The notes below the pieces were generated by a model. It was not told where the DNA came from, did not search any database, and saw nothing but the letters and a program-made list of their open reading frames with translations. A DNA stretch of 64,000 nucleotides from Psammoneis japonica. Its lineage: Eukaryota. The stretch spans positions 372,001 to 436,000 of the forward strand of contig QPGO01000013.1 in assembly GCA_008632985.1 (NCBI GenBank). The letters run 5' to 3'. Of this stretch, positions 1-64,000 are shown in pieces (positions within the stretch are counted from its first letter, which is position 1; each line of letters begins with the position of its first letter). A program made the translations under genes and the position numbers.

Positions 1-3000
1 CTGCCTTGTGGTGTGTCGACAACTCAGATGATCCTGCATCTTTGCTGCTGCTGCCAAAGTTGAACAGAAACAAGACCATTGAGCGTCCAGATAAAATGAC
101 AAAATGACAGCAAGTGCAAAGAATGCCTGCAGACCTTGTGACAACTCTCTGCATTGCCTCCCAAAAGTTCTCTTCTGCATCAAGAAGCCAGTGCCATCAA
201 CACACAGATTGAAGCCTGGCTTGACAAACATCAGCATCTTTCAGCTCAGGCAAACATGTGGCCCACATCAAGAGAAGATGCAAGCATGAAGCCCAAGCTT
301 GCTTGAAGTGTTCACTCTTGTGACTGCAGCTTCATCCTCTCTCATTGCTCTTTTGGGCTTGCTTGCAGCAGTGTTGGGACCCCTTTCTTCACAAGATCTG
401 CTGCCAAAGTGTTTCTCTCTTTGCAGGTTTTGGATTGCAAGATCTTTGCAGTGTTGCTTTTGTCTGAAAAATGTTGTTTCTCTTGCTCAGAGTTGAAATT
501 TGCTGAACAACAAGTGTGCATTCTTGTCAAGTGCTCCTTGTCTGTGAGTGAACATTCTTCAACACTTGTTCCCTCAAGCAAAGCAGGAAATGACACTCAG
601 AATAATTTGGTCTTGTGAAGCCTGTGATTTTGATGAGAAGAATGGTGCACTTGTTCAGAACCTCATGACAATTGATGAGGTGTCATCAATGATCATCAAC
701 GGAGCATGTGAAGCAGGAAATGACACTCACTGAATTTCTTTGTGTGTGAGCACAAGAACAACTCTTGACAAGTGTTCATTCAGATGGCTCCCTTCTGCTC
801 ACACATTGCAGCCAATGTCATGGTTGTTCATTGTCAATTTTTGTGTGGTTTTTACAATCAGATGACAGTTGTGGACCACATTTTAGAGCATCACTGTGCT
901 GTTGGCAATTGACGCATGCTCTGATGGCATTGCTCTGCCACATGGCTTTTCCCATTTGTTGCCTTTTTCTTTGATTCTTTGCACTTCTTGCTCTTGCCTC
1001 AGTCTCTCTCTCTCTTTTTCTCTCCTTTTGGTGTTGCTTCTTGGCCAATGTGGCTTCTTTTTGTGTTCATGGCACAGTGTGCTTGACCAGCTGACCAGCC
1101 CCTTTCTGCATCTTGACATCAGCAACAGTGTTTCTGGCAAGAAAAGTGCAAAAAGGTGGTCAGCTTTGCCCTCACAATTTTGCCAGCAAGGGACAATGTT
1201 GTTGTTCTGACTCACCTGTGTTCAGCATTTTCTTTTGCTTTTGACAGCTGTCAGGTGCTTTCTTGTCAATTTGTCCTGAGTGCAAGAAAGAAAGCAATGA
1301 CCCAAGCATGAGTTTGAATGGCTTTTGCTGTTGCCGCCCATCTTGTGTGCTGCTGCTGTGCATCTCACCTCTTTTGTGCTTGTTCTTTGTTTTGGTGGCA
1401 CCATGTTGGCGGCTTTCTGTCATTTCCTTTCTGCCATTTTTTGTCCTTGTTGTTCACATTGACCAGCTGTGCATTGTTTTGTGTGCCATTGATGATCTCT
1501 TTTCACAGGTCCTGCCTTTCTCACCAAACTGGCTGGCCTTTCTCTCCATGGTTGCATCAATTTTCAGCAGATTTTTGTTTTGCAATCCTTTTCTCATGTG
1601 TGTTTTGATGTTTTCAATGATTTGAATCAACTTCAACAAATCACAAATTTTTTTTCTGCATTGTTGTTGACACAACTGAGTTCTTGTCAAGAACAAAATT
1701 TTCATGTTTGAGTGGTGCTGTGAGACCAAAATTTAAAGTTTTTGAATCTGATTCTGCAACTTGTTTTTCAAAATGGGACCCACATCTCACAACTGTCTGC
1801 ATTTCCGTTGCATTCATTGTTGTCTCATCATGGCACATCAAGGTCAGAGACATGGGCACAGGCCCACAGGGACAATGGGGAGGAGGTGGTTGAGGAGCTG
1901 CTTGAGGAGGTGGGCAACAAGAGTGGGGAAGAGGTGTGGGAAAGGATTGTGGGAAGGAGGTCAGCAGGGGGGAGGTGGCAGAGGTGGGCAAGCAATTTCT
2001 CCCAGACACAGCCCCCACAGGCATGAGGAGTCTTTGGCTGGTGCTGCTGCTGCAGCAGATGCCAATGATGACTCCATTGCTGACAGTGTTCATTCTGCAG
2101 CAGTTGGAGATTTTTGTTTCTAGATGAACAGCATTTGCTGCAATCACTCAAGTCCCAGGGGCTCAGCGAAGCCTCCCAGCATCATGCAGTGCACTCTCTT
2201 GATCTGCATTCTTTAGATTTGGAACCACTGCACATGTGGTGCACTCTTGCCCACCAGATGCATGCTGTGGTGAAAAAGCAGCAGGACTGCCAGCACAAGG
2301 AAATGCTGTCCAAGCACAAATCCCTCAAGCAAAAGCAAGCTTGCCAGTGCCAATGCTGCAACAGTGTCCAGCCTCCCTTCAGAAAGTCCAGAAGCAGACC
2401 GTCTGGGCACCAGCGAAGTGATCAGCATGGAGCGAGAGCTTGTCAAAACAGCAACCAAGTCAAGAAGGGTTGCATGAAAGCTTCTTTTTGACACTGGATT
2501 TCTGTCAAAGTAAGAGGTTGGAAACTGCTTGAACTGCCAACCACGGCTTGAAGCTGGGGTCACAGCTGAATCTCCATTCGCACACATGGTTTGGGACATT
2601 TCATTGCCAGACAAGAACAATCAATGCAACACACCTGCCATTTGTGCCAGCTTGTGGGAGAAGATTGGCCCATCTTCTTTGTGTGTGATGAACCAAGAAC
2701 ATGACACTTTTGCATCTTTTGTACAAACTCAAGTCAAGTGTGTGCTTTCCCCAACATCTGGTGTTGAGTTGTGTCATCAAGCCCTCAATGCTCTTTCTCC
2801 ACATTCTGAGCTTCAATTGGCAACAATGCTGGTGATGATTTGTGTCAGGAAGCTCCTGAAAGAGTGTCACTGTCCCATGAAGAACAAAGTGTGGTTGCAC
2901 ACTGTTGCAAAGGAGAAATCTTTGTGTGGCTTGTCACTTCAGATGCAGGTGTCAATCAACTTGGATGTCAACATTCCTTCCTCTCACTGTGGCCATCTGG

Positions 3001-6000
3001 TTTGTGTTGCACTCACAGGACATTGAAGGATTGTGACACTTGTTTGATGGGGCCATTGACAGCTGGGGGGCACTCACACACCAGTTGACTTGTGTGAAGC
3101 ATCTTCTCACATGCCTTTTTGCAGATTATCACAATGATTTGATTTGATTGAGTCACTCTCTTGCCTTGAAGATTGCCCTCCAGCATCTGATGATGTTCAA
3201 AATGAAATGGAGGCACTCAATGAAGGATGTGGTCTGTTTCATGAAGTGTCACAACATCGTTGTTTTGTCTGACAGGGTGTTGGATGGAACCCTCAACAAC
3301 CCTGGGGTTCAGGGCACTGGCTTGGCTTTCATTGTTCAACTGCCTTGTCTGACCAACCCACCACTGCAGCTGCCACTGGAGGAGCAGATGCACCAGTGGC
3401 CCGGCCATGGACATTCCCACCCACTGCACCTGCTCTTGACTTCCTGTTTTGTCTGCAGGAGGAAAGGGGGGGGGGGCAACAGCAACCTGCTTTCTGATGG
3501 ACCAATGGATTTCCCCAGAGACAAGAATGCAGATGAAGCCCAGGATGATGATGCCATGAAAACTGCAGACACAATGACAACACCAAAGACAATGACAATG
3601 ACAAGAAGGAGGATGGGAGCAATCATGCAGAAGCTGTTTGAGCAACATTTGAGCTGCAGTGCCAAGCACACAACACTTTGCAACTCACAAAACTGTGCTT
3701 TGGACAACAACAATGCCAAAGACAATGATTGCAACAAGGAGGACATGCCAAATCCTGCAGAAGCTGTTTCAGCGAAATTCAAACCACAATGCCAAAGGCA
3801 CGCAACAGGTTGCAACTTTTGCAACTGCTCTCAACTTGTGAAACAGCACCTTTTGCAGATTCCCACATTGATGCTTCTCAAACAACTTTCTTGGACATCT
3901 CTCTGAAATCTTGTGATGGCTCCATCCCATCCAGTGTTTTGTGCAGATCAACACAAACAACGAAGATCATGTCTGCCATTTCTGTTGTTTTGCACCAGCA
4001 GGTTGCTGACATCTCCAATTTGTGATGAAGAGATGAGGTTTCTCATTGCACTTTCTGTGAGCCTCATTTTGGCTGCATGCACCATTGGCAGATTCTTCTT
4101 TGTGCACCAAGCTGGGAAAAGATGATGTTGTTTGTTGCTGTTTTGCACCTTTTTGTTCACTCGGGCAAGGGCATGATGGTCTTTGCATGCATGCTTGCCT
4201 GCTGGCACAGCTTGTTCAAATGAGTCAAGCATGTGCCAACATGGGCTGCTCCATGAGGAAACAAACCAGCATGAACACAAGACATGGTTTTTGAAATTTC
4301 CAGCTGTGGCCATGGCATTCTTCTGTGTGTCAAATGCAGCAGCTCCTCTCTGTTGCTGCATTCAATGATGCCCCATCTGAAGCTTTGGAGGCTGCACTTG
4401 ATGTTGATTCACACAATGGCAGGACCATCAGTGCAGAGTGGCAGAAATTGTTTGTCGTGAGCCATTTTTGTTTGAGCTTGTGTGCATCAATCGCGACAGG
4501 CATTTTGACTTTGTTGATGCTTGTTTTGGCAAACTGATGTCACCCTCTCAGCCTCCAGAAATGGTGTGTCTTTGCAATGTTCCAGTGTCTTTGGACAAGT
4601 GTAGCCTCCCATGCTTGAAAAGGTCCAACTGCCGATGAAGCAGGAGTTTCAAATGCCTTCTTTGCGGCCAGCTGGGTTTGTTGTGACACACCTCAGATTT
4701 TGGGAGGAGATGGCAAATCCAACAATCTGCCAGCAGACCCACCAATGAATCTTTCCAGCAACAACATCACACAGGTTGACAGCACATGGAACACTGTGTG
4801 GTGGCATCAGCAGCAAGGAGACGAGTCGTCATTGCTGACCTTGGGAAAGCCACGTCCACAAAAATGTGGGAATGTGCTCGCAAATGGGTTTCAGTAATTT
4901 TTGGCACCTTTGAGTGCTTTTGGATCCCCTTGTCCTGTCTGGAAGGAGGGTGCATGGCTGGGTTGCTTTCTCCCTTTGTCATGGCAGTCAAATTGGACAC
5001 CTGGAACCTCTTTGAACTCAATTTTCTCATGTTTGGGTGTCCTGGAAGGCCTGTCAACCAGCATCAGCAAGCTCAATGGGACCCGCTTTGCCAAACAATG
5101 CACTCAAACAAATGCTGTCCTCCTGACACAAGGACTGTCAACCAGGAGGATGTGTTCAGTGCATGAAACCAGCCACAGTTCAAGCCATTCCTGCCACAGC
5201 TGTGCTGGAAGCATTGGCGAATGGTGTGCTTGATGCCAAAGCCAGTCCTGAAGACATCATGTGGAAGGTTGACAGGACAGCATGCAAGAGCCAAGATTGC
5301 TCCACTCTGGATGACAACATTTTAAATCTTCTCTGGCCATTGGTGCTGAAGATGAAACAAAAGCTGGCTGAATCAAAAAACTTGACAGACGAGTCCAATG
5401 TGAAGCACATCAAAGTCATGCTTTGTTTCAATGCTGGAAAAATGACAAATGAGCTGAGCACCCCCTTTGTCCAAGCCCACAGCAGGAACAAAACATCCCC
5501 AAGAACAACCCTTGTTGCAATGACAACAAGTGGGTTTGTTCTGTGCTGGTTGAGTTGACACTGACAACAACTCAAGTTGGGCATTTGCAAGACCAGATGA
5601 CAACAACATTTGCCTGCAACAGCAGCACTGCTGACATCCTCAGAAGTGTGCAGATTCTCAGTTGGCAATGACACAATCAAAGATGAAAATGATGGAGCAT
5701 TTGAGTTGCTGAGCAAATTGCAACCACAGTTGGCCACTTCTGCACACTTTGGTTGTGCTTGCATCTTTTGCTTCTCTGCTGTTGTTGCAGCACACAAGTG
5801 CACTCACTGTGGTGTGCATGTGGCATGGCAGTTTGTGCCAGCATTGTTGCGTTGGTGCACTTTGGCCAGAAAACTGTGGCCTCAAAACAGATTTTGCTTC
5901 AACTGTTTGTTTCTTGACAAGAACAGAACAAAAATTTTCTTGCAAAAACTGTCAGTGTAGAGGGCACTTCTGCAACACACTGGAGTTGTTGTTAGATTGT

Positions 6001-6891
6001 AAGCTCACAATGATCTTTCTTGCCCATTGCACAGCAACTCTGAAACCTCCCAGCACAACCAAACCTTCTTTGCACATGCATTTTGATGCCCCCCTTTGCT
6101 GTTTTCAGTGCATTCAAAGGGCCCTTTGATGCTGAAGTCCCAAAGGCAATGCCAGCAAGTCAAAGAAAGAAAGAATTGAAAATGAAATTTGAGCATTGGG
6201 TGCTTTGACAATGAGAGGTGAGCACAGAAGTGCAACAAAACCAGAAGCCTGGAAAGAAATGCACAACTCCAAAGGTGTCATTTTCTGTAAAGCAGCACAA
6301 AGAAGTTGTCCAAACTGCCTGGACAGGGTGCACAAAGGCATTGTCAAAATGCCACAACCCAGAAAATGTGTTGTTGCTGGGCGTGTCTTTGGAGAAAACC
6401 ATCCATTGTCACATTTGCCAGGAACAAAAGGGTGCAATGGCGCACATTTGCCTCCTGACCAGCGTGAGTTGATGACCACCAGATCATGCAATCCAAGTTG
6501 AGTTGTGCCACCCATTGCAGTTTCATGCAGTCAAAAGTCAGCAACTGGGCCAGTGCATCCACTGCCCAGTGTTTTGGACAAAGCAATGCATTCATTGTCC
6601 ATTGGTTGAAAAGCCACCCAATTTCTGACAGCACCTTTCAGAAAACTGCAACAAAGAATGTGCCTGCAATGGCAATTTGTCATGTTGAGGTCCAGATGGT
6701 CTTGTCTGCAACCTGTGTTCTTTGCTGGCTGCTTCAAAAGCATCTTTGGCAAAGCCTCACAAAAACAACCAAAAAGGCACTTGGATTTCCTCATTGTCTC
6801 AACAGAAGAGAAAACAAAGAAACGCACCATGATGCAACTTTGAGAAGTGCAACCCAGATTTAGAGAAGCAGTTGCCAAAGGGACCCACAAC

Positions 6892-6894
<3 letters not shown>

Positions 6895-6924
<30 letters not shown>
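6895..6924 (+). repeat. (CAA)10 microsatellite
   Basis: Ten consecutive CAA units read directly from the sequence. Confidence 0.95.
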
Positions 6925-9900
6925 GAGATGCTTTCCAATGCTTTTCTGAAGATGGTCAAGGAAGGTTTCTGCATGTGTGTGTCAAAAGGAACATTGTTGC
7001 ATCTGACCCCAGCTGTGCCATTTCTTCAATGCTTTTGAAAGCATGCCTTTCATTGCAACCAGGGCTGCAAGCAACAGCCTCAGATGCTCTTGACCAGAAT
7101 GACAGGTCTGGTCTGCAGCTTCATTCTCAAAGGGAGTTCTTGGCATTTTCTGGTCACTTTGTCTGTGGGGGGATGTGTGTGTTGCTGCTCAGAATTGTTT
7201 CTTACACTTGGCCTTGTCAAACAGCTTGGGCAGTTCTTTGAAGGCTGCACTGGGACATTTGCACATGTTGCAATCCCCAGCATTGCAAAAACAATCACAA
7301 CACCAGAACAACAAGGTGTTAGAGACTTTTTGGAGATCAAACAAGGCACGGATCAATTGCATTTGTGGAGACCCAAGTGCAGTGCATGAAGGAGCAGATG
7401 TCCCAAAAGGCTGGTCAAGCCAAGTGCTGCAAAATTCCCTGCAGCTTTCATGAGCAGCAGCAACTTCTCCATGATGCCATTCCTCTGCAGCAACAATGGC
7501 AGCCTTGAACTTGTGCTGGATGTCATTTTTTCCCACCAAATTGCAGCAATGCATTGGATTGTCACCAAGCCGTTGGGGCATGTCACAGCATTGATTTGTT
7601 CAAGATGTGTTGCTGGAGTGAGAGTTGCAATTGCAAGCCATGTCATCATGGCCTTTTGCATCCCCAATGATTGCGCACAAACAAAAATGAAGATGGACAA
7701 GGCCAAGAAAGGGAAGCACAATGGGAAACCAGTCCGCCTCTTAGAAACTTGCAGCAACTCAGTGAACATCTCCCAAAGGGCATTGTGGCAAAACTTTGCA
7801 CAGGTCTCCTGCCAAAGCTTTGATTGTGTCAGTCAGCAGCTCTTCTCTTGTCATTGCCAGTCTTTGGATGGGTGGAACCACTCCAAGTGCAGACCAAGGG
7901 AAGTGGTGACTTTGGTGGCACTTGTCACTGAGATTGCCAAAAAAGTCAGAAAAATGGGTTGAGCTTGCAGACAACCAATGAAGATGTTGCAGGACAAATG
8001 AAATGAGAGCCAGAGGGACACTCATTGCCAAGTTGTGAGAGAGGCAATTGGAGATCCTCCTTGGCTTGTTTTCACCAGATGCTGGTGTTCAGGGAATTGC
8101 ACACGCACTTGTTGGCTTGAGGACATCATTTCTCTTTGTGCAACCTTTGGCATGATTGCACAACTTTGGGATTGCAGAACACCCTTCTGACACAGTGCAC
8201 AAAGGAAAAATGATGAGCATGCATGGGGGGAACTCAGGTCCAATGTGGACAGCAGAGTGCATGGGCTCAGGGCCAACATGCTTGACATGCTTTGCTTTCA
8301 TGCATCTCACAGTGCAGTGGAGTGAGACAAACAGTTGCAGTCACAATCACGACTGCCCTTGGCTCATCTGGCTAAAGACACCAGACCCTTGTGTGAACCA
8401 TGGGGCAGATGATGCTTCTTCATCATGAGAGTCAAATCTTCTTCTGTGTTTTGCAAACAAGAGGTGGTGTCAAAAGTTGAGCTTCTCCCATCTCCCCTGA
8501 ATCAAGTGCTTCAAAATGGTGAAGACCACCATCATCTTTGTTGGTGCTGCTTGCATTGCTTTGCATGGAAGAGCCCCCAGGGAAGGACGCTGATCCAAAC
8601 AAGTGCATCATTAAAAAAGATGTCACCCCCCAAAGAATGAAAAAACTGATTTGCTCCACATTGTGCAAAAGTTGAGTGCAGGATTCAAAGTTAAAGCAAA
8701 AATCATTGCCAGGTTCATCACAGGTGCAGTGGCCATGATGAACAAATGAAGCATCCAAAGAGGATCAGATGGAAAAGAACAATTCAACAGTGTGACAGAA
8801 ACATCCAATTTAATCCAGAGAAGCCAATGCAATGGAAGTGCTCAAGGAGAGGCAGGTGCATTGTTTTGGGGCCAATTTGAGAAAAGGAAAAGTGCTGGGG
8901 ACACCGTAAAAAAAGCCAATGAAGGGCATGTTGATCATCATTGTCTGGCACACAACCAGGACACAGTGGATTGCAACAGGAGCAGGCCATCATTGTTAAA
9001 ACAAATGTGCCATTAACACAAACTCATTGGCAGCCAACAGAAATGAGTGCTGTGAGATGAAACAAAGAGATGGACAAAGCAGGAACATGCAAAACGGAGA
9101 TGCGCTCAGCTGTCAAATGGCCTGGCTCACAAAAAATCAATCAACCATGGACAAGATTAAAAAGAAAGCCACCAGTGTGCACCAATCTACAAGATTGTCT
9201 GTTGTCACAGCAACCATGACTGCTGTGTGACAAAAACAAAGACAGATTTGCACCATTGTTTAGAAGGTTGTTTGTGACACCAACTCAAGTCAATTGTTGA
9301 CAAATTGTGCAACCACATCATCACAAATGTGACCATTGTTGAGATCAAAAAGAACTCACAGGCATTTGTCTCTTGGGGGTGCTGACTTTGCTGTTGTTGT
9401 GACTGCATTGGTGTGGCAAAACATTTGACTTCTCACACATGATGCACACATCATGGGTCATGCAGAGTGTTGACAAATGCACAAACAATGAACAACTTCT
9501 GTGGCACTGCTGCACACCCTGAAGCAGCTCCAAAATTGCTGCTGACTTTTCAGCATTTTGACTCTACAACATCTCCACATTTTTGCACAGGTGTGTGTGT
9601 TTGAAGTCATGAAGCCAAAAAAGGCCACACAGTTGAGCTGGGTGCAGGCAACAAAGACAATGCATTGTTGCAAAAAAAGGAAATAATCTTGTTGTTGTGT
9701 GTGCTGCAATCTCTCAAAGCACCGCACTGTGCTGGTGATCAAAAACAGGGTTTGTCTGATGACAGCTTTGCTGGTCATCGCAGCACCAACAATGTTGTCA
9801 GCTGAGCAAGCTTGGTCTGATGACCCAAGTGCCTTCCAAGACCCCTTCACCATTGTGCAGATTTTTGGACTCTTCTTGGTGCCAACTGAAACTCCTTTGA

Positions 9901-9999
9901 AAGAGTTCGTTGTTGTCTCTTTGATGCTCTCAGGGCTGCAAAGTTGGCTGTGAGTGTTCATCCATTGACCATTGGGACATTCTTTTCCTTGTGTGTTGA

Positions 10000-10170
10000 A
10001 GCCAAGATTTGAGTTTCCAAAATCTTTCCTTTGCACCTGCTGCTGCTTCCTGACCCATCTTGGCAGCAACTTTGCATGCTGCATTGCCTCTCAGCACCTC
10101 TTGAGGTTGTCAGTTTCAAACCACAGCTCTGTTCTCAGTGGCACACAAAGTGGTGAAAGCCAGCTTGCAC
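10000..10170. repeat. Dispersed repeat, copy 1 (second copy at about 17195-17360)
   Basis: Shared core ttcctttgcacctgc..ctgcttcctgacccatcttggcagc.ac.ttgcatgctgc; minus-strand translations LPRWVRKQQQVQRKDFG and LPRWVRKQWQVQRKVFG. Confidence 0.85.
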
Positions 10171-10866
10171 ACCATGCTCCCAGCTTCTTTTTTTTGGATT
10201 TGGTTGCCCCTCAGTTGTGGGTTGTTGTTGCTTCTGCTTTTGGGTTGCTTGCTTCCCAAACATTTTGAGGCTGCCGCTTTGTTTGGATTCGCCACTTGGC
10301 CATGAGTCCTTTGTGTTCAGCCACAATGCAGCTGAATGCGGGGCAGAAAAGAATGTAATTCAAGGGCGGCGCATCTGTCCCATCTTTTGTGGGCACTTGT
10401 TGTTTCTCCAAGACACGCACTGGCGGGCCAGCAAGGCACTTGCACCAGTGCGTGTTACCTTCGGCAGGCAATTACTTCTGTGTGAATGCAGAGGTCACTC
10501 TCTACAATTTGCCGAGATGCGGAGGATATGAGAGCTCTCACAATGTGCAGTACATACCGCTTCGTTCTGTTGTGGCTTCCTTAACCAACAGTTTGTATCA
10601 CGGAATAAAAAGCTAAAGTCCAACACTTCAAAAATCAAACGTGGGTAGCACAAGAGGCAATTGCCTTAGATCCCATATTGTCGAGCTGCCTTTGTAACTT
10701 TTCCTCAGCAATTCACAGACTTGCTTTCCACATATAGGCTCAAGCAATTAGAAACACTAGAGGCTTCCTTAAAGGAAACCTATACGACCTCTACTGGTAG
10801 GCATGAGAACAGACGTCGCATCAGCATTAATAAATTTGTAGGCTGGCGATTTGGCCATTCTAAGTA

Positions 10867-11970
10867 TTAATCTTCTGTGTTCTCTAGCTGATCGATACAT
10901 GACTGCAACGACTCATCATTGCCACCTGTCTTCTGCTGATGCTTGAGAGCCTTGATTACGACGTCTTTATCTGCTTCCTTTATCTGTTTTGCGAGGTTCT
11001 CGAGCTCAACATCATCCAATGGTGGGCCCTTTGGGTCCGCATTTAAATGTATGTACGGAAAAATTGATTCATTGTGGAAAAGGGGGCCACCACCCGTGCA
11101 AGCATGTAACAAAATGACGCGCTCACCATTCCAAGGCGCAATATCGTCGGGTATGCCCTCATGCCAGATTCGATGCCTATCCGTCCAATAATCCCAGTCA
11201 CTATCAAAGTAAAAGGCCGTCCAATTCTCCATCTGAATGTTGCTGCCAATGCCTTGGACGTATGATGACATGAACTCCTCACCAACGGCCGTCTGTGCTA
11301 ATTGGAAGTTGTACGATAGTCCTGTTAAGGTAACTCGTTGGGCGAAGGTAGCGACGGACGATCCTTTCTGAGCGTCAACCAACACGAAGAGAACAGTTTC
11401 ATCAATGAGCTGTTTGAGGAATCCTCTAAGCATGCTTTTGGGAGACAGTTCATCAATGAGAGGTTTGGCTTGGGGATCATCGCGCAATCGCTTTAAGAGC
11501 GTGAGGTTGGTGCAGAAGAACACCATGAGTGGTGGACACCAACCATCCACTGTAGCGTCCACATCTTCGCCTTGTTTGAGACTGTCCTTGCGATGTTGCA
11601 GATCCCTCATCACACTGTTGAAGAGAGCTTGACAATGTTCCTCGCTGAGGAGCTTGTCGTCAACAGGAAACATGCTCGCACCACAAAGGCGCTCTGCAAC
11701 AGCTCCGCTTGTCCTACAAAGTTCCTGGGCCTCAGAGGTGCTTCCTGTATCGGAAGCGACCTGCAGCAGGGCGAGCGTCAAGGCTGCAACCGAAGAAATG
11801 GTCTCGCCATCTCCAATGGAGAGTGTCCTGGCGATTTCAAGAGCACGATCCTTGGCCAATTTTTGAGTCTCACGAAAGGTTGTCAAAGCCCCTTCGGCAT
11901 CTGCTTTTGACAAAGCGGAATGAGACTCCAGTAAGCGCTCCGTGATGGCCGATAAGTCTTCAGTCGGCAT
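10867..11970 (-). CDS. Hypothetical protein, 367 aa, intronless
   Basis: Long ORF with normal dinucleotide and amino-acid usage; ATG at 11970 (MPTEDLSAITE); helical N-terminal half; C-terminal motifs LSYNFQL and IWHEGIPDDIAPWNGERVILL. Confidence 0.85.
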   Translation of the reverse strand: MPTEDLSAITERLLESHSALSKADAEGALTTFRETQKLAKDRALEIARTLSIGDGETISSVAALTLALLQVASDTGSTSEAQELCRTSGAVAERLCGASMFPVDDKLLSEEHCQALFNSVMRDLQHRKDSLKQGEDVDATVDGWCPPLMVFFCTNLTLLKRLRDDPQAKPLIDELSPKSMLRGFLKQLIDETVLFVLVDAQKGSSVATFAQRVTLTGLSYNFQLAQTAVGEEFMSSYVQGIGSNIQMENWTAFYFDSDWDYWTDRHRIWHEGIPDDIAPWNGERVILLHACTGGGPLFHNESIFPYIHLNADPKGPPLDDVELENLAKQIKEADKDVVIKALKHQQKTGGNDESLQSCIDQLENTED

Positions 11971-12151
11971 GTTCGTTGAGAGTAGTGAGTTTATACGAGA
12001 CCTTTGAACAATTCGTAGCACGTTTTTGTTTAGCTACTAGTAGCTAGAGAGAGTTCGAGTAGTGAAGGCACAGCTGATTGAAACGCGGACTGTTCGCGAA
12101 CGATGATGATTCGCGTTTCGGGACGTGCCATGACTTACCGGTAGCCACGCA

Positions 12152-14281
12152 CTATTATCAATCGCGCGCAACCGTTCGAGCGAAAAAAAAGTTGAACGGC
12201 CCACGCGCGGGCGCAGAATTCTTTTTTCAATCTTGCATTTGAGGGCAAAATCTGCCTCCATGACGGTCATTTACCGTCTTTCGCCGCGACATGTCTCGTT
12301 CCACTAGGCTAATGGCCATAACCCTGTTTCGCTTGACGAACACGATAACATGATATCAAGAAAGGATGAATTAGACGACGAATCGAGTCAAAAATCTGAC
12401 TGAGAAGATTCCGCGGATCGCCGCGGTGGTGGTGCAATCCCAGCTGCTGCGAATGTGCAGCGATTGCCCGAAAGCCCTGCAGACTCCTCTGTTGCCAGCA
12501 GTGACGAAGGATCTCTTCAAGAAGTTATGCGCTGAGTAAATTGGTCATCGAGCCGCCTTGACAAATGCGACGACGAAGAGAACTGCGGCTGAATGGAATT
12601 TTGTCTGATCACAAAGCAGTTCCCATGGTTTCTCGCTGGTTCGAATTCAAATGACATGCCCCGCATTGTAAGTTGTTGATCGATTGTGTGTCTTGCATTG
12701 TTTCTTACAAAAACTCAACACTTGTTTTGTCACTCCTTTTTTGGCAAGGACACGCAACAGTGAACTCTCGCCAGCGGCTGCAACAGCATCCCCAATTTTT
12801 TGAGTTCTGTCATGGGAGGCAGTCAGTCTCATGCCATGCCGTCTCAGCCGCCACCGCCTCCGCCTCCAGCACAGCCAGTCCTTCCTCTACAGCAGGCTGG
12901 AGAGCCGTGCATGACAATGCCAGCAACAGACTGCACTGTTGCAACAGCACCACAGGGGGTGAAAATCGGGAACGAACCCACAGCAGGCCACCCCCATTTC
13001 CATCCCCCCCCCCACCTCTGCCACTGTTGCAGGAAGAGAGAGTCCTCCGGGCTGAAGCACATGCCGTGGTGGTGCTGGTGACATGGCACACTGTCACAAT
13101 TCGACAATGGGAGAAGCAAGCTGGGAGAGTCCGAAGCAGGCTTTTCATCCTGCTGTCCCGCATCCACCTGCAACTGCACTCTAGCTAGAGTGCATTTTAA
13201 AAATGGCAAAAGAGTGCAATGTGTTGACAATCACAGATGACAATGTCAGAGTTGACTCCACTGTGGCTGGACTTGGTGGTCACAGTGGCGGCAGGCAGCC
13301 AACAATGGCAGCTGCGTGGCAGGCCACCCGGTGCTCTCCCAAAAAGGCAGTCATCCAAATGGACTGACATGAAAGACACTCCACTGGACAATTCCACAGC
13401 AGTTCAATTGGGTTCATCTCAGGTGCCCGAGGTGGGAGCGTCAGAAGGCACACTCGAAAATGTTCCCACAACCACACCTCCAAGATGTCGTTGTCGCCTG
13501 CTCGGCACGTTCATCGGCGGCTTCGGGTTCATTCTGTCAATGCAAGAACGAGCAACCATTGAGCCACTGCCGGCATGGCTCCAACGTCAGCCGCCTCATT
13601 CATTTTGTTCTGGACGTGCCGCCACTCGACGACTCATCCGACGTCGTCGTGGTTGTGCTCAAGTTCCATCCAATGTCCACACCGACGTGATGCAGTCCAA
13701 ATGGGGTGCACAATGCTTCCGCATTTTGGATTCTATGTGTTCGTCAAGCGTGCATTGCAAATCACAGTTGACACGGTCTTTGCCGCACCATTTGCCTGTG
13801 CCACACATGTGGGATGGAACCATTGAAAATGATGTGTTTGGCTCGGCACCTGCTCGTACAAAAATCAGGAATGCAAGTCGTTGGTTCGCTGCAACAGCCA
13901 AACAGATTTTTACATGCCTCATCCATGTTGCACACGGCGAATGGATGAGATTGAGGTGAAGGCAAGCAGTGCAATGTTCGACCATGATGCACAATGCGCC
14001 GTGTCGATTCGCCCTTTTCAAGCGTGTGTTGAATGGATCAAAAAGCTTCCAGTGGATGCATTTGTTTGTTTGAAGCGCCTGTGGTGTTCTTCAGATCAAG
14101 TGCCAACAATGTTGCTTGGTTTATCGGCTTCAAACCATCTAAAAAAGCGAAAGAGACGGCAAATGACCGTCATGGAGGCAGATTTTGCCTTCCGATGCAC
14201 GCAAAATTGAAAAAAATTCTGCGCCCGCGTGGGCCGTTCAACTTTTTTTTCGCTCGAACGGTTGCGCGCGATAGACAATGC
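12152..14281 (-). mobile_element. Degenerate Tc1/IS630-like DNA transposon with ~130-bp terminal inverted repeats
   Basis: 12152-12284 is the reverse complement of 14147-14281 (gcgcgcaaccgttcgagcgaaaaaaaagttgaacggcccacgcg...). The interior encodes a DDE C-terminal motif. Both flanks read CA, compatible with a mutated TA target duplication (inference). Confidence 0.8.
13290..13490 (-). pseudogene. Tc1/IS630-type DDE transposase fragment
   Basis: WLWEHFRVCLLTLPPRAPEMNPIELLWN matches the LPPxSPELNPIExxW motif that carries the catalytic Glu. Confidence 0.75.
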
Positions 14282-15299
14282 CAAGCACACGCGCTTGCGG
14301 GGGCACGAATAATTTAGCACCACAAAAATGATGATGCTTTTAGTGAGAAGAAAATGGCATGTGTCCAGCGTCGTCACTCGGTTCAATCAAATCGGCAAGT
14401 TCGAAAGGCAGAGTGGATGTTTCGTGCTTGGCTCCCTCTGAACACGCCAACTCACATTTGAACTGTCATGCCTTGAGAGAATCACACTGGACAAGCGCGC
14501 CAGGCGACAGATTGACCAGTTTGTTGACAAGAGCAGAGATTGCATCATGAGTCTGAGAGTGTGAGCAGTCCAAGGACTGAAAGGGGTGGGGAGGAGCATG
14601 GCCACCACAGATGAATTGCCACAGAGCAATTGTGCATGCAATCATTGTGCCCCAACAGCAGGCAGGGACAACAACATGGAGCGGGCTTGCACTTGAGTCT
14701 GTGAACACCGTGCAGAGGAGCTGGCGAGCCACAGGAGACCCTCCCACAGCATGGTGCAGAGACAAAGAAGACAAGCATCTTCAAAAGATGCCATGGCCAC
14801 AGGTGTCAAGCCTCAGGGAACTGGCAGGACCAGTGCCGCCAGATTGGGCTTGGACATGGCATCGAAGAAGCACTCCCCATTGTGGGAGCTGCAGAGTCTG
14901 AAGTCAGAGCTGGTGTCAACAGGCATGGTCTGGAACAAAGCAATCACTGAAGTCATCCACATCTTCAGGCTTGACAGCCTCAACCACAATCTCAAGGTTG
15001 CTTTCTCTGAGATGCAGGAGCTGGCTTGCAGGAGATGTGTGCTGCAAATGCCGCAAGAGGAGATGGGGGTCTCGACTGCACCACAGCAATGGAGCCCAGT
15101 TCATGCCAGCTCTTTGCCATCAACAGGTGCATCCTTGGGCATGTCAGTCAGATCTGTGAGCAGTCTGGGTGGGTAGCCCAAGTGGGGTGCCTGAGTCTGT
15201 GATGTCGGTGGATGTGAAGTCTCCTGCTGCAGGCTGCTCTTGAAGAGTGCAGTGCTTTGGCAGCTCTCACACACATTGTCTGTTTTGTTTTGATTTGCA

Positions 15300-16300
15300 T
15301 GCATGCACCTCCCCAATTTTGGTGGGCTTGCAAGCACACTTTCCACAGAAATGGGTGGTCAAGTTGCGCTTGTTCTTGATGGGCTTGTTGCTGGGTGGGT
15401 GCAATCATGATGGGGCTCGTTGGTGTGAGCAACTCTCTGCAGGAGGTGGCGAGACAGCAGGAGCTGCCACTGGCATGTCCTTCTTGTTCTGTTGTTGCTG
15501 CTGACACTTTTCTTTCTAGCGCCTCTGTCACTCTGCATGCACAGGACATTTGGGATCAATGACTCAGTGGTCCATGGCTTTGCAGGAGTGGCAGGCACCC
15601 TTGACAATGTTCTTGAAAGCACCATTGTTCTGGGGGAGCTGCTTTGCAGACAGGCCAGACCAATTCTTGTCAGCAACATGGAACTGACATTGCTGTTGAA
15701 GGTGTGTGATGCATCATGCAGCAGTCCCCAGTTGAGCAGTTGGAGTTCTTGGCAAGTGCCTTGGGATTGCCAAGGTGGCACTTGTGCTCCATGAGTGAAG
15801 GCTTGTCCATCTTGGTGCATGTTTTGTGATTGAATGCCTCACATGACACATTTGTGCACTTCTTCAGGATGTCCGATCCAAGATTGATGGGCAGCACACA
15901 CCAGGCTTAGAGCAGCCTGGCAAGACAGAGAGTGCTTTGGCAGCCAACTCAGAAAAAATGTCCTCACCAGGACAGGCAGATGGCAACAGAGTTTCAAAAT
16001 CTTTTGTGGCTTGTGTGGCATCATGGATGGCAGATGCACTGCAAGAAGTGTTCAGTGCCATCGTCAAACAGACCTGACCAAGACGGTGTGCTCAAACAGA
16101 TCGTCATGATCAAGTTGGACCTTGATCTTCTCCCTGGGTCAATGGGAGATGAAAGACTTAATGACCAACCTTTACAGGGAGATGTCATTGTGCTTGCAAT
16201 TGTTGCAGGCAGGGAGCAGGTCCAAGAGAGAGCTTGGTGGGTTTGCAGTTGTCATCCAACAGTGACCCACCCATGCAGCACCCATGCTTGGGATGGAGAC
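15300..16300 (-). mobile_element. Copia (CoDi-like) gag remnant, hypermutated
   Basis: Minus-strand fragments TKDFETLLPSACPGEDI (YPGE[D/N]I with Y->C) and a zinc-knuckle-like CHSCKAMDH...KC; stops and frameshifts present. Confidence 0.55.
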
Positions 16301-17194
16301 CACTGGACTTTGGAGGAACAGGCCTGGGCAGAGGCATTGTTGTTGGCAGCAGCAGTGCCAGCAGCATTACAAGCAGCAGCCAGCGCCAGTTGCCAGGGTG
16401 CTGGATGACCCCTTTGGAGTTTCAGCAGCTGCCTTGGTGCTGGAAGACCCTTTTGGAGTTTTGGGAGCTCCTGCCATGGTTGACACACCTCACCAGACAG
16501 CTCAATGTGCAGGGCTTGGCAGGAAACATGTGCAGAATTTGAAACAAAATGTCAAAACAGAGGTTCTTGATGTTGCATCAATCGAAGACTGCTGCAGAAA
16601 CGCAACGATCAAACGGCGATGATGGCATCAGTGTGGGGTCACTCGAGGGGCAAGTCTTGGCTTGGCATGGACTCAGAGAGTTCAAAACAACTCAATCTGG
16701 GTTTGATGTTGCAGCATTCAAAAATGACGATTCATGACAATGGCATTTTCCCGACCATGGGTCACCTCCTTTGGCAGAAAATGTGAGCGGGAGAGCGAGA
16801 CTCAAACGCATGCAAGGCATCTCTTGAAATGACAAACAGCACATCTCTTTTTGAATTGACAAAGAATGATGACTTTCAAAACAAATGGACAATGACTGGT
16901 TGATGGTGACTGCCTTTGATGAGGATGCACTGGTTCGGTGCAGCTCTGGTGAAAAACATGCTGCACACTGTGCGCTTGGGCTTGATGACCAGTTGTTGCA
17001 CCAATGTGTGGCTGGTGACATCAAAGGAGCAAAAAGCTCAAGGTTGTAAACTAAAAACTGTTGTTGTTGCAAAAGCTGTTGACCAAAAATTATGACTGCA
17101 AATGTCGAGCAGAGATGTGGAGGCAGAATTTGAAGTTGGGCTGCATGCGACGAGAACACAACACTGGTCTTTGGCACATTGTTTTCCTTGTTGA

Positions 17195-17360
17195 AACTGA
17201 GACTTGAGTGACCAAAAACCTTCCTTTGCACCTGCCACTGCTTCCTGACCCATCTTGGCAGCGACATTGCATGCTGCCTCGCCCAGTGCCTCTTGAGGCC
17301 ATCAGTCTCAATCTAAGTCACTGTTCTCGTTGACATGAAAAGTGGTGAGAAGCTGACTCT
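17195..17360. repeat. Dispersed repeat, copy 2 (see 10000-10170)
   Basis: Direct similarity to 10000-10170. Confidence 0.85.
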
Positions 17361-17518
17361 CTCCAGTGTCGCGCTCCATGCTCAGCGTCTCAGCGTGCGC
17401 TCCGTTCATTTTTTTTGCATTTTTTTGCATTTCTGTCGCTCTGTCGCCTGTCGCCTGTCGTTCTTGCTATTCGACCTCGACACCCGCCCAAGCAAAAGTA
17501 AACAATCGAGCAACGACA

Positions 17519-18457
17519 ATGACTCGTTCCAAAGAAGCTCTTCTTCGTAGAGCGGAGAAGCGTGGTCGTTCTGTAGAAGAACAAAAAATGATCGATGGCA
17601 GCAAGAGACCACGCCGTGCGGAAAACTTCGATTGCTTGAAAGCACCGGGTCCAACCCGACAAAGCGAAAACACTACCAGTCCAACAAATAATGTCTCTAA
17701 AACGGAAGCATGCAATTCGAAACTTCCCCTCAATAGTGTTGTTTCCGCACACAAGACAAACGGCGTTGTTGCTTTTACTACAACAAACAAGCCACAGAAA
17801 TGGGCCAAACAAGCGTCGGCAGATCAAATCTCTGCAAACCAGACGCTTCGGAAACGATTTCTTGAAAACGACGACACGTTGACTGAGGAAGAAACAAAGC
17901 GTGCCAAGATTCTGTTGGCACGAGACGAACGTAAAATGAAAAAGAAACTACTAGAGGCAAAGAAGAAATCTAGTGTCGTTCGCAAGGCGCCAGCAAAGAC
18001 GATGCCTCCGACGACGAAAGCAAAACTCAAGGAACAAACCAAGAGAAACAAGGCACTTCGTAAACGAATTGCAAAGACAGGAGGCGAGGGAATGAGTAAA
18101 CAAGACATTGAACGATACCGTCAACTTGTGACGCGTGATGAGCGCAAAAAAGCCGAGCGAGAACGTGCCAACAAAACCGAGAAGACACAGGTGGAGACCG
18201 CCGACACCAACGGCAACTCTGATGAAAATAAAGGGGGAGAAATAGACAAGAGTGACAATACTGTAGCAGTCAAAGACCATCAAGAGATGAAAGAAACCGG
18301 ACGAGTGCTGACAAAAGAAGAACGCAAGGCGCTACGCAAACAATACAAAAGGACTGGAGGTGAAGGCATGAGCCAAGACGATGTCGACCTGGCAAAATTG
18401 TTGATGGAGCAAAGGAAGGAAAGAAAGGGCCGCCGAAAGACGGTAGAGAAGCTGTAA
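17519..18457 (+). CDS. Lys/Arg-rich protein with three internal ~35-aa repeats, 312 aa
   Basis: ATG at 17519 (MTRSKEALLRRAEKRGRS). Repeats: NQTLRKRFLENDDTLTEEETKRAKILLARDERK, NKALRKRIAKTGGEGMSKQDIERYRQLVTRDERK, RKALRKQYKRTGGEGMSQDDVDLAKLLMEQRKERK. Confidence 0.85.
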   Translation: MTRSKEALLRRAEKRGRSVEEQKMIDGSKRPRRAENFDCLKAPGPTRQSENTTSPTNNVSKTEACNSKLPLNSVVSAHKTNGVVAFTTTNKPQKWAKQASADQISANQTLRKRFLENDDTLTEEETKRAKILLARDERKMKKKLLEAKKKSSVVRKAPAKTMPPTTKAKLKEQTKRNKALRKRIAKTGGEGMSKQDIERYRQLVTRDERKKAERERANKTEKTQVETADTNGNSDENKGGEIDKSDNTVAVKDHQEMKETGRVLTKEERKALRKQYKRTGGEGMSQDDVDLAKLLMEQRKERKGRRKTVEKL

Positions 18458-18512
18458 AGAGACGTGAAGTAGAGTCGAACAAAAAACGGAATATCTATGT
18501 TTACGGGACCGG

Positions 18513-20096
18513 CTATCGGTAAATCTCCCAGTAAACATCATCTAACTGGTCACCGCACATGGATCTCAGTATAATCATCCACCATGTTCTTCCAAGAGCG
18601 CTTAAGACTTCCAATCCTGGATGGACCATGTGCTTTCCAATTGAATTTTCAATATTTATCTCTCGATTGTCGGGACGAGCCAATGTCATCCAGTACGCAT
18701 CCATGACGTGAATTGTGTCTTGGTATTCCTTCAAGACGTCAAACGCAATGCTGTTGAAGTGCGCCACCATGTTGGGTGACATGGAGAAGGCTTGCTTAAT
18801 GTGTGGAGGCCAACTAAACCCGAAATTGCCGTATCGAAGCCAGCCAGCTGTTGTCGACTGAAACACTTTCAATTCTGCCGGATAGTCCGCCATGTATTGA
18901 ACAAGCTGTGCAAAGAGCTTTCGATACTCGACCGAGCACGACAGTTCTGTATCGCTTTGGTTCAAGACGTCATTCCGGGTAATACTGTATTTTTCACTGC
19001 ACAGTTGTGCCACGTCGTGCAATCCAGTGTTGAAAATAACAAAACGGCGCTCGTCGGTAAAGTTCTCCTTAATGGCATCGAGTTCGGCGGTAACATTGCT
19101 CATCATGACGTGAATTCCTCCACTTGTAGAAATGCGAGTTGATCTAATATCAAGAGAGCCTTCTAGCAACGACTGCTTGAATTGAAGCTGTTGCAAAAGA
19201 CTGACGGAATCTCCAACGAATATAACATGCACCGATTGATTCTTGTGATCGTTGCGGCACTGGCCAACGAGCTCGTGAAACTCATCGGTACCCAGCGAGC
19301 GTGGTGGTAGCAAGAAGCAATCATTGGGCACATAGTCCATCATTATCCCCAAGGAATTCTTGCTTGACTGGTAGCCCCGAAGGGACACCTTTTCGTTCGT
19401 GTTGTTGAAGCCGAGCTCGTGCTGTCGATTCGAAACCTTGTCCGTCACCACCCATCTCCGCTTGCCATAGGCGGAGTTACTGTCTGTCTCAACAAGTTGA
19501 TTCAACAAGCACAGCTTGTGGCTGGTCATTTCATCGACTCTTGATACCTTTGAACTTTCTTGCACTGTGAGTTGAATTGGAAACCCAGGAACGTTGTATC
19601 CTTCATATGCTGGGCTTTCCGGCACCATCGGATACGAATCGAAGTCTGGAGAATACGACGACACCAAAACCACCTCAACCGTGTAATGCCCAGGATCCAT
19701 TGGCAGAATAACGATAGTGTACGTTCCATCATGATTATCCTCGACCTGGCCGGTAATCACAGCGGGTCCGTATGCACGAACGTAGAAGTGCGCACCGCCG
19801 TTTTTGCACTTTGCGTGATTGCAAACGACGACAAGGGTCGAAGGCCTATCAACTTGACCCATCAATGGAGCTTTGTAAATCTTAAAATTTCCAGCCAAGG
19901 TTGATTCGGGTCTGCTCCAACCCGTGTATCCAGGCAGTTCGCCGGGCACCAACGAAAGGGACGAATCGGCATTCCCTCCCAGTGCTTCCTTGACGGTCGA
20001 TCGCTCCGGGATACTGTACATGGTCGAAACCACATTTTGATAGACCGCAAACCCCGAGAGGAAGGTCAAAAGGATAACTAGCTTTTGCATCAACAT
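18513..20096 (-). CDS. Secreted or type II membrane protein with filamin/Ig-like domain and SGNH (NXPE/PC-esterase-like) domain
   Basis: 527-aa ORF; hydrophobic N-terminus; Ig-like segment GGAHFYVRAYGPAVITGQVEDNHDGTYT; SGNH blocks FVGDS, FNTGLHD and a C-terminal HMVHP. Confidence 0.85.
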   Translation of the reverse strand: MLMQKLVILLTFLSGFAVYQNVVSTMYSIPERSTVKEALGGNADSSLSLVPGELPGYTGWSRPESTLAGNFKIYKAPLMGQVDRPSTLVVVCNHAKCKNGGAHFYVRAYGPAVITGQVEDNHDGTYTIVILPMDPGHYTVEVVLVSSYSPDFDSYPMVPESPAYEGYNVPGFPIQLTVQESSKVSRVDEMTSHKLCLLNQLVETDSNSAYGKRRWVVTDKVSNRQHELGFNNTNEKVSLRGYQSSKNSLGIMMDYVPNDCFLLPPRSLGTDEFHELVGQCRNDHKNQSVHVIFVGDSVSLLQQLQFKQSLLEGSLDIRSTRISTSGGIHVMMSNVTAELDAIKENFTDERRFVIFNTGLHDVAQLCSEKYSITRNDVLNQSDTELSCSVEYRKLFAQLVQYMADYPAELKVFQSTTAGWLRYGNFGFSWPPHIKQAFSMSPNMVAHFNSIAFDVLKEYQDTIHVMDAYWMTLARPDNREINIENSIGKHMVHPGLEVLSALGRTWWMIILRSMCGDQLDDVYWEIYR

Positions 20097-21444
20097 TCTG
20101 GCGTTTTTATGATGTCTTCAAGATGCTCTCGATGCTCGAGCCATTTTGAAAAAAGTGAGGGTGGTTCAACGACACATTTTATGTTGCTTTCATCAACAAG
20201 AACAAAACATTATTTCCCATTATATTCATTAATATATACTAGGATAATCAATGTTTCTATTTATTTTATGTAGATTTCTACCCACGCAGCTACAGTAGTA
20301 CCTACCGCGCGATGCGGCAGCGCGGCTCACTGCTCGCTCCACTGCGACGACGACGATCTCAGATCGATCGATCGGATCGAGATCGAATCCTACCGGTATC
20401 CATATCCTAGTGCCTAGGAACTACGTATCCTATCTGCTCCGCCTTATTCCGATCGCTTGTCCACTTCATTACATCACCTTATTCATTTTAACTCTGCATT
20501 TGCTGTCCGAACAGACACCAACTTGGACCCGAGTTCTTTTGAAGTTTGAAAAGGAACGCACATTGGTTCTCCTGCTTTTCTCATTGCATTGAAATGACAT
20601 GAGAGAGAATTCCTCGAAAAGTGAATCCATTCATAGATGTGTCTCAAGTAGAGAGGCATCTTTATGAATTGCTTGTATGAAGTGGGCCTTTGAATCAGAC
20701 AAGTGCGGAGCATCAACGCCGCATGCTCTCATCATTGCCTTGAAACGACATGCGACGGAACTCATCAATGTCTGGATGTTTAAAACTCCCATTTTTCGAT
20801 TTATTAATTGATTTTACAGCCGAATTGCAACGAGCTCGATGCTCGCGCCTACGGGCGCTATGACTGCACAAGTAAAAGTAGTGTGCAGAATGGAAAGAAA
20901 GCATGGGGTTGAAAAATGTGAGGGCTAAAAATTTCGATTAAATGTTCATATTCAGGGCCTTATGCTATAGACCATATTCTCAATCTGATTCACTTATAAA
21001 GTTCATTCTCGCCCGTTCCCCGAGCTAACCGAAGCAGCATCCATCAAAAAGGGCTGTTTGCCTGCGTTGAACGACTTTTAGAGAAGTCATCTCTCGGCTA
21101 AGACTGTCCTAGCCGGGAGTGTCCAGAATCCAAAGGCTGCCTTTTGAATTGGCAACAGCGCGCACTCGTGTTGTTTCCGAGGAATTGTTTCTCCTTCAAG
21201 TTTGCTCGTGCAGGAAGTTGGATTGGAGCAAGTTGAATTCAAGAGTAGCTCTACTAGCTAGACAAGAAAAGACTGTAGTTGCACTCGTTTTGGTTCATTT
21301 ATTTTTATTGTTTTGCAAGTAGTATAGTATGAGATGATCGTGTGACAAAAACATGAACGAGATGCAAAATTATAGTGTTGCAGTTGTGATGCGACCGTCG
21401 AGGACCGATCATTAAAAAAAAAAGAGCAAATAGTTGGAAGAGAA

Positions 21445-22734
21445 TTAGTTGTTGGAATCCACCGATGCTTCGTCTTCGGAGCTCAGCACGTCGGGAGTCA
21501 CCAACGCTGGATAGAATGCTTCTGGAATGTCGTTGAAGGTGACTCGCTTGGTAGAAGAAGTCAAAGGTGGCAGCAAGGGAGCAGTAACGGGTCGTACCGA
21601 ACAGTTATCCGGTGACACGAGTCTGAGTTGTTCGGGAGGTGATACTGGCGGCGAGTCGCAACGCTGTCGCTTGCAAGGCTGTTGATTTGTTACGTCCTCA
21701 AACGAACGCTTCTTTAGAATTCCTCCCTGAACGTTTCGGCACACGGGCTTCACCACTCCGCTGTCGCCAAGCGCGTTCACTCGAGTGTTGAAATGCACGA
21801 TAGACTTAGCCACTTCCTGTGTGGCACTGTAGGAAATGACTCGCGTTGACATGCCTGTCGAGAAACTCTTGAGAACAAACGATGGGGCACCCGGGCCACC
21901 GAATCGAATGAGTGAGCCTCTCCTTACCCTGTGAGGCATCACCAAACCCGACTCAGGCGCGCTCCGAACTCGTTTGCCATTGACAAAAGTACCATGAGCA
22001 GAGCCACAATCAACGATATAGCATGAGCCGTTCGGATGATGAAAGAGTAATGCATGTCTACGGGAGGACGTCTCGTGCCAGAGCTGAACGTCCGACGTAG
22101 GAGAGCGTCCGATTCTGAAAGCGGCTTGGCTTGTCAAAGCGACGGCTTGGTGTGTGCCGAGAGCTTCGCATACCGGCTGAAAGGAGAAAAGAAAAAACAT
22201 CAGGTGTGAGTAACATCGTCTGGCAAAGAAACATCACATCGCGCTTTTGCAAAATATAAAACATACCTCAAGTCGAGCCTCTCCCCTAGCTGGAACCGCC
22301 CATGATGGTGGTTCGATAAGCGGTGGGCTCGGTGCAAGACGCATCAGCGATCGAGAGGTTGTTCTAAGGACACTCGTCATGTTGATTTCGGTCGTTTGGT
22401 TTGACTCTGATTGCTGCAAGAAATGTGAAAGAACTGTCGGCGGTTGCCTTTGATGTTGCGAGTCGGAATCGCTCAACTTTCCCGTGTAACGGTTGAGCGT
22501 TGAGTCCCTGCAAGCCGCCGAGCCGCCCGTATTACCGGTCACCGTAGAAATGCACGCCGAAAAATTTGCACTTGCGACTGCGTTAAGTTTCGATGACGTC
22601 AAGTCAGAAAGCCCTCTCCGCGCACATTCATCCGTGTGGTGTTCGACGACGGCGTCCCCCATGGACATTTGCCGACGAGGAATGGCACCACAAAGGCTGA
22701 CATCCACTGTCACTTTCCCCAGTGATAGAGGCAT
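21445..22734 (-). CDS. FHA-domain protein, NIPP1-like; 2 exons (22734-22267, 22176-21445)
   Basis: FHA motifs IGRSP, SRRHA, DCGSAHGTFVNG; PP1-docking KRVTF near the C-terminus; a GTATGT...TTTCAG intron (22266-22177) joins ARGEARLE to PVCEALG in frame. Confidence 0.88.
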
Positions 22735-25182
22735 TGTAGGTTGAAAATTAAAAAGCTGTTGTTGGTAGGTTGATAGAGTTGCGAAGAGAGGAGAGGCTCC
22801 CAGACGCGTAAACGATGCCTTTTTCCTTCTTATTTGGAGCGGATTCACGCCACTGACGTCGGGATAAACCCTTCAGCGAACAATGTGATCCTGCGATGAT
22901 CAGAAGAAGCATAAAAGGAGAACAATCGTTTCCATGAGCGCAAATAGTCAAAACAAGGGGTGCTGAAGTGAAGTCCAAGCCGCTGAACACGATCGCACAT
23001 AACGGCTAACGAGATACCGTTACAGAACCATTATCAAAGATGCATCACCAACGGGCTAAAAATTTCGACTTCAACCGAGTGTCAGAAAAAGACTACGAAA
23101 TAACCGTCGTGACGTCACGAATAAGAACCCTGACGTGATGAAGGCAGCTGTTCTCCGTCAAAAAACACGGCTGGTACTTTTCTACGTGTTTCTACGCCAG
23201 ACGTTCTCTTTGCCAACACAGGGAGGGAAACTCCTTCGCGTCGTCGCAATGCCACCCGCACCTCGACGGCACCGCACATGGCCACAACTCCCCAAGAGAA
23301 AGTGAAACTCACCAAATGTTGTATTGACGGCGTTTACTGATTCATAATATGCAAGAGTTTAGTGATGTTCTATTCGTTTCGCTGTTTCCCGTTGTTTTAG
23401 TCGTTGTCGGCCTTTCAAGAGGCAACAAAATGAGTGATCGTGGAGTGAGCGTGGCGCTTTTTCCAGACGAGCTCGAAATTGGGTCGTGCGCGTACAACTC
23501 TCGTTCATCCCAGTACACGAGCTACGAAAGCCCTCGCAATTGTGACCGGCCCTTTGATGTTGTAGATTGCTACGTGTCTTAGTATGGTAGAAGATGTGTA
23601 GCTTTTGTACCTAAGTTTTACTTATCGTATGCATTCTTGGGGCAATTTGATTTGATTCGGATTCTCTTATTATTGTATTCACAATTTAAAATACTTTTCA
23701 TAGAACATTCATCGGAGTAGCAACTATGTAGAATCTGGTACGACTCTACGTATTCCCATTTCGAGATTTATGCCGTTTTCCGTTCATTCACTCTCGATAG
23801 TATTCATGAATGAATGTTTGATTATTTATTCTCTCGACCGATTTCAGATTGACTTCGCCGCCACAAAACACAAAAAAAAAAAACGAGACGAGAGCAGTCA
23901 GAGCCGAGCAGCGGACGACATACAATGCGTGAAGTTCCAACAAGTTGGTCTCTTCAGAGCATCAATTATGGAAATAAAACATACATGTAGAAAGAAGGAG
24001 ATAGAATGGGGCGGAAATTGTTATGTTGGAAGAGGAGGAGAAAACAACGCCAACAAAACAGCGACGAAGCGGTGAATGCTTTGCGGTGAAGATTTTTCCG
24101 AGAGTGCAATCACGTCCGCTTTATCCACCAATCTATCAGTATTGATAACAAGGAGTGCTTTGTTTCAGTGGACCTGTTGCCTCATACAAGCGCCAACGAG
24201 ATGAAACGGCATGATGAGAGAGCTTGCGGCTCCGGACCGCCTGTTGCAACCAATTCCTCTGCGACAGGGCTCGCATCTCGAAACTAGGATTCTATGGGCA
24301 GTCATCGAAAAATATCGGATTCTTCGGAAGATTATGATACAAAGCTTCGCTACTACAAGTTGAGCAGTGAGCAATGCATGATCCTCAGGCCAGCGACGAC
24401 TTGATGCAGTTTCAGGAGTCAGAGTCAGACTTTGATAATCCAAAAACAGATATTCTTCGAGTTTGCAAAAGCAGTTTGACAATGTCATATTTTTGAAGAC
24501 AAAGGTGGAAAAGGCGAACCGTTACGACTCGAAACGACAAAGTCTGGACAACGGCATTGGTGGACACACAACCGCAGAAACATCGAAGGCTCGTATTTTG
24601 TCTTCCCATTCGGATGCGTACTCATCATGCCCTGGAAAAAGATAGAAGATAGAAGACTGATTGGATGCCCTTTTACTAAACGGAAACTCAAGCCATGACT
24701 TTAGTTACGTAAGCATTGCTAGCAGCATCAAAAGGTGAGTTGAAATTACCTAAAACTGTGTTCATGCATATCAGCACGGGAAAGCAAGAATACGGTTATC
24801 TGATGGCGGAACACTTGTCGTCTAGTGCTTCATAGTACAGTAACAACTTAGGATGGTTCCATACCTGCAATTATGGACGAGGCGATGGTTGCCACCTTGG
24901 CTCTCGCATTTGCGTTCATCTCGATCTGTACTTGTAGTCTAGCCTATTCTACCACACTAGCTACACGTTACGCTAGTCACTATTTTTGATGGGCCCATCA
25001 CAAAGACAGTTTCACAAGCTTCGTATTCTTTCCCCAGACTAGTGAGAACCGTCGGTCAGTAATGTTGGTTCCATACGGAAGACCGTAGCTACAGTACGAC
25101 ATATAGACAAATGCCATAAAAGTAACTACTACAATAGTTTGTCCGTAGTGTGTTTGTGAAACGAATCATCAAGCAACTGCTT

Positions 25183-26082
25183 TCACACTCCTGGAACAAA
25201 TCTGTCAGGTCGCTTCCTTTTCCTACCGGCATATTTGTAACCAAAGAGATCCGGCTTTTCACAAAGCAAGGAGTAACAAATGCCAACTCTGGACAAATCG
25301 GTACTCCTCTCTCCGACCTTGGCCAACACATGGGCCCAGAATGCCGGATGAATGTCATCACATGCCAAAAGTTGTCGCCCATGAGCTTCCATCAAGACAG
25401 AGGTCACGGCTTGATGACCCAGCATGATCGCAATATCCAATGGCTTGTTTCCGAGCTCCGTTTTTGAACTCAAATCAGCTCCATAGTCGAAAAGCAGCTT
25501 TGCCAAGTTCTCGTCATTCCCTACTAGGTGCAATGCTGATAAAGAGTCATTGTTGGTCTCGTTAACACCAGCTCCGTTCTCCAATAATATTTGTGTCGTG
25601 TCTAGGTGTCCTCGAAGTGTAGCAGAATGAAGCGGTAAATTGCCTCCATCCTCTGACTTTATATTTACCTCAGCACCATTTTGTAACAAGAACAGACACG
25701 TTTCGTCATCTCCTTCCCAAGCGGCTAAATGTAAAGGCGCAAAACCAGCGTAGTTTTTCCCATCAACGTCAGCTCCATTCGACAAGAGAATTCGTGCTAC
25801 AGAATAATGAGAGCGTTTGCACGCAAAGTCGAAGAGGGCGAAACCTTCAATTCTGTCTGTCACTCTTGCTCCTGCATCTATCAACAGCTGTGCTTTGAGC
25901 TCTCGGTCGGTTATGGTAGTACAAAAAATGATGTAAACGAGTGGTGTCACAACTCCATCACTTTCTCCTGGGGCAGTGACGGTCACCTCAGCATTTGGGT
26001 TCGCTCCCAGACGAAGAACCCCGCGAACATCTTGTGTAGTGCCATGTCCAATAGCCCCGAGAAGTTCGATATTCAAATCCAT
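25183..26082 (-). CDS. Ankyrin-repeat protein, 299 aa
   Basis: Ankyrin repeats GFAPLHLAAWEG, GNLPLHSATLRGH, GNKPLDIAIMLGH; basic C-terminal RKRKRP; ATG at 26082 chosen as the likely start. Confidence 0.9.
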   Translation of the reverse strand: MDLNIELLGAIGHGTTQDVRGVLRLGANPNAEVTVTAPGESDGVVTPLVYIIFCTTITDRELKAQLLIDAGARVTDRIEGFALFDFACKRSHYSVARILLSNGADVDGKNYAGFAPLHLAAWEGDDETCLFLLQNGAEVNIKSEDGGNLPLHSATLRGHLDTTQILLENGAGVNETNNDSLSALHLVGNDENLAKLLFDYGADLSSKTELGNKPLDIAIMLGHQAVTSVLMEAHGRQLLACDDIHPAFWAHVLAKVGERSTDLSRVGICYSLLCEKPDLFGYKYAGRKRKRPDRFVPGV

Positions 26083-26811
26083 CTTTCTCCAATAAGGTAC
26101 CACACAGTATTTGTGACGCGCGATGCTGCGGAACCGGAGCTGTGGAGGTCGAACGGATTTGTTGGTGTTTATTTTTTGAAACTGCGATCCGCGATGTTGT
26201 GAGACGAGGCTGTGCTGCGTTTGCTGTTGCTGCAACAGTGTTGACACCGAGATACGTTGTCTCCAAGAATGCCTCTTTTTATTGTTGAGTCAAGTAGGAT
26301 GCTCTTGGCTCTTGGGGAAGTTCAAAGTGTTGCAACGCCGCACAACGCACAACTTCTGACTTCTGACCTCCCGACTCCCAAGTCCCAATAAGCGGGGAGG
26401 AGCCGCACCCTCACTAAATACCATAGGTGCTTGCGCTTCTCTTCTCGCAGGTTCGAAGTAAGTACGGTAAGTAAGAGATTTTTTGTTCTTGGCTGATTTG
26501 GAGAGGTGGCCCTCTCTTTCCTACTTTATCTCAAAAACAAGGTCGAAGTTATAAAGTTTACCGTCATTACATACAGCTACTCTATCTCTCGATTTAGTTA
26601 CCGAGTTTCCATTCGTACCGGTGCACGAATTTGTGCGGGATTCAAGTGCGACAGCAAAACGCCACCAATCCACGAATCATTCACAAAATCGCTCGTTTCC
26701 CCTTTCCCCTCACATGAACATTGCCGATGCGGTTGTTTCGACCGGGAATGTTTCTCACCTGCAAATGGTCACAACTCGGTATTTACCAGTGATGCAAAAT
26801 ATATATCTGAT

Positions 26812-28164
26812 ATGATTGGAAAATGTGGAGAACCGACAAGAGTCCCGCTCCTACAGACGTTATGGATGTTTCTTGGCCTCGCGGTTCTAATCGAAGCAAT
26901 GACGCTGTGTACCGATTTTGAGATTTTTGGGCTCTTTTCTCCCGAAAACAAGGTAAAGCGCCCAGCGCTAAGAAATCATATCGTTAATACTGTACAAATG
27001 GCATCACGACCCAACACGGTTTTCTTGGAACAATCAAGCGACGGCTCCGCGTTTGTGGCACGCCAAGGACGTAGCGTGGAACCGATTTGGGCAGGCGACA
27101 ACTGGGAAGAGAACCACAAATACCCAGATCCAACTGCTGGTGTCTTTCGAAATTCATTTCCCATAGATGGCGAAGGCAAGAAGGAAGATTGCATACCAGC
27201 AGCCGACTGGCAAACAAAATTTTACACAACGTGCAATTCGTTCCACGAACTTGACTTTCGACCCATTCATGAGGCTAACGAGAAGCCGTTCAATGAGAGT
27301 GGCGTCGAATTGGGAGGTTTTGCTACCGATATGCTAGGTATTGGGACATCCATCTTTGCTTGGCAGGTTGCAAATGGAGGCGATCCAGTTGTGCTCAAGA
27401 CTCTAAAAATGGAATGCCCGCCGGGTTGCGAGTTTTCACACAAGAATTACGGCAAACAACGAGTGGACGCTATTGCATCCGAGCGGTTGACATCTTCGCC
27501 CTACGTATTGGACGTTTATGGGTTCTGTGGCATGTCAGTAATGAACGAGTTGGGAAAAATGTACGACAAATCGCAAGAGTTGAGTGTTATGGATAAGCTG
27601 CGTTACTCGCGTGACATTGCAGCTGGTATGGCGGATATGCATGGGCTTGATGGAGGCGTTCCCCACCCCATGCTGACTCACGGTGATTTCAAACAAGGGA
27701 ACGTCATTTTCTCTTACGATGGAAGTACTCTCAAACTCAGCGACTTCAACAAAGGACATTTGCTAGAAACCAACAAGAAGACGGGAGAAGCCTGCGGTTA
27801 CTTCAAACCTCCATCGAAATTTGGCCTCGATATCCTTGCACCCGAAGAGGTCTACGGAACAGTTCGGTCACACATGACTGATGCGTACCATCTAGGTGGA
27901 ATGATCTTTTTCCTTCTAACCAACCATAAAACATATTACCTGGACGGCAAAGATGTTGTAGCGAGAAGAAAGGAAAAACTCGACGAGACTGGAGAGTGGA
28001 TGTTCCCGACCTTTCCTGAAGACATGAGAAACACCAAAGATCCAGCAATTATCACAATGAAAAAAGCGGTTAGAAGCACGTTTCGACTACGCCCTGAAGA
28101 TCGTGCCTCGGCCAAGGAAGTTTTTCTGATGCTCAACTCAACGTTAACAAAACTAGAGAGTTGA
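26812..28164 (+). CDS. Protein kinase-like protein with N-terminal membrane anchor (PKDCC/VLK-like architecture), 450 aa
   Basis: Kinase motifs VVLK, HGDFKQGN, LSDFN, APEE and DAYHLG; hydrophobic segment LWMFLGLAVLIEAMTL; upstream DCIPAADWQ...TCNSFHE block. Confidence 0.88.
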   Translation: MIGKCGEPTRVPLLQTLWMFLGLAVLIEAMTLCTDFEIFGLFSPENKVKRPALRNHIVNTVQMASRPNTVFLEQSSDGSAFVARQGRSVEPIWAGDNWEENHKYPDPTAGVFRNSFPIDGEGKKEDCIPAADWQTKFYTTCNSFHELDFRPIHEANEKPFNESGVELGGFATDMLGIGTSIFAWQVANGGDPVVLKTLKMECPPGCEFSHKNYGKQRVDAIASERLTSSPYVLDVYGFCGMSVMNELGKMYDKSQELSVMDKLRYSRDIAAGMADMHGLDGGVPHPMLTHGDFKQGNVIFSYDGSTLKLSDFNKGHLLETNKKTGEACGYFKPPSKFGLDILAPEEVYGTVRSHMTDAYHLGGMIFFLLTNHKTYYLDGKDVVARRKEKLDETGEWMFPTFPEDMRNTKDPAIITMKKAVRSTFRLRPEDRASAKEVFLMLNSTLTKLES

Positions 28165-28781
28165 CAAGCGTAAGTAACCAGTTTCAGAATCGGATTCCAA
28201 TCAGTACTTTACTTGATGAGATAGTTTAAAAAATAGATGTCTACGCAACATGATGCAACAATGCCCAACACCTACTCTAGTAGTAGCTAGCTCTAGAGTA
28301 GCTAGTAGAGTCTAACTTCCAGCAAGTTGGGTAATCCGTGCTGTGACAAGGGACGAAAACAGATCTTTTGCAGAATATCTTTGTGACGCAATTTCCGGGT
28401 GCTTTTGATGTCACTCGGCAATTCACTATCAAAATGACTATTTCAACTATGGATAGCATGAAAACGACACACATAAACGGTTTTACAGTTTACATGATAC
28501 TAATTCAGGTGCTTTTTTGATTTTGATACAACGGTTATTTTGTATCGGCGTTAGACTGGGTCAATCCACAGTGCAGTTAAATTTTATCAGGTAATGAGGT
28601 GATGATTACGCACATCTTTCGTAACACTTTCCGAACGGTCAAGGACGCATCAACGTGTCGGCATCGCCATCACGCTCACTTCTTTTCGCCTATCACATCC
28701 ATCAGTTGGAAGACCGATCACAGAGATTTGCAAGTAAAAGAGACGCCTGTTAAGATCCACAAGTTACCATATAGATCAACA

Positions 28782-29699
28782 ATGAAAATTTTAAGAGAGC
28801 TTTTGATGCTCTGTGTCCTTCAGGGATTCGGAATGGGTACCGCTTTTGTCATCAACCCGTCAAAGGCAGCTTCGCCCGTTGTACTGAGGTCTGCAGAAGA
28901 TGAATTTATTCCAATGTTTCCCTTGGATACACCCTTACATAGAATTGAGGGAGGGGAAACGCTTCGAACGTACAAGCTACCACCACATGCTGAACGAGTT
29001 CAGTATGTCTTCAGGACCAACGGCCGTCCGCTGAAAGCAAAGATCGCACTCTGGCTTGGTCCTCTCCGACAAACCCACGGAATGGAAATCGACTCTCAAG
29101 ACGGAAGCTTGACTCCGTATCAAGCGACCCTCAAGTTTAAGCCAAACTGCGAGCCTACCCTAAAGGTCAGTTCTGCTTCCACTGGGGAGTTTCCCTTGGA
29201 AGCCGGCGTAGTGGTCCCTTCCGTGGAGCGATCCAAGGAGCTTGGAAAAATCTCTCAAGCAGTCTGGGATCGGAGCATAAAGACACGTCTTCAGGGTGGA
29301 GCCATTGAAGGAGGCGGCGGCGCGGTCCGCATCTTTTTGGTCCCTGCTCATGTCGACAGTGTCCAAATCATGTTTTGGTCCAAAGACGTTGGCAGAAAGT
29401 CTTTGAAAGCAAGAATCGAGGTGCTTCAGGGACCGAACAACTTCAAGCAGGCATACGACCTTCAATGCGGAGGAGGAAGTCAGCCGTATCACGGTGTTTT
29501 CCAGACTCCAGGAGAAGGATGCTCGATTCGGATTTACAACAAGAAGTTTCTCGAAGATGGTCTTTTCGAGATGGTAGTTGTGCCCTATGAGATTGACGGC
29601 GAAATTCAGCTAGATTCGGAATCCATTGTCCCTGTTGGCTACAATTATAATGCACAAGGAATGGTTGGTGTTGTTTCAAAGCGCGACTGGTGGGAGTAA
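28782..29699 (+). CDS. Conserved algal protein of unknown function with two internal repeats; signal peptide, possibly plastid-targeted
   Basis: MKILRELLMLCVLQGFGMGTA|FVINP resembles a bipartite ASAFAP-type presequence. Repeated modules: IEGG...VQYVFRTNGRPLKAKIALWLGP and LQGG...VQIMFWSKDVGRKSLKARIEVLQGP. Confidence 0.85.
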   Translation: MKILRELLMLCVLQGFGMGTAFVINPSKAASPVVLRSAEDEFIPMFPLDTPLHRIEGGETLRTYKLPPHAERVQYVFRTNGRPLKAKIALWLGPLRQTHGMEIDSQDGSLTPYQATLKFKPNCEPTLKVSSASTGEFPLEAGVVVPSVERSKELGKISQAVWDRSIKTRLQGGAIEGGGGAVRIFLVPAHVDSVQIMFWSKDVGRKSLKARIEVLQGPNNFKQAYDLQCGGGSQPYHGVFQTPGEGCSIRIYNKKFLEDGLFEMVVVPYEIDGEIQLDSESIVPVGYNYNAQGMVGVVSKRDWWE

Positions 29700-30241
29700 G
29701 AAGCTGCCTTGTTTGATCAATCGCGACTCGCCTCAAAGTCGCCAGGCAACCTTACAGTAAACCGAAACAAGAACTCCTTCAATTCATACTACAGTGTTAT
29801 TACATCTATGGAAGCTATCTTTAATTTACAGTGGTCTTCAATCCTTTTGTTTGTCGTTGGGCTCATAAAACGGTTTAACACTTGGCCTCGTTTCTATCTT
29901 AGCCCTCAGCGTAGGAACTACCACTCTCTTAATCGGATCATAAACATGAGGACGAAAGGCTTACAGTACCTAGAGTACCTCGTTGATGGGTTCGGAATCC
30001 TTTTTTTTGGCGATTGATTCTCTTCGCGCGCACGAACATGCCATTCATCTTGCTTCTGGCCGTCGATGCGAACTTCCAAACGGCCCAGATCTTGCCCAAA
30101 TTTTCAAATCGCGAGACGATACGAGGTGGCATGTTCTCTCTCGGCTGTCGGCTGTCGAGGCTTTGGCTGGACACAAAGACAACTCTTGCCGCGCACTGAC
30201 AAAGCAAACCCCGCATCATACGGTAGCAACGCGATATCACC

Positions 30242-31071
30242 ATGCCTAAGTTGTAAGTCCGTCACTATGACCCTCGTTTGCACCTTCGTGATGGTTTCTG
30301 CCGATGTTGGTTGATTGAAGCCTCGAATTTCGTGTTTCTGTACTTTTTCTGCACCTAACGTTCATTCTCTCTCTCTTTCACTACAGTGCCACTCGTATTT
30401 GCTGCTTTGGGCCGCCCTTTATTTCGTGCGCTGCCTTTATCCTGTCCATCTTTGCCAACGCTCGGTGCTACCTGGTGAACCTTGACAGCGACAATGCGCT
30501 GAGGCAATTTTTCCCCGAGCCACAGGCTGTGGGCTTGTGGTGTTATGAGGCGAGAAACGGAAACAATTACAAAATCAACGACAGCCTCAACTTTGATTCC
30601 AAGTTTGATGCCGCCAGAGGACTTGGTACAGCCACCTTGTCTCTCGGCTTGGTGGTTTGGGTCTACTTTCTCTTTGTACCCTGCGTCCGTCCCTTGGGCC
30701 AGCCCTGCGTGATTGCCTTTATCGCATTTCTCTGCTTTTGTACTTGTCTCTTTCAGGTATGTGATTATGAAGTACTGTTTGATGTATTTGCGTAAACTTA
30801 TTCGTGCTACTTTGCACTTAAGGATCACTCATGTTTCTTTTCTCTGACTCTACAGGGACTCGTCTTTCTCATCTTCAAGTCTGATGCCGTCTGTGCCGGA
30901 GAAAATCGTGGCTGCTCCCTTGGTACCGGGGGAAATTGCGCCATTGCCGCTTGCGTTCTTTGGTTCCTCTCCACCCTTATGACCTATGGCACTGCGCAGG
31001 AAGTAAAGGCAGCGCAACAAGCGGGTGGAGCAAGCGGAGTGGAAGATGCCGAGGACGCTGCGGAAGACTAA
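30242..31071 (+). CDS. Claudin-like four-TM membrane protein; 3 exons (30242-30252, 30387-30756, 30856-31071)
   Basis: GTAAGT...TACAG and GTATGT...TACAG introns give a continuous frame MPKFATRICCFGPPFISCAAFILS...GLWCY...FQ|GLVFLIFKS...CSLGTGG...stop, with four hydrophobic segments. Confidence 0.82.
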
Positions 31072-32189
31072 CTGTTATTCTCGGATATATGATACGGTCT
31101 TGTGTGTCAATTCGCGGACGAGTTCTTGTTGACTTATGGATCGAAAGAGTTCTTTTGGCCTGTGGATTCCTCAATTGTTTGAAGGCATTCATTCGATGTA
31201 GTAACTTGGTCCTAGTGTATGCCGTTGAATTTGTTAGTTTTGGCTTTATGACATTGCTTTTCGTGTTATTTCAGTTCAGCCTTTCAAGTGCTTGTGGCTT
31301 TGATCCTTGCTCCACTAGTGCAACTTGACAAGACCGACAGCGCTTACACAGAACGTGTGTGCAAACAGAAGTTTGACAAGACTAATTGTGGCAAACTCAA
31401 GCTATGTTGTGGACACCGAGTGATCTTAAGAGAACAAGTGTGCTGCACTGTTTGCTCCTGAACTGAGCCAATCGAAGTAATTAGAATCCTTGCTGTGCCT
31501 CACCACACTGGCGTGAGCCGATCTGGTCTCTTTTGTTTTCAATTTTTCTTGAAAATGAGCAGATCTGGCTTTTCAAGCATCAGTGAGTTTGGCAGAGTCG
31601 ATCTAGATGATCGGGTGTTCTGACCTGCTGTGGCCCTCACCAGACTGCAAGACGGATGTCATCACTTGTGAGCAGTTGTTGGACTCCACGGTTCAGCAGC
31701 GCTGCAGTCACAGTGTGAAAACTTCACTCAACAGAAAATCAGTGTCTTTCTGGGCAATTTTTGGAGAAGTTAGAGACCCACTCCATTTTCTCCAACAAGA
31801 GCAGATGCCCCACATTTGTCTGGGTTCATTGGCGCGCAGGTGTGCCATTGTGTGCACATGCTGCATTGTGTCAGAACACACTGCCATGAGCTGACTGTTC
31901 CAAAAATGCATTGAAACAAAAAGAGGAGAAGTCCAACCACCTTCCTTGTAATTTTTCCGTGTGCACTTTGGTGTGATTTTGTGACAAGAAGGAGAACAAG
32001 CAAGCATTTTTGTTCCCACAAGTGCACAGCTGTTGCACGAAAGATGCCCAACACAACATGAAAAAAGAAGTGTGTCTCTGTGGGTGCTCCTTGTTGCTTT
32101 GATGGACACATGAGCTCCAGCACTGAACAACAGCTCAAACTGGCAATCATTCTCTCACAGATCTGAAATTGTGTGGAAGTGTTTGGGGG

Positions 32190-32500
32190 CAAATTGTTTT
32201 GCTCTTTTTGAGCTTGTGCAATGGCATTGGAACATCGGGGTGCAATGCAGTTTTTGGAGCACAGACAGACAATGTTGAAGTGAAAGCAACACTGACAACT
32301 GTTGGCGACATGGTGAGTCCACATTTTTGCAACTCACCATGAAGAAGGTGGGTCTCATGCTTGCTTTTTAGCTTCTGCACCAGGGTGGCATGGTGATCAG
32401 CATGGAGCAGTGTTTGCCATCCACATGGCAAGTTTGGGAATTGGGAGCAAGACTGTTGCAGATCAGCTGGCAAGCCATGAAATCCCAACTTGGGAGTCAA
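32190..32500. repeat. Dispersed repeat; a second copy lies at about 46090-46200 plus 46650-46830, split by an insertion
   Basis: Shared blocks aagtgaaagcaa...gacatggtgagtcca and ctcaccatgaag...gtgggtctcatg...ctgcaccagggtg...gcaagactgt...ggcaagccatga. Confidence 0.8.
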
Positions 32501-33392
32501 AAAGGCTGGCTGAGAAGTCACCAAGAATTCAAAAGCAAAATTTGTGTCAGCAGATTGTGGCAAACACAAGCTGGCTGGATGAAGCGAACAAAGAGACAGT
32601 CTCTGGATGGAGGGCCTTGTTGCTGTGAGGAAGCAGCAAGGGTCTTCTAAAAGAGGATGTGAAAAAGTTGTGTCAGACCAGGAGAAACATTGGCATGCTG
32701 GGTGAAGATGCAACTGGTGAGAGTGTGGAAGCATGAAAGATTTGAAGGAGTGGGTGCATGACGCCATTGTCAAGTCAGGTTGACAGGCAGATGGATGTGC
32801 GGAGACCACAAGGAAAATGAGCGAGCATGTTGGAAGAGTCTCCAGGCTGGAGATGCAGGTGCTGGCATCTTTGAGGCAGGAGAGGAAACCAGAGGAGCCG
32901 GAACATCCATTGGGTGCAACCACATTGGAGAGGGACAAGGCAATCTGGGGAGAGCAGTGCAGTCACTGTGTGAAACAGGCAGGATGTGATCTGCAAGACA
33001 CAGAAGGTGAGGGCATTTGGCACAATCATGGGACAGCACATGAGAAGGCCATTTGCCATCACAAAGTCAAAGGAGTGTTGATGGAGTTTGCAAGGGTTGT
33101 CAAGGAGTGGGGCGTGGCAGCAATGTTGGAAATTCTCAAGTCAATCTTGTCAGATGCAAATGAGAGAATCTGCTCACATGTCCAGGCTGTCAAGGCTTGG
33201 AGGCAATTTGCACTCATTCATCAGGATGAGGAGAGGCACTTTAAGATTGTTGCAATTGGCTCACAAACATTGTTGACATGGTGGAAGGGTCCTGTGGCAG
33301 AGTCGTCCCAGCAGCACAAACACTGATGATGCCCTGGAAAGAGAGAAACAAGTTGTTGGCAGTGTTGCTCATGGAAGGCACAAAGGAACATT

Positions 33393-33770
33393 TGCAATGT
33401 GTGTTGTTGTGCACATTTTACATCTGCATGCACATTTTAATGTCATTGCATTTCAATCACACCAATGGTGGGTTCGTGCAAAGGACAGATCTGTCACACA
33501 GAATTGATCGGATGATGTTGAAAATTGCAAATGCAATCACTTGATGATGTTGACATCTCATGTGTCAATGGCAATTGCATCCAAACAATCTGTTGTCACA
33601 ATCAGATTCTTCAAAAGGCCTTTGGTTTGCAGAATCAGCACAGAAGCCTCAGGCCATTGAGAACTTGTTTGGAGAAACCCAAAATGATTGAGAAAAACCC
33701 AATCTCATAATTTTCATTTTTTGCACTTTGAAATGCTTTCATTTGCACACAAAAGCATTCACAGACAGCA
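33393..33770 (+). repeat. Gypsy 5' LTR
   Basis: Starts TGCAAT; aligns with 45075-45482; followed by a TGG PBS-like site at 33773. Confidence 0.85.
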
Positions 33771-33789
33771 GATGGTGCATGCACACCAC

Positions 33790-34700
33790 AGAAGGTGACA
33801 AGACAAAAATGAAGCTTTCACCTCATGTTGCTCACACCAAGTCTTCCTTCAAGCAGGAGAAAATTGTTCCAAAACTGCTGGAATCAATCTCTGAGCCAAA
33901 GACACTCAAACCAAGCCAACACCTCAAGATGGAGCAGTGCTTTCACCCAGAAAAGAAAGATGGCTGCACTTGCACTGTCAATGTTGAAATCACAAGAAGC
34001 AAGGCATTCCCAAGTGCATGGAATTCTTAAAGAACAGTGATCAACACTTGGTGGGTGGTCAGAACATCAAGCAGAAGCAAGCGGATGAGTTCCGTCTCAT
34101 GCGAGTGTTGTTGCAGGGAGACACTGCACATGCATTCAAGAATGGTGCTGCAAATGTTGAAGATGAAGAGAGCAAAGGAGTTTTCAAAAAATGTCAACAG
34201 TGCCTTGCAAGATGTGCCTTCCCAAAGAATGCACTTCACATTCAGAAGCATCATTTGCAGTGCAATCTCAAGAAACCAGCAGAGAGCATGAAGGTCAGGG
34301 AAATCACCGCTTGGGTCCAAGAAGTCAACAAAGACCCCAAGCTCCATCCTCCCTTTGAACAAGATCAGAGCATCAAGGAGGATGAGCTCAAAGATGTCCT
34401 CTGCAACCTTGCACCTTGCAAATGGCGGTGCCAGTTGACCCTTCAAGGTTTCAAAATTTTGAAACACACCTTCAACAATTTTTTCAAGTTTTTAGAGTGT
34501 CTGGAGGTTGCTGAGGATGTCTTTGACTCCATTCATGTCAAGGCTGATGTGCCAGCAACAAACCTGGATCAGAAGCCAAAGGAGAGATGGATCCAATCAT
34601 GGTCCCAAAAATGGTCGCCAATCTGGTGCCAAACAATCTAGTCCAACAAGTGGTGCAATTGTTGCAAAAAACCACTCATGATGTGGACAAGTGCTGGGTC
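33790..34700 (+). pseudogene. Gypsy gag, degraded
   Basis: FRLMRVLLQGDTAHAF...FPKNALHIQKHHLQCNLKKP...MKVRE, located between the LTR and the protease. Confidence 0.75.
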
Positions 34701-35099
34701 TGGGTCATTGAATGACTGGCAAAAGAATGCTGTGGAAATTACAAATGTGATCCAAAATGGCATCATTCAAATGGCAACTGCACATGGCCCCATTGTGACA
34801 ACAAAAATGCCACTCCCAGAGAAGAGTTGAATGCCATGGTTCTTCAGGCAGTTCAAAAAGCACTCAAGACAAGTTCTTCAAACAATGATTCAAAGCACAA
34901 GAGCAAGGAATGTGATTCTGATGCCCTTGGCAAAGAGAATTGTCAGTTTGAAAAAATGATGTGCAGCAATTCTGAAGAATGACTGGTGCAGCTTTAGGAG
35001 TCTTGCATGCCGCTGGACATCAGAAAGCCCAACAAGGGTTCAAAGCAATTCACACTGGTCCAGCAGTCATTGCTTGCATGAATGCCTCTTCAGGCAAAA

Positions 35100-37500
35100 C
35101 AAAGAATGAGCCTCTGCACATTCTCCTTGACAGCAGAACATTGTCAACCAGCACAATTTTGCTCAAGTTCACATGGAAACAGAGAATGAAGAAATCCGCA
35201 ACCAAAACTTGGGAAACCAAGGGTGGACTCTTCATGACTGACAATCGCTGTGCAACACAGTGTGCTCCACCTGAATTGACAAACACAAGATGACAGAAAC
35301 AACACCACATGTTGACAACACCCCTTCTTCTTTGAGTCATTATGATGTGATCATGGGACATGACTTGATGTCCATTCTTGGGATCACATTGGACTTTGCA
35401 AACAAAGAAATCAAATGGGAGGAAGCAACTGCACCTGTGAAGAATGTTGATGCACTCTTTGATGCCGATGTGTTCAAGTTTCAAGTTGATTGCCAATCAC
35501 ATTGAGGAATCTCATGCCATGATTGGTCTTGATGAGAGGGTCAATTGAGTCCTTGACTCAGATTGTCACGCAGCTGTTGACCTTGACAATGTGACTGCAG
35601 CAGCAACTCATCTAACTCCAGAGGAGCAGAAGCAGCTGAACTTCCTCCCAGAAAGATTTGAAAACCTTTTTGATGGTTCTCCAGGTGAATGGACCGTGAA
35701 ACCTGTGGATCTCAAGCCAAAATTGGATGTGATTCCACATCATGCAAAGCCATTTCCCATGCCACAAGCCTTGGAGGCAACTGCTGGAAAGGAAGTTGAA
35801 AGACTGTGCAAGCTGAAAGTCTTAAGAAAAACAAATTGTTCCAAATGGGCAGCTCCAAGAACCTTTGTTCAACCAAAGAAAAATGGTCAAGTTTGGTTTC
35901 TGCCCAACTTCCGTGAACTGAGTGAGAGGTTGACATGCACTCCATTTCCTCTGCCTGATGTTCAAGACATGCTGCAAAAACTTGAAGGTGTTGTGCATGC
36001 CACTTCACTTGATTTGAACATGGGATGCTGCCATGTCAAATTGACTCTGCGCGCACATTGCTTGTGCACTGTCATCATGCCTTGGGGCAAACATGAGCAC
36101 TGCAGATCACCTGCGGGCATCTGTGGAGCTCCAGATGTCTTCCAAGAGCACACAAGTGAACTCATGCTGGCAGGTCTGGAGTTCATCAGAACTCATGTTG
36201 ATGACACACTGTGTCCCACAAAAGGTGATTTTTGAGACCATCTCAAAAAGCTTGAAACAGTGTTCATGCACCTTGAGCAAGCTGGGTTGAAAGTCAATGC
36301 CAAAAAGTCCTTCTTTGCCAAACCCAAAGTGGACTGCCCAAGCTTTCATGTCACCTGCAATGGCGTCAGTCTGATGCCAAAGAAAGTGGAGACAATTCAC
36401 TCAATTGCTGTCCCCAAAACTTGCAAGGATTCCACAGTCACAAGTTAAATGGAGTGCAGACACACTGCACTGCAATGGAAAAAGAACTTCTGTCCACAGT
36501 GGAAACACTCAAGGAATTCCGGAATGTGCTGTTTGGCCCACAGATCAATGTGTGTGTGGAGCACAAGAATCTCACCCACAAGAACTTCTCACAATGGACA
36601 GAGCCATGTGTTGGTGACTGACAATGGAAGAATGCAGCCCCAAATTAATTTGCCTTGAGGGCAAGGCAAACATTGTCGCAGATGCAATCAGCCAACTTGC
36701 TGTGAAAAAAATTGAACCCACTGTGAAAAACCTGAGCATCAAAGATCTGGCTGAGAAAGTTGCACCCAGATCCCATGACACTGTCTTTCCATTGATGTGC
36801 AAAGTTCCAGATGCTGAACAAAAGTGGGACAAAGACATTCTCTCCAAATTGTTGGATGCAACACATCACATGAAGACTTTTTGTGGAGGCCAGCAAGACC
36901 GGTTGCTCACGTGTCACAAGGGAAAAATTGTTGCACCCAAGACGTTGCAAAAAGCAGTGACAGATTGGTGCCATGCACACCTTCCATGCCCAGGCACAAA
37001 TGGAGCTAAAAAAAACAATCTTGCAAGACTTGTGGTGGTCTGCCTTGTGTGAGGACATGTGAGATAGAATGCATGTCAAAATGTGAAACGTGCCAAAAAT
37101 TCAAAAAGAAACAGAAAAAATGTGGACATTTGCACCCCAAGTGTGCAGAAGCAGTGCCACAGGAACGGCTGTGTGTGTGGATCTTGTTGGACAATGCAAA
37201 ATGCATCACAATGGAAAGAAGAAACCCCAAGTCCTGAAATGTTCAACAATGATTGATCTGGCAACAGGATGGTTTAAAGTTGTGGAGATTTCAAATGAGA
37301 AATCCACAACCATCGCTGGATTGTTAGAGCAGACATGGTTGAGCAGATGTCCTTGGCCATCGTTGGTTGCACATGACCATGGAAGTGAGTTCATTGGACA
37401 CCAAATTTCAGAAACACAGTTGAAGGGGGCTGGGGCACAAAATGCAAGCCCATGACCACACAAAATCCACAGTTGAATGCAGTTGTTGAGTGTGCCATCA
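35100..37500 (+). pseudogene. Gypsy pol (protease, RT, partial RNase H, integrase N-half); continues at about 44598-45045
   Basis: ILLDS and YDVIMGHDLM (PR); SLDLNMGCCHV, PWGKHEH, RTHVDD (RT, YxDD mutated); EKELLSTVETLKEFR (RH); CETCQK, TMIDLATGWF, HDHGSEF (INT); HQVLGNML...TPGQLVFNREMI resumes at 44598. Confidence 0.92.
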
Positions 37501-40500
37501 GAGGCTGCAACACAGTGGCTTCCATGTTCCTCTGCAATTTTTTTTAATGTGCGTCATTGTCAAAATTGTCAACAAGCCAAATTTGAAAACTGCTGGCAAC
37601 AGTGCTCAACAAAGTGCAATTGTTTTGTGCATTTCAGCTGATGTCTCATCAGCTTTTCTTGCACAAGCTTCAATCAAATGCATGCAATGTTTAATTTGAT
37701 CAGGACTGGCATCTGTTTTGTGTGATGCATGGTTTGGTTTCCTTTTGATGGTCATCAATTTGAACTTGGTTTCAACTTTGGCCTTCCCCAACTTGCATGC
37801 ATGTGTCTTTGCATGTGTGCAGTCTACTTTGTGCATGCATGTGACCCACCCTCATTTTAAATTTCTTTTCATGCTTCCCAGTTTTGTGCAGCCCATTGGT
37901 CTGTGGTGTTTTCAGCATTTTTTTCACATGCACAATTTTCTGCACACTTCATGATGGCACCCCCTCTCCCCAAAAGTTGAAAAGCAAGAGCATGTGCTGT
38001 TGTGATTCATGTGGATTTTGTGTGTGGTCACAAATCTGCAAATTGACAACCCTGCCATGGTGGTGAAAGACTTTGCCCCATTGGCCGGCGATGACAGTGG
38101 CTCAATGCATGGTGAGACCTGCCATCCTTCTGGTTGGTCAAGACAGGTTTTGATTGGGGTGTTGCTTGAGTTTCATGATCACGAGTGTGCTGTCACAAAT
38201 CTGCCACATCGAAAAATCATCACCCAGAATGCTGAGCCACTGGTGTGTTGTTGTGTGCACGCATGACACAAACTTTTCTGCAGCATTGGTGCAATCGTGC
38301 ATGTCAGAGTTTTGCACACAGAATCATTGCAAGTCACCACAAATGACACTCTCCAAACAAGGCATGTGCAAAAAGAGGTTCATTGATTTTTGACATGTTT
38401 GCCAACGGTGCATCTGTCTCCTCCAATTTTTACATCCAGATCCAGAAAGACTGCAGGTGGTGCTTGTTCTCACAGCTCTCAGAATCACATGCATGCAATG
38501 TTGCTTGCCACAAATGACATTCTTCAAACAAGGCATGCACAAAAAGAGCTTCATTGGGTTTTTGATGTGTTCACTGACATTGCGTCCATCTTCTCCAATT
38601 TTTGTCCAGATTCAGAAAGACTGCAGAGGTGGAGAGTGAGGAGGCAACCCATTGGAGGTTGCCTGAGTTGTTGAGCTCATTTTTAAATGCCTCCCAAGTC
38701 TCTCTCCACTGTTTTTGGTCCATGCTCCAAATGATGTGTCATTGATGAACCATCTGCAGCACAGGAGGTGCGGGGCAAACTCAGCCATTGCAGTGTGACT
38801 TTGTCATTTGCGCAGTGCCTTGCACAGTGTGGTGCACATGCAGGTGGTGCTTGTTCCCACAGCCATTCTGGCAAGTGTGTTCTGTGGCACTCAAGATGTT
38901 TTTTGCTTGCTCGAGTGCTTTTCTTTCTGTGTTTTCTTTGAGTTGCAGAGGTGGAGCTGGGTGCTTGACGTCTTGCACCACAAACTGGTGTCCACTTTGC
39001 TCCAGAATCAGTGGTGCCGGATGCTCTCACAATGTGCTCTGCACTTTTTGGCAATGAACAAAGTGGATCAGAGCAACAGTGCTTTTGCTGCAAACTCAAC
39101 TGCTCCAGAATCAGCCATGTTGGATGCACTGGCAAGTCTGTGTTGCTGTTCCTGTGGGTTGTGTTGGTTCATCTGTGTCATGCTCTCACACTGTGTTCCA
39201 CACTTTTTGGCAATGAACAAGGTGGGTTGGAGCAACGACAGTTCAAATCATGGAACAGCAGCTCCTGCTGCAAACTTGCCTGCTCCAGAACCAGTGGCAC
39301 AGGATGCACCGGCAAGTCTGTGTTGCAAATCCTGTTGGTTGTGTTGGTTCATCCACGCTGTGTTTTCACAATGTGTTCTGCACTGTTTGGCAATGAACAA
39401 GGTGGCTGCTGACAGCAGCACTTTAAGAAAGAGAGCTGCAACTGCTGCTGCAGACTGGTCTGGTGTTGTCTCTGTCAGCATCATTTGGGTTTGATGAAAA
39501 CAACAAAATAGAATGCTCGTGGTGCAATGCAAATGACTCTAATTTGCAGGTTTTGCAGGAACAGAGGGTGGGCGCTTGTTGCTGTTTCACAGCGAAACAT
39601 GTTTTCCTCAGGGGGGGGGGGGGGGGGGTCATCTGTCACAGTTGACATTTTGTCACCATGTGCACAACTGATGAGGTTGGATGGTGTGTTGTTGTTTTGA
39701 AAAAAAAACAATCACTGTGGGAAAGGAGTGTCAGCCTGTCTATCCTGCGATGGACAGACTGTGCGCAGATGATGGCAAGACCATCTAGACAGACGAGCAG
39801 ATCTCTTAGATCTGCCTCTCACTTTCTCATCCACCAGCACTCGTGTCATCACAGTCCCAGTGCTTGGGGAGTCTTTCATGCCTCTGTCATCATTGACCTT
39901 TGGCATTCTGTCAGGTTGTGGCCTTGCGCTGTGCCACAGAACTCTGCACCAAGTTTTCTGTCTTGACCCATTTGTTTTGTGAGCCGTCCGAGGACCGAGC
40001 AAGCCTCATCGTCTGTTCCAACAAAATTTTTTTCTTGCTTTCCCGGCATTTTTCACGATCGTAGAAACACACCAGATTTCCATGTGTGCATGACCAAAAA
40101 TGCCCTCACCAAGTGAAACCATGGCATCTCCGACCTTGCAAAGGGCGCTCCGACGTCCATTGCAGAGATCTGCTGTGACTTTCAAGAACATGCAACGATG
40201 CCTCATTTTCACACGGCTTTGAACAAGATGCACGCGGATTCAATGTTTGATCTGGACCTGTTCTTTGACGATCCAGAACACACTCAACCGAAGAAAGATT
40301 TTGTTGACCTGTTTTGAGATCACCTCATCAACACGGCCTTCCCACCTTGCACGGTTCATCCTGCGGACATGCAGCCCATCAAGACGATTGTGGATCAAGC
40401 TGCGTTCTGCATTGTAGACTCTGCCAGGCCTTGTGCGATCCACATGACGCCCACATCTCTCTCGTCAATCATCAAGACCAATCTCCAGAACCACGACCAA

Positions 40501-43500
40501 ATCACATGCATCATCATCTCTGCACACAACATTTACGTTGACCCCAACATGATGTGGAATTACAGAGATTGGAAAGAGTTTTCTCTTTTCCTGCATGCAT
40601 CCAAACAAGCACCTGCGGCTCCACCGTTGTCGACCACGAATTCTTTGTTGCATTGCATGGACGATTTTGTCACGGCTCTGTGTGACGTTGTGCATGGTGA
40701 TGCACAGCCACATTCAACAGCTGTTGGGCATTGTGGAGGTGCTCCCACGCATGTCACATCCAATGTCAACCTGAACAAGAATCCATGCTTCTTCCAGCAA
40801 CAAACAGATCTTGCTCCTTGACCAGTGCACACGATCTTGTCAGGAACCGGCACAGTTCCCCATCCGTGACTACGCCACTCATTGTGACTGCCAACACATC
40901 TTCTGGAGACTCCACTGCAGCTGTTGTGTCTGTGGTTCAAGATGCAACTCTTGATGCCAAGGCCACTGGCAAGAGTGACATTGGTTCTCGTGTTTGGGTC
41001 TAAGAATCTAGTTGCCGTCACTCCAAGTTGCACCCCATCTCCACGAAGGGTGTTTTCCTTGGTTGTTCATCTGACACCAACAAGCATGTCCCATGGCAAG
41101 ATCCTGACACCTGTCAGACCAAGATTGCCATGCACGTGTGCTTCAACGAGGGCATGATGACTCTCCTCGTGCGAAGGATTAATGCCATCCAGATCCTTCA
41201 CCTTCCGGTGGCCATGACGGATGTGATTCACCCTCTTTGCTCTCTTCCTCACCTCAGGTCTCTTGTTTGAGCAATCATGCATTTGAACTCTCCAGGATGG
41301 ACCCAGCTGCCGAGTCTGCCAGCCACACAGATGCAGATGTGACTCGCGCTGAGGACACATTTGTCACGAGTGCTCGGATTGATCCTGCAAATGCAAATGC
41401 ACTGGATGTCAAGCCTGCTGTGTCCATTGTGGTTCCTGCGAGCATGTCATCTACAGTTGTTGCTGCTGGCTCCCTGGCATTGCATGCCGACTTGGCAGAA
41501 CTTCCCCTTGACGTCAAGAAGTTCCTGCTTCAGTCCCCCAGCAGCTGTTGTGATCATTCCATTGATTCATGCCAAGGTGGTGTCACTCTTAAGATGGAGG
41601 ATTTGTCCTCTCTTTCCAAGTGTGTGCCAATGACACCAGCACCTCCTGCGCCGTTGTTGTTTGATGCGGATGACCGCTGTCACCACATGGACAGTTGCCC
41701 AGTTCCCTCGCCTTTGGTTTTTTGGCTCGGCCGTCATTAACTTCGGATGCATGATGCCGCCAATGCTTGTGTTGTCTGAACAAGAACGATCATAGCGGGG
41801 TGATTGTGAAAGAGGGCCATCGAGCTTTTTCATCTTCCGCTGTTCCACCTCTTCCATCTGACGGGATGGCTGTCATCGACACCACCTGCATGAATCTGAT
41901 GGCTCCGGTCACGTCCACCCTTGCAGATGACGATCCAAGTCTTCCTCTTCAGGAAATGTCAAAACACAGTGCCAAGCAAGCGAGTGAGTTGGCAAAGAAT
42001 GCGATCAATTGTGGAGCTGCATCCATGATGGATGTCTCTTTGCATGGCACTTCAGATCGAATGGCACTCACTGTGCATCCATTTTCTTCCAACATGGACA
42101 ACACCTGTGGTTCTGCCACCTCTTCTCACTCAAATCTCCTGGTTGGATCGAGGTGCACTGCATCTCTTGGCTCAAATGGTGTGTTGAATGTGGCATTTTT
42201 TTGCCATCTCTGCCGTCATGGTGACACTCGCATCTCGCAGTTTTCGCGATTGCTTTTGAACAATTGTGCTGCGAGACATGTCCAAGACTCGCCAAAATGT
42301 CTTGATGAACACTTTTGTTCATTGCAGAGCGACCTTCGCTGTCATTGTCATCCAAAGACTGCGTCGCTGACCGCGACCACCCCAACCCTTTTGATGATTT
42401 CAATCGCAAACCGCGATCAACCGATGGATCGCTTCTGCCCTTTTTTTTTTTTGAAGAACCCTCGTCATTGACGATGTTTCCACCAATGGCATCTGCTGCG
42501 GTTCTTCATGCGCCTCTTTGCCGTCCAACTGAGGCTCACATTGTGATCTCCCCGTGCTTCTGTTGGGACTTTCCCATGGCTTTAGCACATTTGCTCGATG
42601 GACTCACTCCTCCCAAGAGCGTTGCATTGCCGACCATTCTCCAAGTTGCACCTGATCCTCTCCATCCCATGCACGTTGACATTTCCATGCTGATGCAAGT
42701 TCGGCTGATTTTTGTGTTGACTGATCCATGTGTTGCTGTTCTTGGAGAACCGACGACGTGCGCTGAAGAAGCGCTTGGTGCGGCTGCTCAGATGGATCCC
42801 AGGAATGCCAAAGCATTGGACATCAAGTCTACCATGTCTGTCATGGAAGCTGCAGGTAAGCCACCTGCAGTTGTTGCTGCTGGATCCCTCGAATTTCCTG
42901 CCGAATCGATGGTGCTTCCTGCTGAGGTCCACGCCTGCCTGCTCGTGACCCCGAAGTTTTTCATTTGTGGCCATTCCATTGTTCCGTGCAATGATGGTCA
43001 TGTTTTCTCCAGTTGTGGCCTGTCCTTCATTGTCAAGGTTACACCCAAGTTGCTTGCCACATGTGCACCGCCGTCGTCTGTCACCCATGGACGCCGTCAA
43101 CATTACGTTGGTTGTCAAGTTGACTTGAATTCGGATTTTTGGTTCGGCCGTCGTTAAATTCGGATGTGCGATGCAGCCATTCCTTCACTTGTCCGAACAA
43201 GACCAATGGAAGCGGGGCAGTTGTGAAAGAGGACCATGGAGTCTTGCCATCTTCCGCTGGCCCGTCTCTTTCCTCTGTTGTCAGGATTGTTGTTGCGTCT
43301 AATTGCACTTTTCATGGTGCTCCGGACGTGTCCACCATCGCTGATGATGATCCTCATTTGCATGATCAGGGGAGGGATCCCCACAGCAAAGAGGCAACAC
43401 ACAAGGCTCATGAGTGTTTGCAATCCGGTGCAGACACCTTTTTTGGCGGCCAAGATTTGGACACACTGCTGTGCCTGCGCATCCGTTCTTTTCCGACGTT

Positions 43501-44597
43501 GAGGAATTTTGCGCTATTTTCTCTTTGTTCAATGAGCTCTACAAGGGCAAAGCAACATGTGGTGTGGGTGCAGCTCTGTCTCGTGGGTTGCTCACAATGT
43601 GTTTTTGCTGCATCCCATGCCATGGTGACACCATCAAGACCGCTGTGATCTTGAGTGGCATTTTTCATGGTGCTCCCAACCTGTCTGCCATCGCTGACAA
43701 TGATCCTGCATTTCCAGATCAGGGGAGGGATCACTGCAGTGCAGAGGAAGCATGCAAGGCTTTTCAGCATTCAAGATTCAGTCCAGACACATTGTTTGGC
43801 AGCCAAGAATTGGCAGCACTGATGTGCTCACCTGCCATGCGTCTTCGTCCTTCCAACGCTGAGGACTTTTACGCAGTTTTCTCTTTGCCCAATGAGTTTT
43901 TCAAGGGTGAAGCAAGATGTGGTGGAGGCATTGTTTTGTCTGGTGGGTTGCTTCCGCTTTGTTTTTGCCACATCCTGCACCATGGTGATTTCCCATCCGG
44001 CCCCATTTTGTTGGATGAGACTCAGCGACATTGTGGCTCGCCAGAATGTCCTTTTGGCTTTGATTGCTTGTTGATTGACAGATTTTTTCAATGGTTCAAG
44101 ACTCAATTGATGCGCAAGATTTGTTGGAAACTGCCGATGATTTTTTTGTCGAAGACTTCAATGGATCAACACACATGCACTGCGTGCAGCCGTTGCTGAT
44201 TTTTTGGAGATGTCACCGCCCTGTGTGGTGTGGTTCCTTTACGATTGCGTGTTGAGCGACCCTGGACACTGCTGCTTTGTTTTGTCATCCTTTGGTCTTC
44301 CTCTGCATCATCCCCATTCTTTGGTTTGATCTGCACTGTCTTCTATCTCGAGACATTGCAGATCAGGGGAGGGTGTCAGCCCATCTATCCTGCGACAGAC
44401 AGACTGCACACAGATGATGGCAAGACCATCTGGACAGACGAGCAGATCTCTCTGAGATCTGCCTCTCACTTTCTCATCTGCTGGTGCTCGTGTCATCACA
44501 GTCCCAGTGCTTGGGGAGTCTTTCATGCCTCCATCATCATTGACCTTCGGCATTGTGTCAAGGAGGTGCCGATCACTGTGATGTTCACTCCAACGGC
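37501..44597. mobile_element. Unclassified insertion splitting the Gypsy integrase; itself contains an LTR element
   Basis: Integrase breaks at VE-x-x-HQ, with catca on both sides of the break. Internal tandem duplications at about 38310-38630 and 39000-39410; G18 tract at 39611-39628. Confidence 0.7.
39729..44560 (+). mobile_element. Non-autonomous Copia-derived LTR element with ~185-bp LTRs and AGGAG TSD
   Basis: LTRs 39729-39913 and 44374-44560 (TGTCA...TGTCA); perfect 5-bp TSD AGGAG; PBS-like ggttgtggcc; PPT aggggaggg; Copia post-integrase remnant KGVFLGCS...KIAMHVCFNEG at about 41040-41155; no RT recognised. Confidence 0.9.
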
Positions 44598-45074
44598 ACA
44601 TCAAGTGCTGGGCAACATGCTGCACACATTTGACCTGCAAAATGCACCCCTGAACACAGACAATCCATTTTCTGGTGTGCTGTCAGCAGTGGCTTTTGCT
44701 GTGCACTCTGCGTGCCACAACACTGTCATGCAAGCCACACACCAGGACAACTGGTCTTCAACAGAGAGATGATTTTTGGTGTCCAACACATTGCTGATTC
44801 AAAGTTTGTCAGGAAACAAGAACAAGAAATCACAAATGAAAAATGCTCAAGAGAATGCCTGATGCACTCCACACATGCACAGAGTGGGAAAAAAGATTCC
44901 ACTCAAAAAAGACTCTCAAAAATTAGAACAGCCCTGTGTTGGACCACACGCAATGACAACGGTGCACACCAATGGCACAGTGCAGATCAAATGCAGTGAA
45001 ATTGTTGACACTGTCAATGTTCATTGCATGACACCGTTTGATGAATGACCCCAATGTGCAACTGGGGAGGCAAA

Positions 45075-45482
45075 TGCAATGTGTGCTGTTGCTTGCATTT
45101 TACATGCATGTGTGCATGCATTTTCCATTGTCACACTTCAATCTCTTGCATCAATCGTGGGTTCATGTGAAGGACAGATCAGTCACACAGAATTGATCGG
45201 ATGTTGAAAATTGCAAATGCGACAGCTCGACAATGTTGACATCTCATGTGTCAATGGCAATCACATCTGGACATGCTGTTGTCACAATTAGATTCTCCCT
45301 GTTGTCATCATGATCAGATTTTCTGAAAGGCCTTTGGTCTGTGGAAACAGTGTGGAAACCTCAGGCCATTGAGAACTTGTTCAGAGAAACCCAAAATGAT
45401 TGAGCACAATCCAATCTCATGATTTTCATTTTTCACACTTCGCCCCACTTTTGTTTGCACTCATTCTTCAAACACAGCTGCA
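45075..45482 (+). repeat. Gypsy 3' LTR
   Basis: Aligns with the 5' LTR; runs TGCAAT...TGCA; preceded by the PPT. Confidence 0.85.
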
Positions 45483-45739
45483 ACATGCAGAACTGCACAG
45501 AGTTTCACGCGTTCGACAGTGATCAACGTTGCTGCAGACAACTCCCACTCAGGGTTTCAAACCCCTGGCCTCCTGCCCAATGGTTGTGATGAACCACTCC
45601 GCTGTGAACTCACAACGCAGCACGCATGCAGACAAAAATGACAGCCTTTAAATGTCACAAAGGGCGTGACAAAAACAACCTTTTGTCTGCACACACACTG
45701 CACAGCACACGCTGGCATGTCCTGAAGGACCTGCACTGG

Positions 45740-45940
45740 CAGCAGTTTGCATTGGAGATTGACAACTGCCCCAATTTGGCCAAGGAGGCAATGCAGGTGT
45801 TGTGCACATGTGGGGCCAACAAGAAACATGAGGGAGCAAGCTTTGCACAACACAAGAAGAAGCAGATCAAATGCTGGAAACAATGTGACAAGGTCAGGCA
45901 TGTGAAGAAGAGTTGTCCTTTGCTCAATGAAAATGATGAT
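45740..45940 (+). pseudogene. CoDi-type Copia gag fragment with zinc knuckle
   Basis: IDNCPNLAKEAMQVL...ASFAQ...KCWKQCDKVRHVKKSCP (DNYP with Y->C). Confidence 0.6.
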
Positions 45941-46199
45941 CACCCATCTTTGGAGTCAGACGATGAAGCAAGCCACGTGTCTCAATGAAGCAGCTGACAT
46001 GGCATCAGCATCGGGTGGGGTGGTTTCCAGCTTTGTCGCCCTTCTTTGGCCAGCATGCACAAGGCCAGTCAATTGACAGCTCACCCACACAAAGGAGGGT
46101 GTTGGGCTGTTGGGCATGATGCAGCTTTTGAAGCACAGATGGACAGTGTCAAAGTGAAAGCAATGCTGATGACTGTCAGAGACATGGTGAGTCCATGTT

Positions 46200-46650
46200 T
46201 GCATGCAGCATGCATGCAGACAAAAGGTCACTTTGTCATGCCCTTTGTGACATTTAAAGGCTGTGACACGTCGCCGTGATGCATTGACTCTCATTGGCAG
46301 CTGTGTGTTGCACTCCTCCCCATGCGTCACGTGTCCATGCGGCTCTTTGCCAACGTGTGCTGACACTGCACGGTTTTGGCGGAACAGTGTGGGCATGTGC
46401 GAAGGAACACACAGAACTGCACAGAGTCCCACGTGTTCGACAGTGATCAACGTTGCTGCAGACAACTCCCACTCAGGGTTTCGAACCCCTGGCCTCCTGC
46501 CTGATGGTTGCGATGAACCACTCCGCTGTGAATTCACAATGCAGCATGCATGCAGACAAAAGGTTGTTTTGTCATGCCCTTTGTGACATTTAAAGGCTGT
46601 AACACGTCGCCGTGACACATTGACTCTCATCAGCAGCTGCATGTTGCATG
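46200..46650. repeat. Partial tandem duplication (~340-bp period); related copy at 45483-45690
   Basis: 46205-46313 matches 46541-46650, and 46410-46560 matches 45488-45638. Confidence 0.85.
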
Positions 46651-47947
46651 CAGCTCACCATGAAGGTGGGTCTCATGGTCACTTTCTGGCTGCACCAGGG
46701 TGACATGGCAATTGGCACAGACCAGTGTTTGTGACATGCATGCTGAGTTTGGGGATTGGCAAGACTGTCGCAGATTGGTTGGCAAGCCATGAGCAAAACA
46801 ATCCCAACAATTGGTGCCAAATTGAAGCACACACTGAACATCATCCTCAGCTCCACAAGAAATGGCCCAAAAGAATGCTGCTCTCTGAGTGGCGCCAACA
46901 TTCTCCTGACCTTTGAATGTCTTTTTCATGATGTGCTGATGGGGGTGTGCCAGCTCTTTGTGGATTTTGTGGATTCTCAAAAATTCAAATCAGCTGCACA
47001 CAGTTGAGTGCTCCTGTCTTTCAAAAGCTGCTAGTGCAGAGCCACTTTTGGTTTTGGCATCTGAGCCACCAAGTCTTGCAATTTTGCTTGTCCATTGCAG
47101 CTGCATTGTGTCAAGCAGGGGCCACTGCACAGCCACATGCCTGGAAAGTTTGGAGTCTGTGATAAAATCATGCAATGATTTGCCACACAATGGCTTTTTG
47201 TTTTTGCTTTTTAATGGCCAATGGCATTTTTTTGTCATCAATGGTCTCATCTCCACAACAACACAACCCTTGTTTCTTGGCATGTTGCCAAAGGAAAGGC
47301 ACGCAGGGCAAGTGAAAATGCTTTGTGATGTGCTGTTTGGTTTGTGCAGCGCTGCTGCCTGCTGCTCAATCTCCAGTTTTTTCATCCTCCAGAAAAACTC
47401 ACTGCCAAGCTTCAGGCATGGCTGGCAAGGCACTCAGTGGTGTTCTTGACAGCTTTCCATGTGCCTGACCTTTCACTTTTTCAACTCAGTCTTTTGTTGT
47501 TTGTTTGTTTGTTTGTTTGTTTGCAAAACAGCATGTTGCCACTTGCAACAGTGCCTTGGTGTGGCATGTGCTTGTTGGCAAAAAGGGCAAGTCACACAAC
47601 AGAAAAACCCTGTCTGATGTTTTGTGCTGTGCTGCTGCAGAGTGCATTTGCTGCTGCAAGCTGTGCAGATGCATTGCCATCAGCACATTTGATCAAACAG
47701 AAGCTTTTTGAGAAGATCACGGTGAAAATGTTGCTGTTCTCAGCCAAATGACAAAAAAGTTTTTGCATCAACCACACAGGCTCTGGCTGTGTTGTTGCAC
47801 AGGATGTTGGATCTCTTGTGTGTGGTGGGGCACCTGCACCTTGGCAAGGCAATGGAGAGCAGGAGCAGAGCAGTGCCTGCATCAAATCTTGTGGCAGTTC
47901 ACAACAGCGGTGGCAACCTTGTTGGTGTTGCAATGAGAGTGGGGGGG

Positions 47948-48337
47948 GACGCGTTCCAGCCCTAGGTGGGACTCCGTGTGACATTGGGCCCGTAGAATTC
48001 TACGTGCGAGCTCCGTAGTACGAGAATTTAATTAATGGATATATTTATCTTCAACATCAAATAAACGGCCAAGTTTGTGGTACAATTATGCCTCTTACCA
48101 CTCGACGTTGTTGCAAATGCGCCTGCCCTACGCGATTCTTAAGACATTATAGAATCGCGCTGTAACAAAAAATGTCAAAAGTTGTTGGACGGATCGCTCA
48201 ATAAGTGTACCGTAAAATGACACAAAATATCGAAAAAATCACGTAGAAATCTACGTGCGCGACATACGACGTGATTCAAAAAACTATCGATGTCACAGTT
48301 CAGCAGCACGAGGTCCCACCTAGACCTGGAACGCGTC
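47948..48337. mobile_element. MITE, 390 bp, ~31-bp TIRs, inserted in a poly-G tract
   Basis: GACGCGTTCCAGCCCTAGGTGGGACTCCGTG ... CACGAGGTCCCACCTAGACCTGGAACGCGTC; G7 on the left and G9 on the right; normal TA and CG content. Confidence 0.9.
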
Positions 48338-50146
48338 GGGGGGGGGACTGATGTGTTCTTGGAAATGCTGCAATTTGATGGCTGGTTTGCCTTGTTGAGC
48401 CACCTTGAGCACCCTCTTTGTGGGGCCACTGTCTGGGTTGATGAAGACATCAATCTTGAGGGGCACAGCCCAAATCCCAAGCCAAGAACACTCTAGAGTC
48501 ATTGCAGGCTGGCACCACACAGCTGTGCTTGCCTTGCTTGGCACGCGCAGATCAAGCCCACCCAAGGCTCAAAGTCAAGTGCTGATGTTGTGGTGGGTGA
48601 GTGCATGAGCACATCATCTCATGAAAGGCCAAAGTGATTGTCTGTGGAGAGTTGGCTCATTTTCATTGCTGTTGCTCTCCAAGCTTGCGGCATCAATTTT
48701 TCAATTTTGTTTTCATTTTCCTTTGTTTGCTCCACCCCACTTGACCCAAGAAACTGGAAAGAGTGTGCACAGAATCACAGGGGTGTCTGTCACTTTTTGA
48801 TGAAATCAGATGAGGAGCCATCCCCTCACCTGCAAAAAGGAAGGACTCATGATGGCAAGTGCACCCACAGCACCTGCTTGAGTTGGCATGCAATGCAATG
48901 CTGTGTGAAATGGTCGGAGGCATCGACACAGCAACCCCATCACCCATCAGAGACATGTGTTGGCTCAACAAAAACAAATGAGTGTGGTGCAGAGGATCAG
49001 GCTCCAAGCTGAAAGCAGAGAGAAAAAGTCTGCTCACCTTGCAAGTTGCAAGCACCACTGTGGAGCTGAAAATGCAGCTGCCTGTGCAAATGGAGAGAGT
49101 CATCTTGCACACNATGAAATCAGATGAGGAGAAGAAGCCCAAGCTGTCTTTGCCTGCAAAGAGCAAGGAGTCAGGATGGCAAATGTCCATGGATTCCCAC
49201 CTGGGTTGGCATGCAATGCAAAGCTGTGTGAGCTGATCGGAGGTGCAAATGCTGCAGGCCCTGTCAGAGGCACATGGCATTGGCCAAAAAACAAGAAAAC
49301 TGCTGTGGACAGCATCCTTGCCAATGGCAAAGGCCATGTGCAGGTTGGAGACATCTGGAGAAGGAAAGAAGGAGCCATGGGCTGAAATCAAGAATGTGGT
49401 CACCCTCACCAGCACATGGCAAGGTTGCAAAAAAGAGCAGCAGCAAAGAGAGCCCTGTGTGTTGGCATGTCCAGAGTTGCTCGACACATCCTTGACTCTA
49501 AAAACTTTGACTGCAAATTGTGCCACATGGCAAGAAAAGAGCAAAGCACATTTGGCCTGTTGTCACCCAGCCAGCAACAAGCAGCCAACCAAAGAGCAAA
49601 ACAAGGGTGTGACTCATCATTCCTCTCACAGACAGCTTGTGAAAGCAACTTGGCAGAGCACATGTGTGATCACTTTGCAGTGAGCCAACATCAATGTTGG
49701 AGCATCCAGACACAAGCAGGAAATGCAAGAGACCCAGAAGTGTGTCTGTTGAAGAGAAGGTGGTGCTTTGGATCCTGACTTGGTGGATTTGGTGACACCT
49801 GGTGAATGAATGTGCATTCATCACTGATCTCACCAACCTTTTTTTAGCTCACGCTTTGCAGCGAATCATCTGGTTTGTACAAACTTACGTTGTGGTGCCA
49901 GTGCACACCCTTTGTTGCCTTCACATTGTGAGAACAAAGTCATTCAGAGCTTCCAGGCAAACCACAGCAGAGCCACCACAGCAACCAAGACAAGCACAAC
50001 AAGCAGCACAGGAAACCTTGGAGGATTTCATTTTGGCGACATTGACCTTTTGGTTCAGCATTCAATCCAAAGAGAGTCAAGAGCACTGCACTCAATGCAC
50101 ATGGCACTGACCTCCATTTTGTCATTCAAAATGGGGAGCCTGCATC

Positions 50147-53100
50147 ATGAGTGGCAGGGGAGGCAGATTTGGCACTGAAGGCCATGGCAGTCACCAAGGC
50201 AGGGGCGGCAGAGGCCAGAAGTCTTGCTGCAACAAGAACAAGAAGACAAACCCCAAGAAGAGCTTCAAGCCAGAAACAAAGTTTTGCCCATCATCCATGA
50301 AATGCAACTCACATGCGGCATTCAAAGATGTCAAGAAAAAGGTCATTGACCACACACAGAAAGAGTGTGGCCAAGGCGTCCATCTGGCAAGGTCCCCAGA
50401 GAACATGGAACACATGGACTTCAATGCAGAGAGTCCCACACTGCAGATGGCAACTGCAGCAGTGCCAGCACTGGCTGATGCTGGCTGCCAGCAAATGGTC
50501 AATGAAAGAGGTTGAGAAGAAAGGCAACTCAAGGTGAGCACAAGACAGTCACAACAAGAAAGTGAGGAAGCTTGAAAACAAACAAGACTGCAGCATTTGC
50601 AGCAATGTCCTGGATGACTTTTGCCCCAAGCAAATGAAGCAAAGAGTGCAGGCACAGCCAACTTGCATGAGTGTCGGGGACGACCCAATTGAGCTGTTGA
50701 AGCTGATCAAATTGCTTGTGTTCAACTCTGTGAGGGGTTGATGCCCATTCCATGCACTTGCCAAGTGCCTGGTGTGCATGCTGGAAGTGAAACAACACAA
50801 GGGCAAGTCACTGAATGACCACCTGTCAAGATTTTAAGAATTGAAAAGATGCCACAAGCAGCAAAGGTCTTGGCATGAAGATGTTGCTGGATGGATTCAT
50901 CATGAATGCCAAGGAGTGCAAGGACTGTGCCAACCCAGCAGATGAGACAGCACTGACAGATGCTGCATTCAAGACATGCTGGACCACACATCTGTTCATG
51001 GAGAACAGGGAATGACAAACCCAAGGACCCACAAGATCAGAGTGTCATGCACAGAGCAGCAAAACAGTGTGCCATTGTTGTGGTGAGTCAAACCACAAAT
51101 CCCCAGACTGCAGATGCAAAGACAAGATCCCACAGAAGGATTGGTTCAAGGAGACTGGCAGGAAGCCAGATGCCAGGGGACACAGTCAAACACAGAGAGA
51201 CAAAGACAACTTGTCAGTGAGTGGCAACCATGTCAGTGTTGACACCTGCAGATCAAGTTGATCAGCGAGTTCTTGAGTTCTGGCAGAAGAAGCGTCACAT
51301 TGCATGAACGGCCCAAAGAGAGACTGGAGACAAGTTTGAGCCAAGCCAATGTTGGCATCAAGTTGGTTGAGATCATCCTTGACAACGTCTCTGCTCTCAC
51401 AACACAGCAGCAAGCCGGAGTCTTGTGCACAATGTGTGACCGGCAAGGGTCAAGATTGACCTGTGTTCATGAATGCAGGAACGGACACTTTGGACAAAGA
51501 CTGCACCATGCCAGGATGGGGTGACATGAATTTTGAATTGTGGAGTGTGACAGCAAATGTCCTGAGCTTGAAGAATGTGAGTTCCATCTGCCAGACAGCT
51601 GTGTTCAAAGTCAATGACATTGGGCTGTGCACATTTGTTCCAAGCCAGTGATTCCTTGACCATGCAAAAGAACTCTAGGAAGATGAGTTGCACACAAGCA
51701 TGCTGTCAAAAGAAAAGAAGGTTGCAAAGAAAACCAACAAGAAGCACAGGAGTGCATTGGGAACTGTTGTTCTGAGTGTGAAACAGTGTGTGAAGGGCTG
51801 CACCAAATGGGAGGTGGCGAGTGCTGAGGATGCACTCAGACTGTGCTGCAAGGCTGGAACACCCAGTGCGAGGGATTTCAAACTGTTTTTGTGGTCCAAT
51901 CAGGTGAAGAACCCACCCATCATCATGTTCCTGAAGATGTGGAAAAGGGATGGAATGGCGGCCATGTGGGGTCCACTGACAGACACACTTGAAGGCAAGA
52001 CCAAGCATGTGCGCCATTCCTGTGCACAAGGAACGACATCATTGCACCACCACCTGAGATCTGCAAGACGAAAAGAGAAGGTGTGACCCAATGCATTGCA
52101 GGCAGCATCACATGTTTGACAAGACAATCAAGCACAGATTGCAGATTGAGTGTGCAACTGTGGTCCAAGAAGCACGGGAACATTTGCAAAACCTTGGACA
52201 TGATTCTCAGACAGTGCAACATGGCATCATTTAAGGGGGGTCATCCCCGCGTTTATCCTAAAATTACCGTTGCATTTGAATAAGGTTTTTTATAGTGTTT
52301 ATTTTTGAATACAAGAATTGTTCATAGTCACACCCGATCGCGCACGAAAACGAGAACCATCAGCACCGCGATCGAAGCACGACGATGATGACAATCATCG
52401 ATGTTTCTCAAAAACGTAGTTTGCCGTCTACCAACTTTTCATGCATGTACAATCTTTGATACACAACAAACATAAAATAAATGAGAGTTGGTAGACGGAC
52501 CACCTTCGTCACAGACTTATGGCTTGTTGTTTTCACCACGGTGAAGCACGGTGAAATTCAGGAAAAATCATGCAAAACACGAGCCATTCGGCCGAATTCG
52601 AGCTAAAAAAAGTAGCAACCGACCACCCTTAAGATTGACTTCATTGAGTGTGATCCAGAGTTCAAGGACATGCTGGTGGAAGTCACGGATGGTGTGAATC
52701 TAGAGCTGGTGTCCACAAATGCCAAGGGTCATGGCATTCCTGAAGTTGAGCAAAGCATCCAAACTGTCAAGGAGCAAACCCACACTGCTGTGCATCACAT
52801 GCCAAACAAGACAGTGCCCAAGTTGGTCTGCAAACAAGCCATGATCAAGAACACTGTCAGGTTGAACAATGTGCACCCACAAAAGGAAGGGATTTCCAAC
52901 ACCAGCAGTTCACACACTGTCATGCAAAAAGAAGAAACCTTGACTGCAACAAACGTTTTCAGCTCAAATTTGGGGAACTTCCCACACTGAGAATGACAAG
53001 ATGAACACTGTGGAAGTGCGTGGTGTGGACAGCATCTGCCTGTGCAACCCTCCTTCCATTCACACAAGGGTGGTCACTGCACGGTGAACCGGCACATGGG

Positions 53101-54640
53101 AAAGACATTGAACCCCGGCAAGTGTGCCTCAGCACCTCTGATGGACACGCACATTGTGGCCATTGAGGACATGGCCAAGGGCCAAGGTGTCAAAGAATTC
53201 AAGTTTGCAGGAAAGTGTGGAGGCAATCTGTGCATTGCTGATTGGACTGCAGGAGTGGACAACAATGAAACTGAGAGGAACAGAGATGACTGCAGTGCAG
53301 CAAACAAAAATGATGATGCATGCTGCACAACTGAGTCAGAGAACAAAGACCATGAAGATGAGCCCAACTCAGACAATCAATGCAAGGAGGCCAATGAGAC
53401 ACTGGCCAATGAAAGGTCCAGTTCTGGCCAACAGCACAAAGCTCAAGAGGAGCAAGAGGTCCAAGAAGACCCAGAAAACAATGACCAAGAGTGAAGAGTC
53501 CAAAACAGACAAAGAACCTCAAACCTCAACAAGGCCCAAGTTAGGAAAGTGAACAAATGAAGGAAGAAGCAAATGCTGTGCCTGGAAGAGTTGCAAGAGC
53601 AGGGACATCCTTCAACGTGACATCACAGAGACATGAAGAAAAGAAAGTTTGCTTTGCAGGAGTGGCAGATGCCAGAAAGATGGCAAAGGAGTGACGCAAG
53701 CTCAAGCACTGCCATCATTTGCATGCCAACATGAGCCTCAATCTGAAAGATGATTTGAAACATGAAGTGGAAACAGCAATGGTGATTGCACACTTGACGT
53801 GTGAGATCAATGACCAACTCTGCAGTGAAGAGGGCATTGTGAGTTTACCCAACAATGTCCACTCCACAAAGGCCTCAAAGCATTCAGCCAGAAGGGGCAT
53901 GAAATGATTGCACAACTGAGTGTGCTTTGCACCAGTGTCAGCAAAGGATGTGACTCTGACTGAGAGGACCAACAGGGTTGGAACAAAATTGTCAGATGAG
54001 AAGGCTCAGACCCTCCACTTGTGGGTGGCCAAGGGACCATTTGTGCCCAAGAGAGGCCAAATGGACACACACATCCCACTGCTGCCACATCATGCACACA
54101 TGCAAGAGCTCCCACCAACAAGGATTGGAGGAAGCCATCAAATGCATGAACCAGATGAGAAACAAAGTTGCTGCATTGAGCACAAAGGACCTCCAAGTTG
54201 TCCTCAAGTGGTGTGCGGACGCATCACATTTGCAGTGCATCCCAATTTCAAGAGCCATGCTGGAGGAGTTGTGACAATGGGCAATGGAGCACAGAAGCTG
54301 AGCTTGTTGGAGTTGATGATGCCACAACCATGATGCTGTGGACGAAGTTGTTTGTGGAACACCAAGGGCATTGTCCAATCAACAAGAGTGCCCCACAACA
54401 GGACAACAAGAGCACCATCCTGCTGGAGACCAGTGGGCACAAGAGTGCCGGCAAGTGGTCACAAGCACTCAACATTTGGCACTTCTTTGTTGCTGATCAG
54501 ATCAAGAGGGGCAACTTGCACACACAGCATTGTCCTGTGGACGACATGCTTGGAGACTTCACAACTGAGCTGTTGCAAGGCAAGAAGTTCTAAAAGTTTA
54601 AACAAGCCATTGTGGGCTGTTAACTCCAAGCAGGACAGGC
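50147..54640 (+). mobile_element. Ty1/Copia (CoDi-like) retrotransposon, hypermutated, RT largely deleted
   Basis: gag GRGGRG...KKVIDHTQKEC; knuckle CHCCGESNHKSPDC; integrase IECDPEF...PEVEQSIQTVKE; RNase H QDNKSTILLE...ALNIWHFFVADQI...HCPVDDMLGDF...LQGKKF. LTRs not resolved. Confidence 0.9.
52235..52628. mobile_element. MITE-like insertion, 394 bp, at a TTAA site
   Basis: TTAA|GGGGGGTC ... GACCACCC|TTAA; removing it restores the Copia frame ASFKIDFIECDPEF; normal TA and CG content. Confidence 0.9.
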
Positions 54641-54699
54641 GTGAAACCTGTTCTTTGTGACATCAGACAAGAACTCGGATCCACGTGGGTGAAAGATCC

Positions 54700-56130
54700 C
54701 TGACAGATGCAACATTCAGTGCAAATGTGAGGTGAGGAGAGCCTCAAGACCCCACATTAATTGCGTGAAGAAACAATGACAATGAAAAAGGGAACCACTC
54801 ATGAAGAGTGTGTGTGACCACCCAAGCACTGCATTGTGTGGGCCAATCAAAGATGGATGGCCTTGTGATTGTTGGCTGTGGTTTCTTGATTTGATGGAGC
54901 CACCAAGATTGGCAATGACCTGAGGCACCAAGTGACCCAAACGAGTGCCTGATCAATCTCCAAGCAGCAGCAACAAGTTTCATTGCAGTGAGGGATGAAC
55001 TCATGAGATGGCTGGTGAGCAACTGGACATTGCCAACCAGCAACTCATTCAAAAGATGGGTGACAGCTGATTTGCATCAACTGATGATCAAAGCAGATGA
55101 GAGGAACAATGTGGCTGGACTGATGCCATGAGATGGCTGATGTTGAGAAACTGCTGCCAGTGTGGTGGGTGGAGCTGTCGAGGCAAAACCATTTTGATGG
55201 GAAGAAATTGCATGAGAGTGCCATGGAGGATTGGACTTGCAGTCAGCTGAGGCACATGACCACTGCCACACCAATGTTCTCCATGCACAATGATGACATC
55301 ATCATGAGTGACATGAAGCCACATGGAATGAATGTGCACCAGACCAGAGAGTGCTGGTGAATGTCGGCCTTGATGCCAAGCTGCGGGGCAAGACATGTTG
55401 CCAAAACTGCAGCAAGAATGACAAGTGTGAGAAGAGTGTGCCAGATCACCAACACATTGCCGGATCACCCCAGAATGGGAGAAATCTTCAACTTGCAATG
55501 GACAGGTGAGACATTCTCACACCAAACAACAAATCAAGAGTCGACTGTCCCACACGTGGCATTGGCAACTGAGGGGCATGTGGTGGCTCACTTGGAATGC
55601 TCAGTTTGAAGGACAACAATGAGAACAGCAAGGTTTGCTCCTGTGGACCAGCTCAAGACAAGAATGGAGACGTCTTCAATGTGTGCCAGTTGGCGCAATT
55701 TTTCGATTGTGACATCAATGAGGCAAGAAAGGTTCCACACAATGTGGGCTTGTCAGAACATGGGGTTCTTTGCAGCAGATCCTGGAGTGGTGTCAATGGT
55801 TGGATCATGGACCAGTTGGGCAGTTCACATGAGAGGAGCTTGGCAGAATGTAGTCACTGCACCTGCATTTGCCAAGTTGTGGAATGTGGGTGTGCACAAG
55901 ACATCGCTGGCGCACTCAACGATGTGCTGGATTTTCTTGCCAACAAAGGGCATTGTGCCAGCTGAAGGTTTGCCAAAGCACAAGATGATGGCGACGACCG
56001 AGTGGATTGGGCCAGCAAGTTTGTTGCAGAGATTCCTAATGGGATTGCTCCAGCACATGAGGAACAAGCATTCCAAACATAAACAACAACATGTTGTTTT
56101 AGTTTCTGACATCATCTTGGGGGTCTCTCG
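54700..56130. repeat. Hypermutated unclassified repeat-derived DNA
   Basis: TpA/CpG-depleted; broken plus-strand reading frames with no family recognised. Confidence 0.55.
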
Positions 56131-56390
56131 CTAGCTCTGAGTGCGGCTTCTGGCAGACATGGCCGTTCTATTGCCCCGTATTTATGGCCTACGAGGATGC
56201 ACAAGTACAGGTAATGTTACTCACTCCTCCGTCCTCCTCGCTCGCGCACTTTACAGTGGGTTCACGTTTCTGCTTTTCGAGTCTCGAGTCTCGGCCTCGG
56301 GCGGGACATGGCGACCTTGTATGTTGTCGTAAACTCTATCACTCTCATCTCGTGCATTCACACCCACTCCAGCTTTTAATGTCATGACCA

Positions 56391-58403
56391 ATGAAAGAAC
56401 AGGGCCACGAGAAAGCGGCTGACGCTGCTATGGAATCTCAAGGTGATGACGACTCTTCGCATGACCAAAGCATCAACGATGCGAATGTTGGCGATCCGGT
56501 ACATGAGAATTGCAGCGAGAACCACGAAGCTGCTTCCATACGAAGCTTTGACAGAGAAGGGTTCAGAAGAAGGACTCGAAACTTATGCTGCACTCATGGA
56601 ATTGAATCGCATTCCATACCTCTGGCCATTGCCTTTGTTGCTTTTGCGTTCACCTTTACTGGCAGTTGGTTGTGCTCATTTTTCGTCGGAGCAACAACGG
56701 GCTTTACAGGAAACAATTATGGCATATGGACGTTAGAAGACATAAACGGGAGTTGCCAGACATGGGACACTCTCTTTTACAACTATACAATCGGGCCATG
56801 GATTGCCACAGGTCGCGTCTTGAGCATGCTTGCCATGGTGCTTGGCTTGTCACTTGTGACGGCAATGTCTCAAGCTCTCAAGTGCCATCTCATTAGCTGG
56901 TCCCTGGGCTTGGGCTTTTTACTCTTCTTCCTTGTGAGCTTTTCAACCTCCCATCGATTCAATACCTTTTCCTTCTTCTTTATATTCCTCTACATGGTTT
57001 TGGTGTTGATTGTAAGATCTCTCTTTATCCATCCCGTGCATCGAGTCATTACCAAGAGAGGTTCAAGAATCATTGGTGCTGCCTTGATTCTCGTGTTCTT
57101 TTCCACAATTTTGACACTGCTGGTGTTAAAGTCAGACTTTTGTCAGTGTGATCACCTAACAAGTGAGCGCTTGGAGGGACGACTGGATCCGAATCAAGAT
57201 CCGTGTACCATTGAATGCAAGTTGGGTCCAGCCGGAGGCATGATGATTTTTGGTGCAGTCTGCTGGTTGTGCGCCGCCGTGGCTGTATTCAAGTATGGTG
57301 TACAGCCACAAGACTTTGAAACCGAAGAATCACCAATCTATGCGGGTTACTCCACCGATTGTATCATGACACGAGCAAAGAACCTTGGAAAGAAGCTGAC
57401 AGGATCACTTCATTTTAGCCAACGTCCGAGAAACGAAACTAGCACTACATGGGATGAATCTATATCTTCTCGAGGATTGTCTAGAGAAAACTCCCGAGAT
57501 AACAGCAGCATTTCAGAAATCGACACCGAGAATAACAACAATGAAGAGGAACACGAAGAGTGTCGTAGAACATGCTGCGAAAAGCTGTGCTGTGATTTCA
57601 GAATCGAGAAGCGCAACAACAAGGCCTTTTGGTGCGTTCGAGTGTTCCTGGGCTTTGTGATTATCATATTTTTCGCAGTCTTTGCTGTCCTAGCTGGTTC
57701 CAAGTATGAAAATGGAGTCGCCGAGCGTACACCCAGCACCTCGCCAAGCTTCATTACCAATGTGACATGCGCATTCAATCCCCTCGACCCAGCCTCCCCC
57801 TTCGTCACGTACCAGACGCCAGAGGCGGCGGCCGCAGACGGAATGGTGGTCGCCCACTGTGGCGCGTGTGCCCATTGTTCCAATATGGATGATATACAGA
57901 CCTATGTGACGACACGCAAGACAATCACCAAGCAAGCGAAAAGTTGCGGCCGCCATGCCGTCATTGGAACGACGTCGGGCTTGGACAAGTGTTTGAGGGA
58001 CCGGATTGGCTTCACCCCGCGGTGTCGAAAATGTTGGTTGGAAAACATGAAGTGCGACGCCAAGAAATGCATCTTCACATGCATGAAGACGCTCTTTACG
58101 GGATTTCTTGCCAGCAACAATGTGCCGGAAAGTGGTGATATCGGAAGACTCAATCGGTGTCTGCAATGTGACGAGCGACGGTGCGGTGCCGCTTTCGTCA
58201 GGTGTTCAGGATCTGCCCGGAGAAGGCTGGGCATTGAAAGTGCCATTGAACGAAACCCCAAAGAAATTTGCCCCTTGGTCAGATTTGAATGGGAAGACTA
58301 TGAGTTCCCATACTCAATGACATCGGGCACCAGCACGGCCGTTGTCTCCTCGCTTTCGCTCCTACTCCTCAACTGCGTCATTATGGCTATAACGTCGCGA
58401 TAG
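56391..58403 (+). CDS. Multi-pass membrane protein: claudin-like N-domain plus C-terminal Cys-rich domain, 670 aa
   Basis: Intact ORF with several TM segments; YGIWT; Cys-rich block VAHCGACAHCSN...CWLENMKCD...CLQCDERRCG...RRRLGIESAIER; hydrophobic tail. Confidence 0.9.
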   Translation: MKEQGHEKAADAAMESQGDDDSSHDQSINDANVGDPVHENCSENHEAASIRSFDREGFRRRTRNLCCTHGIESHSIPLAIAFVAFAFTFTGSWLCSFFVGATTGFTGNNYGIWTLEDINGSCQTWDTLFYNYTIGPWIATGRVLSMLAMVLGLSLVTAMSQALKCHLISWSLGLGFLLFFLVSFSTSHRFNTFSFFFIFLYMVLVLIVRSLFIHPVHRVITKRGSRIIGAALILVFFSTILTLLVLKSDFCQCDHLTSERLEGRLDPNQDPCTIECKLGPAGGMMIFGAVCWLCAAVAVFKYGVQPQDFETEESPIYAGYSTDCIMTRAKNLGKKLTGSLHFSQRPRNETSTTWDESISSRGLSRENSRDNSSISEIDTENNNNEEEHEECRRTCCEKLCCDFRIEKRNNKAFWCVRVFLGFVIIIFFAVFAVLAGSKYENGVAERTPSTSPSFITNVTCAFNPLDPASPFVTYQTPEAAAADGMVVAHCGACAHCSNMDDIQTYVTTRKTITKQAKSCGRHAVIGTTSGLDKCLRDRIGFTPRCRKCWLENMKCDAKKCIFTCMKTLFTGFLASNNVPESGDIGRLNRCLQCDERRCGAAFVRCSGSARRRLGIESAIERNPKEICPLVRFEWEDYEFPYSMTSGTSTAVVSSLSLLLLNCVIMAITSR

Positions 58404-59549
58404 CGCAAATTATCTGCCCTGCTACTTGGTCACGCCGATCCAAGTAGGCAATTAGACATGTACATATTTGAGTTTTAATCTACAATATAAAATATTCGAA
58501 AACATTCTCTAGAGAGTAGGTACTCTCTACTAGAGGTAGAGAGAGTTATGCAGTACGTACTATCGCTACGGTAAGACGACACCACAATGTCAAGAAATGT
58601 TGGTCGAGCAAAAAGCATGCTGGACCCGCCAGAAGAAGGCGAGAATCAATCAAGAGCCAGTCGACAGGGAAGCCACGAACAGATGTGTACGGAATTGCAA
58701 ACCTTTCATAAGGACCGTCACAGTGTGTCGCCTGGTTTTGAGCTTCCAAAAAGGTGACAGACAAGCGGATCTCCCCAATGCACATGCATCATGGAAAGTG
58801 CAGGCCAAGGCTCAGCGTGCCATTGCACAGCATCAACTTAGAGCAAGGATGGCGTCTGAATGGGTGTGTTATGATCAAAGCCTCGACTTGAACAAGAACA
58901 CAGCCAAGAAGAATGGGATGAGATGGAGGCACAAATCACAGCAATTGGCCACAAAGTGCCAGTGGTCCTTGTTGCCATGTCTCAAGATGGCACAATGCTT
59001 GAGGGTCTTCCGGGTGCAGAAGAATCCAAACTGTCAATTTGATGCAGATGTTTTGAGCACTGTGGCTTGAAACATGCATCATTCCACACACTGTGTGTGT
59101 TTGTCAGCAGCCAGCTGCACGGCACAAGTGCACTCTCTTCTTGTGCAAGTTTTTCATTTGTCATTGGATGTCTTGTTCTTCCTGCCTGACAGGCAGCTGC
59201 AGATTTGTGCAGCATTTCATCCACACTCAGCACATGCATTTCTTGTGTCTGCCCTTGCCATGTGCCGACAAATTGCACAAAGAGATTGTCCTTGAACAAA
59301 TGGCAGTGCGAAGTTGCCCCCAATGATTTCCGCCTTGGTTTCATGCACTTGTGGTTTCTGGCATCCAAACAATCATGTCTTTGCAGGGCACAAGGTGTCA
59401 TTGTTGGTGGTGCTTGGTGTTCTTGAGTGTGCTTGCTTGATGCACCTTCCTCCAAGGACTGCGCAAGCACTGCAACAAGATTGACACTGTGCCCCCTCTG
59501 CGTGACCTTCTTGTTTCTGCATTGGAGACATGGCTTCATGGTGAAATGA

Positions 59550-60060
59550 TGCATGTTGCAGAAGTGCCGCCAATGTTCTGCTCATTGTGGCAGGCTCAGA
59601 ACAACATTGGATGGAAACAGATCTTCAATGGCCAATTCTCCTCACCATGGAACAATTTCTAAGAAATGCACTTGTGCAAATCAGGTTTGCCAGAGCAACG
59701 CCGCAAAGACAACCGCCCACCCCCTGTGTGGGCCATTCAGATGGGGTCACACATGTGGAGGTCATGGTGGGAACTGTGGGAATGACACAACAAACATGTT
59801 CATGGACACGACGTAGATTCACAGAAATCTGCACAAAGAAGACAGGCAGAGGCTGAACTGACAGCATTTACAACAAGAAACAAGGCTGTCTTGTGAAGGA
59901 CAGAGCAGACCTCATGGAGTCATTGGAGGATCACATGGCACATGGTGCCTCGCAGATTGTGAATTGGGTGGCAATGATTGAGCCCCACCTCAAAGCCAGC
60001 ATCAAAGAAGCAAGGCATCTGGTGCTTCGCAGCACACGTTCCATTGTCAGTTGTTTTGGA
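59550..60060 (+). mobile_element. Non-LTR retrotransposon (LINE-like) ORF2 3' remnant
   Basis: AQNNIGWKQIFNGQFS and WWELWE*HNKHVHG resemble the Q..IGW..G and W..RN...H motifs of LINE ORF2 C-termini. Confidence 0.6.
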
Positions 60061-60129
60061 AGCCTGGCCAGTCCTTGCACCTCTTCTGCCACACTGGTTC
60101 AGTGCATTGGAAGTGTGGGTTAGCCAGTG

Positions 60130-62520
60130 CCAGCACAGCTGGCAAAGGAGTGACAGCACTTAAAAAACAGATCTGTTTTTTTGGTGTGCTTGCTGGTGCT
60201 TTTGAGTTTCCAACAAGCACAGCCATTTATGTTGTTGGCAATGACATCATGGTTGGCCTGCTTGGATGGACAAATGAGGCATTGTGATGACCCAAAAAGA
60301 GAAAAGCTGGACAATGTTCAGCTGGCATTTCTTGTTGCACTGTCAGACACTGCAGCAACAGGGGTCTTTTCAGTGCCAGCTTGATGCTGCACATGCCTTC
60401 CAGCTGCCACTGAGTTTTCATGAGTTCTCCAAGAAGCAGCTCAGCAGTGATGCCTGTCATTTTTGTCTTGTCCATCAGCTGATCAAAGTTGACTCTCATG
60501 TGTTTCTGTGGATCCTTTCTCTTGTGGTGCACACTGCATGCAATGTCACAGATCTTGCTCAATCTAGACAAAACTTAATCAAAGGATGCAGTGGGGAAGA
60601 TCGTTTCAGAAAACACACTCAGATGGACATCATCATGGCATTCTCTGGCTTCTTCTACAGCTGCAAGAGTGGAGCAGCATTGAGGCATTTTGCCATCCCC
60701 CCACTGGTGGCAACTCAAGTCAACAAGGAAATGAGCTTGCTGCTCTTGCTTTTGAAGCTGGGCTTTTCACAACCAAATGCAGGAGGTTGCTTCTTGTGTG
60801 CCACATGAGACACAAGGCTTTTTTTGCCCACTCATGTCTGCACAAAACAGCATCTTTTTCAACACATTGCACAGAATGTTTGCTTGTGCAGGAAAGGAAA
60901 GTGTTCAATCAGTGGAGGGCTCAGGCTGTCCAGGATCAACTGGTGCAGCACAACAGCTTCTGGAAGAGAGAAGTGACGACATCATCTTTGTCAACAAGTG
61001 TGCCGTCAACATCCTTTTTTCTTTGCAATGTGCTGAAGCACCTCCCAGCTTTGTTTGGGGTGCTCTGCTGAGTGTGCTGTTCAAGAATTGCAGACACATT
61101 TGACCTTGTTGTCCACATTTTGAGATCTCTTTTGTCTTTGGGGTTTTGGACAGACTGAAGTTTTGCACACTTGGCAGAGACTTCTCCACCTGCTCTTTGG
61201 AGGAATTCTTCAGCCAGCTGCTGGCTGAATGACATTGTGCAAATTTTGGAATTGCACTGAAAAAGTTGTCAATCTGCACATTTGGGGATTTTTGTGCTGA
61301 ACACTGGACAGACTTGATGTCCTTTTGCATGCATGAAAATTGCGCTGGCAAAACTCCCCAACACACTGACAAGCAGACTTTTTTCAGCCAGCAGCTGGCT
61401 GGAGATGGTGCCCCCCATCTTCACACACTTAAAAAGTGCAGCTCTGTCATCTGCACTGCACTGCATTGGAGCCAAACATGCAAGTGTCTGAAGCTCTGTG
61501 TGGCATGTGACACCTGAGCTTGCAGGATGAGCTTGAGTCCTTTGAAGCCAAGTCACAAAATGGCCTGCTTGCTTTCTCATCACAGGTGCAAGGAGATCTC
61601 TGGCACAACTGGGTGAGCAATTTCCAATGAAGTGGCGCCCACAATGTTGCTCAGATGATTTGACAGAGAGGTCAATGACTCTGCTGCATCTTCTGATTCT
61701 TGATGCTTTTGCTTCTTCTTTGTCAGTTGACCAGAAGATTTGTGAAGAGAAAAGTCTTCTGTTGACAGACCACTTGTCTCAGCTCTGGCAACTTTTCTGG
61801 ATTGACCCTCTTGGGGTGCTTCCATGTTGTCTGATGAAGAGCAGCACAGGTCAGCAGAGGCACTTTTTGTTGTGGGCTCAATCTGATGGTGTGTCTGGCC
61901 GGGGGCACTGGCTCTGCTGCTGCTGCTGCTGCTGTGCTCTGCAGGCCCGCAGGCACAGGAGACAACAGCAGGAGGGGAGGATGCAGACAACCAAAAGACT
62001 TGGTGGTCTCTGCTTTGTCATTCACCAGCTGCCTTCTTGCCCCAAACCAAGCTTCCCTGACATCTCAGATCACTTGCTTGTCATGGGCGCACAAGCGCAA
62101 ACGGCTTTCCACATCCTTTCTCAGCCTCTGCCAAAACAACTGTGACAACAGCAGTGCTGCAAATCAAACTCACCTTGAGTTGTTTGCACAATTCTGCAAT
62201 CTTTCTTTCACAAAAATGGCTGCATGCATTGACAAGGGACGCTTGGTCAATGTGTGCACTGCCTTGGCAAAAAGCAAAGCATCGTCCTCGCTTGGGGGAG
62301 CTTTGTTGCCTTGCATTTTTTTGCTGTTGTGTGTGTTTGACCACCCAGCATGAATGTTTGTCTGGGGGCAACTCCATCCACACTGCCATTTTCATTGCAT
62401 TGGTCAATGAATGTCTGCACTCTGGCATGTGCTTTGGTCAGAGAGACCTTTGCAACCTTCCCTTCTCTGGTGGATGGCAGTCAGACATGGAGAACGAAAA
62501 TGTGTGAGAAGTTGGCATGT
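60130..62520. repeat. Hypermutated unclassified repeat-derived DNA
   Basis: TpA/CpG-depleted; no family recognised. Confidence 0.55.
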
Positions 62521-62907
62521 TGAAAACGAACATGTGTAAAGAAGGAAAAAATCGAGCAGCAATCTCCATGCCATGTGCTCCCAATGGGGTGCAAAAAGAC
62601 TCTCCAGATGCGATTGCCGCTCGATTTTCAACATTGACTCTGCTGCAAACGATCTTCCTGCTGCCATTGTCGATGTCGTTCATTTTTTTCTCGTGCAAAA
62701 AGGACGAAGATTGTCGTATGGCGGACGAACGCGCAGAAGATATTTTTTAGAGAATCAATGCAAATGGCGTCGGCGGTCGGCGGCGTCTGTTTAAACCACT
62801 CAAACACACACAAACACACATGGTTTAGGCAGTCCAACCGAAACTCTAGTGTGTGTACAAATAACATTTCTAATTTTGGGTCGTAACTACTGCATCGATG
62901 ATTCCAT

Positions 62908-64000
62908 CTAAACGCACTGTGTGCAGCAAGTGCAGTTGACTTCTGGACTCGTGCCACCACAATCGGCAATAAGACTCGTCATGTTTCCTCCGTTCCCTCG
63001 TGATTTCAAAAAGTCGCACACAGCAACAGGCATTTCACCCGTAATTCCCGTTGCGTGAACATTCAAGACTTCCAAGTTTGAATAGGTACCAAGTGCCGGT
63101 GGCAAGGTTCCAGTAAACAAGTTTTCGTGAACCTGCAGAAACTCGAGCAGAGGAAAGTTTTGCATACCACTAATGGGTCCCGACAATCGGTTGTTGTTCA
63201 TATCCAACTGTGTCATTCCTGAAAGCGAATAAAGCTGAGACGGCAATGTGCCAGTCAAGGCATTGTAATCAACGTCGAAAAATTCCAGATTCGACATGAG
63301 CCCAATCTCGGAGGGTATGGTTCCGGTCAATCCACCATTTTCCATACCCCATCGTTCCAAACCAGTCAACTGACCCATTTCAACTGGAATAGTGCCGACA
63401 AGATTGTTATTCTCTGTTATTGCACAAAGAGCAGTAAAAAGAGTCAGAAGATTGCACCAAAGCACCGGTATTTCCGGAAAAAAACAAAGCACTTACCGAA
63501 TTCAATCTCCGTCACGCACAAGTTTCCGTCACAATTGATCCCAGCCCATTGACACTCATTGGTGGCGGCAAGAAACTTGTCATCGCCTTCAAAAGGAAAT
63601 GACGCTCCGCAGTTGACAGAGTTTGCGGAGCACTTGGACCAGTTGTCACCATTGGTCGAAAAGTACATGACTGCAAGAGCATACCGTTGGCGAATACCGC
63701 CGCAGGGGCTTGGATCGTTGGGGCACACCGAGAGAGCGTCCTCGTGAATGATCCAGTTGGCAGCTTTACCTTGAGGGGTAGCCGCATTCTGAACCAAAGC
63801 CGGGCCGACACTGCATTCAAAATGGTCATAATGGCATCCGAACGCTCCGTTTCCGTGAGACCGCAATTCAGAGTTGGTGCCGGAGACAGAGACGGGGTAG
63901 CTGACGGGGCAATGGTTGGACTTTTCGTCGGAGACAATGTCGGACTCTCGGTAGGGACTCTCGTGGGGGGCGAAGAAGGAGCAGCCGAAGGTGTCCCGGT
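62908..64000 (-). CDS. Leucine-rich-repeat protein, 5' end outside the window; intron 63496-63414; apparent 1-nt frameshift near 63805
   Basis: Pro/Thr/Ser stalk; QRYALAVMYFSTNGDNW; ECQWAGINC; EIEF|ENNNLVGTIP; plant-type LRRs; C-terminal LIADC...CTCCTQC. Confidence 0.88.

Follow-up and report, generated by a model that had tools for sequence, protein, structure and literature searches.

Erasure of TpA from repeated DNA of the diatom Psammoneis japonica by conversion to TpG and CpA: a candidate repeat-directed hypermutation process

Organization of the window

The analysis covered one 64-kb window of Psammoneis japonica DNA (the whole stretch analysed), in which six repeat blocks (41,999 bp) were compared with gene DNA (20,100 bp). 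The following features were distinguished; strand is given where one was assigned, and dinucleotide values are observed/expected ratios (o/e).

1..10200: old repeat block free of TA and CG; 33 TA (o/e 0.044), 49 CG (o/e 0.091), TG 1.84, CA 1.87
12401..14400: least-decayed TA-poor block, CpG mostly retained; TA o/e 0.146, CG o/e 0.777
14401..17000: old TA-free repeat block; TA o/e 0.039, CG o/e 0.213
17201..31400: single-copy gene DNA, the control with normal TpA and CpG; per kb, TA o/e 0.5-0.7 and CG ~1.0
33393..45463, plus strand: old Ty3/Gypsy element, split by a nested 7.1-kb insertion (37471-44608)
33393..33751, plus strand: probable Gypsy 5' LTR, 74% identical to 45075-45463
45075..45463, plus strand: probable Gypsy 3' LTR, from the same LTR-pair comparison
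35549..36232, plus strand: Gypsy reverse-transcriptase (RT) ORF P0001, free of Tyr
39729..44560, plus strand: younger Copia-like LTR element with LTRs and target-site duplication, TA-poor and CpG-retaining; TA o/e 0.096, CG 0.587
39729..39913, plus strand: Copia-like 5' LTR, starts TG and ends CA
44374..44560, plus strand: Copia-like 3' LTR, starts TG and ends CA
45343..46676: very high-copy repeat; summed contig depth 20,287-44,280
47963..48321: island of normal TpA and CpG within repeats, which may be unique DNA or a recent insertion; 27 TA in ~360 bp, next TA at 48494, dense CG at 47908-48337
48401..52200: old TA-free repeat block; TA o/e 0.029, CG 0.133
52232..52701: second island of normal TpA and CpG; 22 TA, whereas the flanks 52000-52231 and 52702-53200 have none
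52801..56000: old TA-free repeat block with a Copia-type C-terminal motif at 54477; TA o/e 0.035, CG 0.181
58801..62600: old TA-free repeat block; TA o/e 0.051, CG 0.159

The gene DNA at 17201..31400 matched the Pfam families Filamin, Pkinase, Ank, FHA and DiatomPyrShell (E 1.9e-59). The 64 stop-free ORFs of at least 80 aa in block 1..10200 gave no convincing Pfam family, block 52801..56000 had no Pfam match, and the very high-copy repeat had no Rfam or tRNA match. An inverted repeat (12154-12284 and 14147-14279, 87.6% identity) has arms that differ at TA versus TG sites. Transposon identity was confirmed by homology or structure for the Gypsy and one LTR element only, and repeat status by read depth covers 28001-48000.

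In the Ty3/Gypsy element, tblastn with the ORFs of relatives located gag at 33997-34617 and pol at 35003-37538 and 44158-45102. Pfam RT_RNaseH was matched at 36277-36618 (E 5.6e-9), and a match to rve at 37087-37452 (E 9.3e-5) lay under the curated cut-off. Two contig joints are present in other copies, one from 37471 to 44608 and one from 45217 to 33543, the latter connecting both LTRs. TA o/e values for the element were 0.055 and 0.044, and CG o/e values 0.14 and 0.22. A 5-bp target-site duplication, AGGAG, flanks the Copia-like element on both sides, and its 3' LTR is preceded by a purine tract. Inside the element, 41004-41267 resembles Pfam SH3_retrovirus (E 6.7e-6), with 26.4 bits where the cut-off is 27, and no RT was recognisable within 39729..44560. 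The altered motifs named in the original prediction were found in the sequence: HATSLDLNMGCCHV from 35996, WGKHEH at 36083 and HVDD at 36194 in the Gypsy element, and the Copia motifs FLGC at 41055 and WHFF, where RYFF had been expected, at 42191, 47222 and 54477.

Composition of repeat and gene DNA

The TpA o/e was 0.05 in the repeat blocks and 0.57 in gene DNA. Gene DNA holds 797 TA in 20,100 bp; at that density the blocks would contain ~1,665, but they hold 155. CpG was also depleted, with 583 CG and an o/e of 0.24 against 1.00 in gene DNA. This agrees with the prediction that transposon blocks are poor in both dinucleotides, and the hand counts on which it had been based were exact (1 TA and 1 CG in 35701-36000; 13 TA and 20 CG in 19501-19800). 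The products were over-represented in repeats, with TG at 1.81 (genes, 1.17) and CA at 1.83 (genes, 1.15), and their combined gain approximately equals the combined loss of TA and CG. For the remaining 12 dinucleotides the repeat-gene difference was at most 0.17; AA was 1.17 in both, AG and TT were nearly unchanged, and the GC content was 47.8% in repeats and 47.3% in genes.

All 11 tabulated sub-blocks had a TA o/e of 0.03-0.15, and the edges of the TA-free zones were sharp to within ~100-200 bp. Two blocks are poor in TA with much CpG left, 12401-14400 (TA 0.15, CG 0.78) and 39729-44560 (TA 0.10, CG 0.59). TpA loss and CpG loss are therefore separable, as had been proposed.

Read depth and accuracy of the sequence

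Summed contig depth was 59-61 over 28001-31335 and 103-44,280 from 31336 onward, and the TA-free zone begins at ~31,480-31,600. Where depth was readable (28001-48000), the conversion is limited to repeated DNA and has sharp edges, in line with the expected restriction to repeats. Run X1 is an accurate read set from the same sample as the assembly. One of its contigs, 11,434 bp long and at depth 59, aligns to 28001-31448 over 3,448 bases without a difference, and its contigs match four transposon stretches with 0-1 differences at depth 63-75, single-copy DNA being at 59. Since these contigs reproduce the TA-free sequence at single-copy depth, a base-calling artefact, against which the original prediction was to be checked, is unlikely; the equal depth also implies that reads from the two strands do not disagree. 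In repeats X1 splits into contigs of ~500 bp, which the window spans, suggesting that two technologies agree. The TA-free sequence is real.

A 226-nt contig of a further run (X2) aligned to 46308-46533 with 14 differences, 12 of them listed. This contig is a phased paralogous copy of the very high-copy repeat 45343..46676; at 7 sites it keeps TA, and at 2 sites CG, the window reading TG or CA there.

Direction and timing of the changes

At 195 conserved codons, 63 differences were found, of which 25 were TA>TG or TA>CA and 13 were CG>TG or CG>CA; the rest comprised 9 other transitions, 8 transversions and 8 multi-step changes. The polarised changes thus do contain the excess at TpA. Both strands were affected, with 15 TA>TG and 10 TA>CA events in random order (13 runs, ~13 expected). 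A 5' T preceded 15 of the 18 inferred A>G changes, including 9 of 11 at first codon positions, and a 3' A followed all 10 inferred T>C changes. Outside TpA and CpG, 3 A:T>G:C changes stood against 6 G:C>A:T changes.

The consequences for coding capacity are visible in the Gypsy pol. The RT ORF P0001 has 0 Tyr, 11 His and 11 Cys in 228 aa, whereas the median Tyr content among its 150 best relatives is 3.6%, and 143 of these 150 have a normal Tyr content. The closest relative, P0155 (63% identity), has 8 Tyr, at which the window reads C, F, N, H, H, C, C and H. The catalytic Tyr of the RT is now His (HVDD, CAT GTT GAT GAC), and stops and frameshifts are present in the window copies. Only 1 of 11 conserved Gypsy pol Tyr codons is kept, 6 having become Cys and 4 His, against 68 of 75 retained in five CpG-poor relatives (Fisher p 5.5e-8). 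These five (CG o/e 0.12-0.33) also keep TA at 0.59-0.88, and TA o/e was 0.56-1.06 in 80 of the 80 environmental relatives fetched. Comparison with related sequences thus indicates that TpA loss is not a family trait of these elements, and the objection that intact copies might be equally TA-free and Tyr-free did not hold. TpA-bearing ancestors preceded the transposon copies of the window. The LTR doublets described below and the Tyr>His/Cys pattern also occur in database proteins from other assemblies (7/150 and 3/35).

The two LTRs of the Copia-like element were compared over 189 aligned columns, of which 21 were mismatched. The mismatches form 7 TG<->CA doublets, 1 TA<->TG, 2 CG<->TG/CA, 3 other transitions and 1 transversion. 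The expected number of doublets was 0.45, and none of 20,000 simulations reached 7. As 3 CG are retained in both LTRs and 2 in one, CG origin explains, by arithmetic, well under one doublet. The probable Gypsy LTR pair had 18 doublets in 365 aligned columns (3.9 expected; 18 reached in 0 of 20,000 simulations). Since such doublets lie between the LTRs of single insertions, the change was made on DNA after LTR synthesis. The conversion follows the synthesis of an element's two LTRs, most simply after integration, and it acts on each copy independently and on both strands.

Sequence context and age grading

In the repeats, TAT and TAC survive at 2-6% of their density in genes, and TAA and TAG at 12-19%. 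No ATAT, ATAC or GTAT survives of ~320 expected, while survival is 0.51 for TTAA and 0.14 for CTAG, against 0-0.03 for RTAY. The conversion prefers 5'-TAY-3', which is 5'-RTA-3' on the other strand. This preference predicts the observed product bias, YTGY+RCAR outnumbering YCAY+RTGR by 2961 to 2014 in repeats (812 to 673 in genes).

Survival of RTAY, of sites with one favourable strand and of YTAR, relative to gene DNA, was 0.05, 0.23 and 0.43 at a CG o/e of 0.78 (block 12401..14400), 0, 0.17 and 0.30 at 0.59, and 0.003, 0.03 and 0.20 at ~0.15. About 75-85% of TA is removed with 60-80% of CpG still present, and removal then goes near completion. An additive two-strand rate model under-predicts the RTAY loss in the Copia-like element (by arithmetic, ~4.8 expected, 0 seen).

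Grading with age is as compatible with repeated bursts as with an ongoing process, and it would also be expected from biased repair or from a mark of slow mutagenicity.

Proposed mechanism and alternatives

Our leading explanation, which we hold tentatively, is that the repeats undergo TpA->TpG/CpA hypermutation at the DNA level by a repeat-directed enzyme, most likely an adenine deaminase, beside 5mC deamination. An enzyme directed to repeats would convert one base of TpA in DNA, giving an A:T to G:C transition at either pair of the palindromic step, with ordinary 5mC deamination at CpG in parallel. Most probably it would be a deaminase: hypoxanthine made from adenine would be read as G at the next copying. 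It might recognise repeats by homology, as in RIP, or by their methylated or heterochromatic state. By stripping the elements of all Tyr codons and of TAA and TAG stops, the process would inactivate them, as RIP does in fungi. In preferring T on the 5' side of its target and a pyrimidine on the 3' side, such an enzyme would resemble the tRNA deaminases TadA/ADAT2; we know of no natural adenine deaminase that acts on genomic DNA. As TpA is its own complement, an attack on A and an attack on T look alike in sequence, and the chemistry given here is what we infer from the patterns of change. Every testable part of the original prediction is supported. New here are the change after LTR synthesis, the 5'-TAY-3' preference and biased T:G mismatch repair as an added rival.

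Two other explanations deserve weight. A maintained mutagenic modification on TpA in repeats may mispair now and then, so that TpA decays to CpA or TpG faster than methylated CpG; we consider this possible, at clearly lower probability than the deaminase. Candidates are a modified adenine, a base-J-like derivative of thymine, or T oxidised to 5-hydroxymethyl- or 5-formyl-uracil. Like CpG, TpA is its own complement, which would make a mark on it maintainable, the loss is age-graded and context-dependent, the sharp edges resemble those of a chromatin or methylation domain, and the two strands are affected about equally. Base J and 5hmU in other protists also occur preferentially at T before A, and in repeats. 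However, with most TA lost while 60-80% of CpG is left, such a mark must be several-fold more mutagenic than 5mC, and the hydroxymethyluracil literature searched with diatoms concerned, by title, other organisms, mostly dinoflagellates. Ranking a little lower is a biased T:G repair, in which a glycosylase or endonuclease, recruited to methylated repeats to undo 5mC deamination, would fix replication-error T:G at TpA to C:G without regard to strand. The explanation proposed for CTAG depletion in enterobacteria, through very-short-patch repair, follows this reasoning. This accounts for TpA changes that are only A:T>G:C transitions (10/10 T>C and 15/18 A>G lie in TpA), and strong T:G>C:G repair would explain why CpG outlasts TpA in younger elements. 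The excess rate needed is ~100-fold over background, by arithmetic from 4 non-YR differences in 189 LTR columns and ~90% TA loss, an order of magnitude within reach of mismatch-repair escape. Against it, neither the changes outside TpA and CpG nor the GC content reveal a general A:T>G:C drive, CTAG is among the more resistant contexts, and the five CpG-decayed relatives keep TpA, so the conversion is not a general companion of CpG methylation.

The remaining explanations are far weaker. If repeats recruited a Pol eta-type polymerase for error-prone repair synthesis (WA>WG), the direction would fit, TA being the preferred hotspot of Pol eta and A>G its commonest error, but we regard this explanation as unlikely. 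Of the three candidates in the original prediction it fits worst because AA is untouched; AG and TT hardly shift either, transversions are few (8/63 polarised changes, 1 of the 21 mismatched Copia-like LTR columns), and bringing one dinucleotide near saturation would take an implausible number of repair patches. Editing of retrotransposon RNA or single-stranded cDNA (ADAR-, ADAT- or APOBEC-like) in each round of retrotransposition, with copies born mutated, is very improbable. RNA editing typically changes A to G where U precedes, and patterns differ among copies, but the LTRs of one insertion come from the same template and differ by 7 and 18 doublets, which contradicts it; moreover, both strands are affected, and non-coding repeats and the very high-copy short repeat are converted too. 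We give equally little credence to a sequencing or assembly artefact, with modified bases in repeats being called as transitions. No platform is recorded for run X1, which shares its sample with the assembly, yet X1 reproduces the sequence, a misread symmetric mark would give conflicting strand calls instead of clean TG or CA, and the pattern recurs in other assemblies. Least credible of all are families intrinsically poor in TpA and CpG, for instance through selection against UpA and CpG in RNA, as is common in RNA viruses. This is contradicted by the 80 relative loci and the 143 homologues with normal Tyr; the lost catalytic Tyr, the stops and frameshifts, and LTR doublets that mark mutation within single insertions also speak against it.

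Comparison with known systems

A literature search on TpA-erasing repeat hypermutation found no description, and a repeat-directed process that erases TpA seems not to have been described before. The depletion of CTAG in enterobacteria is attributed to very-short-patch (Vsr) T:G repair. It likewise turns TA into CA or TG, is tied to cytosine-methylation repair and leaves over-represented products, but it is genome-wide, mild and confined to CTAG, whereas here all repeat TpA is affected, RTAY most, with ~95% loss. APOBEC3 and ADAR, too, are deaminases whose hypermutation of retroelements leaves dead copies behind in genomes; their editing acts on RNA or single-stranded cDNA, before integration and on one strand, while here LTR pairs differ and both strands are affected. 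TadA/ADAT2 and the TadA-derived adenine base editors target A after T/U and before a pyrimidine, comparable to the TAY and TAR survival found here. The natural enzymes, in contrast, act on the tRNA anticodon loop and, to our knowledge, activity on DNA is known only from laboratory evolution. Base J and 5-hydroxymethyluracil of kinetoplastids and dinoflagellates arise when enzymes modify T, with a preference for T followed by A and for repetitive DNA; we know of no case in which they erase TpA from repeats, and a search of literature titles found no report of them in diatoms. The decay of methylated CpG by 5mC deamination affects the same blocks, gives the same TG and CA products at a palindromic YpR step and accounts for 13 of the 63 changes. 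It cannot touch TpA, however, which is lost faster than CpG here and is kept by CpG-decayed relatives elsewhere.

The closest parallel is RIP in ascomycete fungi, where point mutations likewise arise only in repeats, at the DNA level in copies that are already resident, near saturation in one dinucleotide context, in each copy independently and with destruction of reading frames. RIP differs in its lineage and in making C:G>T:A changes, mostly at CpA, which create TpA, whereas the diatom repeats undergo A:T>G:C changes at TpA, which destroy it. The RIP indices of the window repeats were 0.063 for TpA/ApT and 1.96 for (CpA+TpG)/(ApC+GpT), against RIP thresholds of at least 0.89 and at most 1.03 (PMC7884421). 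Diatom DNMT4 is related to fungal RID and is of unknown function (PMC9998398); the C5-methyltransferase fold of DNMT4/RID would not explain A:T changes. The process in Psammoneis japonica resembles RIP in its logic but acts on the opposite base pair. The elements would be inactivated as by RIP, either by an evolved defence or as a by-product.

TpA depletion in the repeat blocks

The dinucleotide composition of the window confirmed that TpA was lost from the repeats. The six TA-poor repeat blocks (41,999 bp) contained 155 TA and 583 CG dinucleotides, corresponding to observed/expected (o/e) ratios of 0.05 and 0.24, against 797 TA (o/e 0.57) and 1,122 CG (o/e 1.00) in 20,100 bp of gene DNA. The o/e of TG rose from 1.17 in the genes to 1.81 in the repeats and that of CA from 1.15 to 1.83, and the twelve remaining dinucleotides differed by at most 0.17. 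The G+C content was 47.8% in the repeats and 47.3% in the genes, which is expected if the gain from TA>TG/CA changes is offset by the drop from CG>TG/CA changes. All 11 tabulated sub-blocks had a TA o/e of 0.03-0.15, and the boundaries of the TA-poor blocks were sharp. A recount matched exactly the hand counts of the original prediction (1 TA and 1 CG at 35701-36000; 13 TA and 20 CG at 19501-19800), and the altered peptide motifs that it quoted were present at 35996, 36083 and 36194, the last encoded by CAT GTT GAT GAC. Its interpretation, a hypermutation restricted to repeats that turns TpA into TpG or CpA, gained support in every part open to testing.

The stop codons TAA and TAG were almost gone from the repeat blocks, where the remaining stops were TGA only. 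This loss opened long spurious ORFs in all six frames, and 247 of the 337 ORFs of at least 80 aa in the window fell within repeat blocks. Two islands with sharp edges and normal or high TpA and CpG lay within the TA-free DNA, each flanked by at least 170 bp without any TA:

47963-48321: TA/CG-normal island, ~360 bp
52232-52701: TA/CG-normal island, ~470 bp

Each island could be either unique sequence or an insertion of very recent date. The sole ambiguous base of the window was a single N at 49113.

Restriction of the loss to repeats was reflected in copy number within 28001-48000, the part in which depth was read. Summed contig depth was 59-61 over 28001-31335, where TA was normal, and 103-44,280 over 31336-48000, where the loss of TA coincided with the elevated depth.

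Genes and mobile elements of the window

The TA-normal DNA contained the following long ORFs:

28581-29699 (+): pyrenoid shell protein gene, its ORF matching Pfam DiatomPyrShell (E 1.9e-59)
10867-12033 (-): long ORF of 388 aa in the TA-normal region 10401-12400
56388-58403 (+): long ORF of 671 aa in the TA-normal region 56001-58700

Kinase, ankyrin, FHA and filamin domains were also found when 20 long ORFs were scanned with Pfam, and together with DiatomPyrShell these identified the window as diatom nuclear DNA. Neither a Pfam family nor a usable ESM Atlas neighbor was found for the ORFs at 10867-12033 and 56388-58403, which are either genes or young, unmutated mobile elements. A contig from the read set X2, aligned over 30149-31187 (+), omitted 30253-30386 and 30754-30852, both with GT..AG ends. 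Given these spliced joints X2, although recorded as 'DNA?', behaves like a transcriptome; the two introns were thus confirmed, and the expressed gene adjoins the repeat edge.

The repeat blocks contained a Ty3/Gypsy element, assigned by homology, and a Copia-like element nested in it:

33393-33751 and 45075-45463: probable Gypsy LTRs, from self-comparison of the window
33997-34617: Gypsy gag
35003-37538 and 44158-45102: Gypsy pol, with a Pfam RT_RNaseH match and a weak rve match
39729-44560: Copia-like LTR element, 4,832 bp

The target-site duplication of the Gypsy element was not fixed by inspection by eye. Contigs of other copies joined 37471 directly to 44608, showing that the Gypsy element holds a nested insertion of 7.1 kb, inside which the Copia-like element lies. 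The latter had LTRs of 185 and 187 bp with TG...CA ends, was flanked at each end by the target-site duplication AGGAG, and had a purine tract before the 3' LTR. It contained the remnant of a retroviral SH3-like integrase domain (Pfam SH3_retrovirus) and no recognizable reverse transcriptase in its interior, and may therefore be non-autonomous or rearranged. Internal direct repeats of ~74-75% identity were seen in it (43305-43628 vs 43658-43988; 41694-41860 vs 43111-43277), and a run of 18 G at 39611-39628 lay ~100 bp 5' of its 5' LTR.

In total, 244 of the 247 stop-free repeat-block ORFs of at least 80 aa were scanned against Pfam, the three with the N being left out. RT_RNaseH, rve and SH3_retrovirus were the only credible matches; weak matches to TRH, DUF6869, UPF0114, zf-TFIIIC, SRP54_N and Flu_M1 were regarded as chance. 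Since 1-10200, 14401-17000, 48401-56000 and 58801-62600 had no credible match, composition was the sole basis for calling them repeats. Comparing the window with itself yielded 16 short pairs, too few for family consensus sequences. A high-copy repeat reached a summed depth of 20,000-44,000 at 45343-46676 and 47344-48000, against 59 for unique DNA, and contained direct and inverted sub-repeats (45482-45637 vs 46406-46561; 46203-46312 vs 46539-46648). Searches of this repeat with Rfam at the gathering threshold, with Rfam at E<=1 on 45300-46800 and with ARAGORN returned nothing, so the tRNA-like look of 46470-46530, noted by eye, was unsupported. A (TTTG)8 microsatellite was present at 47493-47523, where reads seem to be cut.

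Read support for the TA-free sequence

Contigs of the read set X1 were identical to the window over 28001-31448 (0 differences, word depth 59). Among the 14 of 7,182 X1 pieces listed, four TA-free stretches (32259-32707, 40649-41123, 42276-42812 and 46619-47485) were reproduced with 0-1 substitutions at depths of 63-75. This is single-copy depth, so reads of both DNA strands agree, whereas misreading of a symmetric modification would set the strands at odds. X1 is fragmented into pieces of ~500 bp in the repeats and the window is continuous through them, which suggests that two technologies agree. The X1 contigs thus carried the TA-free sequence rather than TA, although the agreement is not fully independent, as X1 possibly derives from the assembly's own sample and its platform is unrecorded. 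Artefact and intrinsic composition are, even taken together, a very improbable explanation of the loss.

Direction of change in the reverse transcriptase

The reverse-transcriptase ORF of the Gypsy element (P0001; 35549-36232, +) encodes 228 residues, among them 11 His, 11 Cys and no Tyr. A HMMER search with this ORF gave 15,122 relatives at E<=0.001, and the best 150 had a median Tyr content of 3.6%. Alignment of 143 normal relatives to the window by tblastn yielded 195 codons with a majority residue. Conserved Tyr was retained at 1 of 11 of these codons, with 6 changed to Cys and 4 to His, which bears out the proposed destruction of coding capacity. Ile was retained at 3 of 12 (7 to Val) and Arg at 5 of 11 (3 to His and one each to Cys, Trp and Lys). 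Pro (15/16), Gly (13/15) and Phe (9/10) were mostly retained. In the closest relative (P0155, 63% identity) eight Tyr were aligned, of which the window kept none and had His or Cys at six.

The 63 codon differences comprised 15 TA>TG, 10 TA>CA, 5 CG>TG and 8 CG>CA changes, 9 other transitions, 8 transversions and 8 multi-step changes. The polarized spectrum therefore had the A:T>G:C excess at TpA, and both products occurred on the Gypsy sense strand (15 vs 10), in line with the claim that either strand is affected. By manual count, 15 of the 18 A>G changes had a 5' T and all 10 T>C changes a 3' A. Eleven of the A>G changes fell at a first codon position, so that their 5' neighbor belongs to the preceding codon, and 9 of these 11 had the T. 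Along the gene the order of the strands was random, with 13 runs in 25 polarized sites (manual count; ~13 expected), and no strand-coherent patches were detected by this runs test.

The relatives kept both TA and Tyr. Of 575 confirmed environmental relatives of the reverse transcriptase, the best 80 all had a TA o/e of 0.56-1.06, and five of them with a CG o/e of only 0.12-0.33 still had a TA o/e of 0.59-0.88. In the same pipeline these five retained 68 of 75 Tyr and 76 of 90 Ile positions, significantly different from the window (Fisher p = 5.5e-8 and 5e-5, respectively). The 80 TA-normal relatives, including the five CpG-poor ones, ruled out TA loss as a trait of the element family or a general companion of CpG methylation. 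No TA-depleted copy was found among these best 80 of 575 metagenome relatives, a count that is uninformative on rarity elsewhere. Tyr-free relatives with excess His and Cys did occur in the databases, as 7 of 150 and 3 of 35 relatives, reading MGCCH for MGYYH and WGKH for WGKY:

P0010, P0062, P0070, P0076, P0079, P0103, P0138, P0172, P0184, P0189: Tyr-free reverse-transcriptase fragments, predicted proteins (ENA, JGI, Logan)

The Tyr>His/Cys signature is thus already present, unrecognized, in public assemblies and gene calls, and Tyr-free 'proteins' have been deposited.

Independent mutation of paired LTRs

When an LTR element is made, its two LTRs start out identical. The LTR pair of the Copia-like element, whose target-site duplication was verified, differed at 21 of 189 aligned columns, and 14 of these formed seven adjacent TG<->CA doublets. 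The others were one TA<->TG, two CG<->TG/CA, three other transitions and one transversion. Random placement of the transitions gave 0.45 doublets, and none of 20,000 trials reached seven. The Gypsy LTR pair had 18 doublets against 3.9 expected (0 of 20,000 trials), and a third repeat pair (9972-10160 vs 17171-17353) had five against 1.5 (177 of 20,000 trials). Such a doublet arises when a self-complementary ancestor, TA or CG, becomes TG in one copy and CA in the other. In the Copia-like LTRs three CG were kept in both copies and two in one, which by our own arithmetic is a CG loss of ~1/4 per LTR. CG ancestry thus predicts well under one doublet, and the doublets of this pair derive from TA. 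As the LTRs of one insertion were mutated independently, the change acted on double-stranded DNA once the LTRs had been synthesized, the simplest case being an already integrated copy. This excludes editing of retroelement RNA or minus-strand cDNA as the main cause.

Other copies gave the same picture. A single X2 contig differed from the window at 14 sites in 46308-46533, within the very high-copy repeat, and among the 12 listed it had TA at seven where the window has TG (3) or CA (4), and CG at two where the window has TG. X1 contigs at least 80% alike had 1,992 transition and 501 transversion places, and many adjacent TG<->CA pairs were seen among the 40 of ~2,500 differences listed.

Sequence context and timing of the loss

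The loss depended on the base 3' of TpA. Per kb, the repeats and genes had 0.25 and 10.3 TAT, 0.63 and 11.2 TAC, 1.79 and 9.28 TAA, and 1.02 and 8.83 TAG; survival relative to gene density was 2-6% for TAT/TAC and 12-19% for TAA/TAG. At four bases, survival was 0 for ATAT and ATAC/GTAT, 0.026 for GTAC, 0.05-0.12 for sites with one favorable strand, 0.14 for CTAG, 0.26 for CTAA/TTAG and 0.51 for TTAA. The products YTGY+RCAR and YCAY+RTGR numbered 2,961 and 2,014 in the repeats and 812 and 673 in the genes, so that, with the gene baseline subtracted and CpG losses assumed to be evenly split, ~85% of the conversions at one-favorable-strand sites ran in the predicted direction (own arithmetic). 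The motif can be written either as A>G within 5'-TAY-3' or as T>C within 5'-RTA-3' of the opposite strand, two descriptions that sequence alone cannot separate.

Survival of TpA by context in blocks that differ in CpG content

Block: RTAY; one favorable strand; YTAR
12401-14400 (CG o/e 0.78): 0.05; 0.23; 0.43
Copia-like element (CG o/e 0.59): 0; 0.17; 0.30
Pooled old blocks: 0.003; 0.03; 0.20

The loss of TpA precedes that of CpG and then goes on. That the two are separate processes, as originally proposed, follows from the TA-poor blocks that still hold a CG o/e of 0.59-0.78. The Copia-like LTRs had only four differences outside YpR steps, and in the same interval an estimated ~90% of TA and ~25% of CG were converted per LTR. 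By this estimate TpA was converted about a hundred times as fast as the background and several times as fast as methylated CpG decays. Loss so concentrated at the start is compatible with repeated bursts or with context-dependent rates.

Possible mechanisms

Enzymatic conversion of one of the TpA bases is judged to have slightly less than an even chance of being responsible. A more specific version, which we propose tentatively and hold to be possible rather than probable, is a natural DNA adenine deaminase that would recognize 5'-TAY-3', be guided to repeated or silenced DNA and turn TpA into TpG on either strand ('A-RIP'). Adenine deamination was ranked first, with modest confidence, because the preference for a 5' T and a 3' pyrimidine is like that of TadA-type deaminases. 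A mutagenic mark maintained on TpA, such as an oxidized thymine, is a serious rival that we regard as unlikely. Biased mismatch repair by a T:G glycosylase recruited to methylated repeats is another serious rival, of low probability. It would produce only TA>CA or TA>TG, the direction seen in the polarized changes and the LTRs, and it would also account for CpG outlasting TpA; however, outside TpA there was no general A:T>G:C drive (3 vs 6, manual count), and CTAG was comparatively resistant (survival 0.14). Error-prone repair of the Pol eta type (WA>WG), a candidate of the original prediction, was disfavored, as AA was unaffected (o/e 1.17 vs 1.17) and transversions were few (8 of 63 polarized changes).

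Should an adenine deaminase prove responsible, it would edit A to G in DNA naturally, with a defined preference over three bases, and be a counterpart of the laboratory adenine base editors, and the system would be the first genome-defense hypermutation on A:T pairs. A mark or biased repair would instead mean that heterochromatin has a new, context-specific route to mutation. For annotation, insertion ages from LTR divergence will be badly overestimated unless TpA and CpG sites are masked, and few of the mutated domains are recognized by Pfam.

Comparison with known systems

To our knowledge, repeat-directed point mutation as a genome defense is established in fungi only, and as C-to-T only. 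No description of TpA-directed repeat hypermutation, in diatoms or elsewhere, was found in the main texts of the mostly non-subscription articles searched. The process appears to be a new form of repeat-directed point mutation, and would be categorically new if a DNA adenine deaminase proves responsible. A second such system, aimed at the other base pair and found in algae that are ecologically dominant and unrelated to fungi, would show that the strategy evolved more than once with different chemistry.

Like fungal RIP, the process is confined to repeats over the stretch where depth was read, acts at the DNA level, mutates copies independently, uses one dinucleotide context and inactivates its targets. 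RIP is, in addition, premeiotic and depends on cytosine methyltransferase homologues of the RID or DIM-2 type. In contrast to RIP, which causes C:G>T:A changes mainly at CpA and so raises TpA and lowers CpA/TpG, the changes in the window are A:T>G:C at TpA. TpA/ApT was 0.063 in the repeats and 0.643 in the genes, and (CpA+TpG)/(ApC+GpT) was 1.96 and 1.21, so that both indices shift opposite to RIP, for which the thresholds are at least 0.89 and at most 1.03, respectively (PMC7884421). Diatoms have DNMT4 enzymes that are related to the RIP factor RID and of unknown function (PMC9998398). Mutation of A:T pairs is not explained by an enzyme with a cytosine-methyltransferase fold.

Deamination of 5mC probably underlies the CpG decay that runs alongside, judging from the CG o/e of 0.24, the CG>TG/CA changes (13 of 63) and the replacement of Arg by His, Cys and Trp. 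TpA, however, contains no cytosine, and 5mC deamination hence offers no route to its loss. Editing before integration by ADAR, ADAT or APOBEC enzymes predicts LTRs that share their changes and acts on one strand, whereas the LTRs of the window differ by doublets and 15 TA>TG stand beside 10 TA>CA. Pol eta would hit AA as well as TA and give a substantial share of transversions at A; here AA was spared and transversions were few.

VSP repair, proposed to explain the scarcity of CTAG in enterobacteria, is the nearest precedent for repair-driven TA>CA/TG changes. It shares the exclusive direction TA>CA or TA>TG, but it is limited to CTAG as a mimic of the methylation site, and here CTAG survives better than ATAT, ATAC/GTAT and GTAC. 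TadA/ADAT deaminases act on an A that follows T/U and precedes a pyrimidine. The changes in the window follow the same 5' T and 3' pyrimidine preference, a likeness in the way of working that is no proof of membership.

Follow-up and report, generated by a model that had tools for sequence, protein, structure and literature searches.

To our knowledge, the point-mutational processes that inactivate mobile DNA (RIP, methyl-CpG decay and APOBEC editing) are essentially all forms of cytosine deamination. APOBEC3 converts C to U on minus-strand cDNA before integration. As a deaminase-driven hypermutation of mobile elements it bears a likeness to the diatom locus described here, and it differs in being strand-biased and confined to retroelements, with the same changes expected in both LTRs. 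RIP of ascomycete fungi, as outlined in PMC2621366 and PMC7882544, is a C-to-T change, mainly at CpA, that creates TpA and AT-rich isochores. It shares with our locus post-insertion transitions in mobile or repeated DNA, a dinucleotide signature, the destruction of coding capacity, sharp block edges with some spill-over into the flanks, and the escape of short repeats. In contrast to RIP, TpA is here destroyed by A:T-to-G:C changes, with G+C content unchanged and no strand clustering.

Methyl-CpG decay of silenced vertebrate and plant transposons resembles the CpG arm of the present pattern, which is age-graded and strand-symmetric and in which residual CG is still polymorphic. TpCpG hypermutation of basidiomycete transposons, as sketched in PMC3318451, finds a parallel in the modest depletion of T-CG among surviving CG sites. 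However, both processes leave TpA alone, whereas here TpA goes first and more completely. ADAR, and in fungi TAD2/TAD3, carry out A-to-I editing with a strong preference for U/T before the edited A, as outlined in PMC11156358, and this A-to-G preference is exactly a TpA-to-TpG signature. Those enzymes act on RNA, whereas a cut-and-paste DNA transposon, post-integration LTR divergence and both strands are involved here. In a related algal supergroup, the transposons of dinoflagellates are enriched in 5-hydroxymethyluracil (5hmU), which a TET/JBP homologue produces and which has a repressive effect on these elements (summarised in PMC11572971), and an older report of a TA/TC preference for 5hmU is quoted in PMC11071213. 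Such a transposon-enriched thymine modification is a possible root of T-to-C change at TpA, although the relevant passages of PMC11572971 and PMC11071213 describe no mutational consequence. A search of the open-access literature in PMC and bioRxiv, which could miss a genome paper in a subscription journal, returned no report of TpA-to-TpG/CpA mutation of transposons in diatoms or others.

The whole data set is one window, that is, the entire 64-kb stretch of DNA analysed. Its depleted transposon blocks (35,454 bases) have a TA o/e of 0.05, a CG o/e of 0.16 and a CA/TG value of 1.86 at a G+C of 0.44-0.51, like genes, and thus do not carry the C-to-T change at CpA with raised TpA and A+T that marks RIP. 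The pooled genic reference (19,454 bases) gave 0.58, 1.01 and 1.15 for the same three measures, and a class depleted in TA only (6,484 bases) gave 0.10, 0.61 and 1.63. The remaining 12 dinucleotides are nearly unaltered, with o/e differences of at most 0.20 (largest for GC and GA), and (TG)n/(CA)n tracts make up just 148 of 35,455 bases. Within the window TA content looks bimodal, since 3 of 128 segments of 500 bases are intermediate, all three of them genic. Depleted DNA (~42 kb) yielded just two weak pol matches in Pfam, and its density of long spurious ORFs is doubled, TAA and TAG being removed.

Two younger elements, a Tc1/mariner-like transposon and a nested LTR element, are TA-poor while keeping CG (TA o/e 0.06-0.10, CG 0.6-0.8). 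Older blocks have lost both dinucleotides. The right end of the first of these (9972-10160) is homologous to 17171-17353, a homology of which just 35 residues align at the protein level. Two islands of normal composition break up the blocks at 44566-56000. Scans of the window for tRNA genes and Rfam families, meant to explain them, found none of either, and both islands proved to be MITEs, with a TA o/e of 0.96 and a CG o/e of 1.51 at 47941-48338, and 0.61 and 1.44 at 52228-52632.

Table 1. Features of the window, with strand where assigned and the evidence or composition recorded for each
Feature	Coordinates	Strand	Evidence or composition
Old doubly depleted block	1-10160		TA 33 (o/e 0.04), CG 49 (0.09), CA/TG 1.85
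Putative Tc1/mariner-like DNA transposon	12155-14278	-	Inverted repeats, weak DDE_3, flanks TA/TG
Degenerate transposase remnant, TA erased, CG largely kept	13441-14100	-	Dinucleotide counts, broken ORF pieces
Old doubly depleted block with CG-retaining rim (16583-17353)	14501-17353		TA o/e 0.06, CG 0.20
Genic reference, normal dinucleotides	17400-31400		Pfam: filamin-repeat, FHA, ankyrin, kinase; diatom pyrenoid-shell genes
Outer, older LTR element with Ty3/gypsy-type pol remnants	33393-45463	+	LTR-like pair 33393-33751 / 45075-45463, 74% identical
Inner, younger LTR element nested in the older one	39729-44560	+	LTRs 39729-39913, 44374-44560
Doubly depleted blocks (44566-47935, 48350-52225, 52640-56000)	44566-56000		TA o/e 0.03-0.04, CG 0.13-0.26, CA/TG 1.9-2.05
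Unmutated MITE inside old depleted block	47949-48336		24-base terminal inverted repeats, G-run flanks
Unmutated MITE inside old depleted block	52235-52627		TTAA on either side
Doubly depleted block	58650-62650		TA o/e 0.06, CG 0.19

An exact recount of 13441-13740 gave 23 CG (o/e 1.08) and 1 TA (0.06), and that of 40021-40320 gave 13 CG (0.89) and 1 TA (0.04), both matching the counts of the first-pass annotation. Over the whole of 13441-14100 there are 3 TA (o/e 0.08), 40 CG (0.94), 70 CA and 68 TG. At the genic TA o/e of 0.58, 23.1 TA would be expected (Poisson P(<=3) = 2.2e-7). Minus-strand ORF pieces in this stretch contain no Tyr and many Cys and His, and are interrupted by stops and frameshifts; the stretch is probably what remains of the transposase of a putative Tc1/mariner-like transposon present in several copies. 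The Tc1-like label is suggested by a sub-threshold match to PF13358 DDE_3 (13283-13510, minus strand; E=0.0015, score 18.8 bits where the cut-off is 28.6, profile positions 105-127 only), by terminal inverted repeats of 125 bases (12155-12279 and 14154-14278, arms 91-93% complementary), and by flanks reading TA at the left (12153-12154) and TG at the right (14279-14280). Such flanks would fit a TA target duplication of which one copy has since been converted. Outside the inverted repeats, 8 of the adjoining 10 bases agree, as would suit a longer duplication; a MULE or hAT reading drawn from this match was set aside on the DDE_3 remnant and the TA/TG flanks, and may still hold.

The inverted-repeat differences reported in the first pass are real: where the left repeat has two TA, the right repeat, on the depleted side, has TG at the corresponding positions. 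One further difference is an A/T transversion and no TA conversion. The accompanying statement that CpG is retained holds in relative terms only. The transposase remnant has a CG o/e of 0.78-0.94 and the inner LTR element one of 0.59, compared with 1.4-1.7 for the unmutated MITEs and the element's own left end, a shortfall indicating that some CG has probably gone already. That left end, 271 bases long, keeps TA (o/e 0.44), and the remainder stands at 0.06-0.17. The part at 12425-13250 is intermediate for TA (0.17).

The k-mer depth across the transposon is 230-410, compared with ~65 on either side, and contigs are interrupted at both of its ends; it is a multi-copy element with about 4-6 genomic copies. 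Another genomic copy has TA where the window has TG at 13269. A protein search found no homologues of the 243-aa plus-strand ORF, and the 143-aa minus-strand ORF, compared with 1.84 billion representatives, gave one weak repetitive match (E=1e-4). The 76-aa DDE_3 piece had no match among longer proteins, and when metagenome contigs were scanned twice for exact patterns from the core of the inverted repeats, neither scan gave a match. Because an unmutated family consensus was not recovered in these homologue searches, how much TA and CG the ancestor of 13441-14100 contained is inferred.

The inner LTR element displays the hallmarks of an LTR retrotransposon: an intact 5-base target duplication (AGGAG, 39724-39728 and 44561-44565), LTRs of 185 and 187 bases with TG..CA termini that are identical at 167 of 186 positions, and a purine run immediately before the 3' LTR. 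It has lost TA (o/e 0.10) and kept half of its CG. Pfam domains, and with them gag-pol capacity, were absent from every ORF of at least 100 aa, so that the element is either non-autonomous or mutated past recognition. The outer element has lost both dinucleotides (TA o/e 0.05, CG 0.15), and its LTRs show 18 TG/CA swaps between them. Pfam recognised RT_RNaseH at 36277-36618 (5.6e-9) and, below the cut-off, rve at 37087-37452 (9.3e-5). To look for Tyr-to-Cys/His changes at conserved positions, the RNase H and integrase remnants were compared with PDB sequences, and neither had a match.

Repeat pairs show when and how TA was lost. Among 2,230 aligned dinucleotide columns in 13 pairs, TG and CA are swapped at the same dinucleotide 82 times, any other class of double difference reaches at most 8, and TA/CG doubles number zero. 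These swaps between duplicates and LTR pairs indicate that TA loss is a DNA-level mutation occurring after insertion. The inner LTR pair, identical at insertion, carries 7 swaps, with 2 of 98 non-target columns differing. One TA site is kept in both copies and one in a single copy; for CG these numbers are 3 and 2. We estimate a per-copy conversion of ~0.9 for TA and ~0.25 for CG in this pair. Counts are small in each LTR pair, and the divergence of this one depends on 2 substitutions. Single TA/TG differences could arise from new G-to-A changes at the abundant TG, and polarised evidence is therefore restricted to the swaps and the target duplication.

Decay of CG as the only origin of the swaps was rejected when three low-divergence pairs were pooled (G=15.1, Monte-Carlo P=0.0007), although the swap counts would also fit a heterogeneous model in which some CG sites decay fast and others slowly. 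With non-target divergence K at 0.020, 0.024 and 0.042, CG kept in both copies or in one numbered 3/2, 3/0 and 4/5, and in seven between-element pairs with K >0.1 it was 0-1 in both and 0-4 in one. Two old duplications within the inner element still keep CG at 3/6 and 5/7 (both/one). CA and TG counts are about equal per block, and strand runs of a processive, RIP- or APOBEC-like kind were found in none of nine depleted blocks (z -0.5 to +1.9), which implies that the three-in-a-row CA-versus-TG arrangement of the inner LTR is not general. The elements hit include a DNA transposon, the divergence of the LTRs postdates integration, and the two strands are affected equally, so the change was made in DNA and not in RNA.

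The first-pass annotation had proposed that TpA is lost by a process distinct from CpG loss and running ahead of it, and all tests run within the 64-kb window agree, so that the proposal is supported. The L-shaped trajectory that it had predicted appears in the 500-base segments: none of 43 with a TA o/e of at least 0.2 has a CG o/e below 0.5, and 21 of 85 with TA below 0.2 keep CG at 0.3 or more. At all seven block edges the TA-poor zone outreaches the CG-poor zone, by 80-460 bases (2.1 kb in the Tc1-like element); along the rim of the 14501-17353 block, CG returns at 16583 and TA at 17047. Flanking bases matter strongly for TA. R-T-A-Y sites are the best targets and Y-T-A-R sites the worst, surviving ATAT, ATAC and GTAT number zero, and TTAA is 6.3-fold enriched. 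For CG the dependence is weak, TCGA, TCGT and TCGG being modestly depleted among surviving sites. The elements form a series: 1) unmutated MITEs; 2) young elements, with the flagged stretch in this class, from which TA is gone and in which CG is partly kept; and 3) old elements that have lost both.

We consider it likely that TpA in transposons is converted to TpG/CpA in DNA after insertion, in a manner confined to transposons and several-fold faster than CpG decay; this judgement concerns the phenomenon and leaves the chemistry aside. Conversion proceeds site by site and symmetrically on the two strands, is limited to transposon blocks whose edges are sharp to within 100-200 bases, and saturates at ~90-97% of sites. 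CpG-to-TpG/CpA decay accompanies it at a several-fold slower pace. The A:T-to-G:C changes at TpA and the G:C-to-A:T changes at CpG cancel, leaving G+C near 47%. The CpG arm may be ordinary 5-methylcytosine deamination in methylated transposons, for the CpG-to-TpG/CpA change is strand-symmetric and age-graded as methyl-CpG decay is, methylation itself being presumed. The TpA arm would be a separate A:T-to-G:C mutator activity restricted to transposons or heterochromatin. For the unmutated left end and the MITEs only ad hoc explanations can be offered, such as a nearby promoter, a recent origin or small size.

For the chemistry our tentative preference is non-processive deamination of adenine after T, on either strand, which would yield hypoxanthine read as G. 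Its neighbour preference is that of the known RNA-acting adenosine deaminases. Against it, the strand clustering typical of a processive deaminase was not seen in the nine depleted blocks, and we know of no natural DNA adenine deaminase. The content of the window points to no enzyme for TpA conversion. We give even chances to the wider proposal that this diatom lineage has an undescribed A:T-to-G:C mutator, linked to genome defence or heterochromatin and acting at transposon TpA, be it a natural adenine deaminase working on DNA or a miscoding, transposon-specific modification of T or A, which erases every Tyr, TAA and TAG codon within ~1% neutral divergence and leaves G+C unchanged.

If true, the TpA process would demand a chemistry other than cytosine deamination, by one of these two routes, and would mean that genome defence by mutation had been invented independently a second time, in one of the major groups of algae. 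With TpA loss offset by methyl-CpG decay and G+C unchanged, it would have escaped RIP-style composition scans, and it would be invisible to scans based on G+C or RIP indices. Transposons become unrecognisable to homology search, and the doubled long spurious ORFs can corrupt gene prediction. The ordered series from unmutated to TA-less to doubly depleted elements offers a built-in clock with which the rates and targets of both arms can be tested genome-wide.

A miscoding mark at transposon TpA is a less likely route than deamination, and we regard it as rather unlikely. In such a scheme an oxidised thymine (5-hydroxymethyl- or 5-formyluracil, made by a TET/JBP dioxygenase) or N6-methyladenine would cause slow, continuous T-to-C or A-to-G change by mispairing or misrepair, as 5-methylcytosine gives C-to-T. 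5-formyluracil miscodes as C. The statistics resemble those of methyl-CpG decay, with site independence, strand symmetry, a palindromic target and no runs; the pattern is domain-limited with tapering rims; and the modest rate that would suffice, estimated from the inner LTR pair at ~100-250 times background, is compatible with such a mark, for which the dinoflagellates, another SAR lineage, provide a precedent in their transposon-specific thymine mark. The ranking of R-T-A-Y over Y-T-A-R might stem from an enzyme that recognises the base preceding T. However, nothing in the window bears on modification, we know of no such T/A modification in diatoms, and the apparently bimodal TA content is easier to reconcile with a rapid process than with gradual decay, the intermediate part of the Tc1-like element being an exception.

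Instead of two processes, one RIP-like, repeat-triggered machine might act in bursts, for example at a sexual phase, with TA as its better and CG as its poorer substrate. Both conversions do share end products and blocks, TA loss is almost all-or-none, and the short MITEs (~400 bases) escape as short repeats do from RIP. In addition, many diatoms encode DNMT4, a relative of the fungal RIP factor RID whose function is given as unknown in the account of PMC9998398. A single machine with two efficiencies nevertheless appears doubtful to us: TA depends strongly on its flanking bases and CG weakly, strand-coordinated runs are missing, 271 bases of a multi-copy element are untouched, residual CG is still polymorphic (among the differences listed) in old single-copy blocks that now have no repeat partner, and a cytosine methyltransferase fold offers no A:T-to-G:C route.

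Modified TA and CG bases in repeats might have been miscalled and left unpolished, and the pattern is indeed limited to repeat-derived DNA, the hardest to polish. We compared the window with accurate-read contigs of 31-letter words (depth ~65) from a public run, probably of the same sample as the assembly. They reproduce 1-6881 with 2 differences, 7474-12190 with 1 and 14252-18472 with 4, and one contig covers depleted and normal DNA together. The block at 1-10160 is at single-copy depth in them, and depleted blocks, being single-copy at 31-letter words, are polishable. Error-prone or strand-discordant calls would interrupt contigs at each site, whereas these exact-word contigs keep a uniform depth over 4-14 kb, continue from depleted DNA into genes and show 1-4 differences. 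An artefact of sequencing or assembly is thus very improbable, even though the sole run containing the stretch probably comes from the sample used for the assembly and has no recorded library type. The public runs listed include none of RNA that contains the stretch. Among the 40 listed of 174 contig-versus-window differences, 13 lie below 18000; 7 of these are outside the multi-copy element, and all 7 interconvert CG or TA with TG/CA. The conversion process is apparently still active.

That the families simply arrived TA-poor is largely refuted and hardly credible, since LTRs identical at insertion now show TG/CA swaps, the state is common to unrelated element classes and absent from the MITEs and from one end of the same element, a Tyr-free transposase frame is no working protein, and TA stands against TG both in the target duplication and, through the paralogue, at 13269, although no family's unmutated consensus was recovered in protein and metagenome-contig searches and CG loss alone would explain the CA/TG excess of the inner LTR element only from an ancestral CG o/e of at least ~1.6. 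In the genic reference, the best homologue of the pyrenoid-shell genes was 60-67% identical in a protein search.

Over the whole window, the observed/expected (o/e) ratio is 0.23 for TA, 0.50 for CG and 1.6 for CA/TG. Positions 13441-14100, which a first-pass annotation had described as stripped of TA with CG retained, hold 3 TA (o/e 0.08) and 40 CG (o/e 0.94), and 23 TA are expected in these 660 bases at the window's genic o/e of 0.58 (P(<=3) = 2e-7). The counts given there for 13441-13740 (1 TA, 23 CG) and 40021-40320 (1 TA, 13 CG) are exact. The same pattern runs through the whole window, and this stretch is a small part of it. A 100-base map reveals three composition states of equal G+C with borders sharp to 100-200 bases, between which the o/e values of the remaining twelve dinucleotides shift by at most 0.20, and TG/CA microsatellite-like tracts are negligible (148 of 35,455 bases). 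TAT and TAC trinucleotides together fall from 22 per kb to 0.65 per kb in depleted DNA, so its translations lack Tyr and abound in Cys and His. Because TAA and TAG are lost, stop-to-stop ORFs of at least 100 aa reach 35-39 per 10 kb there, versus 18.5 in genic DNA, and gene callers would be misled by such sequence. The organism is diatom-like, and the best homologues of its pyrenoid-shell gene are 60-67% identical and bear pennate-diatom names where named. Dinucleotide content is normal in this gene and in the kinase, ankyrin, FHA and filamin-repeat genes that neighbour it.

Composition states and located features of the window
Feature	Position or extent	Strand	Details
Doubly depleted state	~35 kb blocks		o/e TA 0.05, CG 0.16, CA/TG 1.86
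TA-only depleted state	~6.5 kb		o/e TA 0.10, CG 0.61, CA/TG 1.63
Normal genic state	~19.5 kb		o/e TA 0.58, CG 1.01, CA/TG 1.15
Putative Tc1-like element	12155-14278 (2,124 bases)		125-base terminal inverted repeats
Pyrenoid-shell gene (diatom family), intact	28581-29699	+	PF25192, 1.9e-59
Outer LTR element	33393-45463		
Inner LTR element	39729-44560		
MITE	47949-48336		normal TA, high CG; 24-base inverted repeats, G-run flanks
MITE	52235-52627		normal TA, high CG; TTAA on each side

Four kinds of evidence in this window support the proposal that TA loss is separable from CG loss: 1) TA o/e is below 0.2 in 85 of 128 windows of 500 bases, 21 of which keep a CG o/e of at least 0.3, and none of the 43 windows with TA o/e of at least 0.2 has CG below 0.5, which is the L-shaped relation that had been predicted; 2) across repeat pairs, CG retention drops as divergence rises at non-target columns (those outside pyrimidine-purine, YpR, steps), with TA gone in all pairs; 3) TA depletion outreaches CG depletion towards genes by 80-460 bases at all seven block edges, and by 2.1 kb in the Tc1-like element; and 4) the two losses depend differently on flanking bases. 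Among surviving TAs in the pooled depleted blocks, TTAA is enriched 6.3-fold and CTAA/TTAG 3.3-fold, and none lies in ATAT or ATAC/GTAT, which points to R-T-A-Y as the most and Y-T-A-R as the least favoured target, although some surviving sites may be newly created. A multiplicative flank model fits the TA loss, with propensity by the base preceding T in the order A>G>C>T. The flank dependence of CG spans less than 4-fold, T-CG contexts being modestly depleted among survivors. The retention of CG holds relative to TA but not in absolute terms, since unmutated transposon DNA has a CG o/e of 1.4-1.7; by composition, the TA-only class may already be short of a third to half of its CG.

Aligning all 13 repeat pairs found by blastn in depleted DNA gave 2,230 dinucleotide columns, with small counts for each pair in this one 64-kb window. 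They contain 82 swaps, in which one copy has TG and the other CA, compared with at most 8 of any other class of adjacent double difference and no TA-versus-CG doubles. A swap can arise only from an ancestral TA or CG that was converted independently in the two copies, which demonstrates hypermutability of YpR palindromes after duplication. The LTRs of the inner element, which were identical at insertion, differ at 2 of 98 non-target columns and show 7 swaps; one TA site is kept in both copies and one in a single copy, and three CG sites are kept in both and two in one. The resulting ratio for CG of kept in both, kept in one and swapped (3:2:7) means that the swaps cannot all come from CG converting at a single rate. 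When the counts of the three pairs of low divergence were pooled (10:7:13), a model in which CG alone converts at one rate was rejected (G=15.1, Monte-Carlo P=0.0007), so a faster class is needed, for which TA, near-absent from these elements, is the obvious candidate. As a rough estimate from these alignments, each copy at ~1% neutral divergence would have converted about 0.9 of its TA sites and 0.25 of its CG sites; TA would then change at several times the CG rate and at two orders of magnitude above the background rate.

Polarised single differences in the Tc1-like element, which contains 13441-14100, agree with this. Its presumed target duplication is TA on one side and TG on the other (left and right, respectively), two TAs of its inverted repeats are TG on the depleted side, and another genomic copy shows TA against TG in the window at 13269, and CA against TG in the window at 12779-12780. 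Other single TA/TG differences were not relied on because new G-to-A changes at the abundant TG/CA could create them. The element is multi-copy, as indicated by a k-mer depth 4-6x that of its flanks in a public DNA run, and by run contigs that break at its ends or join it to other flanks. The Tc1-like label is plausible given the inverted repeats, the TA/TG flanks and a broken minus-strand transposase remnant, but falls short of proof, the DDE_3 match being sub-threshold (E=0.0015). Homology searches recovered no unmutated ancestor of the family.

The process acts on DNA, because a cut-and-paste element was hit, the divergence between LTRs postdates their integration, and each block holds TG and CA in about equal numbers. 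It is non-processive, since TG/CA order is random along nine depleted blocks (runs-test z -0.5 to +1.9). Contigs assembled from exact 31-letter words of the run have an even depth of ~65; they cross depleted DNA for 4-14 kb and continue into genes, differing from the window at 1-4 positions. A base-calling artefact is therefore unlikely, although the run probably derives from the assembly's own sample. Among 40 listed differences out of 174 between window and contigs, 13 lie below 18000, and all 7 of these outside the multi-copy element interconvert CG or TA with TG/CA (6 at CG, 1 at TA; positions 92, 5851, 10182, 14296, 15896, 16607 and 16752). This suggests either that the process, or at least its CG arm, is recent or still running, or that these are differences between the two haplotypes.

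We regard the process as a form of transposon-directed point mutation. Like RIP, it mutates transposons to death and leaves a dinucleotide signature; it departs from the feature that defines RIP, the creation of TpA, in that it destroys TpA, and does so without A+T enrichment. No description of TpA-to-TpG/CpA mutation of transposons was found in the open-access full-text literature, although the species genome paper may have one. The CG arm would be methyl-CpG deamination, whose behaviour it matches. For the TA arm, our tentative proposal is that T-preceded adenine would be deaminated on either strand; we know of no natural DNA-acting adenine deaminase. The chemistry of the process has a real chance of being categorically new. 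A 5'-U/T preference is common to A-to-I deaminases (PMC11156358), and this is exactly the neighbour needed. The main rival, a transposon-specific miscoding mark on T or A, seems less likely; its precedent lies in 5hmU on dinoflagellate transposons (PMC11572971) and an old report of TA/TC preference, as quoted in PMC11071213. A single RIP-like machine with two efficiencies for TA and CG is more doubtful still. The fungal RIP factor RID has a diatom relative, DNMT4, to which no function has been assigned (PMC9998398), but DNMT4 offers no A:T-to-G:C route.

The process is limited to domains; two MITEs have escaped it, as has the multi-copy element at its promoter-proximal end. The left 271 bases of this element (12155-12424) keep TA at a normal level (o/e 0.44) and CG at a very high one (1.74), compared with a TA o/e of 0.06-0.17 in the rest, and contigs of other copies part from the window at 12424. 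As this end adjoins the start of a minus-strand ORF (10867-12033), an active promoter may shield it from TA loss. Outside the element, 12143-12152 and 14281-14290 match at 8 of 10 bases, either by chance or as a target duplication longer than TA. The MITEs, normal-composition islands of ~390 bases each within old depleted blocks, either inserted very recently or are too short for targeting.

The annotation's second example, 40021-40320, does sit in a bona fide LTR element. Its LTRs of 185 and 187 bases have TG..CA ends, the AGGAG target duplication is intact, and a purine tract precedes the 3' LTR; no recognisable gag or pol domain was found within it, and it may be non-autonomous. It also carries old internal duplications, 74-75% identical (43305-43628 / 43658-43988 and 41694-41860 / 43111-43277). 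The older element around it has LTR-like ends 74% identical and weak RNase H and integrase matches. Elsewhere, a single N at 49113 lies directly between direct repeats (48800-48920 / 49114-49243, 73% identical), and is possibly an assembly join within a tandem repeat.

Follow-up and report, generated by a model that had tools for sequence, protein, structure and literature searches.

TG/CA swaps between the LTRs of a nested retroelement look like a second case of TpA hypermutation, combined with CpG decay

The closest described relative of the process considered here was reported from the chlorarachniophyte Bigelowiella natans: according to the preprint, TpA in integrated viral DNA changes de novo to TpG/CpA at ~6e-7 per site per generation, and TpA-depleted clusters were taken to be three or more 1-kb windows, with a 5% cut-off at rho(TpA) <=0.43 (Mettrop et al., bioRxiv 10.64898/2026.01.13.699255). 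Methyl-CpG decay of silenced transposable elements likewise generates TG/CA, from CG. Editing of retroelements by APOBEC/ADAR favours one strand (sense-strand G-to-A or A-to-G), and as a rule both LTRs carry the same changes. Ascomycete RIP converts CpA/TpG to TpA, with a rise in AT content (PMC2621366). Here we analyse a stretch of 64,000 nucleotides (the window) from an organism that, unlike B. natans, carries a diatom-type pyrenoid-shell (PyShell) gene, a family reported mainly from diatoms and haptophytes (10.1101/2023.10.25.564039). We see in the window what looks like a second case of TpA hypermutation, this time striking the transposable elements of an alga with PyShell and accompanied by CpG decay. 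In a search of openly accessible main texts, no account of such a signature turned up besides the B. natans preprint.

The signature was first recognised in an LTR element on the forward strand. Its 5' LTR (39729-39913, 185 bp) and 3' LTR (44374-44560, 187 bp) are 88.8% identical, have the form TG...CA, and by direct reading begin and end alike (TGTCA...TGTCA). A polypurine tract, AGGGGAGGG (44365-44373), adjoins the 3' LTR, and the target-site duplication AGGAG claimed in a sequence-only reading is indeed perfect at both ends (39724-39728 and 44561-44565). The interior (39914-44364) is apparently non-coding and holds internal duplications (41371-41860 vs 42785-43277, and 43305-43628 vs 43658-43988). 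Its ORFs of at least 90 aa gave zero Pfam matches, the ORF at 42309-43154 had no homologue among proteins of 155–494 residues, and tblastn with 54 pol homologues found no match in 39914-44364. Because of these results we have provisionally filed the element as non-autonomous (no gag or pol was seen), a class assignment in which heavy mutation could hide weak similarity. It appears to be inserted within an older, decayed Ty3/gypsy-type element: a decayed pol with RT, RNase H and integrase lies upstream on the same strand (35057-37490; tblastn with 54 intact homologues, and Pfam matches to RT_RNaseH at 36277-36618 and rve at 37087-37452), and a decayed C-terminal part of a gypsy-type integrase lies directly 3' of the insertion (44566-45039, forward strand; tblastn, homologue residues ~905–1073). 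tRNA and Rfam scans of the 64-kb window returned nothing, and no primer-binding site was recognised after the 5' LTR.

When the two LTRs were aligned (187 columns, of which 19 are mismatched and 2 gapped), they proved to differ almost solely by TG<->CA swaps, as the earlier reading had it: there are seven TG/CA double differences, three single YR transitions (one CG/CA, one TA/TG and one TG/CG), one C/G transversion, and one 2-bp indel with an adjoining T/C. All 17 transition columns fall inside YR dinucleotides, while the 95 non-YR columns contain one mismatch, next to the indel. Placing 17 random transitions on the LTR in 100,000 trials never gave five or more swaps; the maximum was four, reached in five trials. 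Seventeen YR transition columns against one transversion and one indel-adjacent change also bear out the view that the targeted sites mutate far faster than the rest, and LTR dating would overestimate age, as had been warned: 19 mismatches in 185 bp drop to 2 if YR transitions are left out, so that dates based on LTR divergence come out roughly ten times too old at this locus. In four swaps the 5' LTR reads TG and the 3' LTR reads CA, and three are reversed; along the alignment the orientations form three runs (+++---+), and the three reversed swaps are clustered (CAcCAgCA vs TGcTGgTG). Since TG and CA are reverse complements, this cluster equals a single 8-bp inversion (CACCAGCA vs TGCTGGTG, an exact reverse complement), and direct one-step change by dinucleotide or short inversions might be considered. 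Other reverse-complement pairs are not enriched, however (AC/GT 1; AG/CT, GA/TC, AA/TT and CC/GG 0), and the polarised data given below yield TA and CG ancestors.

The swaps are not peculiar to this LTR pair. Across 18 repeat alignments in the window, CA/TG accounts for 59 of 87 isolated double differences, with every other class at four or fewer, and tandem and dispersed repeats other than LTRs carry them too. The swapped fraction of TG/CA sites is 7/37 in the young LTR pair and mostly 13–25% (8% in one case) in alignments of 72–81% identity. Being equally high in young and diverged pairs, it is what a limited set of rapidly decaying sites would give; direct TG<->CA change at every site is at odds with a fraction that stays flat with divergence, and we accord inversions next to no probability. 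Swaps do not appear to be coordinated either. Among neighbouring swaps no more than 10 bp apart, 12 have the same orientation and 14 different ones, and strand-coordinated (processive) editing is unsupported by runs tests (z = 0.03, 0.59 and -0.12). These counts also bear on ectopic gene conversion or recombination, by which family copies of differing TG/CA states would have donated tracts to the LTRs. Donors would be plentiful, as summed word depth puts the family at ~100–150 copies (6084 and 10150 in LTR bins vs ~60–66 for single-copy sequence), and the three runs of orientation in the LTR pair could be read as imported tracts. Yet those runs are within chance, no strand or tract coordination is seen elsewhere, and the same underlying decay would still be needed to make the variants; we regard conversion as very unlikely. 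Within the window, a search for diverged LTR copies in purine/pyrimidine-recoded sequence found none at >=52/60, and a 16-mer search allowing three mismatches gave weak matches only. In metagenomes, an LTR 20-mer had 0 matches, and a 19-mer hit 55 loci, all chance matches of at most 28 bp to the LTR.

Composition extends the signature to whole domains. The window is bimodal, genic bins having rho(TA) ~0.5–0.9 and rho(CG) ~1 and repeat bins rho(TA) 0–0.1 and rho(CG) 0.04–0.25; by feature, rho(TA) is 0.43–0.58 in seven gene-like ORFs and 0.05–0.10 in the two retroelements. The LTR element sits in a TA- and CG-depleted, TG/CA-enriched domain (31501-48000) whose borders are sharp at 500-bp resolution: each 500-bp bin has 0–5 TA there, vs 9–37 in the genic stretch 18001-31500. 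Depleted bins (42.5 kb) contain 0.39% TA, 1.42% CG and 22.55% TG+CA, against 4.10%, 5.47% and 14.61% in normal bins (20 kb), while the YR total is unaltered (24.36% vs 24.17%), base composition is about equal in the two, and depleted DNA is strand-symmetric (TG 11.36% vs CA 11.19%). The pattern resembles RIP in being directed at repeats and mobile DNA, in its dinucleotide-biased, transition-only scars and in the destruction of coding capacity, but it runs in the opposite direction: TpA is destroyed, TpG/CpA rises and base composition hardly changes. The fungal RIP signature itself (C-to-T at CpA, giving TpA-rich and AT-rich repeats) was rejected on the TA frequencies just given. Surviving TA is preceded by A in 7% of cases in depleted DNA vs 26% in normal DNA. 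As a separate observation, the 64-kb window has 66 ORFs of at least 150 aa; the loss of TAA and TAG leads to long false ORFs.

The direction of change can be read in the neighbouring gypsy pol, which we polarised against its 54 intact homologues (533 codons at which >=70% of 15 or more homologues agree). Conserved Tyr codons number 29, and 24 of them have turned into TGY or CAY (12 Cys and 12 His), with one kept; among the 36 conserved Arg codons, TGN or CAN has replaced 19 (7 and 12, respectively) and 10 are kept (7 AGR, 3 CGN). Phe is kept at 18/20 and Trp at 12/14 positions, and none of 49 conserved H, C, Q or W codons has become a TA- or CG-initial codon. Outcomes at Tyr sites are alike on both strands (14 TG vs 12 CA). 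In a codon-boundary test, ancestral first-base A that is still A follows T in 0/83 cases, and A that has become G does so in 14/24. Both TA and CG have, on this comparison, decayed to TG/CA in the pol, and for TA the decay is shown directly, the Tyr codons and the codon-boundary test giving A:T to G:C transitions at TpA with TpG/CpA as products. The CG to TG/CA change expected of methyl-CpG decay is found in the Arg codons and in the low rho(CG) of old repeat bins. Together with the flat swapped fraction, these results argue for the earlier proposal that each swap arose where a decay-prone ancestral dinucleotide was hit separately in the two copies, with the ancestral letters of the seven LTR sites deduced from counts rather than read.

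Which dinucleotide was struck can be approached from the LTR pair itself (TA/TA 1, TA/x 1, CG/CG 3, CG/x 2, swaps 7). A likelihood in which all swaps derive from TA gave logL -11.48 (p_TA 0.90, p_CG 0.22), as compared with -16.67 when all derive from CG, and the counts would therefore favour TA ancestry, on the premise that every CG site decays alike; a mixture of fully methylated and unmethylated CpG could rescue a CG origin. An alternative is ordinary methyl-CpG decay alone, in which all seven swap sites were CpG at insertion and 5-methylcytosine was deaminated on opposite strands. CpG decay does occur here: conserved Arg codons became TGN or CAN as just described, the LTR pair has two CG/x differences, and a comparison with other family copies in 1182 contigs of public run X1 (among 40 listed of 1077 variable places, none of them a swap site) found a family majority of CG against TG/CA in the element at 8 places and of TA at 0. 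These 8 places show CpG decay in the LTR element itself; the absence of TA is also expected if TA goes quickly in every copy. However, the three CG/CG and two CG/x sites that were kept give p ~0.25 and predict ~0.2 CG-derived swaps rather than seven, and TA decay is seen directly in pol. Element-wide, 40001-44000 retains 22 TA and 153 CG, a survival of ~0.13 and ~0.70 relative to normal-bin frequencies, in agreement with the all-TA likelihood values. The repeat pair 46203-46312 vs 46539-46648 has four swaps, three CG/CG and no CG/x. We consider CpG decay alone unlikely, and universal CG ancestry, on which the earlier proposal would have fallen, does not hold in general because TA decay is directly seen.

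TA, by these comparisons, is lost ahead of CG. Eight 500-bp bins have TA <=6 and CG >=20, whereas none has TA >=12 and CG <=10, and over the younger, inserted element as a whole rho(TA) is 0.10 and rho(CG) 0.59, against 0.05 and 0.15 in the pol of its older host (35057-37490). The locus resembles methyl-CpG decay of silenced elements in its CG to TG/CA change in repeats, with genic CpG about as expected, and differs in that TA disappears faster and more fully, CpG decay covering part of the pattern. Two figures count against TA ancestry: ~14–16 ancestral TA in 185 bp implies an original LTR rho(TA) of ~1.2, above the local genic ~0.5–0.9, and normal-bin composition leads one to expect ~3.3 swaps rather than the 7 seen. 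Fragments of other family copies, which are anecdotal, have CA at the first swap site, TG at the second and TA where the LTR pair has TA/TG.

The changes could also predate integration, if minus-strand and plus-strand strong-stop DNA were deaminated at different times during reverse transcription, leaving LTRs that were unlike at insertion. In principle this predicts the orientation 5' TG / 3' CA, which four of seven swaps and two of three single differences have; three swaps and one single difference are oriented oppositely, the same swaps occur in non-LTR repeats, and the depletion covers entire domains, old elements among them, equally on the two strands. We judge editing of such intermediates to be highly improbable. 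Strand-symmetric outcomes and swaps in non-LTR repeats instead argue for a change in double-stranded DNA and agree with the earlier suggestion that it happened in the genome after insertion. The locus shares with APOBEC/ADAR editing its deaminase-type transitions clustered in retroelements, but here neither strand is favoured and the two LTRs carry different outcomes. Finally, a long-read basecaller might misread modified bases at TA and CG in repeats in a strand-specific manner. Such an assembly artefact would yield many swaps with few single differences beside them, which is indeed the case, and would be limited to modified (repeat) DNA. Against it, contigs of run X1 at a word depth of ~60–66 match the element interior with no differing letter over 300–476 bases, and 0.70 of sampled 31-mers of the stretch are also in X1, a run that is possibly the assembly's own source sample and whose library type is not on record. 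An artefact seems extremely unlikely.

Taken as a whole, we think it probable that the LTRs were identical at insertion and then underwent independent TpA decay and slower CpG decay in a silenced repeat domain. Since insertion, the element would have lain in silenced, repeat-rich DNA in which two dinucleotides are lost far more quickly than other mutations accrue. TpA would become TpG or CpA through an A:T to G:C transition on either strand, and CpG would turn into the same two products at a slower pace, in keeping with deamination of methylated C. With each LTR struck independently, hits on opposite strands would give TG in one and CA in the other, and hits on the same strand no visible difference; TA was probably ancestral at most of the seven swaps (we estimate about six). 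The leading idea for the TpA component, taken from the Bigelowiella work, is that adenine may be deaminated in DNA at TpA as a targeted defence against mobile DNA. The two cases share A:T to G:C transitions that keep to TpA, with TpG or CpA resulting according to strand, the striking of foreign or silent DNA with ordinary genes spared, and a lasting depletion of TpA with enrichment of CpA/TpG (the B. natans clusters being rich in reverse-transcriptase and DDE domains). The B. natans rate is orders of magnitude over background; in the window an excess of this kind is suggested by the LTR pair, where p_TA is ~0.9 per copy against 1–2 other substitutions in 2 x 185 bp. The B. natans process is known from de novo mutations, that in the window from sequence comparison. 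Here, unlike in B. natans, the mutated DNA consists of LTR retrotransposons and of entire repeat domains that extend over tens of kb, rho(TA) dropping as low as 0–0.1, and CpG is also lost, whereas the preprint's text makes no mention of CpG, LTR or retrotransposon.

A broader reading, which we advance tentatively and at somewhat less than an even chance, is that an adenine-editing defence at TpA acts on silenced mobile DNA both in a diatom- or haptophyte-type alga with a red plastid and in B. natans, and hence is old or widespread in marine protists. It would run a few hundred-fold above background and ahead of CpG decay, erasing Tyr codons, TAA/TAG stops and presumably other TA motifs, and LTR pairs would record its rate and site preference. 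One practical consequence is that decayed elements are missed by domain models: the RT ORF at 35549-36232 has no Pfam match yet finds homologues down to E 4e-72. A natural A-to-G activity in DNA at TpA would interest enzymology. If confirmed genome-wide, TpA hypermutation of invading DNA, known so far from one chlorarachniophyte preprint, would also act on the retrotransposons of an unrelated algal lineage, and this second lineage would bear on mutational editing as a general eukaryotic genome defence.

The LTR retrotransposon is structurally complete: its LTRs (39729-39913 and 44374-44560) both end in TG...CA, AGGAG target duplications flank their outer ends (39724-39728 and 44561-44565), and the purine tract AGGGGAGGG lies immediately 5' of the 3' LTR. 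The interior, which contains old internal duplications, yielded no ORF with a Pfam match and no match to 54 pol homologues, and a homologue search with its ORF at 42309-43154 against proteins of 155-494 residues was negative; from its sequence, we read the element as a putative non-autonomous LTR retrotransposon. It is nested in older mobile DNA, with a decayed gypsy-type pol upstream (35057-37490) and the C-terminal part of a gypsy-type integrase (44566-45039) beginning right after the 3' target duplication. The 9-mer ATCACTGTG flanks the insertion just beyond the AGGAG duplications (39710-39718 and 44572-44580) and the integrase segment 'KPITV..NPQ' occurs twice, at ~37440-37480 and just past 44566, so the insertion may mark the junction of two gypsy-type copies or a local duplication. 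A run of ~20 G lies at ~39612-39631, and a single N at 49113.

Realignment of the two LTRs (187 columns, 19 mismatched and 2 gap) returned the same set of differences as the sequence-only reading had listed: seven swaps (TG in one copy, CA in the other at the same site), one each of CG/CA, TA/TG and TG/CG, one C/G transversion, and one 2-bp indel with an adjoining T/C. All 17 transition columns fall inside pyrimidine-purine (YR) dinucleotides, and the 95 columns outside them hold a single mismatch. When 17 transitions were placed randomly on the LTR, the most swaps in any of 100,000 trials was 4, showing that the pattern is not due to chance; the swap observation is real. Four swaps have TG in the 5' LTR and CA in the 3' LTR, and three, clustered within 8 bp, have the opposite orientation. 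Editing of reverse-transcription intermediates before integration predicts a single orientation, whereas the LTR pair is mixed and non-LTR repeats show such swaps too. The 8-bp cluster may have arisen by gene conversion between copies, but this needs the same underlying decay to generate the variants.

To polarise the changes, the decayed pol was scored against 54 intact relatives (26-54% identity), using 533 codons with at least 70% agreement among at least 15 homologues. Just 1 of 29 conserved Tyr codons (TAY) is retained, the others now reading Cys (TGY, 12), His (CAY, 12), Trp (TGG, 2) or Phe (2). Among 36 conserved Arg codons, 10 are retained (7 AGR, 3 CGN), 12 have become His/Gln (CAN), 7 Cys/Trp/TGA (TGN) and 7 other. 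Retention is 18/20 for Phe, 12/14 for Trp, 29/36 for Gly and 27/35 for Pro, and none of 49 conserved His, Cys, Gln and Trp codons in this pol has become TA- or CG-initial. In a codon-boundary test on residues whose codon must begin with A, T precedes none of the 83 first bases that are still A and 14 of the 24 that are now G. Together, the polarised codons and the boundary test indicate that TA to TG/CA and CG to TG/CA changes are both real and directional; in this old element, both are close to complete. The outcomes are strand-symmetric (14 TG vs 12 CA at Tyr sites, 7 vs 12 at Arg sites) and runs of like outcome are absent (z 0.03 and 0.59), which favours mutation of double-stranded genomic DNA over editing of RNA or of a single cDNA strand. 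The analysis supports the earlier interpretation of the LTR swaps as ancestral TA or CG mutated independently after insertion. The RT ORF at 35549-36232 has no Pfam match, yet has homologues down to E 4e-72.

Dinucleotide counts per 500-bp bin are bimodal across the window, and the borders are sharp: the genic stretch 18001-31500 has 9-37 TA and 18-40 CG per bin, and repeat stretches have 0-5 TA and, in their old parts, 1-7 CG. Comparing depleted DNA (85 bins, 42.5 kb) with normal DNA (40 bins, 20 kb), TA stands at 0.39% vs 4.10%, CG at 1.42% vs 5.47%, TG at 11.36% vs 7.25% and CA at 11.19% vs 7.36%. The YR total is 24.36% vs 24.17% and base composition is nearly equal, as expected if the dinucleotides only interconvert by transitions. 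At most 6 TA yet at least 20 CG remain in eight bins, and no bin shows the reverse. The observed/expected index rho is 0.10 for TA and 0.59 for CG in the element, and 0.05 and 0.15 in the upstream pol; the element is younger than the mobile DNA around it. The decay targets repeat DNA and takes TA before CG. Surviving TA in depleted DNA (n=165, both strands) is preceded by T in 48%, C in 27%, G in 18% and A in 7% of cases, against 24%, 22%, 28% and 26% in normal DNA, suggesting that ATA/TAT is hit most readily and TTA/TAA least.

Inverted repeats of 131 bp (12154-12284 and 14147-14279; 87.6% identity) flank ~2.1 kb that is CG-rich yet already TA-poor; the pair has 13 CG/CG sites, no CG differences and 2 TA/TG, and 12154-14279 is perhaps a young terminal-inverted-repeat DNA transposon whose TA has been lost while its CG is intact. 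The depleted stretches 1-10500, 31501-56000 and 59001-62500 hold long ORFs almost without Tyr and with many Cys and His (0, 18 and 19 in the 271-aa ORF at 32150-32962), and with TAA and TAG lost, the window's count of ORFs of at least 150 aa swells to 66. Two normal-composition islands, 48001-48500 (27 TA, 27 CG) and 52001-52500 (17 TA, 21 CG), sit among bins with 0-5 TA; each may have inserted very recently or may be functional sequence shielded from decay, and the ORF at 48178-48492 on the minus strand gave no Pfam match. The window also has ordinary-looking genes. A diatom-type pyrenoid shell protein gene that looks intact (28581-29699; Pfam PF25192, E 1.9e-59) lies in a normal-composition genic block (17501-31500) with FHA, ankyrin, kinase and filamin-repeat ORFs; according to 10.1101/2023.10.25.564039 and atlas taxa, its family is reported chiefly in diatoms and haptophytes and also in some other stramenopiles and alveolates.

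Swaps are not unique to this LTR pair. When the window was aligned to itself, 59 of the 87 isolated double differences in the 18 resulting repeat alignments (some of which overlap) were CA/TG; the next class, CC/TT, numbers 4. Other reverse-complement dinucleotide pairs are unenriched (AC/GT once, the rest never), and general short inversion was therefore rejected. Single differences comprise 29 CG/TG or CG/CA, 12 TA/TG or TA/CA, 57 other transitions and 75 transversions. The pair 46203-46312 / 46539-46648 has 4 swaps, 3 CG/CG sites and no CG/x. Swapped sites make up 7/37 of TG/CA sites in the LTR pair and mostly 13-25% (one 8%) at 72-81% identity, e.g. 12/75, 12/55 and 7/47. If any TG or CA could swap, this share would rise toward one half, whereas it levels off near one fifth; full conversion of a finite site pool gives just such a plateau, calculated as 19.8% from normal bins (TA+CG 9.57%, TG+CA 14.61%). 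Tandem repeats of ~170-180 bp just upstream of the element (38337-38626 and 39021-39462) also carry swaps, 5 in 121 bp and 7 in 226 bp.

Of the seven LTR swaps, about six are expected to derive from TA. The LTRs have 1 TA/TA, 1 TA/x, 3 CG/CG and 2 CG/x sites besides the swaps. Under independent decay with one per-copy probability for each dinucleotide class, deriving all seven from TA gave logL -11.48 (p_TA 0.90, p_CG 0.22), and deriving all from CG gave -16.67 (p_TA 0.28, p_CG 0.76). The all-TA fit agrees with survival across the whole element: positions 40001-44000 keep 22 TA and 153 CG, ~13% and ~70% of normal-bin frequencies, and these figures put the expected TA share at ~86%. Two considerations weigh against this assignment: only ~3.3 swaps would be expected where 7 are seen, and it requires a rather TA-rich ancestral LTR. 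Among the 40 of 1077 variable places listed in a comparison with contigs of X1, a public sequencing run, none is a swap site; the family majority is CG where the element has TG/CA at 8 places, the reverse at 2, and TA at none. Two metagenome scans gave no further copies of the LTR family, and a purine/pyrimidine-recoded search of the window gave no additional LTR copy.

Much of this pattern would also arise if modified bases were misread during basecalling, but X1 contigs (word depth ~60-66) are identical to the element interior over 300-476 bases; the library type of X1 is unrecorded, and the run, which contains 0.70 of sampled window words, is perhaps from the source sample. Decay that followed insertion and struck specific targets in silenced mobile DNA is the most likely mechanism; TpA would be lost fast and CpG more slowly. 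Fungal RIP, which creates TpA, is a functional analogue working in the opposite direction.

The signature appears to be of the same kind as TpA hypermutation in Bigelowiella natans. As described in the available text of a 2026 preprint on that alga (10.64898/2026.01.13.699255), nearly all de novo mutations are A-to-G or T-to-C at TpA; two integrated viral regions mutate at ~6e-7 per site per generation, ~1000x the genome rate, in only some mutation-accumulation lines, and reverse-transcriptase and DDE-endonuclease domains are over-represented among coding sequences low in TpA. The same text proposes an ADAT2-like adenine deaminase as the cause and leaves CpG, LTRs and retrotransposons unmentioned; for our window, a responsible enzyme could be inferred by analogy only. 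Unlike the case described there, the host here is a PyShell-bearing alga, tens of kb of retrotransposon-rich DNA are affected, depletion is nearly complete, and CpG loss accompanies TpA loss. Full-text literature searches turned up this signature in no other report.
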